Part shown: positions 1-24,497 of the stretch, piece by piece | Position numbering within the stretch: the stretch's first letter is position 1 | Layout of the letters: each line of letters starts with the position of its first letter | From: a virus | Lineage: Duplodnaviria; Caudoviricetes | DNA: 24,497 nucleotides | Strand: one strand, 5' to 3' | IMG/VR virus record: IMGVR_UViG_3300034118_001689 | Location: 1-24,497 of that record | Program-made: the position numbers and the translations under genes | The notes under the pieces: model-generated | What the model was told of the DNA's origin: nothing | Database searches by the model: none | The model's input: only the letters and a program-made list of their open reading frames with translations

Positions 1-103
1 TGTACTTAAATTTCAATGGACATTGATTAAATGTTGAAATTGAAGATGGTGAAAGGAACTCTGGCGCCTTTAGGCCTGCACCTGAATTATTTGTTGTCGA
101 CAT
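1..103 (-). CDS. PD-(D/E)XK RecB/Cas4-like exonuclease, 5' end only (runs off the window start)
   Basis: Manual translation from the ATG at 103 gives MSTTNNSGAGLKAPEFLSPSSISTFNQCPLKFKY. The LSPSS-x5-CP-x2-F-x-Y pattern is the typical N-terminus of PDDEXK_1/RecB-family phage exonucleases. The start overlaps the end of the SSAP gene. Not in the ORF track. Confidence 0.75.
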   Translation of the reverse strand, partial: MSTTNNSGAGLKAPEFLSPSSISTFNQCPLKFKY

Positions 104-791
104 ATTTGCCACCAAACTGAAGTCGCAGGGCTTCTACTACGAGGGCCTGCAGGTCATCAAGTGACGCTGTTGTCTTTGTCGGCTTTGGCTTACCACCGCT
201 ATGTGTTGACCAGAACTCATTGAGTTCATTCTTTTGCTCTTTGGTGAGTGCTTTTGTTATTTCAACAAAAGTATCCCACTTCTCTTCAAGCTCTGTTTTT
301 GGTGCTGTTTCAACTGGCTCTGGTTGATGGGATGTCAAGATGCCAGCTTCCATTGCGTCCTCAATATCCATAGCGTCCGCAGAACGTGATAGGTACAAAC
401 CAACACCAAGGCTTTGGGCTGCTTTCTTGAAAGCGTTTGACTCCGCACTCTTATATGCGTCACCAAGGTTAACTATCTGACCTTGCTTAGTGCGCATAAT
501 CTTTGCTCCGTCAATTCCATCGCGAATTACTGCGTCGGTACCATCCGTGAAGTGCAATGTAATGCGAACATGGGCGATAACCCAGTCGGTATCGATTGGG
601 TCGCGTTTGCACTCGATTACTTCGCGCGACCACTTCCTACCAAGTACCTTGATGAGGCGATTGGTCACTTCACTGACTGGAATGAACTTTAGGTTGACCC
701 CCGAAAGGTTCATTACTTTTTCCATCTCCTCTGGAAATGGTGCATACAACGCCTGCATGATGGCTTGTTCGTTTACTTGTTGCTGTTCCAT
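87..791 (-). CDS. Rad52/Rad22-family (Sak-like) single-strand annealing protein
   Basis: 234 aa with Rad52-fold motifs FIPVSEVTNRLIKVLG-x-KWS and GDAYKSAESNAFKKAAQSLGVGLYL. Lies next to an exonuclease, as in phage recombination modules. Confidence 0.85.
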   Translation of the reverse strand: MEQQQVNEQAIMQALYAPFPEEMEKVMNLSGVNLKFIPVSEVTNRLIKVLGRKWSREVIECKRDPIDTDWVIAHVRITLHFTDGTDAVIRDGIDGAKIMRTKQGQIVNLGDAYKSAESNAFKKAAQSLGVGLYLSRSADAMDIEDAMEAGILTSHQPEPVETAPKTELEEKWDTFVEITKALTKEQKNELNEFWSTHSGGKPKPTKTTASLDDLQALVVEALRLQFGGKYVDNK

Positions 792-819
792 AGTTGGTTC
801 TATCTCCTGTTTCTAGTGG

Positions 820-1311
820 TTATTTTGCTTTGCGTACAATAATGCTTGTCTTAAGGTCGCCAACCTCACAATAATTGTCGGGATTAATCCCAATTTTATT
901 GAGTTCTTTTACTCTCCAGTAGGACGGAGCGCAATATGTGAGCATATCCAGCGCAATGTCATATGGTGATTTTGTCACTTCGCCAGTGTCCATGTCAACA
1001 GACATCTTTATTAATTTGTCTGCAACAGCAGAACCAAGGTCCTTGTGCTTCCAGCCCTTGCGTTCGTAAGATGATGTCTTTTCAATCTTTACGCCACTTG
1101 AAAGATTTACTTCTTGTTCATTGCCAATAATCCTACCCATTGCAAAAGAGTAAGAATCATAAACCATCGCCAAGTCGCGCTTTAAAAAATTCAATTCTGC
1201 CAGCAATTCACAGGCCTCAACCATGTCTGGACCAGAGTCTGTATATTCCATCAATTCGGAATCGAGCTCAGCAACGAGCTTTTTAATAAGGTCTAATTTC
1301 TCATTGTTCAT
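820..1311 (-). CDS. Hypothetical phage protein (helical N-terminus) in the recombination operon
   Basis: 163-aa ORF co-oriented and tightly packed between terL and the SSAP gene, with an AAGGA SD-like sequence upstream. No recognisable catalytic motif. Confidence 0.75.
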   Translation of the reverse strand: MNNEKLDLIKKLVAELDSELMEYTDSGPDMVEACELLAELNFLKRDLAMVYDSYSFAMGRIIGNEQEVNLSSGVKIEKTSSYERKGWKHKDLGSAVADKLIKMSVDMDTGEVTKSPYDIALDMLTYCAPSYWRVKELNKIGINPDNYCEVGDLKTSIIVRKAK

Positions 1312-1342
1312 TTTAATATTCCTTGTGGTAGTGGGTCTATCT

Positions 1343-2656
1343 CTACAGCAGTATAGAAACTCTTCTGCGCTGTGGCAACCCGAGACCAGTTAAAAATGTA
1401 AAAGCCCCAACAGCAGAGTCGACCTGGTCATCATGGTCGCACGATTCCGGGAATGACGAAAACTCGTCAAGCCAACTCGACAACCACGGAGCCCTGACTA
1501 TTCTCACATTTCCGTTAGCTACGGCAGCCGCAAATGGTCTCGCCCTTGTTTCTTTATCTCCAGTTGACCGAATTGCCGAAAAATCGTAACCAGGAAGCAC
1601 GTATCTTGCATACTGGTCGGCTAGAGCCTTGCCCGAAGAGCCGGGCTCCTGTTCCATGCGTATAGCAACCCCATGACCATCCTCTAGCGCCGTTTGCGCC
1701 ATTAGCTGCTCAACCTTCTCGCCTTTGACGCGGGCTCTCCTGACGTCCAGGATGTAGGAAATACCCTCGTCAAGAAGCATGAGCGTCCCTACGGTCCAGT
1801 CTGGGTCTGGATTAGATGGCGTTGGCTCCGATGCGGCAAGGTCCCAAAATCTCACGACCCTGGCGGAGCTTGTTATTGGCGGTAGCTCGTTTGAATCTAT
1901 TATCACGAATGAGGTTCTATCGAAAAGGGAGCCGAGAGTTGTGCTCCACCAGTCACCCTCCTCAAGTCTGCGTCTTTCGATTGGGTCTAGAGCCTGGAGG
2001 GCTTGGCGGTAGGAAACAGCGTCAATTCCTGGGTTATCCGTCAGTTTTGAGGGTACGAAAATCCTCCCCTCCTGCATGCCTTCAACTATGAAGCGCTGCC
2101 TAACCCAATTGGGAGCAGGGTTTGAGGCGCACCTCATTCTCAGGGGTATCTGAGAAACTGGACCACTGGCAGGGCGGCGTAAACGGGAGAACAGGTAGCG
2201 ATAATCGGATTCCCTGATTTCGGTAACCTCGTCCATGCCGATGAATTGGAATTCGGAACCTTTATAACGAAGATAGTCATTTACGTTGTTTAGGTAGCCG
2301 AAGGATATTCTTGCACCAGATGGGAACGTTGCAATAAATGTATTGCTATTCCAGTGAATGTCATCATAGTTAGACATCCATGATTTGAATCGGTCCATCA
2401 AGGCTCCGGGCAGGGAGAGGTCAGCAAAGGTTCTACGGAAAAGAATGGCCGAATATCCAGGAACATCCACGTATTGCAGGGCCGACATCAACAAGGCGGA
2501 AGATTTTCCTCCACCAGCAGCACCTCCGAATAATGCCTCAAGGGAGTGTGTGCGCAAAAATACTTTTTGGTTTAGTGACGGTTCTTCAGGGCAGAAGGGA
2601 GTTTCCTTGGGCGTGAGGTACTTGAGTACTTCCTCCCAGTTCGGTTTATTAGCCAT
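1343..2656 (-). CDS. terL: Terminase large subunit
   Basis: Walker A GGAAGGGKS, Walker B FIGMDE, coupling motif CASNP, and RNase H-like nuclease motifs RFWDLAAS, DWTVG and HDDQVDS. Close to the portal gene. Confidence 0.95.
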   Translation of the reverse strand: MANKPNWEEVLKYLTPKETPFCPEEPSLNQKVFLRTHSLEALFGGAAGGGKSSALLMSALQYVDVPGYSAILFRRTFADLSLPGALMDRFKSWMSNYDDIHWNSNTFIATFPSGARISFGYLNNVNDYLRYKGSEFQFIGMDEVTEIRESDYRYLFSRLRRPASGPVSQIPLRMRCASNPAPNWVRQRFIVEGMQEGRIFVPSKLTDNPGIDAVSYRQALQALDPIERRRLEEGDWWSTTLGSLFDRTSFVIIDSNELPPITSSARVVRFWDLAASEPTPSNPDPDWTVGTLMLLDEGISYILDVRRARVKGEKVEQLMAQTALEDGHGVAIRMEQEPGSSGKALADQYARYVLPGYDFSAIRSTGDKETRARPFAAAVANGNVRIVRAPWLSSWLDEFSSFPESCDHDDQVDSAVGAFTFLTGLGLPQRRRVSILL

Positions 2657-2710
2657 CAGCTATGCATTCCCTAGTGTCGTATGTTGTTTTTATAGGCTAC
2701 TGTATGTTAT
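2657..2710. promoter_or_regulatory. 54-bp divergent promoter region; candidate -10 TACTGT (2698-2703) 7 nt before the ATG at 2711, possibly a leaderless transcript
   Basis: Sits between head-to-head terL and the portal operon. TANNNT hexamer followed by 7 nt then ATG, with no SD before 2711. The - strand has AGGGAA upstream of the terL start. Confidence 0.45.
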
Positions 2711-2911
2711 ATGCCCAAACTAAGAACTCTGCCTAACAAATTCACCATTTGGCTCAAACCAAAATTAACTAGGCGTACGTTCGCTAATGTGTTCATGGTT
2801 TCATTTATACTATGTACAAGTATTGGAGCAGGTTTAATATTCCCGCCCGCGGGATTGGTGGTTGCCGGAGTGACGTGCGGTCTATTTGGTTTTTTGTTAG
2901 GACTTGAGTAA
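2711..2911 (+). CDS. Small membrane protein immediately upstream of the portal
   Basis: 66 aa with a basic N-terminus and two hydrophobic segments (FANVFMVSFILCTSIGAGLIF, AGLVVAGVTCGLFGFLLGL). Stop codon is 3 nt before the portal ATG. Confidence 0.75.
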   Translation: MPKLRTLPNKFTIWLKPKLTRRTFANVFMVSFILCTSIGAGLIFPPAGLVVAGVTCGLFGFLLGLE

Positions 2912-2914
2912 AAC

Positions 2915-4984
2915 ATGGCTTGGAATTCATCCGAAAATAAATCACTGGACCAACAGCAGAAAAAATCTGCAATTGGTTATGGCGCTCCAGTCACATCAAA
3001 CCCTAGTTACACGGATAAGCCATACAGGGACTCGTGGGATATTGAGCGTGCATACCGAGAGGGTATGCAGAAAATCACTTGGGTGAACAGATGTATCGAT
3101 GCTATTGCAGGCAACCAAGCACGACTTCCAATCATTCTCAGAAAAGATAATTCAAAAGATGGTGAAGTCGTAGTTGGACGTGAGGCGAAGCGTTCATCAC
3201 TGCTTGAGTTACTCAACGTTAAATCCAATATTGGTGAAAACTCGTTTATTTTCCGATACAGACTTTCTGCTCAGTTGTTGCTTGGCACAAGAGGGGCATT
3301 CATTGAAAAAGTTCGCGGAAGAGATGGCGGTGTTATTGGCTTGAATCTCCTCCCCCCACAATCGACTGCCCCAATTCCATGCCCTCGCAAATTTGTTTCT
3401 GGGTACGAAGTGAACATGCCGTATGGCAAGAAAATAATAATGAAGCCAGAGGATGTTGTGTGGATTAGAAGACCGCACCCCCTTGACCCATACCTTTCTC
3501 TCACGCCTCTAGAGGCTTCTGGTGTTGCTATAGAGATTGAAAATTTGGCAAAGCTCTACAACAGAAACTATCTATTAAACGATGGAAGACCTGGTGGACT
3601 TCTTGTTGTTAGAGGCGAAATAGACGAGGACGATAAAGAAGAATTACGCAATAGATTCAGGGGCAATTTGGGCAAAACTGGTCATACAACAGTTATCGCC
3701 GCAGACGAAGGCGTTGACTTTGTTGATACATCAGCGAACCCACGAGATGCTGCATATATTCAAATGCGACAGATTACAAAAGAAGAAATTCTTGCAGCCT
3801 TTGGTGTTCCAGAATCAGTTATTGGAAATGCCTCCGGAAGAACGTTTAGCAACTCGGCAGAAGAAATTAGGGTGTTTTGGGTTGAGACAATGCTGCCTCA
3901 CCTTGAGCCGATAGCGCGAGCACTGGATGAGCTTGACGAGAAATATTACCTAGATTTTGACACAAGCGAAGTTCCAATCCTTTTGCTCTACAAGCAAGAG
4001 CGCGACAGATATTTGAAAGATGAGCTGTCCCAAGGTTTGATTTCTGTCAACGAATACAGACAGGCAAGTGGAAGAAAAGAAGTTGAAGCAGACCTTGCTG
4101 ATTCTCTGCTTATGAATCCAAACCTAATTCCAATTGCTAACACCAAAAAGAAGATGGAAGAGAATGCTGCACAGGTTCCCGGCGGAGCTCCAGGTATGCC
4201 CCCGGTTCCAGGTATGCCTCCAGTTCCTGGAATGCCGCCAGTCGAAGCTCCAGTACCACCACTTGACCCAAATACAATGCAGGGCGCAATGGCCGAAGTT
4301 GCTGCTGGCGGAACTGGGGATATGGCTCAAACAACGTTGCCACCAGAGGTCGCTGGTATGGCTCCTGCTACTGGAGCAGCGCCAATCCCGTCTGGTATGG
4401 CTAGCGAGTCTTCTGGCGGATTCCAGCACAAATCTGCTCAAAGCGATGAATTCGACAAATCTGAGATGGCAATAGAAAGATGGTCTGAAATTCTTTCAAG
4501 AGGTATTGAAAGAGTTGTTGAAAGACAGCAGCGCGTGGTCCTAGAGAAAGCAAGTAGCAGTAAGTCCAAGAAGGCCCTTATGTCGGGAACACTTGACCTT
4601 GATTCAATTTTCTCAATAGACACATGGAACAAGCAATTGGAAGACGACCTACGTCCTGTTATCTCTGCGATAGTCAATGACTCCTACGAGTTCAGAAAAG
4701 AGTCATACTCGCAGAAGGGATTGAAGCCAAGGGCGCTATCTCCAGCAATTGTCAAGAAGCACATTGATTCGCAAATATCCGAGATACTCACCATGAACTC
4801 TGGAATTCGTTCCTCAATGGAAGAAATGATGATGAAATCATTCTCGCATGTGGGAGAAGAACAGCGTTTCTCGGTTTTTAGAGAAGAGCTTGTTGGGATG
4901 TACGCAAATATCCTTGCAAAAGACCAGCTTGAGATATCTGAGTCAGAAGCAAAAAGAGCCTGGACATTCGGACAGGTTGCCTAG
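2915..4984 (+). CDS. HK97-family portal protein with Pro-rich linker and helical C-terminal extension
   Basis: Portal motifs WVNRCIDAIA, LLLGTRGAF, YLSLTPLEA, NDGRPGGLL, EEILAAFGVPESVIG and ISVNEYRQASG. About 290 extra residues follow the core. Confidence 0.93.
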   Translation: MAWNSSENKSLDQQQKKSAIGYGAPVTSNPSYTDKPYRDSWDIERAYREGMQKITWVNRCIDAIAGNQARLPIILRKDNSKDGEVVVGREAKRSSLLELLNVKSNIGENSFIFRYRLSAQLLLGTRGAFIEKVRGRDGGVIGLNLLPPQSTAPIPCPRKFVSGYEVNMPYGKKIIMKPEDVVWIRRPHPLDPYLSLTPLEASGVAIEIENLAKLYNRNYLLNDGRPGGLLVVRGEIDEDDKEELRNRFRGNLGKTGHTTVIAADEGVDFVDTSANPRDAAYIQMRQITKEEILAAFGVPESVIGNASGRTFSNSAEEIRVFWVETMLPHLEPIARALDELDEKYYLDFDTSEVPILLLYKQERDRYLKDELSQGLISVNEYRQASGRKEVEADLADSLLMNPNLIPIANTKKKMEENAAQVPGGAPGMPPVPGMPPVPGMPPVEAPVPPLDPNTMQGAMAEVAAGGTGDMAQTTLPPEVAGMAPATGAAPIPSGMASESSGGFQHKSAQSDEFDKSEMAIERWSEILSRGIERVVERQQRVVLEKASSSKSKKALMSGTLDLDSIFSIDTWNKQLEDDLRPVISAIVNDSYEFRKESYSQKGLKPRALSPAIVKKHIDSQISEILTMNSGIRSSMEEMMMKSFSHVGEEQRFSVFREELVGMYANILAKDQLEISESEAKRAWTFGQVA
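4190..4243 (+). repeat. Three imperfect 18-bp tandem repeats encoding (PGMPPV)3 in the portal linker
   Basis: ccaggtatgcccccggtt / ccaggtatgcctccagtt / cctggaatgccgccagtc. Confidence 0.9.
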
Positions 4985-5092
4985 TTTCACTAAACAATTT
5001 CTGTAAAAGATTTGATTTAGGCAAATACTTGCATTCTGTAGCTGTTTTCTCGTTTATTATCGACTAGCAACCGAGAGAAGTTGGTTTGGAAA

Positions 5093-8000
5093 ATGTCAAA
5101 AGAAACATTCGAGTATAAGACCACATCGGTATCAGGCTCCCAGCAGATTAAGGGTGCTGTAGGCCTGGATGAGATGCAGGGCATTGTCGAGTGTTTCGTT
5201 GCGGGAATTGGTAATAAAGACTCTGTTGGCGACGTTTGCGCCTCGGGGGCATTCACAAAGAGTCTTCTCCGCCGCAAACCGAGAGTTGTTTGGGGCCACA
5301 ACTGGAATGACCCAATCGGCAAAGTGCTTGAAATTTACGAAGTTGGCCCACAGGACCCACGCCTTCCAATGAAGATGAAAATCGCCGGAATTGGCGGTCT
5401 TTTTGCAAAAGTTCAATTCAATCTTCAGTCAGAAAAAGGCAAAGAAGCATTTGCAAACGTGGCCTTCTTTGGAGAAGAACAAGAGTGGTCAATCGGGTAC
5501 AAGACGCTAAGAGCTCAATTCGACCAGAAGTCACAAGCAAACATTCTTTACGAAGTTGAGCTTTATGAAGTAAGCCCTGTTCTGCATGGGGCAAACCAGT
5601 TAACTGGAACAATCTCGGTCAAGGGTGATGACTCATCGTACGGTAATCCTGTCATGGTGATGCCGGAGCAAGATGAGCGCAACGGGTACGAAGAGATGGA
5701 GAAGGAGCTGTCAAGACTTTTTAATGCCAAAGTCTCAGTTCATTCAATAGATGGCGATGAGGTCGTCTTCACCAGACACGAAATGTCCGGAGCGAAAAAG
5801 TACAAGTGTGGATTCATGAGAAATCATGGAAGATACATGTTCGGAACACCTGAGATGATTTCTGTTCCGCAGAATCCTCAGGCAGCTCCAATGCCAGTTG
5901 TTAGCGGTAGACCGACTCCACCAAATGAACCACAAAGAATTGTCAGACCACAGCAAATGCCATCCATACCTGTCGCTGTTAAGCCAGGCGACAATGGAGT
6001 TGTGATGATTCCACTCCCTTCAGTCCAATATGACGCTTCGCCAAAAATGAGCCTCGACAAAGAAGAAGCAGACCTGCGTGATGCTCTTCTTAAAATCGTT
6101 GCACGCCACGGAAAATTTAACGAGGATTCAAATGGAGTTTGGGCTGGCTACTACCCTCCTGCTGAAAATCCAGTTGCCAGAATTGGTGTCAAGTGCGCTA
6201 ATTGCGTGTTTTATAAAGGCGGGTCAAACTGCAAGATAATTGACATGCCTGTAGAACCAGAAGGCAAGTGCAGATTTGCTGTCATCCCGAATGGCGTTGT
6301 ATTGAGCAGTGGCTCAAAAGAACTTGAGGAACACGCTTCAGAAGCAGAAGATGCAATCATGGAAACGCTTGAGCTCAAGTATCCAGGGGAGTTTGTTCTC
6401 GGTGTGCTACGAAATGCCGTCGGCAAACGAAAGAAGAGAAGAAAGAAGTACAAGAATCTCGCCGAATTTGGCGACGAGGACGATATGGGCGAGAAGTCCT
6501 ACCTCATTCCTGTCGAAACAGATTTTGCATTTAGTGTAAAGACCGCACTAGACCCAGTATTCGATTACTACAGAGCAGAAACATTTGTTGACAAAGAGGG
6601 AATAGTAATAACCTCTGGAGTTACTGAAGATTTGATAGATGCAGTCGATACGGCTCTCTACAACTTAAAAAAAAAATTTCCAAATCATGAAATAGAGGGT
6701 AAATCCCTCGGCTACAGAATTGGCCGTTCGCTTGCATCAAGAGCAATTGATAGACCAAGCATTGGTGGCAAAAGGCGTGGTGGCCGTGGATTCGGCATGC
6801 CAGAGGGCGACCTGGACCCACGAACAAGAGTAGACAAAAACAGAGACGGAACACTCTTTGACAACATTCCTGGTTGGGAACAACCAGACCCAACACCAGA
6901 TGGTCCTGGCTCGATAAACAACCCAAAACTTTCTTCCGCACAAAGAAGAGACGTTGCCAGTATTCCTGGTGAAGGTGAAAAAACAAAACCAGCAGATGGT
7001 GAAATAATAAAGAGCCGTAAACCAAAGTACACGGCCGACGACCTTGGTGAAATTCTTGGAGAAAAGAAGAAGCCCGCGAAGAAGGCTGTAGCCAAAAAGG
7101 CTCCTGTTAAAAAAGAAAAAGTAAAACGAGGAGAACTAGATTTCGCTAAGGGTCCTAAAAAGGATAAGACGCCTTCACTTTCATCTGGTGAAAGCGACAA
7201 GAGACTCACTCGCCACTCGGGAGACCCAAAATTTGAATCACTTGTTTCTCCAGAAGAACTAGAGAAGCGCAAGAAATTCGAAGAAGTAATTAAAGACTGG
7301 AAAGATTCCGGTTATGGCTGGACAGATGTACCTAGGTATAAGCCAGATGCTTACAGGTCGCCTGACTATCTGCGCGGAAGAGAGATGGGTGTCAATCAAG
7401 CCAGGGTGATGTGGCTTGGAGATAAAACCAATCCAAGACCAGCCAAATTCGAAGATAAAAATACGTCTTCTGTTGCCTACAGGGATTGGTACTCAGGGAT
7501 GGTTATGCGTGCCGGCACCTTCCTTGATGCATCACGTGGTGATGACAACGAATTCTACAACGGCATGGAAGATGCAATACATGAATTCATGTACAACAAC
7601 AGACCTGATGCAACTGGGTTCAGGGGTATTGGCCCAGATGGGAAAGACGGTCTATCCGACTGGATGCGTCAATATGGTTTCGACTCATTATCGCCAACTC
7701 CATTAAGAAAGAAAAAAGAAGGAAAAAAGAGAAGTTCACTCTCCCTCTCTTCTGGCGCAGACGACGATACAAGACCAAATTTCGACGAAGAAAATTATGA
7801 GAGCGACACGAATGTAGATTTCTACGACACCATTCTTGACATGATGGGTCCAGAAGATGACCGACCAAAGGTTTCTTCTCGCAAGAAACAAATGAGCGAT
7901 GAAGAGATTTATCGCAAGAGAACGACAACTGGAGCTTCCCTGCAGGATGTTGCAGAAGAGCTCGGTCTGACGAGAATGGAAGTCAGAAAGCGCGAGCAGC

Positions 8001-11000
8001 GTCACATGCGCAAAATGCGTAAAGACAAAGAGGGCGTTTCGCTCTCTTCTGGTGCAAAGAACGAGTGGGCCACTTCGCGTGGGTATGAGCCTGACAGATT
8101 TGACCTTCGTGAGGCAACAAACCAAATAGGTCGCGGAAACATCATGGCCATCTCTGGCGGTCGTGTTGAGCGCAGAGGAAACGAGATGGTTCTTCCTTCA
8201 ACAAAGGACCAGCAAGTCGTTATCGGTTATAACTCCGTCCCAGACCTCTACTACGTCAGAGCTGAACAAAAAATCAATACAGGTAAAGACAAGGGCAAAA
8301 ACAGAATTCTTGCTCAGTGGGATGAAGTTTATGCTGACGAACTTGGCGAACTTGCATATCAAGCAAGTCTCAAGCCAGCAAATCTGAATAACGAGAACAA
8401 AGAGTACTGGAAGCTTGGTAAGGGAAATCAATTCGCTGACAGAATTGTTGACAGGAGAAACGGAAAACTTGTAGATAGAGATTCAGAGAACCTCCCATCT
8501 GCACCATCGAAAGACGAAACTCCTTCGCTGTCTTCTGGTGGACGGGGTCGTGATTATTACAACTACGACATTGAAACAAGCGACGATGGCAATAATCTTC
8601 TTGACCAAATCCACGATGCGTTAGAGGAAAATCCACTTATCAAGGATGACATCACTGCCGATATGGCGGACATGCTTGGTGGAGACGGGATAGTTGAAGC
8701 CAATGGTTTTGACACGCAAAAGGCTTTTAATCTTGTAACTGGAAGCGATGATGAGTTCCAGGACTACATGGACATCGTTGACGATGCAATGGACGCACTG
8801 GAAAACGGCTCTCTTGCAAAACACAAAGCAACAGTGCGTGATGCGAACGTAAGACTCGATTCAGCAAAGCCTGGAAGTAATGAAGCAGGGAAGCTTGAAG
8901 CACTTCGCGACAGGTCGTATGAGTGGATTGGTGACATCAACAAGTATTCACGTGTTTCTACAATTAAAGACAAGAAGAATATTGAAGCCAGTGACGTAGC
9001 AACACGAATGATTTCCAAGGAGCAAGACGCACTCTGGAACGCTCGTTCTGCAATAACAGAAAAATACATAGAAGATATCGCTTCTGCTAGAAAAGAATCT
9101 AAGCGTCGTGTTCCTATTGAGAAGATTGATTCTGATAGAAATACGGTTCCTGATTACGATTTGGCACTTTCTTCTGGAAGCGTCATGAAAGATGCTCCAT
9201 TATCGAAAACTCTTGCTTCAAAGAAGGACGGAATTACCTTATCTTCTGGTGAGTTGCAAGCTACCTACAATGAAATTGGGAAATCAATACTAGAAGCATT
9301 AATCGAGATGGACAAAAATCCAAATCAAACATATTGGGATGTGCCGTGGAGAACGCCAACTCTGTACGCAAGAAATCCAACTAGAAAAAATCGAATATAC
9401 CAGGGCATGAATCAAATACTCCTTGCCCATACCCATAGGAAGAATAATTACCGTGGAAACTTCTGGGCTGGAGAGTCACAATGGGCGAAATTTGGAGGGA
9501 AACCAAAAAAGGGAGAAGAACCTGTATCGATTCTCGTCCCAATAGAGGGAACAATTCCAAGGAAATACAAACTAGAAAAGGTATTGAACCTTGACCAAAT
9601 GGAAGGCCTTCCAGAAGCATACGTAACGAAACTTCTAGATGTTGGCAAAGAACGTCTTGACCCTGCGCTAAAAGTCAAGGACGCTGAGTCCGTCATAGAT
9701 GAACTAAAGCCAGTTATTAAATTTGGTGGAGATGAGGCATTCTTTTCTCCGAGCGGAGATTACATTCAGATGCCGCCTTATGAAATGTTCAAATCACCAG
9801 AGCAGTATTACGGAACGCTTTTTCATGAAGCAACTCACTGGACCGGAGGCTCTGCACGCATTAATAGGCAGACCATAAAAGACTATGCGAAAAACAAAAA
9901 GATTCGCGCAGCAGAAGAATTGATTGCAGAAATGGGCTCCTCATTTCTTCTTGCCGCTATTGGCATATCCCCGCAGGTTAGAACAGACCATGTTGTCTAT
10001 ATAAAAGGTTGGATTTCAAACCTTAAAGAAGACCCAGGTGCATTTATTAAGGCCCTACAACAGGCACAGTCGGCAGCTGACTACATTCTTGATAGGTCGC
10101 CAACATTGAGAAGACTTTCTGGCGTGCCGGAAGAACAACGCAAGGCAAAGCCACCGAAAACCATAATTAAGCCTGCTAAAGAAATAGCCGAAGAGGGTGT
10201 GTCTCTGTCTTCTGGCAGACTCCCAGAGCCTTGGCAGTTGCGCGATGATGTGCGATATTTCGGAGATGAATCTCAATATGGTTCTGGAGTAATTTCCAGA
10301 GACTCTAAGGGTCGGGTCCGCGATGCAGCAGGTGGTCTCTCGCTTTCAAGCGGAGCAAGCCGAGTAAAAAATCTTAAGACTGGAGAAGAAGTTCCAGCAT
10401 TGCTTGAAGACGATGAATCTTATGCTGAAAAGTTTCTCGGAGAAAAAGATTTTGAGCCAACTCAGCAGCAAAAAGCTGCAATCGATACGGCAATGCACAT
10501 GGTTGACAAGAAAAAGGGCAGCCTTGTCATAGGTGCCGGAGCCGGTTCTGGAAAAACTTCGACAATGAAGCAAATTGCAAAAGTGTTGAATAAAATTATT
10601 CCGGATGGAAAAATCTACTACACGGTATTCAACGCCGGAAACGCAAAAGACGGCAATAAAACAATGCCTAGGAATACTGGAGTTGCAACAACTAATCGAA
10701 TTGCCTATTGGTCACTCCTACTCGGTGGTGATACCGGAATATATGGTCAGGGAACAACAAAAAAGATGCAGTTAAGTGCAACAAAGAAATTTTCAAAAAG
10801 ACTTCCAGGCTCGCAAGCGGACAAGGTTATTAATGCAACTATGTTCGATGGTTCAGAGAAGCAATTCATTGGCAGAGAACCGGGATGGTCTGACCTCGGA
10901 TATATAGCGCCAGACTCAATAGAAGGTGTACAAAACATCTTGCTCCAACTCGATGCAGAAAAGAAACTTCCGTCAACAGTTTCAATCGATGACGAAAGCT

Positions 11001-14000
11001 CCAAACAACTGCATCGTGCATTAAAACATTATGCAATTACCGATATGGACTCTCCAACCGCTTTTCATTTTGGTCCGACAGTGTCAGAGTATGCTGCCGC
11101 CCTTTTGGCTGACCCTAATTTTGAGTTCGATGAGTCGGCGGTTGACAAGGACATGGTTGAAACTTTAAACCTAATTTGGGGAAAATTAATAGACCCTAAA
11201 TCAAATGTCGTACCAACACGGGATTTCCAAATAAAAATGTGGGCCCTCACGAAACCAGACCTTAGAACAGACCCTGGTCTTATCGGACACAGACCAGAAG
11301 TGGACAAGGTTGAGAGGGTGAGCGTAGGAACTGACCTCGATATTGATAGTGGAAAACTTGCAATTGGGAAAACGGTAACTGGAATCGTGGATAAGCAGGA
11401 AGTAACTGGCGTAATCCTGTCTTTGCAAAAATCAACAAGACGTTCTGCCGATGGTACATATAAAGTAACTGCAAAATTATCTGTCTCCAACTCAGATAAC
11501 GACAGACCATTCGACATATTCATGTTTGACGAGGCTCAAGACATGAACGACGTAATGGCAAAAGTCCTTACGGATAATGCTTTAAATATGCCAATAATTA
11601 TGGTCGGAGATTCCAGGCAGGCAATCTACGCCTTCCGAGGCTCTATCGATGGTCTGTCAAAACAAGATGCAACATACAGAATTCCATTGACGCAGTCTTT
11701 TAGGTATGGCTCAAACATACAACACCTTGCAAATATTGTCCTTATGAGAGAAAACCTTTCGGATGTCGAATGGCACGATTTGATGGTGGCCCAGGGAGTT
11801 GAGCCAGGATTTACTCCGGTCTATCATCATGTTAAGGGTTCTGCTCAGGATGTTGTTCGTGAGACGCTCAAAATAACAGACGACAATGGCAAGAGACTTC
11901 CTAAAAAAGAACTAAATAAAAAATTGTCATTTATAGAAAAAACTCTCACCTTGGACAATTCTGCTGTAAGTTTCAGCGGGCTGTCATCCACAGAAGTAGA
12001 CGAACTCTTAGATGAACTGAGGGCCGAACATGTTAACTCTGCCATGGGTGAAATCGTCGAAAACATGACTAATCCGGATGCAATCATCAACTCCACAAAT
12101 AGGGGTGTTTATGAAGAGGCGATGGGCGTTATCAGAAGAGGTATAGAGAGTCACCAGATGGCATACCTTGAGCTGGTAGTACAGCTAGACGGTGCATCAA
12201 AACAAAATCTTCCACGCATATATAGAGAGATTTCTGAAAGATATAGGCTGAATGGGAAAAGCGTAAATCTTTTAGACGAGAATCTTACTGATGATGAAAG
12301 AAATACAATCATCGAAGAATTAATTGAAGAACATGCTCCTGGCGGAGAAGATGGAATGGTCCCAGCAATAGGAATCCCGGCAGATACTCATAAGAAAATG
12401 ATGGATTTCTACACCCAGCTTGACTGGATAGAGAATAATAAAGACACTTTTGGCAAAGATGGAAGGCCCCCGGTTTCGGATAAACTCCAGGGCATCTGGG
12501 ATAAAGTTGGTGGTGTTGACCCAAGCCCTGAAGAGATAAGAAGACGGCTGCAAAGAAAAGTTCAAGACGACGCGGAAACGGGAACGCTCTACAGACTCGC
12601 TCATCCGACAAAAGTTGACCCAGCGCAACATATTGGCGCCAGGGGAATGTTGGCATACCTCAAACCGGACGGACAAAGTTATACGACTAACGGCGGTGAA
12701 GTTAAGAGGTATCAAGCATTAAAACCAATTAGGGAAGGTCTCAGCATTCCAGCAATGGAAGTTACTGGAGATAACGTCACCGTTGAAAAATTATTGGCTC
12801 ATGCCAAGCTTCCGCCTAAGTCAGTTAGTCGCGGCAGACAATCAAAAATGGGACACATAATACAACCGCAAAGCGAATCGATACAACAAGGAGAGGTATT
12901 CCTAAAGCTCCAGTTGGACGATGACGATAATTGGACCGGAGCCGTTATGGTCGGTGGGGTTGGCGCGCATGGTGGAAAATATGAATATAGGTCGTGGATG
13001 AATGGAATACTTCCAGGAGGTGGGAGAGGTGGTCCAGTTGGGTGGGGAACCATTCGAACCGCAACTAACACGCAAAATGTTCAGCCAAATTATCACGGTG
13101 ATATTGAAAAAGCAGTAAAAAAACTAAAGAAAAAATACCCGAACGCAACAATTTCATTTGAGATGGAGCAACAACAGGCCGATGGAAAGTCTGCTCAATT
13201 CCCAGTTAATACTGACGTAGATGCACCAGTGACCTTGGATGGCAAAGGTAATCCAAACCTTGATACGCCTCGAATCAAATTCCCAGCTTGGATAGTAAAG
13301 GGAAGAGATGACGAGGAAACGGCACAAATAGTCAATGCGCTTGGTGACATGGTGAGAGAGTCTGCAAAAGGCGGAGACACCGATGTCGACGTAATGACGA
13401 CCCACATATCAAAAGGAAGGGAATATGCAAACGTCCAGGCTGGAGAAGACTTTTCAGACCCAGACACCATGGTCCCAATATTAAGTGAAGAACAAAGAGA
13501 AAAAATATCAAAACTCCCTAATGGCTTGAAGATAATTAGAGCGCTTGAGATAAACAGAAGGCAAGAAGAAAATAAAGTCTACATTTTGCTAACACGTGCA
13601 ATGAGAAGACTTGACCCAGGCAGAGCAATATCTAAATACTATTTTAGTGACACAAAAGAAGATGGGACTCCTAACACAAGAACCATAAATTCAAAGGCGG
13701 CAATAAAAAATGACGTTATTGTCGACGGCAAAAAAATATACGAAGACTTGCAGATACCTGAAGGATTTAGGGCTCCATATGAGACAAGTCCAGAGCAAGC
13801 CGAAATTGACGAAAGAGAAAGAGCAGCAGTAGAAAAAAAACTTGACGACTCAATGGTCGCATTTACTAAAAAGATGAAAGAACGTCTCGATGCCGAAGAA
13901 GCAGAAGCAAAAAGAAAAGCTGAAGAAAGAAAGAAATCAGGGAAGAAAGACGGTCCGATTGCGGAAGATGAAGAAGAAGAAGAAGACTCCGATGAGCCAG

Positions 14001-15961
14001 ACTTCAGTGATTCAGGAGTTGACCCAAATATAAGCTCCCTTGCTTTTGACTCGAGCGGTGGTCCAATTCTTTCCCTCAGCTCTGGCGCTAAAAAGAAAAC
14101 TAATAGAGCAAATAGACGCTTGCCATTCAACGAGCAAGATAGACAGAATATTGCAGATAGAAATATCCTGCGCTCAAAGAAGGTCCCAAAGAAGAAAAAG
14201 CCAGCCCCATCAGCAGATGAATTCGATGACCTAGCTCTTGCTTCTGGAGCCAATACCCCAGAGGGTAGATATGCGCGAAGACTGAGGGCAATTAGCCTTT
14301 CAAGCGGTAGCGATGACATCGGTGCTGGAGCGAGAAATCAGCGAGTTAGTGGCAAAAAATTTGCCAGCAATATAGCCGGACCTCGCGACCTAGCAGCAAT
14401 ACGGATTGATGGCGACCCAAGAAGAAACGATAAAGCAAAACGCAAACTTGATTATGCGATGAAGTTTTGGCGTGGGGTTAGAGAGCGCGGAATTGCACTC
14501 GACCCACAAGATACAACAGCTGAACGCAAAGCCATCGATATAAAGAATGCTATTAATTCAGTATCCAAAGGAATGGCTGCAAGACCAAAAGTTAAAATTG
14601 GAAAAGTTTCATCAAATCAAGTAAAAGATGAAGTAAATCCAGATGAATGGTTTGTCCCTGTTTCGAAACTTAGAGATGCAGTAAGAATTCCAACAGAGTT
14701 TTCTAGCTACCCAGTTGACCCTGATAACCCAAATAGCAGAATGATTGCGCGCTGGACACAGACACGCCCACTTAACAATGATGAGCTTGGGAAGATGTTG
14801 GCGTTGAGTAAGTCAGACATAGCAAAACTGTCTGATGACGATGCAGGAATAACTCACGACGCAGTTCGTTTCTTGCTTTCAGAAATCGGAAAGCAGGATG
14901 GATTTGATGCCTGGAGGCTTTTCGCCCCAACATCAGAAAAAGAAGAAGGAGTCAGCGAAATGACCCCATCTGAGAAGTTCGTCGAAAACCTTGGCAGAGC
15001 CAATATGCGCGACAGATTCATCATCGAGACATTTGGCAAGGATGCATTCCCTTACTGGGTTGACAAGGAAGAGAATGCTGTAATAAGTCAAAAGGAATAT
15101 GCGTCACTTGGTGAAGTAAGTGAAACTGGAAAATTCAGGTCTACTGGAATATTCAGTAAGAAGCGCGGCGAGTCAGAATTTGCCTCAACGGCAGAAGAAA
15201 TGCTCCTTGAAGAGGCAGTTTTTGGTGGCGACGATGGTCCTGGCGATTTTGTCAAGCAGACGATAGTCAACGCTGCTTCGGCTCCATCAGACAAGACTTC
15301 AAGAGAACAGTTTGATATTGGTCAGCTCCTTGATTCCCTTGGTATCGAAGAAGGCGGCAACTGGCACGATGAGCTGCGTAAGCGACTTATTGAGGCCTTT
15401 GGGACAGATGATGTTGGCCTATCTTCAAGGGAAATAGCTAGACAGTGGGAAACTGGCGGTGTTCCGACCACCTACATCAATGAAATGATTAGAACTGGTG
15501 TCATCCCAGATGCTAAGTCAGTGTGGAAAAAGGATGAGGCTGGGAAAAAGCTTGATGCAGAATTGGCCGCATCAAAGCACTCCGTCTACGAGGCCCTCTA
15601 CGAGTTCACCCAGGCAAAGCATTCCGCCGACAAAGCCAAAAACACCAGACGGAATAGGGACTATATTCTCGGGTCAACTGACTTCACCGTTTCACACAAG
15701 GGTGTGGCAGCAAGAAAGGGAGCCACATTCTCAAAGAAGACTGGAGACGAAAGAAGATTCAGTCAGAGCGAGCTTCAAGATGTTGTAAATCGTTTTAATG
15801 AAATATTTGGAACGAACTACAAGATTGACGATATCTTCAGTGCCGAGCAGCTTCGCAACGCAACAAAGCGTCTTCGCGAAGACGGGAAAACCCTTTATGG
15901 AGAAGATGGACCAGAGCTAGGCAAGAGGGTCGTTATGAAGAAAGATAGTAATAAAAAATAG
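5093..15961 (+). CDS. Giant polyvalent protein: HK97-type prohead protease fused to HiPIP-like, HTH, ArdC and UvrD-like helicase domains plus unknown modules (about 3622 aa)
   Basis: Single open frame. The ORF track starts at TTG 5081; ATG 5093 is the more likely start. Domain motifs are given in the sub-features below. Eleven LSSG and one LASG motifs lie at module boundaries. Confidence 0.9.
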   Translation: MSKETFEYKTTSVSGSQQIKGAVGLDEMQGIVECFVAGIGNKDSVGDVCASGAFTKSLLRRKPRVVWGHNWNDPIGKVLEIYEVGPQDPRLPMKMKIAGIGGLFAKVQFNLQSEKGKEAFANVAFFGEEQEWSIGYKTLRAQFDQKSQANILYEVELYEVSPVLHGANQLTGTISVKGDDSSYGNPVMVMPEQDERNGYEEMEKELSRLFNAKVSVHSIDGDEVVFTRHEMSGAKKYKCGFMRNHGRYMFGTPEMISVPQNPQAAPMPVVSGRPTPPNEPQRIVRPQQMPSIPVAVKPGDNGVVMIPLPSVQYDASPKMSLDKEEADLRDALLKIVARHGKFNEDSNGVWAGYYPPAENPVARIGVKCANCVFYKGGSNCKIIDMPVEPEGKCRFAVIPNGVVLSSGSKELEEHASEAEDAIMETLELKYPGEFVLGVLRNAVGKRKKRRKKYKNLAEFGDEDDMGEKSYLIPVETDFAFSVKTALDPVFDYYRAETFVDKEGIVITSGVTEDLIDAVDTALYNLKKKFPNHEIEGKSLGYRIGRSLASRAIDRPSIGGKRRGGRGFGMPEGDLDPRTRVDKNRDGTLFDNIPGWEQPDPTPDGPGSINNPKLSSAQRRDVASIPGEGEKTKPADGEIIKSRKPKYTADDLGEILGEKKKPAKKAVAKKAPVKKEKVKRGELDFAKGPKKDKTPSLSSGESDKRLTRHSGDPKFESLVSPEELEKRKKFEEVIKDWKDSGYGWTDVPRYKPDAYRSPDYLRGREMGVNQARVMWLGDKTNPRPAKFEDKNTSSVAYRDWYSGMVMRAGTFLDASRGDDNEFYNGMEDAIHEFMYNNRPDATGFRGIGPDGKDGLSDWMRQYGFDSLSPTPLRKKKEGKKRSSLSLSSGADDDTRPNFDEENYESDTNVDFYDTILDMMGPEDDRPKVSSRKKQMSDEEIYRKRTTTGASLQDVAEELGLTRMEVRKREQRHMRKMRKDKEGVSLSSGAKNEWATSRGYEPDRFDLREATNQIGRGNIMAISGGRVERRGNEMVLPSTKDQQVVIGYNSVPDLYYVRAEQKINTGKDKGKNRILAQWDEVYADELGELAYQASLKPANLNNENKEYWKLGKGNQFADRIVDRRNGKLVDRDSENLPSAPSKDETPSLSSGGRGRDYYNYDIETSDDGNNLLDQIHDALEENPLIKDDITADMADMLGGDGIVEANGFDTQKAFNLVTGSDDEFQDYMDIVDDAMDALENGSLAKHKATVRDANVRLDSAKPGSNEAGKLEALRDRSYEWIGDINKYSRVSTIKDKKNIEASDVATRMISKEQDALWNARSAITEKYIEDIASARKESKRRVPIEKIDSDRNTVPDYDLALSSGSVMKDAPLSKTLASKKDGITLSSGELQATYNEIGKSILEALIEMDKNPNQTYWDVPWRTPTLYARNPTRKNRIYQGMNQILLAHTHRKNNYRGNFWAGESQWAKFGGKPKKGEEPVSILVPIEGTIPRKYKLEKVLNLDQMEGLPEAYVTKLLDVGKERLDPALKVKDAESVIDELKPVIKFGGDEAFFSPSGDYIQMPPYEMFKSPEQYYGTLFHEATHWTGGSARINRQTIKDYAKNKKIRAAEELIAEMGSSFLLAAIGISPQVRTDHVVYIKGWISNLKEDPGAFIKALQQAQSAADYILDRSPTLRRLSGVPEEQRKAKPPKTIIKPAKEIAEEGVSLSSGRLPEPWQLRDDVRYFGDESQYGSGVISRDSKGRVRDAAGGLSLSSGASRVKNLKTGEEVPALLEDDESYAEKFLGEKDFEPTQQQKAAIDTAMHMVDKKKGSLVIGAGAGSGKTSTMKQIAKVLNKIIPDGKIYYTVFNAGNAKDGNKTMPRNTGVATTNRIAYWSLLLGGDTGIYGQGTTKKMQLSATKKFSKRLPGSQADKVINATMFDGSEKQFIGREPGWSDLGYIAPDSIEGVQNILLQLDAEKKLPSTVSIDDESSKQLHRALKHYAITDMDSPTAFHFGPTVSEYAAALLADPNFEFDESAVDKDMVETLNLIWGKLIDPKSNVVPTRDFQIKMWALTKPDLRTDPGLIGHRPEVDKVERVSVGTDLDIDSGKLAIGKTVTGIVDKQEVTGVILSLQKSTRRSADGTYKVTAKLSVSNSDNDRPFDIFMFDEAQDMNDVMAKVLTDNALNMPIIMVGDSRQAIYAFRGSIDGLSKQDATYRIPLTQSFRYGSNIQHLANIVLMRENLSDVEWHDLMVAQGVEPGFTPVYHHVKGSAQDVVRETLKITDDNGKRLPKKELNKKLSFIEKTLTLDNSAVSFSGLSSTEVDELLDELRAEHVNSAMGEIVENMTNPDAIINSTNRGVYEEAMGVIRRGIESHQMAYLELVVQLDGASKQNLPRIYREISERYRLNGKSVNLLDENLTDDERNTIIEELIEEHAPGGEDGMVPAIGIPADTHKKMMDFYTQLDWIENNKDTFGKDGRPPVSDKLQGIWDKVGGVDPSPEEIRRRLQRKVQDDAETGTLYRLAHPTKVDPAQHIGARGMLAYLKPDGQSYTTNGGEVKRYQALKPIREGLSIPAMEVTGDNVTVEKLLAHAKLPPKSVSRGRQSKMGHIIQPQSESIQQGEVFLKLQLDDDDNWTGAVMVGGVGAHGGKYEYRSWMNGILPGGGRGGPVGWGTIRTATNTQNVQPNYHGDIEKAVKKLKKKYPNATISFEMEQQQADGKSAQFPVNTDVDAPVTLDGKGNPNLDTPRIKFPAWIVKGRDDEETAQIVNALGDMVRESAKGGDTDVDVMTTHISKGREYANVQAGEDFSDPDTMVPILSEEQREKISKLPNGLKIIRALEINRRQEENKVYILLTRAMRRLDPGRAISKYYFSDTKEDGTPNTRTINSKAAIKNDVIVDGKKIYEDLQIPEGFRAPYETSPEQAEIDERERAAVEKKLDDSMVAFTKKMKERLDAEEAEAKRKAEERKKSGKKDGPIAEDEEEEEDSDEPDFSDSGVDPNISSLAFDSSGGPILSLSSGAKKKTNRANRRLPFNEQDRQNIADRNILRSKKVPKKKKPAPSADEFDDLALASGANTPEGRYARRLRAISLSSGSDDIGAGARNQRVSGKKFASNIAGPRDLAAIRIDGDPRRNDKAKRKLDYAMKFWRGVRERGIALDPQDTTAERKAIDIKNAINSVSKGMAARPKVKIGKVSSNQVKDEVNPDEWFVPVSKLRDAVRIPTEFSSYPVDPDNPNSRMIARWTQTRPLNNDELGKMLALSKSDIAKLSDDDAGITHDAVRFLLSEIGKQDGFDAWRLFAPTSEKEEGVSEMTPSEKFVENLGRANMRDRFIIETFGKDAFPYWVDKEENAVISQKEYASLGEVSETGKFRSTGIFSKKRGESEFASTAEEMLLEEAVFGGDDGPGDFVKQTIVNAASAPSDKTSREQFDIGQLLDSLGIEEGGNWHDELRKRLIEAFGTDDVGLSSREIARQWETGGVPTTYINEMIRTGVIPDAKSVWKKDEAGKKLDAELAASKHSVYEALYEFTQAKHSADKAKNTRRNRDYILGSTDFTVSHKGVAARKGATFSKKTGDERRFSQSELQDVVNRFNEIFGTNYKIDDIFSAEQLRNATKRLREDGKTLYGEDGPELGKRVVMKKDSNKK
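5180..5620 (+). other. Prohead (maturation) serine protease domain, HK97/Peptidase S78 type
   Basis: GNKDSVGD...GAFTKSL, VVWGHNWNDPIGK (His at 5297), EWSIGY (Ser at 5489) and LYEVSPVLHGAN. Directly downstream of the portal. Confidence 0.92.
6140..6290 (+). other. HiPIP-like four-cysteine metal or Fe-S binding domain
   Basis: WAGY...KCANCVFYKGGSNCKIIDMPVEPEGKCRF, giving C-x2-C-x8-C-x12-C (Cys codons at 6194, 6203, 6230, 6269), with G-x-C at the last Cys as in HiPIPs. Confidence 0.55.
7895..8020 (+). other. Sigma-70 region 4-like helix-turn-helix domain
   Basis: SDEEIYRKRTTTGASLQDVAEELGLTRMEVRKREQRHMRKMR matches the region-4 pattern (T/S)L-x-E(I/V)A/G-xx-L-G-(L/V)-T-R-E-R-V-R-Q-x-E-x-(R/K)-A-L-x-K-L-R. 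Confidence 0.75.
9251..10100 (+). other. ardC: ArdC-like antirestriction module (ssDNA-binding N-domain plus zincin-like metallopeptidase)
   Basis: WDVPW, YQGMNQILL, QWAKFGGKPKKGE, AFFSPSGDYIQMP, YYGTLFHEATHWTG (HExxH at 9824-9838), EELIAEMGS, YIKGWISNLKEDP and AQSAADYIL. Confidence 0.9.
10450..13610 (+). other. Superfamily 1 UvrD/Rep-like helicase with large insertions
   Basis: Q motif PTQQQ, Walker A GAGAGSGKTS (10532), motif Ia TVFN, Walker B FDEAQD (11528), III VGDSRQAIYAFRG, IV LTQSFRYG, V TTHISKGRE (about 13400) and VI YILLTRA (about 13590). Confidence 0.9.
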
Positions 15962-16012
15962 AATAAAAACCGGACTACATTTTTACTGAAACCACTCAAT
16001 ACTGCTAATCCA

Positions 16013-16092
16013 TTGCAGGGGCTCGTGGTAGGTTATAATTTAGACCATTAACAAATGGTAGATGTCCCTAGGGATATTTGCCTGCAAATCTC
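16013..16092 (+). promoter_or_regulatory. Candidate promoter (TATAAT at 16034-16039) followed by three adjacent inverted repeats
   Basis: Perfect -10 hexamer in the intergenic gap; TTGCAG at 16013 is only 15 nt upstream, so the -35 is uncertain. Inverted repeats: ACCATT-N4-AATGGT (16044-16059), ATGTCCCTAGGGATAT (16062-16077) and ATTTGC-CT-GCAAAT (16076-16089). Confidence 0.5.
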
Positions 16093-16101
16093 AGGAGTCA
16101 T

Positions 16102-17751
16102 ATGAGCTACGACGAAAAGGCCAATGTAAGCATCGATGCTGATGGAAACGTGCTGAAGTGTGCCAAGGGTGCCGCCCCCACTGAATGTGGATTTGTCAAG
16201 GGTGCGGAGCTGTGTGCAAAGTGCGGAGCAACGCCATTGCAGATGAAAATGGTACCAGTCGAAGAGATGGTTGAAGAAGACATGGTCGACGCAGAGGTCG
16301 GAATGTCAAAGAAAAAGAAGAAGAAAATGATTTCTCTCCCAGATGCCGAGGGCATGGAAGAAGAAGAGGACGAAGAGGACGAGGAAGAAATTCCGGAAGA
16401 CGCCATCGGTGTAACCAAGCCAGATTTGAAGAAGCCAAGCGAAAAAGGAATGAATGCACAAGTTGGTGCAATCATGGAAGAAGAGTACGGCGACGAAGAA
16501 GACGACGAAGAAGAAGATGAAGAGGACGAAGAAGAAATGTCCTCCATGAAGATGTACGAAGAAGATGACATGTCAGAAGAGGAGCTGGAAAAAGCTTTGA
16601 ACTACATGAGAAATCGACGCATGACAAAAGCATCCATGGACGAAGATGGCGAGATGCTCGAAGAAGAAGTGGACATGGAAGAAGACGACATGTCCGAAGA
16701 TGAAGTAATGAAGGCTTTGACTTGGGCCCTCAAAAAGAAGCGCACAATGGCGGAAAAAGGATTGGATTCAGATGAGGAATTCAGTGATGACTTGGATGAA
16801 AAAATCCTATTTGATGCCTCCGACGAGGATTGGAATACGCTTAGAGAAGAAAGAATTAGCTCTCTTGGAATCAAGTCGGAAGAAATTGGTGTAGACGGTT
16901 TTGTCTGCGCACTTGACAGAAAAGCTCATCCAGCAGGAATGTCAGTATGCGACGACTGCCCAGGTGGATGCGTTGCAGAAAAGGGCCTACCTGGATTACT
17001 CCACGTTGAGGGTCTTGCAGAAAAAGCATTTGATGGATTTGTTGTTGACTCTGGCTACTCGTCAGATGCAGACATGTTTGTCATTGATGTTCAGACCAAA
17101 GACGGTGCAGTTAAGGAAGTTTTCATTGACGGAACAACTGCCGAGATTATGGGATTCCATAAGCTCGAGTCAGAAGAGTTTGAACAAAAGTCAGACTATA
17201 CAAACGTAAAACTCATTGATTTCACTGAAGCAGCTGAGATTGCAGTCAAGTCAATCGACGGGCTAGTCGTCGCAGTTGAGCCAGACGTTTTCGAAGGTTT
17301 TGATTCATACGCAGTTGAAATTGAAGGTGTTGACGGAAAGTCGTACGACGTGTTCGTTGCTCTGGATGGCGAGATTCTTGGATACGACAAGTACGAGCCA
17401 GAAGAAGCAGAAGAAATCGAAGCAGAAGCTGCCGAAATCGCACTGAAGAGAGCATTCAGCGATGAGCAGAGAGATTCAATGGCAAAAGAAGGCTCTGCGA
17501 TGTCAGATGGTTCTTATCCAATTGCTTCAGAAAACGATTTGCGCAATGCGATACAAGCATTTGGTAGAGCAAAGGATAAAGAAAAGACAAAGCGTCACAT
17601 AATGAAGAGAGCACGTGAGCTAAAGTTGGAGAGTCTTATCCCTGCAAATTGGCTCGCAGGAAGCAAGGAAAAGAGTGACGAGGTTGTAAATGATGCAGAT
17701 TTCATGGCGGCCCTTGTTGAATTCCAGCTCCTCGAAGACAATATCGACTAA
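16102..17751 (+). CDS. Acidic head-associated protein with two Cys4 clusters, tandem PepSY-like domains and a C-terminal helical domain
   Basis: ATG 16102 is preceded by AGGAG (the ORF track starts at TTG 16078). Contains CAKG...ECG...CAKCG, long D/E tracts, CALDRK...VCDDCPGGC, two PepSY-like repeats (about 16990-17160 and 17215-17390) and C-terminal GSYPIASENDLRNAIQAFGRA...IPANW. Confidence 0.8.
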   Translation: MSYDEKANVSIDADGNVLKCAKGAAPTECGFVKGAELCAKCGATPLQMKMVPVEEMVEEDMVDAEVGMSKKKKKKMISLPDAEGMEEEEDEEDEEEIPEDAIGVTKPDLKKPSEKGMNAQVGAIMEEEYGDEEDDEEEDEEDEEEMSSMKMYEEDDMSEEELEKALNYMRNRRMTKASMDEDGEMLEEEVDMEEDDMSEDEVMKALTWALKKKRTMAEKGLDSDEEFSDDLDEKILFDASDEDWNTLREERISSLGIKSEEIGVDGFVCALDRKAHPAGMSVCDDCPGGCVAEKGLPGLLHVEGLAEKAFDGFVVDSGYSSDADMFVIDVQTKDGAVKEVFIDGTTAEIMGFHKLESEEFEQKSDYTNVKLIDFTEAAEIAVKSIDGLVVAVEPDVFEGFDSYAVEIEGVDGKSYDVFVALDGEILGYDKYEPEEAEEIEAEAAEIALKRAFSDEQRDSMAKEGSAMSDGSYPIASENDLRNAIQAFGRAKDKEKTKRHIMKRARELKLESLIPANWLAGSKEKSDEVVNDADFMAALVEFQLLEDNID

Positions 17752-17771
17752 TAGCATCATGGATACCCGTT

Positions 17772-20700
17772 ATGACGGGTGATACAAATAAGACGCGAGT
17801 AATCGTTTCTCAACGATTGATATCGCCTTTATCGTGCTGCAATAATTTCAACTCCAAAGCGATTGAGTTCCGCGCGTCGGTAACCAAGTCTTTATCAATG
17901 TCGCGCCTTGATGCGGACATTGCCGTCAAGGCAGCAATGGGGGCTAAGCCGACATATCAGGACACCGACAACAAGAAGCGGGAATTTACTGGAACAACAA
18001 AACCTGGGGTAGAAGAAATCGCACCAGGGATGAGAGTGGAGACCAATAAGGCTTGGGAAGAAGGAAGAAGTCTAGTTCTTTATCCAAGTTGGAAATCAAA
18101 GCGTTCAATGAATCTTGATGCCAACTTTGGATGGATTGAGGGTAAGCAAGATACCGATTTTGAGACAGCTCAGAAAAAAAGAAAAGAAAAACCACAGCTT
18201 CAATTTACAAAATATGATGTGAACCCAAAGACTGGTGATGTCATTCCTGGTTCAGAAACACAAATTGATATGGCCTACCCACGGCTCGGTTTGTCTAGGG
18301 CGCAAAGACGCAAACAGAACAAAAACGTTAATAATCCGCAAATGCAATTCAAAGCAGGGTTACCTGGACGCTCTCTTGAATCACGTATACCGGGTGGGAA
18401 TCTTCTTGCTAGGGCAGCCGGGAGATTTGGCATAGCAAGAGACGCAAACAATAAGTTTAGGTGTCCACCAGGAACTCCTGCTGCAAACCAATTTACCGAC
18501 CATCTTGGTTCTAATTGTTTTGGCGTAAGTATGGAGAGGGCGGCAAAATTTCTTGCTGACAAAATAAATCAATTAATGACTTTCGACAGTCAACAATTAG
18601 CCCTGTCTTCCGGTGCAAAAGAAACATGGAGAGAAAGATTGCGCATGAGACGCGGCGGCGCAATGCCTGGAAGAAGTCCATCATACGATATGGAAACTGG
18701 GGAGAGAATACCAACAACCCCAGCAGAAATAGTAGATGTTCCAGGGAGAATGAGATGGTTTAAAAATGCAACAGTAAACGCACAAAGGAACCTTGCTCGC
18801 TCTGAGTCTCTCGTTCAGAGACTTGAATCAAGAACAGGAGTTCGTGATTTCACCCCAAAAGATAGAGAAATTAATAATGATAGATACGAGTTGCTATCTC
18901 GATTAAAAAATATGGGTATTTGGGACATAGATATAAAAGGAAGACTTTCAGAGGAGCAGGTCGATGAATTCATTCAGTCACGACTTGAATTAATACCAGA
19001 ATGGGATTCTTTAACTCCAGAAGAAAAAATAGCACTATTCACGGCAGACAAAAAAAGATATTACGAGACAGAGCGGGCAATGCTTGATTCACTGCTTGAG
19101 CAGTTCGTAATTAGACCAGAACATATGAGGACTGTCGGAAAAGTTGAATTCTTTCAAGACCCAATAGATGATGATAACTCAGAAGCGACAACAACGTGGG
19201 ACGTGAAATCGGAAGGCGCAGGAATAAAGTCGGTCATAAAAGTAAATATTGAGCAAATTATGACCAACCAAGAAGGTGAAGACGGGATACCTGGCATGTC
19301 ACCACGTGAGAGATTAGTTATTTCTGCTATTGGTGGAAGGACTGACGCAGAAGCAATGGCTAAAGTCGCTGACTTCCTGATTAATACAGAATACACGGCA
19401 AGAGGAATGGCTGGTCTTATTGATGGGCCGCGTTCTTTCGCTCGTCATATTATGTTGCATGAAATTGCACATACAATTCAGGGAGAAGCATTTTTAAAAT
19501 CAATTAAACAACAGATAGATGCACATGGTTATGTTGATGTTCCAGTTTATGATTATAAAAAGGGTAGATTTACTGGTGAGATAAAGCAGGTTTCTGATAT
19601 CAGAAAACTAACCGGAGGCGACCTTTCGGTGCTCGTTGTTGGTTCTCAAGACGACATAAACTTAACATCCCTCGAAGATGCAATGTCAAAAATAGAGAAT
19701 GTCGCATTTCTTGCTGGAAGCTACCCTAATGTTTCAAGAAGCGATGGCAGGATGGAAGTTTATGCACTTGAATCCACAGCTGAACTTTGGGGTCTCAGGG
19801 AAGAGGGTTTAATATTTGGGGACGATATAGATGATGCTCTGAGCTTCATGGACGATGCTGTCGGCGCAAAAGCAGCTGAAGCCAGAGCCATAACAGACCT
19901 AGAAATGCTCGAGAGGCTCGAGGAGTCGTACTTCTCTCCACTTGAAAGAGGTGAAGACGTACTGCCAATACGAAAGCATCTTCGCGCTCCAATTGAATTA
20001 GATAAAAAAGCAATTGCAGCAAAAAGAGAAGAACGTGTACTAGGTGAGTTTAAAAAGAGCATCAAGGACCTGAACCAAGAGCAGCTTGCTATAACTCTTG
20101 CCGATGTAATTGAGTTTGTAGATATGGCTGAGAGTAAGAGGAAAGAGCTTTATAGAAGTTTATCCAAAATTGAAGACTCACCGTACGATGCGGCCGAGGG
20201 TGCTTATGACGACTTGCTTGAACAGGTTGAGAAACTAGAAGAATTAATAACACTTAATAAGAAAGCACAAAAGATTGCTATTGACAAAAACACATCTTTC
20301 AATACTGATGGTAAAAAAGCATCAGACAAAGAGATATTGGATATGGCCAGGGAGATTATAAAAGGTAGAGACCCTGTTACCCCAGAAGAGGCAGCTAGAA
20401 GACTGAGCGCTGAAAGGACAGACGCGCTAAGAGCTGAAGCCGGTGCGCTTAGCGATGAGTTATTAGTTAAAAAAATAGCTGATTATGACCTTTTAGCTTC
20501 ATCTCTTAAGCCGGATAGCGATGACTACATACGTAATAGTGCTGATAGAGAAATATTCGTTCAACAGTACATAGCTAATAAACGTGCATCTGGTGACACA
20601 AGAACCCCTAGTGTTATAAAAAATGAACTAAGAGCGAGCATAACTAAAGAAATAACCGCATCTCGAGATGCCGTTGACGGTGCAAAACGCGGCAAACTTA

Positions 20701-23700
20701 AGCCTCAGAAGATGAAGAGCAAAGAGCACATTTCTGCAAATGCAAAAAAAGAACGCGCCAAGCACAGAAGAAATATAACTAAACAACAGTTTGAAGCCGT
20801 AAAAGAAATAGACGACTTCAACGTCGCTGACATAACCCAGGTTCTTGACCCGAATAAGCAATTGGTAGTTGGAAGAGCCATAAACAAGAGAAATGCTCGT
20901 CTAAAGAGGCTTGGGCTTGATTCGGACCCATCATCAATTGATGAGGGCTCACTTGACGAGCAGGTGGAGAATATTCTCATTCCTGCCATGGAGGCAATGG
21001 ATGCATCAAGCATAACCACGCCATTTGAAATGGAAATGTTTATTGATTCGTCGAAGGTGGCGCGAGTCAAGCCAGGAAAAGAAATAGACCTTGATACTTT
21101 TGGTCAAGGCAAGGTTCTTTCACGCTCCATGAAGGCTGGAAAACCAGAAAAAGGAACAAAGAAAAAACGAGTGATAGTTCGCATGCAAGAGGGCGACAGG
21201 GGATTGTTCCCACTTGCCAAAAAAGGCGAAGACCAGAACTTCGTAATACCGCCAGGGAAACTTCGTGTTGTTGGTAGGGATAAAGATGGAAGCCTAATCC
21301 TTGAAGTTTCCTTACAGAAAGACACCGTTGACGTACTCGACGACTTGTCAAAGTCAATCGGCGATGGACCAGATGATGCAATCTGGCGTAAAGGCGCCAA
21401 GAGAAAGATTCAGGCGGTCGCCGACAGATACGCAGTAAGAAGAAAAGATGATGCCGCTGGGACAAAATCCGATGATGCAGCAAAGATTACAGAAACAAGC
21501 GAATCTATTGTTTCTGAGGTGTCTGAATTGGGTGGAGAATTTGGAGAAACATTCTCAGAAAGCCTTTCATCTGGAGCGCGGGAAACAACAGAATCTCTCA
21601 GAACTAAGCGTCAAGAAAGATTCAAGTCTGTACTTGGGGAAGTTAACTCACGTCCAGAACCGCTGCTATCTTCGATGTCAGCTCTCAGGCAGGAAAATGA
21701 GATAGTTCACCGCCGGGTGGAGGAAATACTAAATACTGAATCATTTGAGCAGATAAATGAAAGAATAGAAAACGCTGCACTGAAGCTTCACTCCGGATTT
21801 GATAGACGGGTTCGCGTAAGAATGAAAGAGAACGATATAGAAGAGTTCTCGAAGTCTGGAAAGGTTCGTGCCCTTGGTCTCTCCTCTGGCGCCGTTGGCG
21901 GTGACGGAGAAACGAGACGAACAGGAAGATTGTCAAGAAGGGTAGAAGAATTCAAAAACATAACAGAACAGAAGGTTGCCGCAGTTGGAGCAACGGAAGA
22001 ATTCAAGAAACTTAGAGGAGCTGGTCTTGGCAATGGTGGTTTAGATAGGCTCAACGACGAGACGCTCAAGCGAGAGCACGGACTAGAGCGCTCCGGACAA
22101 AAAAGCGTTCTTTCTGACAATCCGATATATAGAACAGATTCGGCAGAACAGGCAATCGCATTGCTCGCCCTTGGCTATGAAGTTGAAGTGATAGATGATG
22201 GCGAGAGGAAAATGGTTAAAAATGCCGCCATCCAGACAGAGGAAGAGCTGAAGAAGTTCGCCGTAGAAGAAGCCAAAAGGCTTGGAATCCCGGATTCAGA
22301 TACAGACAGATTCGTAAATGCCTTCATAGAAACACATGACATTGATTTGTGTGCTCTTTATAACGCAAATACAAATGTCTTTTGCAGCGAACATCTTGAT
22401 GTCAGGCGTGAGCACATGCCACAGAGCGAAGGTGCAGCGCAAAATGCAAATTCACCAGCTTTAAGGGCTCTAGTTTCTGGGCATGTAGAGGGGAAGTATT
22501 CCCCTAAATCTGGATTGTCAGACGAAGACACCAATCGATATAAAGAAATAACAAAAAAACTTGGAAATCCAGCAAAGTTCTCCGAAGTTTCAGAAGAAGA
22601 TAAACAGTGGGCATTCAGCAATACCGACTGGAGTAAAGTCGAGCCCAACACTGCTCCAGAGTTGATGCAATTCTTAAAGAATGTTCTCGGCGGAGAGGGG
22701 TCTGTGGTTAGAAAGTCCAAAAGCCCAGATTTGCTTAAAGCATCACAGAAACAGCTCAGAAATTCACAAATTGACAAACAAGCTCAGAACATCCTCGATG
22801 AATACAATGCAGCACGAAAGACATGGGGCGTAGAGGGAAGCCCAGAATTTAATGAAAAACGTGCCGAGTTCTTAAAACAGGCATGGTTTCAGTTACCAAT
22901 ACTTGTATCGGATGATGGTTATGTTGTAGACGGTCACCACAGGTGGGCTGCTATAAAAATGTTTAACGACCATGTACCAGAAGCAGAAAGAATAGAAGTT
23001 CAGGTCAATGAACTGCAAAAAAATATCTTCGAATCAATTATATTGGCAAAAGTATTTCAAGAGCATATGGAGATAAAGGGAAAGACTGTTGGGAAAGTCA
23101 AGCCTTTTGTGGATGGCGAAACAAACCCAATGTCAAAAGCTGAGTTTGACGAACATATTCAAAAAGCACAAGACTCAGTGCAAGAGCTGGCAAAAAAAAT
23201 TAAGGATGATGGGTTATACCCATTCACCGTACAGGGGGTTATACCGGAAGAAGAGCGCTCTCCTGGCCTAAAAGCCAACAGAGACAGGTCTGTTAAAGAG
23301 TACGGAATGACATGGAAGCCTGAATACTCGAAAGTAAAATCAGTTGAGGAATCAAAGAAATGGGACGGCTGGGATGGTGTTGAGGTAACCGAAGTTGACC
23401 TGTCATCAGACATTCTTCCTACAGAATCACACCTGAAGGGCGAGTCGATTGACAAAGTTGTTTCTGGTGGTGAGCCTCTTAGAGAGGGGTACTTCGTAAA
23501 CCTAGTTATTGACCAAGACGGAAAAATGTACGTTTCCGACGGTCACAATAGGGTGGCAATGAATAGAGCTCTTGGAAACGAGAAGATTCAGGCGCGTGTC
23601 GTTGACCTTAGAAGAGTAGAAGCTCCATGGGGTGAGCAGAGTTCTGGAAAAACAACATACAAGGGATACGACTTGGTCGAACCTTCCAACCCGTTGCCAA

Positions 23701-24497
23701 AACCTGGAGAATATGCTGAAGATATTGTTGTTGCAGCGACTGCCCAACGAGCAAAAGTTGAGACAGTAGAAAAAGAGATTACCTCAACACTTATAGACCT
23801 TTCAGAAAAACATGGCTCGGTAATGATAGGCCTTGCTGCAAGATTGAAAAATATTAAATCACTATCAAGAAAAATTAATGATGAACGTGGAAATAGAACC
23901 GCGGAAGAAACAGCAGCGGATATGTCTGACGTAGTCAGATACACAATGACATATACCCCAGAAAATTATGTATCTGGTACAAAGGCCGTAGTCGCCGACC
24001 TGGAAGCTGCCGGATACAAGCTTAAGGTTAAAAACTACTGGGAAGCTGGAGACGCATATCAAGGAATAAACGTTGCAGCCGTTCATCCAGACGGAACAAG
24101 GTTTGAGTTACAATTCCACACACCGCAGTCGGCTTTCAAAAAAGAAGCCGTACATGAGATTCTTGATGACTACAGACTTGAAAAAGACCCTGTAGAACGT
24201 TGGATTCTTTACGACAAAATGGTCAAAATGTCTGCGAGTATTGATATTCCCGTTGAAGATGGGCTTCTTGATATCGGTGAAGCCAGGTCACAGGACTTTT
24301 CGTTGGCCCTATCCTCTGGAGCGACCGCAAAAAGAAACAAAATAAACAGGCGTGGTCCTATTGATAGGTTTATTTTAGAAAAAAATAAAAAGGGTGATGA
24401 AGTAAGAAATATAAAATTAGGAACAAGCTCAATAAGTAATCCAGAGAAAATAGATAATGCCGAGTACCTAAAGATTGTTGGTGATATCCCTGGCGTC
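17772..24497 (+). CDS. Second giant polyvalent protein (at least 2242 aa, 3' end outside the window): zincin, ART-like fold, two ParB/Srx domains and a RelA/SpoT synthetase
   Basis: Manual translation MTGDTNKTRVIVSQRLISPLSCCNNF...KIVGDIPGV found no stop codon up to the window end, which is probably why it is absent from the ORF track. Contains 4 LSSG motifs. Confidence 0.88.
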   Translation, partial: MTGDTNKTRVIVSQRLISPLSCCNNFNSKAIEFRASVTKSLSMSRLDADIAVKAAMGAKPTYQDTDNKKREFTGTTKPGVEEIAPGMRVETNKAWEEGRSLVLYPSWKSKRSMNLDANFGWIEGKQDTDFETAQKKRKEKPQLQFTKYDVNPKTGDVIPGSETQIDMAYPRLGLSRAQRRKQNKNVNNPQMQFKAGLPGRSLESRIPGGNLLARAAGRFGIARDANNKFRCPPGTPAANQFTDHLGSNCFGVSMERAAKFLADKINQLMTFDSQQLALSSGAKETWRERLRMRRGGAMPGRSPSYDMETGERIPTTPAEIVDVPGRMRWFKNATVNAQRNLARSESLVQRLESRTGVRDFTPKDREINNDRYELLSRLKNMGIWDIDIKGRLSEEQVDEFIQSRLELIPEWDSLTPEEKIALFTADKKRYYETERAMLDSLLEQFVIRPEHMRTVGKVEFFQDPIDDDNSEATTTWDVKSEGAGIKSVIKVNIEQIMTNQEGEDGIPGMSPRERLVISAIGGRTDAEAMAKVADFLINTEYTARGMAGLIDGPRSFARHIMLHEIAHTIQGEAFLKSIKQQIDAHGYVDVPVYDYKKGRFTGEIKQVSDIRKLTGGDLSVLVVGSQDDINLTSLEDAMSKIENVAFLAGSYPNVSRSDGRMEVYALESTAELWGLREEGLIFGDDIDDALSFMDDAVGAKAAEARAITDLEMLERLEESYFSPLERGEDVLPIRKHLRAPIELDKKAIAAKREERVLGEFKKSIKDLNQEQLAITLADVIEFVDMAESKRKELYRSLSKIEDSPYDAAEGAYDDLLEQVEKLEELITLNKKAQKIAIDKNTSFNTDGKKASDKEILDMAREIIKGRDPVTPEEAARRLSAERTDALRAEAGALSDELLVKKIADYDLLASSLKPDSDDYIRNSADREIFVQQYIANKRASGDTRTPSVIKNELRASITKEITASRDAVDGAKRGKLKPQKMKSKEHISANAKKERAKHRRNITKQQFEAVKEIDDFNVADITQVLDPNKQLVVGRAINKRNARLKRLGLDSDPSSIDEGSLDEQVENILIPAMEAMDASSITTPFEMEMFIDSSKVARVKPGKEIDLDTFGQGKVLSRSMKAGKPEKGTKKKRVIVRMQEGDRGLFPLAKKGEDQNFVIPPGKLRVVGRDKDGSLILEVSLQKDTVDVLDDLSKSIGDGPDDAIWRKGAKRKIQAVADRYAVRRKDDAAGTKSDDAAKITETSESIVSEVSELGGEFGETFSESLSSGARETTESLRTKRQERFKSVLGEVNSRPEPLLSSMSALRQENEIVHRRVEEILNTESFEQINERIENAALKLHSGFDRRVRVRMKENDIEEFSKSGKVRALGLSSGAVGGDGETRRTGRLSRRVEEFKNITEQKVAAVGATEEFKKLRGAGLGNGGLDRLNDETLKREHGLERSGQKSVLSDNPIYRTDSAEQAIALLALGYEVEVIDDGERKMVKNAAIQTEEELKKFAVEEAKRLGIPDSDTDRFVNAFIETHDIDLCALYNANTNVFCSEHLDVRREHMPQSEGAAQNANSPALRALVSGHVEGKYSPKSGLSDEDTNRYKEITKKLGNPAKFSEVSEEDKQWAFSNTDWSKVEPNTAPELMQFLKNVLGGEGSVVRKSKSPDLLKASQKQLRNSQIDKQAQNILDEYNAARKTWGVEGSPEFNEKRAEFLKQAWFQLPILVSDDGYVVDGHHRWAAIKMFNDHVPEAERIEVQVNELQKNIFESIILAKVFQEHMEIKGKTVGKVKPFVDGETNPMSKAEFDEHIQKAQDSVQELAKKIKDDGLYPFTVQGVIPEEERSPGLKANRDRSVKEYGMTWKPEYSKVKSVEESKKWDGWDGVEVTEVDLSSDILPTESHLKGESIDKVVSGGEPLREGYFVNLVIDQDGKMYVSDGHNRVAMNRALGNEKIQARVVDLRRVEAPWGEQSSGKTTYKGYDLVEPSNPLPKPGEYAEDIVVAATAQRAKVETVEKEITSTLIDLSEKHGSVMIGLAARLKNIKSLSRKINDERGNRTAEETAADMSDVVRYTMTYTPENYVSGTKAVVADLEAAGYKLKVKNYWEAGDAYQGINVAAVHPDGTRFELQFHTPQSAFKKEAVHEILDDYRLEKDPVERWILYDKMVKMSASIDIPVEDGLLDIGEARSQDFSLALSSGATAKRNKINRRGPIDRFILEKNKKGDEVRNIKLGTSSISNPEKIDNAEYLKIVGDIPGV
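19200..19800 (+). other. Zincin-like metallopeptidase domain
   Basis: HIMLHEIAHTIQG (HExxH at 19458-19472) and downstream YALESTAELW (E-x-x-A-E third-ligand motif). Boundaries are approximate. Confidence 0.7.
20770..21320 (+). other. Probably degenerate VIP2/C3-like ADP-ribosyltransferase fold
   Basis: C-terminal pattern VIVRMQEGDRGLFP...GEDQNFVIPPGKLRVVG resembles the ART segment I-x-V-P-x-G-x-x-G...E-x-E-x-L-L-P-x-G. The catalytic R, STS and ExE residues are not evident. Confidence 0.4.
22730..23010 (+). other. ParB/Sulfiredoxin-like domain 1
   Basis: LKASQKQL...PILVSDDGYVVDGHHRWAA (DGHHR at 22929-22943). Confidence 0.8.
23380..23610 (+). other. ParB/Sulfiredoxin-like domain 2
   Basis: ILPTESHL...LVIDQDGKMYVSDGHNRVAMNRALGNEKIQARVVDL (DGHNR at 23538-23552). 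Confidence 0.75.
23740..24255 (+). other. RelA/SpoT-type small alarmone synthetase / nucleotidyltransferase domain
   Basis: All four synthetase motifs in order: RLKNIKSLSRK (23841), SDVVRY (Asp at 23928), KNYW...YQGIN (24057) and FELQFHT (Glu at 24105). Confidence 0.88.

Follow-up and report, generated by a model that had tools for sequence, protein, structure and literature searches.

LSSG, a recurrent motif at module junctions in giant head-locus proteins of tailed phages and a candidate processing tag

The stretch of DNA analyzed here (the window) spans 24,497 nucleotides of the IMG/VR record IMGVR_UViG_3300034118_001689, a lake-water phage of the Caudoviricetes, and contains a head locus in which two giant ORFs follow the terminase and portal genes, with the capsid gene lying downstream in relatives. 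Giant A is organized as a prohead protease, a scaffold-like region, a leader and then cargo modules. The features of the locus are as follows:

1343..2656, minus strand: large terminase subunit, without LSSG
2915..4984, plus strand: portal protein, without LSSG but with a Lys-type motif, FQHK-S (4430), after a Pro/Gly linker
5081..15961, plus strand: giant A, 3,626 aa, starting at TTG 5081 or ATG 5093
5183..5611, plus strand: Peptidase_S78/HK97-type prohead protease domain with His (WGHNW) and Ser (EWSIG) motifs
5621..5623, plus strand: Lys of the TIS[VI]K closing the protease domain, present in 25/25 dereplicated relatives
6667..6676, plus strand: A10 tract (N-L-K-K-K) at the scaffold/cargo junction
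6701..6703, plus strand: Lys541 of IEGK-SLG, a Lys-type motif and predicted cleavage site immediately ahead of the leader
6704..6934, plus strand: Arg-rich leader with a DxDxDG-like motif, common to the N-terminus of giant C in relatives
7925..8023, plus strand: Sigma70_r4-type HTH within a 99-aa module
9263..10054, plus strand: ArdC-N and MPTase-PolyVal zincin (HEATH; Pfam ArdcN E 2e-11, MPTase-PolyVal E 3e-35)
10349..14074, plus strand: UvrD-like SF1 helicase module, 1,244 aa
14303..15958, plus strand: conserved 552-aa module of no known family, terminal here and internal in the relative L054
16078..17751, plus strand: acidic 557-aa head-locus protein, without LSSG, with Lys-type motifs
17772..24497, plus strand: giant B, incomplete at the window end
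18351..18353, plus strand: Lys194 of MQFK-AGL, a Lys-type motif and predicted cleavage site ahead of the B leader
19458..19472, plus strand: HEIAH zincin motif, in the core of every giant B
20691..21320, plus strand: predicted ADP-ribosyltransferase (ART)-fold domain of the VIP2/C3 type (Foldseek E 3e-4)
22851..23012, plus strand: weak ParB-like nuclease stretch (Pfam ParBc_2 E 5e-5; PHROG E 3e-5)
23697..24300, plus strand: C-terminal domain of an 810-aa piece, matching phrog_2859, phrog_7625 and the XopAD C-terminal region

The S78 domain of giant A matches both Peptidase_S78 and TIGR01543, keeps its His and Ser motifs in all 25 dereplicated relatives and is 79-100% identical across 80 loci. 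The Arg-rich leader recovers giant C of the relative G001 in blastp (E 4e-22), and is a predicted capsid-loading leader. In the structure model of giant A (mean pLDDT 51, with 52% of residues below 50), the ArdC-N/MPTase-PolyVal region is folded, while a 162-aa module is unfolded, probably from shallow alignment depth; an ESM Atlas search with the 552-aa module gave no usable match. A near-identical full-length giant B (P0001) has 2,903 aa with five LSSG and one LASG. The H, E and H of its zincin, together with a downstream Tyr and two Glu, are invariant in 43/43 aligned sequences; the domain shows a weak likeness to Peptidase_M90/ATLF clusters, and a PDB sequence-profile search with it returned no significant match. 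Fold searches of the B model returned the ART fold (8za7_B, VIA Z 14.2, rmsd 3.0 over 161 aa of the predicted model) and helical bundles. An initial annotation of the window had read the 810-aa piece as ParB-ParB-RelA/SpoT: profile searches gave one weak ParB-like match (E about 5e-5) and no second ParB, and the C-terminal domain may be RelA/SpoT-like.

A scan of the window recovered 15 exact copies of LSSG and one LASG, all in frame in the two giant ORFs, with 11 LSSG and the LASG in giant A and four LSSG in giant B; these are the very 16 sites, at the same positions, that the initial annotation had picked out. They are listed with the fraction of alignable relatives that carry the motif at the same place:

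6302..6313, plus strand: site 1, in the scaffold-like region; lineage-restricted, 1/24 dereplicated relatives
7178..7189, plus strand: site 2, after the leader; 8/19
7745..7756, plus strand: site 3; 4/11; coil, pLDDT<50
8042..8053, plus strand: site 4; 6/11
8528..8539, plus strand: site 5; 4/6
9167..9178, plus strand: site 6; 15/20
9239..9250, plus strand: site 7, start of the ArdC module; 19/21
10205..10216, plus strand: site 8, with the folded ArdC region between it and site 7; 5/19
10343..10354, plus strand: site 9, start of the helicase module; 20/22
14075..14086, plus strand: site 10; 11/15
14237..14248, plus strand: site 11, the LASG variant; 11/16
14297..14308, plus strand: site 12; 6/17
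18603..18614, plus strand: site 13; 18/42; pLDDT<50, but close to the model end
21564..21575, plus strand: site 14; 24/42; internal coil, pLDDT<50
21879..21890, plus strand: site 15; 15/40
24309..24320, plus strand: site 16; 8/12

Given the composition of the two proteins, 0.16 copies would be expected in their 5,868 aa (Poisson P about 1e-24), in keeping with the earlier estimate of less than one, and no 4-mer exceeded five copies in 2,000 shuffles of the window giants. The 15 exact sites are encoded by 15 distinct 12-mers that draw on both Ser codon families, AGC/AGT included; hence, selection acts on the peptide, and the view that the conservation lies at the protein level rather than in a DNA repeat holds. 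The pieces delimited by the motif have the lengths first given for them (99, 322, 1244 and 810 aa), and the Sigma70_r4 HTH, the ArdC-N with MPTase and the UvrD-like helicase each fall within a single piece, as had been claimed. The further statement that the motifs bracket domains cleanly is right in that none lies inside a recognized domain, but a 987-aa piece of giant B holds the zincin, helical bundles and the ART-fold domain with no motif between them; thus, the motif does not separate every domain. The spacing is irregular, from 20 to 1,244 aa. Between tandem sites there are very short pieces of 20-54 aa without an evident use, a point against the cleavage reading.

To place the window in its evolutionary context, we used five complete relatives of ~150-170 kb with a contractile tail and WhiB. 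These carry 79 exact LSSG in the 41,365 aa of three giant proteins, four in the tape measures and six in 201,148 aa of other ORFs. Per 1,000 aa, this amounts to 1.88 in A (30 copies), 1.14 in B (14), 2.67 in C (35), 0.61 in the tape measure (4) and 0.03 in other ORFs (6), so the motif is all but missing outside the giants and the tape measures. Its conservation in homologues is evident in 25 dereplicated protease-led ORFs, with 140 LSSG vs. 1.7 expected. The expectation that enrichment would be confined to head-locus proteins did not survive: the third giant, C, is encoded 30-40 kb away from the head locus, and it and the tape measure also carry the motif. Repeats reach 14 per chain, and are internal, between enzyme modules.

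The tag exists in lineage-specific versions, namely S-, R-, K- and G-LSSG and FSSG, which co-vary across the genes of a genome. The two-residue variant of B, C and the tape measure agrees with that of A from the same genome at 0.469 vs. 0.244, a value reached by none of 20,000 permutations over 16 genomes, which are related and in which R-type sites dominate; the tape measure taken alone against A gives 0.441 vs. 0.18 (p=0.0006, 10 genomes), and the co-varying tape-measure site was present in the 13 genomes examined at that region. In G032, Phe replaces Leu at 4/4 sites of A, 3/3 of B, 9/14 of C and both mid-protein sites of the tape measure, so that the change reaches, across 20 kb, a gene on the opposite strand. 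In G006, with a protease 100% identical to that of the window, the tape-measure linker contains two sites of the window type. All enriched variants keep Ser at the third position (Ala occurs twice vs. 4.3 expected). Among cultured relatives of the protease, gp48 (4,545 aa seen) and gp52 of Streptomyces phage Gilgamesh are devoid of the motif, and the region examined in Gordonia phage Chidiebere encodes no giant; thus, no cultured model was found.

Structure and disorder prediction, proposed as a check in the initial annotation, places the motifs in predicted linkers. Compared with background, the sequences flanking 303 sites are less hydrophobic and more prone to disorder, and all ten modelled sites are coil with pLDDT<50, although two of the three B sites adjoin model ends and, with 52% of the A model below pLDDT 50, fold models offer but a weak test for linkers. 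The motif also marks where modules recombine. Homology blocks shared between C giants start at a median of 10 aa from a motif vs. 104 at random (n=188); modules exchanged between B and C begin within a few residues of one; module order is permuted among relatives; and G001 differs from the window by an 85-aa module inserted between two motifs. Motifs are crossed by 85 of 208 sides of C-C alignments, where 147 would be expected at random; hence, neighboring modules are often inherited together. The small residues and invariant S-G in flexible linkers would fit a protease site.

HK97-type proteases generally cut after Lys. A Lys motif, defined by eye from N-terminal sites, is lineage-invariant and marks capsid, portal and scaffold parts, while being scarce in cargo: its density per 1,000 aa is 2.5 over the N-terminal 600 aa of A vs. 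0.07 in the A cargo and 0.04 in the C cargo, an N-terminal enrichment that is partly circular since the motif was defined from those very sites. All 12 capsid proteins seen have [IV]K-[ST] at residue ~101, and no [LFMI][SA]SG occurs in the capsid proteins of the five complete genomes. The Lys of TIS[VI]K is a predicted self-release site of the prohead protease. From this distribution, it is likely that the head protease reads the Lys motif and that LSSG would need another cutter.

We, therefore, lean, with some reserve, towards LSSG being a tag in the flexible joints between swappable modules, and the site of a phage protease other than that of the head. The initial annotation had left the choice between a cleavage site and a loading or ejection signal: a junction signal in linkers at module bounds is what we see, and cleavage, a prediction from these patterns, is its best reading.

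The chief alternative, that the S78 protease itself cuts LSSG inside the prohead, besides or instead of the Lys motif, strikes us as unlikely. The protease is fused to giant A, and L-x-S-G resembles the hydrophobic-x-small-small sites of herpes assemblins. At the position of site 6302, a VVK-G motif is found in 6/22 relatives, which might reflect cleavage in the prohead or mere coincidence. Further, a short motif directs prohead proteases to numerous head and ejection proteins, as A-X-E does in SPN3US (PMC10052503). Against this, its usual substrates, capsid and portal, have the invariant Lys motif instead of a conserved LSSG; the S78 domain is almost constant across the S, R, K, G and F lineages; and the tape measure, which is built outside the head, still co-varies. 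Thus, the prohead protease is weakened as the LSSG cutter.

We give a low probability to the motif being a non-proteolytic grip on which a factor for loading, unfolding or threading docks. In its favor, every protein that carries the motif is predicted to go through the tail, copies of it sit at module starts in exposed linkers, the co-variation calls for a single reader that is not necessarily a protease, and the N4 virion RNA polymerase, which has a zincin, is packaged uncut (PMC5512222). However, one large residue and an invariant S-G make for little binding surface, and the spacing tracks functional modules rather than length. A little more doubtful still is a host reader acting after ejection, either a protease or a Ser-modifying enzyme. 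The constant third-position Ser would suit a side chain that is modified or acts as a nucleophile, the host cell is where cargo and tape measure come together, and the title of a cited paper reports host involvement in T5 tail protein cleavage; yet, with the variant shifting between phage lineages in four genes at once, a phage-encoded reader is simpler, and the clade has several conserved peptidases. Finally, a DNA-level recombination scar or micro-homology with no protein-level reader is very improbable: modules are indeed shuffled at the motif and identical codons, mostly TCT, are slightly over-represented in the window (p=0.0085) and in G003 (p=0.0005, the sole one among five relatives), but four of these six genomes have no such excess, the Leu-to-Phe change reaches the tape measure gene, and we reject, on codon diversity, an origin by DNA repeat or gene conversion.

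If a phage protease other than S78 cuts the tag, which one might it be? The prohead protease and the zincins had been put forward at the outset; the former is weakened by the invariant Lys motif and barely changing S78 domain, and the ArdC zincin is rejected as a required cutter since giant A of L069, a lineage whose other giants are only partly seen, keeps eight LSSG without ArdC or any HExxH. Our preferred candidate, with somewhat less than even confidence within the favored reading, is the B zincin, a constant part of the core in all giant B proteins. Thermolysin-type enzymes prefer to cut before a hydrophobic residue, so a zincin would plausibly cut before the Leu or Phe. By eye, the alignment offered no usable S78 or B-zincin substitution that tracks the motif variant. 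The remaining candidates are the zincin of giant C (in a PDB profile search, a weak local match to lethal factor only, E 0.006), an HslV-like peptidase and a vWA-linked metallopeptidase; G001 encodes all four candidates along with the S78 domain. The HslV-family peptidase (phrog_1040) is present in 6/6 records at least 90% complete and absent from 22 fragments and three F-type fragments. Phage DSL-LC01 combines a 47%-identical HslV homologue with a 3,289-aa giant lacking the motif; hence, its presence does not imply the code, and we keep it as a minor candidate.

The A10 tract at the scaffold/cargo junction is likely a slippage or frameshift site, predicted from sequence, that would yield a short and a long product. 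In the window, stops lie 4-5 codons downstream in both shifted frames. Of 25 dereplicated ORFs, 21 have A10, one has A9, two have T7-8 and one has no such run; in each of the 21, stops follow within 0-5 codons in both shifted frames; KKK elsewhere is encoded as all-AAA in 2/60, so synonymous codons were available to break this run of at least nine. Two RNA runs with poly(A) selection, from one study and a related strain, each gave one contig with additional A, six in one and ten in the other; four DNA runs and one doubtful RNA run held no length variants. The RNA runs X18-X20 cover small parts of the region, and are silent on expression level. A precedent is Thermus dnaX, where transcriptional slippage on A9/T9 runs, likewise at least nine A in coding sequence, gives a truncated and a full-length product (PMC5009743); in contrast, the phage tract lies in a head gene, where it would determine how much protease-scaffold is made relative to cargo-bearing protease.

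Gene context and leaders suggest that A, B and C are packaged in the virion. Briefly, we advance the following sequence of events. Slippage on A10 would produce a short protease-scaffold of ~535 aa alongside the full-length cargo form, and A, B and C would enter the prohead via their N-terminal parts. There, the S78 protease would trim at Lys motifs and spare the cargo that is poor in them. Later, a second protease would cut x-[LF]-[SA]-S-G, somewhat more probably on or after ejection, when cargo and tape measure would share one compartment. As a full two-code, two-stage programme, with a slippage-set ratio, Lys trimming and a co-packaged zincin acting post-ejection, this is a speculative proposal that we hold possible rather than probable. 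The same tentative standing applies to its corollaries that the zincin would cut the three giants and the tape measure at LSSG to release some 20-35 host-takeover modules, and that code and cutter might co-evolve per lineage with modules freely swappable.

Polyproteins of positive-strand RNA viruses and the structural polyproteins of African swine fever virus are long ORFs cut at a short repeated motif by a viral protease, with frameshift-set product ratios. The giants share with these a motif repeated at module borders in flexible linkers, and their A run has the length, the avoidable codons and the nearby stops of conserved slippage sites; however, proteins and hosts are unrelated, modules are shuffled between genes and the cutters are candidates only. 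Closer to home are the polyvalent proteins found in phages and conjugative elements (Iyer 2017), large chains of disparate domains in head-gene contexts. By their criterion of at least two disparate activities, A (S78, HTH, ArdC-N, MPTase and helicase) and B (zincin, ART and ParB-like) both belong, with the hub domains ArdC-N and MPTase present in A and a phage-encoded virion gene context; the common repertoire extends to ArdC-N with MPTase, helicase, ART-fold, ParB-like, GNAT and exonuclease modules. In the passages of that study drawn on here, autoproteolysis by zincins is proposed, including post-injection, and assemblin-like peptidases are always C-terminal in the set studied there, whereas S78 is N-terminal here; these passages contain no shared cleavage motif, co-evolving tag on the tape measure, second Lys code or slippage site (PMC5512222).

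Prohead proteases, namely T4 gp21, HK97 gp4 and phiKZ/SPN3US gp175/gp245, process head proteins; the likeness lies in a short motif common to many virion proteins, short N-terminal propeptides ahead of cargo and a self-releasing protease, predicted as such here (PMC10052503), and in intact catalytic motifs. In contrast, 13 of the 14 cuts mapped in the T4 and phiKZ/SPN3US systems remove N-terminal propeptides from head proteins (PMC10052503), whereas the tag is internal, is also in a tail protein, and is distinct from the motif at capsid and portal maturation sites; with a co-varying tape-measure site, its carriers are not confined to the head. The tape measures of the siphophages T5 (pb2) and lambda (gpH) are cleaved in tail morphogenesis at a defined site that splits off a functional C-terminal part (bioRxiv 2022.09.20.507954), but these are single sites without a link to head cargo, while here the tag co-evolves with head polyproteins, and the phages are contractile-tailed.

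The initial annotation did not recognize such a linker code as described, and the literature searched yielded no description of an LSSG junction motif. The processing of polyvalent proteins has been proposed before, with no site known from the literature searched. The motif makes such processing directly testable with a reporter peptide and the four candidate enzymes named above, and a phage enzyme that reads it would add a new sequence-specific protease whose specificity varies naturally. Leader and tag together would show how many proteins are loaded into a capsid and released through one signal. The tag parses thousands of unannotated residues into functional units, and the C giants by themselves supply about a dozen module families that recur. 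Such modules are candidates for enzymes with which abundant freshwater actinophages counter defence and take over the host early in infection.

The 16 sites of the Leu-Ser-Ser-Gly (LSSG) tag listed by the initial annotation are all in frame in the translated window: giant protein A (5081/5093-15961; 3,626 aa) carries 11 LSSG and one LASG, and the part of giant B inside the window (from 17772 on) four LSSG. The excess claimed for the tag is likewise real, with 15 exact copies in 5,868 aa against 0.16 expected from composition and a maximum of 5 copies for any 4-mer in 2,000 shuffles. A 2,903-aa protein, identical to B across residues 280-1270, carries two further sites. Relatives were fetched with the protease domain (the best 80 of 597 loci), and in a dereplicated set of 25 protease-led ORFs, that of the window included, LSSG is the most over-represented 4-mer (140 versus 1.7 expected), bearing out its conservation in homologues; individual sites range from 1/24 (site 6302) to 20/22 (site 10343). 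The window stretch occurs in lake-water metagenomes, 17 runs containing at least half of its words, of which 11 may be sources of it.

Five relatives with records of 151-170 kb, rated complete, were covered tile by tile. They possess a tail sheath, a tube and a tape measure (annotation in G004), and all five encode a WhiB homologue, which indicates actinobacterial hosts by the criterion in the passages covered of Kavagutti et al. (PMC6802176). Exact LSSG occurs in these genomes 30 times in 15,962 aa of A, 14 in 12,274 aa of B, 35 in 13,129 aa of a third giant, C, four in 6,506 aa of the tape measure and six in the 201,148 aa of the remaining mechanically called ORFs. Giant C of the relatives lies 30-40 kb away from the head genes and begins with a leader of ~90 aa, whose homologue in A spans residues ~527-618. 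In the tape measure, each of the 13 genomes examined there carries a site within a Gly/Pro linker at residue ~570-650, and most lineages, the window lineage (G001, G006, G009) being without it, have a second [LF][SA]SG at residue ~36-42 (L104, L116, L121, L141, L143, L144, L156, L165). The expectation that the tag would be confined to head-locus proteins is thus not upheld, and the code extends beyond the head locus. The largest giants are a C of 4,564 aa with 14 sites (L159:96-13787, G032), in which some module families are repeated, and an A of ~4,900 aa (L045 + L137, G014). Head-locus giants of other actinophages, DSL-LC01 (3,289 aa, L179:7800-17669) and Gilgamesh gp48 (>4,500 aa, L176:1-13638), have no LSSG-type repeat.

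Giant A follows terminase and portal, and consists of a Peptidase_S78 domain, a scaffold-like region, a leader and then modules, including a sigma70_r4 HTH, ArdC-N with MPTase, a UvrD-like helicase and a 552-aa module. Giant B comprises an HExxH zincin, an ART-fold domain, a weak ParB-like stretch and a domain matching phrog_2859/7625, putatively RelA/SpoT-like.
14303-15958: 552-aa module of giant A, conserved in most A (45-79% identity in the complete genomes), mid-chain in L054; unmatched in Pfam, PHROGs, NCBIfam and ESM Atlas
20691-21320: domain of ADP-ribosyltransferase fold, VIP2/C3-type, within giant B's fixed core; predicted structure versus 8za7_B, Z 14.2, rmsd 3.0, 161 aa

As to the proposal that the tags bracket domains, recognised domains are all free of sites, but the 987-aa piece of B contains several domains. 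Among C giants the module order is permuted; homology blocks start a median of 10 aa from a motif versus 104 at random (n=188), and 85/208 block sides cross a motif versus 147 expected. Modules common to B and C begin at motifs, and G001 differs from the window by an additional 85-aa KTSC-like module placed between two motifs. The B-terminal module of other genomes is a free-standing 505-aa ORF in G004 (L114:11891-13405), which suggests that modules can function as free proteins. The flanks of sites are disorder-prone, and the anticipated linker position agrees with two fold models, in which 10/10 sites are low-confidence coil, about half of the A model being low-confidence and two B sites lying near model ends; HTH and ArdC are folded between sites in the model of A.

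The consensus of 303 sites is [L91/F9]-[S90/A10]-S-G (percentages). Upon single-position relaxation the first position is enriched for F (some V, I, M) and the second for A, with no enrichment at the third and fourth. The Leu and the residue preceding it are lineage-specific and shift jointly across genes: the latter is Ser/Ala in the window lineage, Arg in G014/G015/G021, Lys in G018 and Gly in G024, while in G032 Phe replaces Leu. A permutation test covered 16 genomes, without G001, G008, G009, G015 and G025, which nearly duplicate lineages that were kept. Within a genome, B, C and tape measure agree with A in the variant at 0.469 versus 0.244 permuted (0/20,000); the tape measure alone gives p=0.0006 (10 genomes) and C alone p=0.02 (8 genomes), the genomes being related, so that these p-values overstate independence. 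To judge from sequence, each genome would have one reader of the tag.

A second motif, hydrophobic-[EQ]-x-K-[SAT], defined by eye, occurs at residue ~101 of the capsid protein, within the portal linker and immediately ahead of the A, B and C leaders, with a related TIS[VI]K at the end of the protease domain. Its density per 1,000 aa is 2.5 over A's first 600 aa, and 0.07, 0.30 and 0.04 in the A, B and C cargo, the whole-proteome mean being ~0.33. These Lys motifs stay constant while the LSSG variant changes, and the S78 domain is almost unchanged across lineages. HK97-type proteases cut after Lys. In our inference, S78 is the reader of the Lys code and the cargo is built to survive it; LSSG would hence be read by a different enzyme at a different time. 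Further, LSSG departs from a prohead-maturation motif, being absent from the capsid protein and present in a tail protein. S78 itself as the LSSG cutter is accordingly unlikely. Cleavage at the tag by some enzyme is probable, and we lean towards a second phage protease, separate from S78.

The candidates for this second protease include the B zincin (fixed position, invariant in 43/43), a second zincin module in most C giants, and two further proteins.
L110:6552-7181 (G004): stand-alone HslV/proteasome-beta-like peptidase beginning Met-Thr-Thr; orthologues in G001-G003, G005 and G017
L110:15591-17426 (G004): candidate peptidase carrying HExxH plus a DxSxS motif of vWA type; homologues in 5/5 complete genomes
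The HslV-family peptidase is found in all six records at least 90% complete, lies near whiB in G004 and DSL-LC01, and also occurs in a phage without the LSSG code; the literature searched describes no function for such a phage peptidase. A role in processing structural proteins in jumbo phages is proposed for HExxH/vWA-type fusions in the passages covered of PMC7824862. The ArdC zincin was rejected as a required cutter: it is missing from A of L069, where 8 sites remain.

That the tag is a non-proteolytic grip, held and not cut, is improbable, and its reading by a host enzyme is a still more doubtful proposition. Its origin as a DNA scar is very remote: the 15 exact sites are 15 distinct 12-mers, in line with the conservation at the protein level first proposed, though identical codons at LSSG are mildly over-represented in the window (p=0.0085) and G003, and not in four other genomes.

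The second-protease reading is joined to an A-tract at the scaffold/leader junction.
6667-6676: A10 tract, giant A, scaffold/cargo junction
Of the 25 dereplicated ORFs 21 keep the tract, and in these both shifted frames meet a stop 0-5 codons downstream; the exceptions are L040 (A9, cargo in the -1 frame), L069 and L044 (T7-8) and L054 (no tract). Elsewhere KKK is encoded as all-AAA in 2/60. According to the passages covered of PMC5009743, runs of 9 A or T make transcription slip, adding up to 6 nucleotides. Two RNA runs contribute one contig each, with +6 A and +10 A at the tract, which is only a hint of slippage, as these poly(A)-selected runs come from one study and a slightly different strain at depth 5-9; no extra A was present in four DNA runs or in one doubtful RNA run. 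We advance the following plausible mechanism: the A tract would yield two products, the giants would be packaged, S78 would trim them, and the second phage protease would cut at LSSG, more likely on or after ejection since Lys sites are avoided in the cargo and the tape measure carries the tag too.

Both A and B display the testable features of polyvalent proteins in the passages covered of PMC5512222. The literature searched, mostly non-subscription, has no description of the motif in the passages covered of PMC5512222, PMC10052503, PMC6802176, PMC7823757, PMC3185693, PMC5009743, PMC7824862 and bioRxiv 2022.12.01.518664 and 2022.09.20.507954; entries for these proteins could exist in the architecture files of Iyer et al.

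Three further genes accompany the giants in the window.
16078-17751: strongly acidic protein of the head locus (Cys clusters, repeated C-terminal domain), conserved in 5/5 complete genomes; without family match, possibly a scaffold or core protein
87-791, minus strand: Rad52/Erf-like single-strand annealing gene, downstream of terminase
820-1311, minus strand: gene without assigned function, downstream of terminase
Terminase transcription is directed away from the portal. A Cys-Pro-x-Gly...[Q/R]F-T-D motif, possibly capsid-binding, is present in the B leader (18462-18530) and again in a conserved head-locus protein of ~670 aa (L088:9375-11366).

Follow-up and report, generated by a model that had tools for sequence, protein, structure and literature searches.

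Why a phage would fuse its prohead protease to a cargo of about 3,000 residues is the question raised by the DNA analysed here (the window), which is an entire virus record of 24,497 bases. On its + strand a frame is open from 5081 (TTG start, 3,626 aa) or 5093 (ATG, 3,622 aa) to 15961, and the protease-led polyprotein at 5093..15961 comprises 3,622 aa and approximately 403 kDa. Pfam matches over the cut-off are Peptidase_S78 (31-173), Sigma70_r4 (945-977), ArdcN (1391-1481), MPTase-PolyVal (1530-1654) and UvrD-helicase/AAA_19 (1807-2184). Judging from the sequence, packaging and co-delivery would be the likeliest purpose of such a fusion. We infer that the polyprotein is probably loaded into the head, trimmed at Lys residues by its own protease, cut at LSSG peptides by a second peptidase and delivered together with the DNA.

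The protease-led protein and its relatives

An assembly chimera or a chance read-through of adjacent genes could produce a frame of this kind, and three loci with a broken frame (L007, L040 and L041), as well as a protease-cargo junction that resembles a former gene boundary, point in that direction. The probability of this explanation is nevertheless negligible. Of the 153 loci that were parsed, 62 run to a stop codon and 53 of these encode at least 2,000 aa, some contigs being counted twice; the others are a clade of five at 1,064-1,224 aa, the three frame-broken loci and one parsing error. A relative of the ORF is encoded in 578 of the 598 matched IMG/VR stretches, and a protein search returned 261 clusters of 1,992-6,339 aa that have the N-terminal S78 protease in common. 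Near-identical contigs match window positions 4824-15653 (L005, 99.96%) and 1-12385 (L001, 99.97%), both being possibly from the same water body as the window. All four runs without a possible-source flag have contigs covering every one of the 30 bins, with zero indels listed, though no one piece spans the stretch, and the A run described below is bridged gap-free by one piece in each of the four. The original prediction of a prohead protease with some 3,000 aa of cargo in one correctly assembled 3622-aa chain is thus upheld, and the search that it suggested, for differing cargo behind the same N-terminus, found such cargo as well. ArdC-MPTase occurs in 103 and the helicase in 92 of 120 listed homologues (here and below, the long homologues among the matches listed from the 261 clusters), and module order is not fixed. 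The fusion is real and clade-wide, with variable cargo.

The S78 domain (HK97-type, assemblin fold; 5183..5623, +) was recognized by Pfam over the cut-off (PF04586, E 5.8e-10, 40 bits against a curated cut-off of 21), while the TIGR01543 equivalog scored 45.8, below its cut-off of 59. The intact catalytic His in WGH and Ser in WSIGY that had been proposed were located by alignment at His69 (nt 5297) and Ser133 (nt 5489), together with Glu159 (nt 5567). All three motifs are intact in 120 of 120 listed long homologues, partly by construction, as the homologues were found via the protease region. A low-confidence AlphaFold model of aa 15-625 had its best fold match in T4 gp21 (Z 7.9, rmsd 3.7, 121 aligned), and herpes proteases came next (VZV (varicella) protease, Z 6.1); the Foldseek E for this model was only 0.08. 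Each of the six related genomes has a single S78 ORF, the gene is set between the portal and other head genes, and S78 is the sole maturation protease detected in the phage. The nearest cultured relatives, ChisanaKitsune gp30 (Gordonia) and Cantare gp13 (Brevibacterium), are 35-37% identical and share the His/Ser domain, the post-portal place and an HK97-type capsid with a Lys|Ser delta-domain boundary, but carry no cargo. At 501 and 417 aa, respectively, they contradict the assumption that proteases of this type usually measure 200-250 aa. The S78 domain is followed by a four-cysteine domain (6065..6301, +) recognized by alignment, with a CxxC...C...C pattern of HiPIP-like spacing; the four Cys are conserved, the Pfam HIPIP match (E 0.15) falls below the cut-off, and the domain is a free-standing gene of 132-133 aa in G011 and G012.

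Upstream of the polyprotein gene lie a divergent terminase large subunit (1343..2656, -) and the portal (2915..4984, +). Downstream are an acidic 557-aa head-region protein (16078..17751, +), with a weak match to the C-terminus of a head maturation protease family (phrog_80, E 4e-4), and a second giant that is open at the contig end (17772..24497, +) and contains a zincin-like HExxH motif (nt 19458) along with parts resembling ParB/Srx and RelA/SpoT. A PepSY domain in the 557-aa ORF and an ADP-ribosyltransferase in the second giant, both suspected by eye, receive no support from Pfam. The related records number six (G001-G004, G011 and G012; 136-170 kb). A scan of G001 with Pfam and PHROGs (183 references, covering most of the 196 called ORFs) revealed a pair of WhiB genes, baseplate J, the tail sheath and tube, a chaperone and, some 15 kb downstream, a capsid of HK97 type (PF05065); the relatives are actinobacterial myoviruses. 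WhiB serves as a marker of actinobacterial hosts (PMC6802176) and the DNA is present in 21 runs, all of lake water (13 flagged as possible source) and with no RNA data set listed among the carriers, so that, judging from the relatives, the phage probably infects freshwater actinobacteria.

Lysine sites, the cargo leader and a predicted slippage site

The S78 domain ends in an invariant Lys177 (ISVK|), the predicted site of self-cleavage. A further invariant Lys marks the cargo leader, ExK537|SLGYRIGR...DRP...DxNxDG (6695..6952, +), which is predicted to combine an S78 cut site with a head-targeting segment. In phage HK97 the capsid is reportedly cut after Lys, and an EIK|SIG site is found in all five HK97-type capsids listed. 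The pattern [EQ]xK[SAG], chosen post hoc with the data already viewed, occurs 62 times against 27 expected in small head-region ORFs (2.3-fold) and 134 times against 183 expected elsewhere. The leader, in the form ExK|[SA][LI]GxR...DRP, also opens the protease-free third giant, about 25 residues in, in four of the four genomes G001-G004 (phmmer E 1.6e-25 for the third giant of G001); the protease is therefore probably not the sole anchor. The proposal that fusion to the protease provides the cargo's route into the head is weakened by this result, although the fusion may still set the quantity loaded. The cargo looks as if it had once been a gene by itself, equipped with a head-targeting leader that can be compared with the propeptides of T4 and SPN3US.

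Just before the leader lies a predicted slippage site (6667..6695, +), formed by an A10 run at 6667-6676, the longest A run of the window, and by stops in both shifted frames (TGA 6688-6690, TAG 6693-6695). Both frames terminate within six codons to give 532 or 533 aa, and slippage could hence yield a cargo-free form of about 532 aa, similar in size to the proteases of the nearest cultured phages (417 and 501 aa). The KKK at the junction is written in pure A in 40 of 40 cases, against 9 of 130 for other KKK. Only 37 of 69 distinct loci carry the A run, and entire subclades are without it, as are the genomes G011 and G012; L040 and L041 have A9 and terminate at that point, which may reflect sequencing error or genuine variation. 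RNA folding behind the run gave z values of -2.2, -1.4, +0.3 and -2.0 in four loci, with differing folds, and promoter and terminator scans performed no better than chance. In tssM, slippage on an A run results in two product lengths at 15-25% (PMC4256274). Here it is the long form that is in frame, and slippage is required for the short one, as in Yersinia tssM3; the resemblance is one of analogy only.

Cargo modules and the LSSG junction peptide

Twelve L[SA]SG junction peptides occur along the polyprotein on the + strand (nt 6302, 7178, 7745, 8042, 8528, 9167, 9239, 10205, 10343, 14075, 14237 and 14297), eleven LSSG and one LASG, against 0.1 LSSG expected; the one at nt 6302 is poorly kept in most homologues. 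The module at aa 699-884 (7187..7744, +) has no assigned function and is present in 70 of 120 listed homologues, with only 28 matches among 1.84 billion representatives, and L008 lacks exactly this motif-to-motif segment. It is followed by a module with a helix-turn-helix of the sigma-70 region-4 type (7754..8041, +; Pfam E 8.1e-6; 59/120) and by two modules with no assigned function, aa 987-1145 and the acidic aa 1149-1358 (8051..9166, +), each present in 7/120; a standalone search with aa 987-1125 was blank. A full ArdC-like unit (9248..10204, +), made up of ArdC-N and a zincin MPTase according to Pfam (HEATH at nt 9824, Glu at nt 9917), aligns with R388 ArdC (6SNA) across almost its full length (E 1.1e-36), HExxH and Glu being kept. 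If excised, this unit would be one whole R388 ArdC.

The adjoining SF1 helicase of the UvrD family (10352..14074, +) is hypervariable, with large insertions and an acidic tail, and was identified by its motifs: six were located by script (I aa1816, II 2146, III 2172, IV 2199, V 2770 and VI 2826) and Ia (YTVFN) was taken from the translation. F-box DNA helicase 1 (FBH1) was its only PDB match at E<=0.01 (E 6.6e-9), and all NCBIfam helicase equivalogs scored far below cut-off. ArdC and a full SF1 helicase, as originally proposed, are both present with their motifs kept, but the zincin MPTase had been missing from the headline of that proposal. The C-terminal helical module (551 aa; 14306..15958, +; 79/120; AlphaFold mean pLDDT 78) has no assigned function and no fold match at E<=0.001 or Z>=5, and XRE repeats suspected in it by eye are given no support by Pfam. 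Shorter matches to this module resemble fragments or internal starts. For the modules without a family, Foldseek searches of PDB and viral sets were blank, VIA-align reached a best Z of 4.9 with scattered XRE-type rows at Z 3-4, and the ESM Atlas and PDB sequence profiles yielded nothing, such blanks being no proof of a new fold.

The junction peptide recurs throughout the family. In the 120 listed homologues, [LMF][SA]SG is found in 1,366 copies against 45 expected, with 3 to 21 per protein. Counts inside the modules are 0 against 108 expected for the ArdC-MPTase core (n=103), 1 against 188 for the helicase (89 of 92 used), 22 against 109 for the C-terminal module and 11 against 45 for the aa-699 module, and the start of ArdC lies at a median offset of 2 residues from the motif. 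LSSG peptides border modules that get lost or moved; a DEDDh exonuclease module, for example, belongs to the third giant in G001-G004, to the second in G011 and G012, and to the protease fusion P0101. All six Leu codons and both Ser codon classes occur in the motif, indicating that selection acts on the peptide, and this variety rules out a DNA-level repeat as its origin; TCT codons are enriched (about 50% against a background of 24%).

The motif also extends beyond the polyprotein. In the window, the second giant has 4 LSSG while the portal and the 557-aa ORF have zero. In five related genomes the motif occurs 100 times against 4.8 expected in giant proteins, 13 times against 2.1 in the tape-measure-position ORFs (0 of 2,000 local shuffles reach 13) and 32 times against 24.7 in all other ORFs, and the capsid proteins of G001-G004 are not among its bearers. 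The tape measure is named from position only (after sheath, tube and chaperone), the ORF having zero family matches, and 2 of its 13 motifs fall in a hydrophobic column, probably by chance. A variant, GL[ARS]S, appears in both giants and the tape-measure-position ORF of G012 (4 against 0.3-0.4), a post hoc pattern picked from the giants of that genome after the data had been viewed. The original prediction was right that LSSG delimits segments, but it missed both the A10 run and the sharing of the motif with the giants and the tape-measure-position protein.

Within this arrangement the ArdC-helicase block turns over. Locus L004 matches the window at 82% in ArdC-MPTase and 56% in the helicase, and at 96-100% in the modules that precede the block or follow it directly; its right border lies at the LSSG of nt 14075 and its left border is gradual. 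In run X20, read depth drops from about 90 to 4-9 over approximately 9170-14250. Both L004 and run X20 have a different ArdC-helicase allele between flanks that are nearly identical, and such turnover suggests an exchangeable conflict cassette and not a housekeeping helicase.

Processing, delivery and relation to known systems

A sequence of steps may be proposed from these features. Late expression of the head operon would, as we are slightly inclined to believe, give the full-length product and a minor cargo-free form of about 532 aa by A10 slippage, thereby setting the protease:cargo ratio. It is quite likely that the product would co-assemble with the HK97-type capsid via the protease region and the ExK|SLGxR leader, and there is equally good reason to expect that S78 would cut after Lys (ISVK177|, EGK537| and capsid EIK|S), releasing a cargo of about 344 kDa. 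Cutting of LSSG by a second enzyme is a probable subsequent step. The most likely cutter would be one of the HExxH zincins in the co-targeted giants, acting before Leu/Phe/Met at or after ejection, an assignment that overall falls a little short of even. Finally, the balance tips modestly toward a role in which free ArdC and the FBH1-like helicase would oppose host DNA-targeting defences, the helicase being in arms-race turnover.

Three candidate cutters of LSSG recur in every one of the six genomes: S78, a peptidase of the HslV family and the HExxH motifs of other giants, which have no Pfam peptidase match and of which that of G012 is unaligned with the rest. The ArdC-linked MPTase was rejected as the required cutter, since the motif is kept in 17 of 120 listed homologues from which this zincin is absent, and G012 (91% complete) keeps the motif variant with no match to PF18818. 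A zincin is favoured among the candidates because the habits of zincins suit Leu/Phe/Met followed by a fixed prime side, because classical S78 substrates have a Lys motif, and because the tape measure stays outside the prohead. Tape measures may be cut during tail assembly (PMC10713586), and the common motif thus need not imply cutting at ejection.

Other readings of the motif have to be weighed against a second, virion-borne enzyme. Herpesvirus assemblin is specific for Leu at P3 with small residues at P1 and P1'. S78, which has the assemblin/gp21 fold and is the only protease sure to meet the cargo, might itself read LSSG in this way and cut all giants inside the prohead, as T4 gp21 and SPN3US gp245 do with the internal proteins of their phages. 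Short-motif cutting of many head proteins is indeed known for prohead proteases (PMC5694885). We nonetheless regard such a one-enzyme scheme as unlikely, given that the portal and the 557-aa protein have no LSSG, the capsid of G001-G004 has no motif, the small head ORFs are rich in Lys sites and the tape-measure-position protein bears the motif. Furthermore, no discriminating S78 column follows the Leu/Phe preference (a quick tree, groups F vs GLASS only), a weak argument as a single pocket may accept both.

If the HslV-like peptidase of the phage, or else a protease of the host, cut or read LSSG within the producer cell or the host, the modules would be freed in the cytoplasm late in infection and most cargo would stay unpackaged. 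The HslV-family gene, with an N-terminal Thr, in six of six genomes, the known cleavage of tape measures in tail assembly and the functioning of R388 ArdC when expressed in place agree with this idea. It appears quite improbable, however, as an anti-restriction cargo would hardly help the phage if it were produced late and not taken along, the leader is common to another giant and the cargo is preceded by a head-type Lys site. We give a slim chance to the possibility that LSSG is not cut at all, serving as a tag for binding, translocation or modification, or as a recombination-prone linker, with long proteins threaded intact through the tail. The N4 virion RNA polymerase is packaged unprocessed although an MPTase domain is present, and the TCT enrichment could help module exchange; on the other hand, a strict tetrapeptide placed in flexible linkers just before free-standing enzyme units and repeated as many as 21 times is what one usually sees at processing sites, and its synonymous codons are freely variable.

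Turning to known systems, polyvalent proteins with MPTase and ArdC-N, and with predicted processing, were described by Iyer et al. (2017; PMC5512222). The 3,622-aa protein resembles them in being a large multidomain chain among head-operon/virion genes, in its ArdC-N, zincin MPTase and helicase, and in the predicted co-delivery with DNA and processing. In the text passages of that study, assemblin-like peptidases are 'always at the C termini', a described tendency and not a family definition, while here the peptidase is N-terminal, which supports the view that such an arrangement is unusual. The same passages give ArdC-N in 93% of conjugative polyvalent proteins and 'rarely' in phage ones, so that, contrary to what had been supposed, polyvalent proteins of phages do not typically carry ArdC-N, and report a UvrD-like helicase only in actinomycete conjugative elements. 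The recurring junction peptide, common leader and slippage site found here do not feature in them, though the supplementary architecture files may hold a closer case. We would therefore treat the protein as a probable variant form of polyvalent proteins, set apart by an N-terminal assemblin-type protease and readable processing signals.

In T4 (gp21/CTS) and SPN3US/phiKZ, the prohead protease trims propeptides at a short motif, the propeptides target the head and the proteins are ejected (PMC5694885); their protease and cargo genes are separate with one Glu motif, whereas one chain and two motifs are found here. The two-domain unit aligns whole with R388 ArdC, but here it sits within a structural gene of a phage, with LSSG peptides on either side. 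Binding of ssDNA and antirestriction have been shown for R388 ArdC (PDB 6I89/6SNA; PMC7213743). According to passages of the same paper it prefers ssDNA and needs expression in the recipient, its protease activity being dispensable; as this phage injects dsDNA, the earlier suggestion that ArdC and the helicase protect or remodel incoming DNA is weakened. Protease-capsid and protease-MuF fusions are described in a section on Microbacterium phages (PMC7302621), a portion of a recent preprint discusses phage ArdC with the prohead unmentioned there (bioRxiv 2025.02.27.640493), and the comparison also covered passages of PMC7824862. The literature searched, which included few subscription journals, contained no account of a protease-led LSSG system, nor of phage LSSG cleavage.

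Gag/Gag-Pol polyproteins have a structural N-terminus, a recoding site, enzyme cargo and proteolytic release. A similar layout is predicted here for a dsDNA phage, by analogy only and with no homology. It is conceivable, though less likely than not, that a retrovirus-like polyprotein strategy operates in this freshwater actinobacterial myovirus clade: a slippery A run would fix how much protease is made relative to protease-cargo, Lys-ended propeptides would be removed by the head protease, and a virion-borne second peptidase would read LSSG as a tag used across the genome and borne by every ejected protein (giants and tape measure), freeing a swappable anti-defence arsenal at entry.

The cutting of polyvalent proteins has long been predicted; here candidate cut sites, which had been missing, are legible from sequence, and the prediction becomes directly testable. 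The motif-bounded modules represent a candidate list of anti-defence proteins, three to four of them with no known family, and the portable leader and tag could load proteins into HK97-type heads. Finally, the turnover of the helicase among phages that are otherwise nearly identical suggests that the FBH1-like enzyme plays a part in conflict.

Further large proteins bearing the junction peptide

The gene following the acidic 557-aa protein described below encodes a second giant protein (window 17772-24497) with four LSSG junction peptides. It carries a zincin-like module (HExxH...E, at nt 19458 and 19764), two ParB/Srx-like DGH motifs (nt 22929 and 23538) and, at approximately nt 23700-24160, a RelA/SpoT-like module, which also matched the XopAD/skwp model, in the C-terminal portion of that model, with an E-value of 2e-25, far under the cut-off. 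The depth of sequencing run X20, which falls over the ArdC-helicase block of the protease fusion, also drops at window ~17800-18500 (see also L004, a contig carrying another allele of that block), and this suggests that allele exchange has occurred in the second giant gene as well. A third giant protein of 1,210-4,250 aa, 30-40 kb distant, was found in four related genomes (G001-G004; loci L114, L117, L119 and L121). It contains 2-12 motifs per protein together with DEDDh exonuclease and HExxH modules, and its N-terminal leader is that of the protease-fusion cargo.

Smaller head-region genes and other gene content

The very acidic 557-aa protein (window 16078-17751), whose more likely start appears to be the Met at nt 16102, contains two cysteine clusters and a C-terminal domain weakly resembling the head-protease family phrog_80; it is a candidate scaffold. 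A four-cysteine HiPIP-like domain belongs to the protease chain in most relatives (window 6065-6301), while two genomes encode it as a small gene of its own (G011, 88394-88792; G012, 62092-62493). It is possibly a metal-binding head accessory. An HslV-family peptidase (L082:14154-14774 in G001) is kept in all six related genomes.

At window 87-1311, a Rad52/Erf-like annealing protein and a conserved, uncharacterised 163-aa protein adjoin the divergent terminase. G001 encodes primase-helicase, SSB, RNR and Thy1, and no DNA polymerase family was matched among the ORFs scanned. More than ten 2OG-Fe(II) oxygenases are clustered at ~63000-83300 of this genome (L084, L085), alongside a fatty acid desaturase, a cyclopropane synthase-like methyltransferase and a glycosyltransferase.

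Variants of the protease fusion

Among the fusions are some with a pair of helicases, with pentapeptide repeats or with KTSC domains (L033, L043, P0015, P0011). In one subclade (loci L158, L179, L187, L189 and L190, and genome G012) the fusion measures 1,064-1,224 aa and lacks both ArdC and helicase, GLASS/GLRS replaces the usual motif form, and five large proteins bear the motif. This subclade constitutes a natural control.

Follow-up and report, generated by a model that had tools for sequence, protein, structure and literature searches.

What does an alarmone synthetase domain do inside a giant protein of a phage head module, and what keeps it in check? This question is raised by IMGVR_UViG_3300034118_001689, a virus record (Caudoviricetes) from an uncultivated phage whose full 24.5 kb (24,497 nt) constitutes the window analysed here. 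A sequence-only reading had proposed that a RelA/SpoT synthetase domain near the end of the window is virion cargo, held inactive by the surrounding polyprotein and switched on by cleavage. We favour, with moderate confidence, an account in which the domain is a packaged (p)ppApp synthetase that leaves the polyprotein as part of a ParB-ParB-synthetase unit and is held in check in trans by an unlinked IapK-like protein.

The synthetase domain and its carrier

The window encodes a head module comprising a terminase, a portal protein, a 3626-aa protein, a 557-aa protein and the ORF from 17772 that carries the synthetase (Table 1). This ORF is complete in a second record (L001), which is 100% identical to the window across 10,840 shared bases; there it encodes a 2903-aa protein, and a capsid gene lies a few kb past its end. 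The synthetase domain is internal to this carrier, ending ~725 residues ahead of its C-terminus, and no Pfam match to a MuF domain is found along the 2903-aa protein. With several effector domains (ParB-like, synthetase and GNAT-like) in one head-region polypeptide, the carrier qualifies as a polyvalent protein. The MPTase and ArdC-N markers sit not in this carrier but in the upstream 3626-aa protein, which starts with a prohead protease and continues with ArdC-N, MPTase and helicase domains. ParB_N is annotated on 26% of one Atlas cluster, a lead for the second ParB-like domain. Surrounded by portal, prohead protease, MPTase/ArdC-N polyvalent protein and capsid genes, the synthetase does occupy the head-cargo context that the sequence-only reading described, and it is likely packaged as toxic cargo.

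Table 1. Features of the window, by nucleotide position
Feature	Position	Strand	Remarks
Portal protein	2915..4984	+	Pfam match; head-module context
Prohead protease (Peptidase_S78), N-terminus of 3626-aa protein	5183..5611	+	Candidate processing enzyme
MPTase-PolyVal metallopeptidase after ArdC-N, 3626-aa protein	9680..10054	+	Second candidate processing enzyme; polyvalent-protein marker
Giant multi-domain head-region protein with synthetase	17772..24497	+	Open at window end
LGLSSGAVG, nearest strong upstream linker	21873..21899	+	20.1 bits; opens 810-aa unit with synthetase
ParB-like domain 1 core (DGHHR)	22851..23000	+	Pfam ParBc_2 E 5.6e-4, below cut-off; PHROG ParB-like matches
ParB-like domain 2 (DGHNR)	23241..23657	+	Fused directly to synthetase
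QSSG, probably no site	23637..23648	+	Weak match, 1.2 bits; sister phages have full LSSG linker at junction
Apk/EAS-type RelA-SpoT synthetase domain, aa 1963-2177	23658..24302	+	Sequence, profile and fold matches
Motif RLKNIKSLSRK	23841..23873	+	Seen in sequence
Motif DVVRYT, catalytic Asp	23928..23945	+	RYT = Apk syn2 signature (PMC12226406)
Motif YQGIN	24057..24071	+	GxN = Apk syn3 signature (PMC12226406)
Motif ELQFHT, catalytic Glu/Gln	24105..24122	+	Seen in sequence
LALSSGA linker, predicted processing site closing unit	24303..24323	+	19.6 bits
Next module start, GNAT acetyltransferase-like	24324..24497	+	Missing at same place in L003-L006

The conserved unit begins at YKGY (23658), earlier than the 23740 first proposed, and the four synthetase motifs singled out at the outset are all intact where Table 1 places them; the first, RLKNIKSLSRK, we take to be a syn1-type motif. 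The catalytic D91, R94, K125-N126, N138, E150 and Q152 (domain numbering) are all present in the window and conserved. The dN/dS of the synthetase is 0.105 between the window and L003 and lies at 0.03-0.08 for close pairs; pairs further apart are near or at saturation. Judged by these sequences, the active site is intact and under purifying selection, and the enzyme is predicted to be active.

The 222-aa domain matches SaEAS (PDB 8VX3) with a phmmer E of 1.4e-13, while its match to Pfam RelA_SpoT (PF04607) is sub-threshold (16.8 bits vs a gathering cut-off of 27). An AlphaFold2 model of the domain has a pLDDT of 93, and its top Foldseek matches are all RSH/SAS structures: the 8VX3 chains lead (TM 0.71-0.77; best chains 0.74-0.77), Tas1 (6OX6) comes second (E 7.7e-07) and RelP and CapRel follow at TM 0.43-0.56. 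The RelA/SpoT fold presumed by the sequence-only reading is thus borne out by structure prediction.

A 45-row profile retrieved SaEAS at 4e-36 and Tas1/Apk1 at 1.1e-05, and the alignment is marked by DxxRYT (44/45 rows), YxGxN (45/45) and EQFHT (42/45). Published Apk signatures are RYT, GxN and YH (PMC12226406). Their counterparts in the window are RYT, GIN and FH, the FH of ELQFHT comparing with YH in Apk2-snu and with IR in ppGpp synthetases (PMC12226406). All 45 GenBank phage records matched are Apk2-type loci or unannotated equivalents (~28-34% identity; 34% to the Apk2 domain of a Mannheimia phage). Their hosts are exclusively Streptococcus, Pasteurellaceae or Ralstonia, and most of the proteins are annotated as head morphogenesis or minor head proteins. 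Five GenBank Apk2 loci that we inspected have a MuF-type gene followed by a small gene, with an annotated phosphohydrolase in three, the same order as the published apk2-iapK-aph1 (PMC12226406). Carrying the RYT, GxN and YH/FH signatures of the group, and with Apk and EAS proteins as its nearest characterised relatives, the domain is an Apk-type alarmone synthetase of predicted activity.

These family signatures make it likely that the domain moves pyrophosphate from ATP, most likely to ADP or ATP, producing (p)ppApp and draining ATP. The motifs do not fix the product, because SaEAS makes both alarmones and AaEAS makes (p)ppGpp only (PMC12691689, available in part); swaps of syn motifs left specificity unswitched (PMC12226406). 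A different product, (p)ppGpp or a mixture that retunes host transcription at entry instead of draining ATP, would be compatible with the same packaging and IapK-like control. SaEAS, the closest solved relative, prefers guanosine acceptors by Km (PMC12691689, in part), and an alarmone-like shutdown has been suggested for domains of this kind (Iyer 2017; PMC5512222, in part). We nevertheless consider this alternative unlikely: the assayed phage relatives with an IapK-type partner (Apk2 snu, mhao and B. caccae) make (p)ppApp (PMC12226406; PMC10083569, in part), and an HD_4 hydrolase that would reset the signal has no match in five records (two complete), in a search that recovered 10 of 14 controls.

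Linkers and predicted processing

The 2903-aa protein has six L[SA]SG sequences and the upstream giant protein has 12, compared with ~0.2 on average and never more than 2 when the sequences were shuffled 500 times. Scored with a matrix built from 62 sites, the six in the 2903-aa protein reach 14-21.5 bits, and the LALSSGA that had been noticed behind the domain is a strong linker. The degenerate QSSG noticed in front of it is present too, but we reject it as a cut site: it scores far below the true sites (Table 1), SSG arises by chance in 22% of shuffles of the surrounding 806-aa segment, and relatives have QSTG, QKPG, VDPS or GSPD at this position.

In three related loci (L016, P0003 and P0004), a full LSSG linker separates the second ParB-like domain from the synthetase and a further one precedes this ParB-like domain, which in P0003 and P0004 forms a separate module bounded by LSSG. 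Neither linker is present in the window's lineage, and deletion of the one before the synthetase argues against the earlier claim that a stand-alone small alarmone synthetase is released at QSSG; the first ParB-like domain lies in the same linker-bounded unit as the synthetase. This unit measures 238-249 aa in sister loci (9/9, linker to stop). Across the 13 lineage loci it spans 810-926 aa in eight, spans 1421 aa in four without a downstream site and is cut by the contig in one; L008-L011 have no LSSG after the synthetase domain. Because of this difference in length, a stand-alone enzyme is likely for the sister phages and unlikely in the window's lineage, provided that the linkers are cleaved. 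Since QSSG is probably no cut site, the unit released from the window's protein would be ~810 aa long (21873-24311) and would contain two ParB-like domains.

A putative IapK-like immunity gene in trans

Among the best 80 of 205 viral relatives of the synthetase, loci beyond the window's lineage have a 65-85 aa gene or domain right after the synthetase. With an E below 1e-10, a profile built from 29 of these downstream genes matches 54 of the 67 non-lineage loci, among them 25 of the 38 that did not seed it; the 13 misses include, by eye, early contig ends and divergent or in-frame fused copies. The wide family aligns with genes from five GenBank Apk2 phages that owe the name iapK solely to their position (hhalign 95.9%, E 6.5e-9), as does a 7-row subfamily (84.3% over 27 columns).

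None of the 13 lineage loci has an IapK-like match next to the synthetase, and the profile has no match in the 24,497-nt window. The earlier remark that no hydrolase or antitoxin is visible thus stands for the window itself; as a case for inactivity imposed by the polyprotein it is weakened, since an IapK-like gene is present in trans in the three longest lineage relatives. Whole-record searches of these relatives (G002, G003 and G004) found one synthetase and one IapK-like gene each, 34.7, 34.2 and 31.6 kb apart, and the IapK-like gene lies downstream of the synthetase in all three related records long enough to show it. G003 (170 kb), with its IapK-like gene at 168043-168294, is rated 100% complete, and the synthetases of the nearest records with a distant IapK-like gene are 66-72% identical to that of the window. 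Lineage records G001 and G006-G009 yielded no IapK-like match, all of them ending less than ~21 kb past the synthetase; G000 and G001 are fragments. The end pattern of L001, sought as a way to the window phage's own IapK locus, matched L001's own contig only. We infer that the window phage's copy lies outside the fragment, and gene order and homology in relatives indicate that an antitoxin for its synthetase probably exists.

The displaced gene is followed by a 141-aa gene; the region around them is variable and contains ssb and tRNA-Met. The subfamily of the displaced gene comprises 21 loci, some probably redundant: 11 have the 141-aa neighbour and lack a synthetase in the stored flank, and the other 10 sit directly after a synthetase without this neighbour. 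No promoter-like site was seen on the strand of the displaced gene, and no conserved motif was found upstream of it. Among 26 long records of the phage family, chosen mostly by a conserved head-region gene, four have both synthetase and IapK-like gene and 22 have neither, the four being related to each other, known beforehand to carry the synthetase and thus not independent. Restricted to the eight records at least 90% complete, the counts are two and six.

In all nine sister loci the synthetase ends the polyprotein, the gene that comes next is the IapK-like one and a conserved last domain forms a separate ORF, whereas in all 13 lineage loci this last domain is in frame with the synthetase. 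In a tree (quick search, midpoint root, SH-aLRT instead of bootstrap support), the nine internal rows group together with an SH-aLRT of 99, and the forms among which this group is nested are terminal and have their immunity gene adjacent. On the basis of tree and gene order, the simplest reading is that the unlinked immunity state is derived. A cassette of synthetase and immunity gene would first have ended the polyprotein gene, splitting off the conserved last domain; in the window's lineage the immunity gene would have moved out of the head operon and the frame become continuous.

The synthetase and IapK-like protein of G003 are predicted to bind (score 0.83 vs 0.01 for the best control), by a mark that 116 of 157 solved complexes reach, as do 2 of 215 mismatched pairs, and that close cousins of true partners pass too. 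Model runs share at least 85% of contacts, with a partner pLDDT of at least 89. The predicted interface lies on the catalytic face and includes D91, N138, E150 and Q152, and the window has the same residue at 28 of the 35 synthetase positions involved; the IapK-like protein is thus predicted to cover the acceptor/active site. This pass may reflect likeness to the Tas1-Tis1 pair (6OX6) rather than binding of the G003 pair, because Tas1-Tis1 is a solved complex, BcTis1 has been called Tis1-like (PMC10083569, in part) and Tis1 (6OX6_B) is a weak structural match to the IapK-like model (VIA-align Z 4.1, rmsd 3.5 A over 61 residues, rank 4, within common background). Foldseek gave no match for this model at E<=0.001. 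Faster change at the predicted interface was not seen (6-31% changed vs 14-50% elsewhere, in non-identical rows), nor is it expected, because the interface overlaps the active site.

A 166-aa gene after the polyprotein was rejected as the antitoxin: a similar gene is also present in a sister genome (L082) that has its own IapK-like gene, and it has neither an IapK-like profile match nor a Pfam match. The phage Aph1-position protein has no match in five records, in a search run without a positive control.

These results bear on the proposal of the sequence-only reading, in which embedding silences the domain, cleavage at both QSSG and LALSSGA switches on a stand-alone enzyme and the distant gene would be a relic. 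The strength of the LALSSGA linker and the short linker-to-stop units of all nine sister loci fit this proposal, as does the report that full-length BcApk2 is less toxic than its own toxin domain (PMC10083569, in part). We consider it improbable all the same, given a QSSG that is weak and variable where the true linker has been deleted, and a distant gene that is intact (dN/dS ~0.05, with dS near saturation) and absent from the 22 records without synthetase. Because of the BcApk2 observation, we keep some autoinhibition by the polyprotein as an option beside trans immunity.

Known systems and proposed role

A 2017 study described RelA/SpoT domains both within polyvalent phage proteins and in MuF fusions (PMC5512222, in part), and Apk2 was characterised in 2023-2025 (PMC10083569, in part; PMC12226406); Apk-type cargo in phage heads, as the finding was first stated, is largely known in kind. 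The Apk2 MuF toxins with IapK (BcTis1) and Aph1 (Ahmad 2023, PMC10083569, in part; Paulet 2025, PMC12226406) share with the window a homologous synthetase (~30-34%), the RYT/GxN signatures, a head-module location and a homologous small immunity family. The window's lineage works like Apk2 but lacks two of its defining features. In strict Apk2 the MuF domain is N-terminal and the synthetase C-terminal, whereas here no MuF is detected and the domain is internal to a 2903-aa protein. Strict Apk2 also has iapK directly downstream, whereas here this holds for 0/13 lineage loci and the homolog is 32-35 kb away in all three long records. Apk2 loci variably have an aph1 hydrolase gene nearby, and no Aph1-like hydrolase was found here.

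Apk2 has been described from temperate phages. Phages of the present family are 150-170 kb and encode WhiB in 5/5 records; among 14 controls WhiB was matched in C. glutamicum only, and its presence therefore suggests an actinobacterial host. Tyrosine integrases, the only integrase type searched, are absent from five complete records (two with synthetase), and these large phages are probably lytic, although a serine integrase might support a temperate life style.

The polyvalent phage proteins of Iyer 2017 are likewise multi-domain head-region proteins, with MPTase, ArdC-N, ParB-like, GNAT and RelA/SpoT domains. They are predicted to be packaged and processed, RelA/SpoT being explicitly listed. 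Their RelA/SpoT versions are from Spirochaete and epsilon-proteobacterial (pro)phages, and the available portion of that paper discusses neither an LSSG linker nor an immunity gene for them (PMC5512222). SaEAS (PDB 8VX3; Ahmad 2025) is the closest solved structure and sequence and has the same active-site residues as the window; unlike the window domain, it is a Sec-exported bacterial enzyme that makes both alarmones and has, in the available portion of its description, no immunity gene (PMC12691689). Tas1/Apk1 with Tis1, the second-best structural match, is delivered by T6SS/PAAR and has an adjacent immunity gene, in contrast to the phage head protein and unlinked gene of the window's lineage. 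In the open-access literature we found no precedent for an internal synthetase combined with an unlinked immunity gene, and nothing relevant on an alarmone synthetase in a virion polyprotein, on prohead-protease polyproteins with effectors or on unlinked toxin-immunity in MuF phages.

The mechanism that we favour starts from a late protein of the head module that LSSG linkers punctuate and that has the domain in its interior. The domain's (p)ppApp synthesis and ATP drain would be restrained during late expression by the IapK-like protein, made from a separate locus and predicted to cover the acceptor site in trans. The polyprotein would enter the prohead, where the prohead protease or the MPTase would cut the LSSG sites, yielding the ~810-aa ParB-ParB-synthetase unit rather than a free 220-aa domain. 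Once ejected, the enzyme would be active in the next host until IapK-like protein is produced from the incoming genome; this protein would also guard against enzyme from kin virions.

A more specific version, which we consider possible but rather unlikely, is that of a timed injection device. The toxin would be stored inside the head polyprotein and the antidote gene kept out of the late operon, so that only a genome surviving entry produces antidote. The host would then receive a short alarmone pulse that blunts ATP-dependent defences, would die if its own defences destroyed the phage DNA before antidote is made and, once infected, would be immune to enzyme from kin virions.

An enzyme that is not injected might instead act late in the producing cell, for example in faster shutdown or competitor exclusion, with the IapK-like protein titrating it. 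The literature describes the biological role of Apk2 as unknown (PMC12226406; PMC11699363, in part), which leaves room for such a function. We regard it as very unlikely, because the domain recurs in head-module proteins of many phages, where a portal part, a MuF-like part or short repeated leader motifs precede it, and MuF is a low-copy capsid component (PMC12226406; PMC10083569, in part). Least probable of all is that the domain is a toxSAS pyrophosphorylating tRNA-CCA ends (CapRel/FaRel2/PhRel type): the fold is shared (CapRel 7ZTB, Foldseek E 1.7e-05), but the domain is nearer to Apk than to CapRel by structure comparison (CapRel TM 0.43, rmsd 9.3 A, vs 0.74-0.77 for the best SaEAS chains) and by profile (neither CapRel nor RelP/RelQ among 25 rows at E<=10 in the 45-row search), and none of the 45 phage matches is a mycobacteriophage.

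With the packaged, trans-controlled Apk-type synthetase that we favour, the range of Apk cargo comes to include large phages that are probably lytic and whose host is likely an actinobacterium. Where the antidote is unlinked, a toxin of this sort will be taken for immunity-free by searches that rely on gene neighbourhoods. The phages compared here form a natural series, in which the cassette is terminal with adjacent immunity, internal with immunity moved 32-35 kb, or absent along with immunity, and the role and timing of head-associated Apk toxins are therefore testable. An antidote gene ~32-35 kb from its toxin would allow the phage to set the timing of the two independently.

Modules and leaders around the synthetase

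The module that follows the first linker of the polyprotein contains the sequence HEIAH, which we take to be a zincin-type HExxH motif, making this module another candidate peptidase. Behind LALSSGA, the linker that ends the synthetase domain, a GNAT-like module is present in L001/L002 and in the related viral loci L012-L014 and is absent from L003-L006, modules being exchanged at the linkers. Elsewhere in L001, the record identical to the window over the 10,840 bases they share, a module bounded by LSSG carries a repeat of ~44 aa in two tandem copies.

Other phage groups (proteins P0008-P0026; loci L023-L037, L045 and L064) replace the LSSG upstream of the synthetase with different short leaders of the pattern KH..HDQ.SH or KY.P.QPRD..GR. 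Their placement where LSSG would otherwise stand suggests parallel processing or packaging signals.

Positions of features in the polyprotein
Feature	Record	Nucleotides	Protein (aa)
HEIAH	window	19458-19472	
Synthetase interface changes, including Y169L	window	24162-24230	
GNAT-like module, first part	window	24324-24497	
Module with tandem repeat	L001	11320-11680	~2404-2524

Arrangement and divergence of the predicted immunity partner

The gene after the synthetase in L023-L028, L033-L037, L046, L049, L070 and L076 encodes a head-region protein of 209-1553 aa, in which an N-terminal domain resembling the immunity protein IapK is followed by a Lys-containing junction that may itself be a processing point. 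In L047, L048, L051, L055, P0020 and P0037, weak or by-eye matches place IapK-like sequence seemingly in frame, directly C-terminal of the synthetase within one polyprotein, and this single chain appears to be a cis toxin-antidote fusion.

Compared with its own lineage, the window synthetase differs at seven of the 35 interface positions in the predicted complex of the G003 synthetase and IapK-like protein, including Y169L, and on this model may have its own immunity specificity. The window-lineage records G002 and G003 share 98% identity in their synthetases but 81% in their displaced immunity proteins (L083 versus L085), a gap which hints that the displaced immunity locus has undergone exchange or is changing faster.

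The ParB-like/synthetase pairing

A single PHROG family of unknown function, phrog_2859, matches the ParB-like part and the synthetase alike, which implies that this pairing recurs elsewhere.
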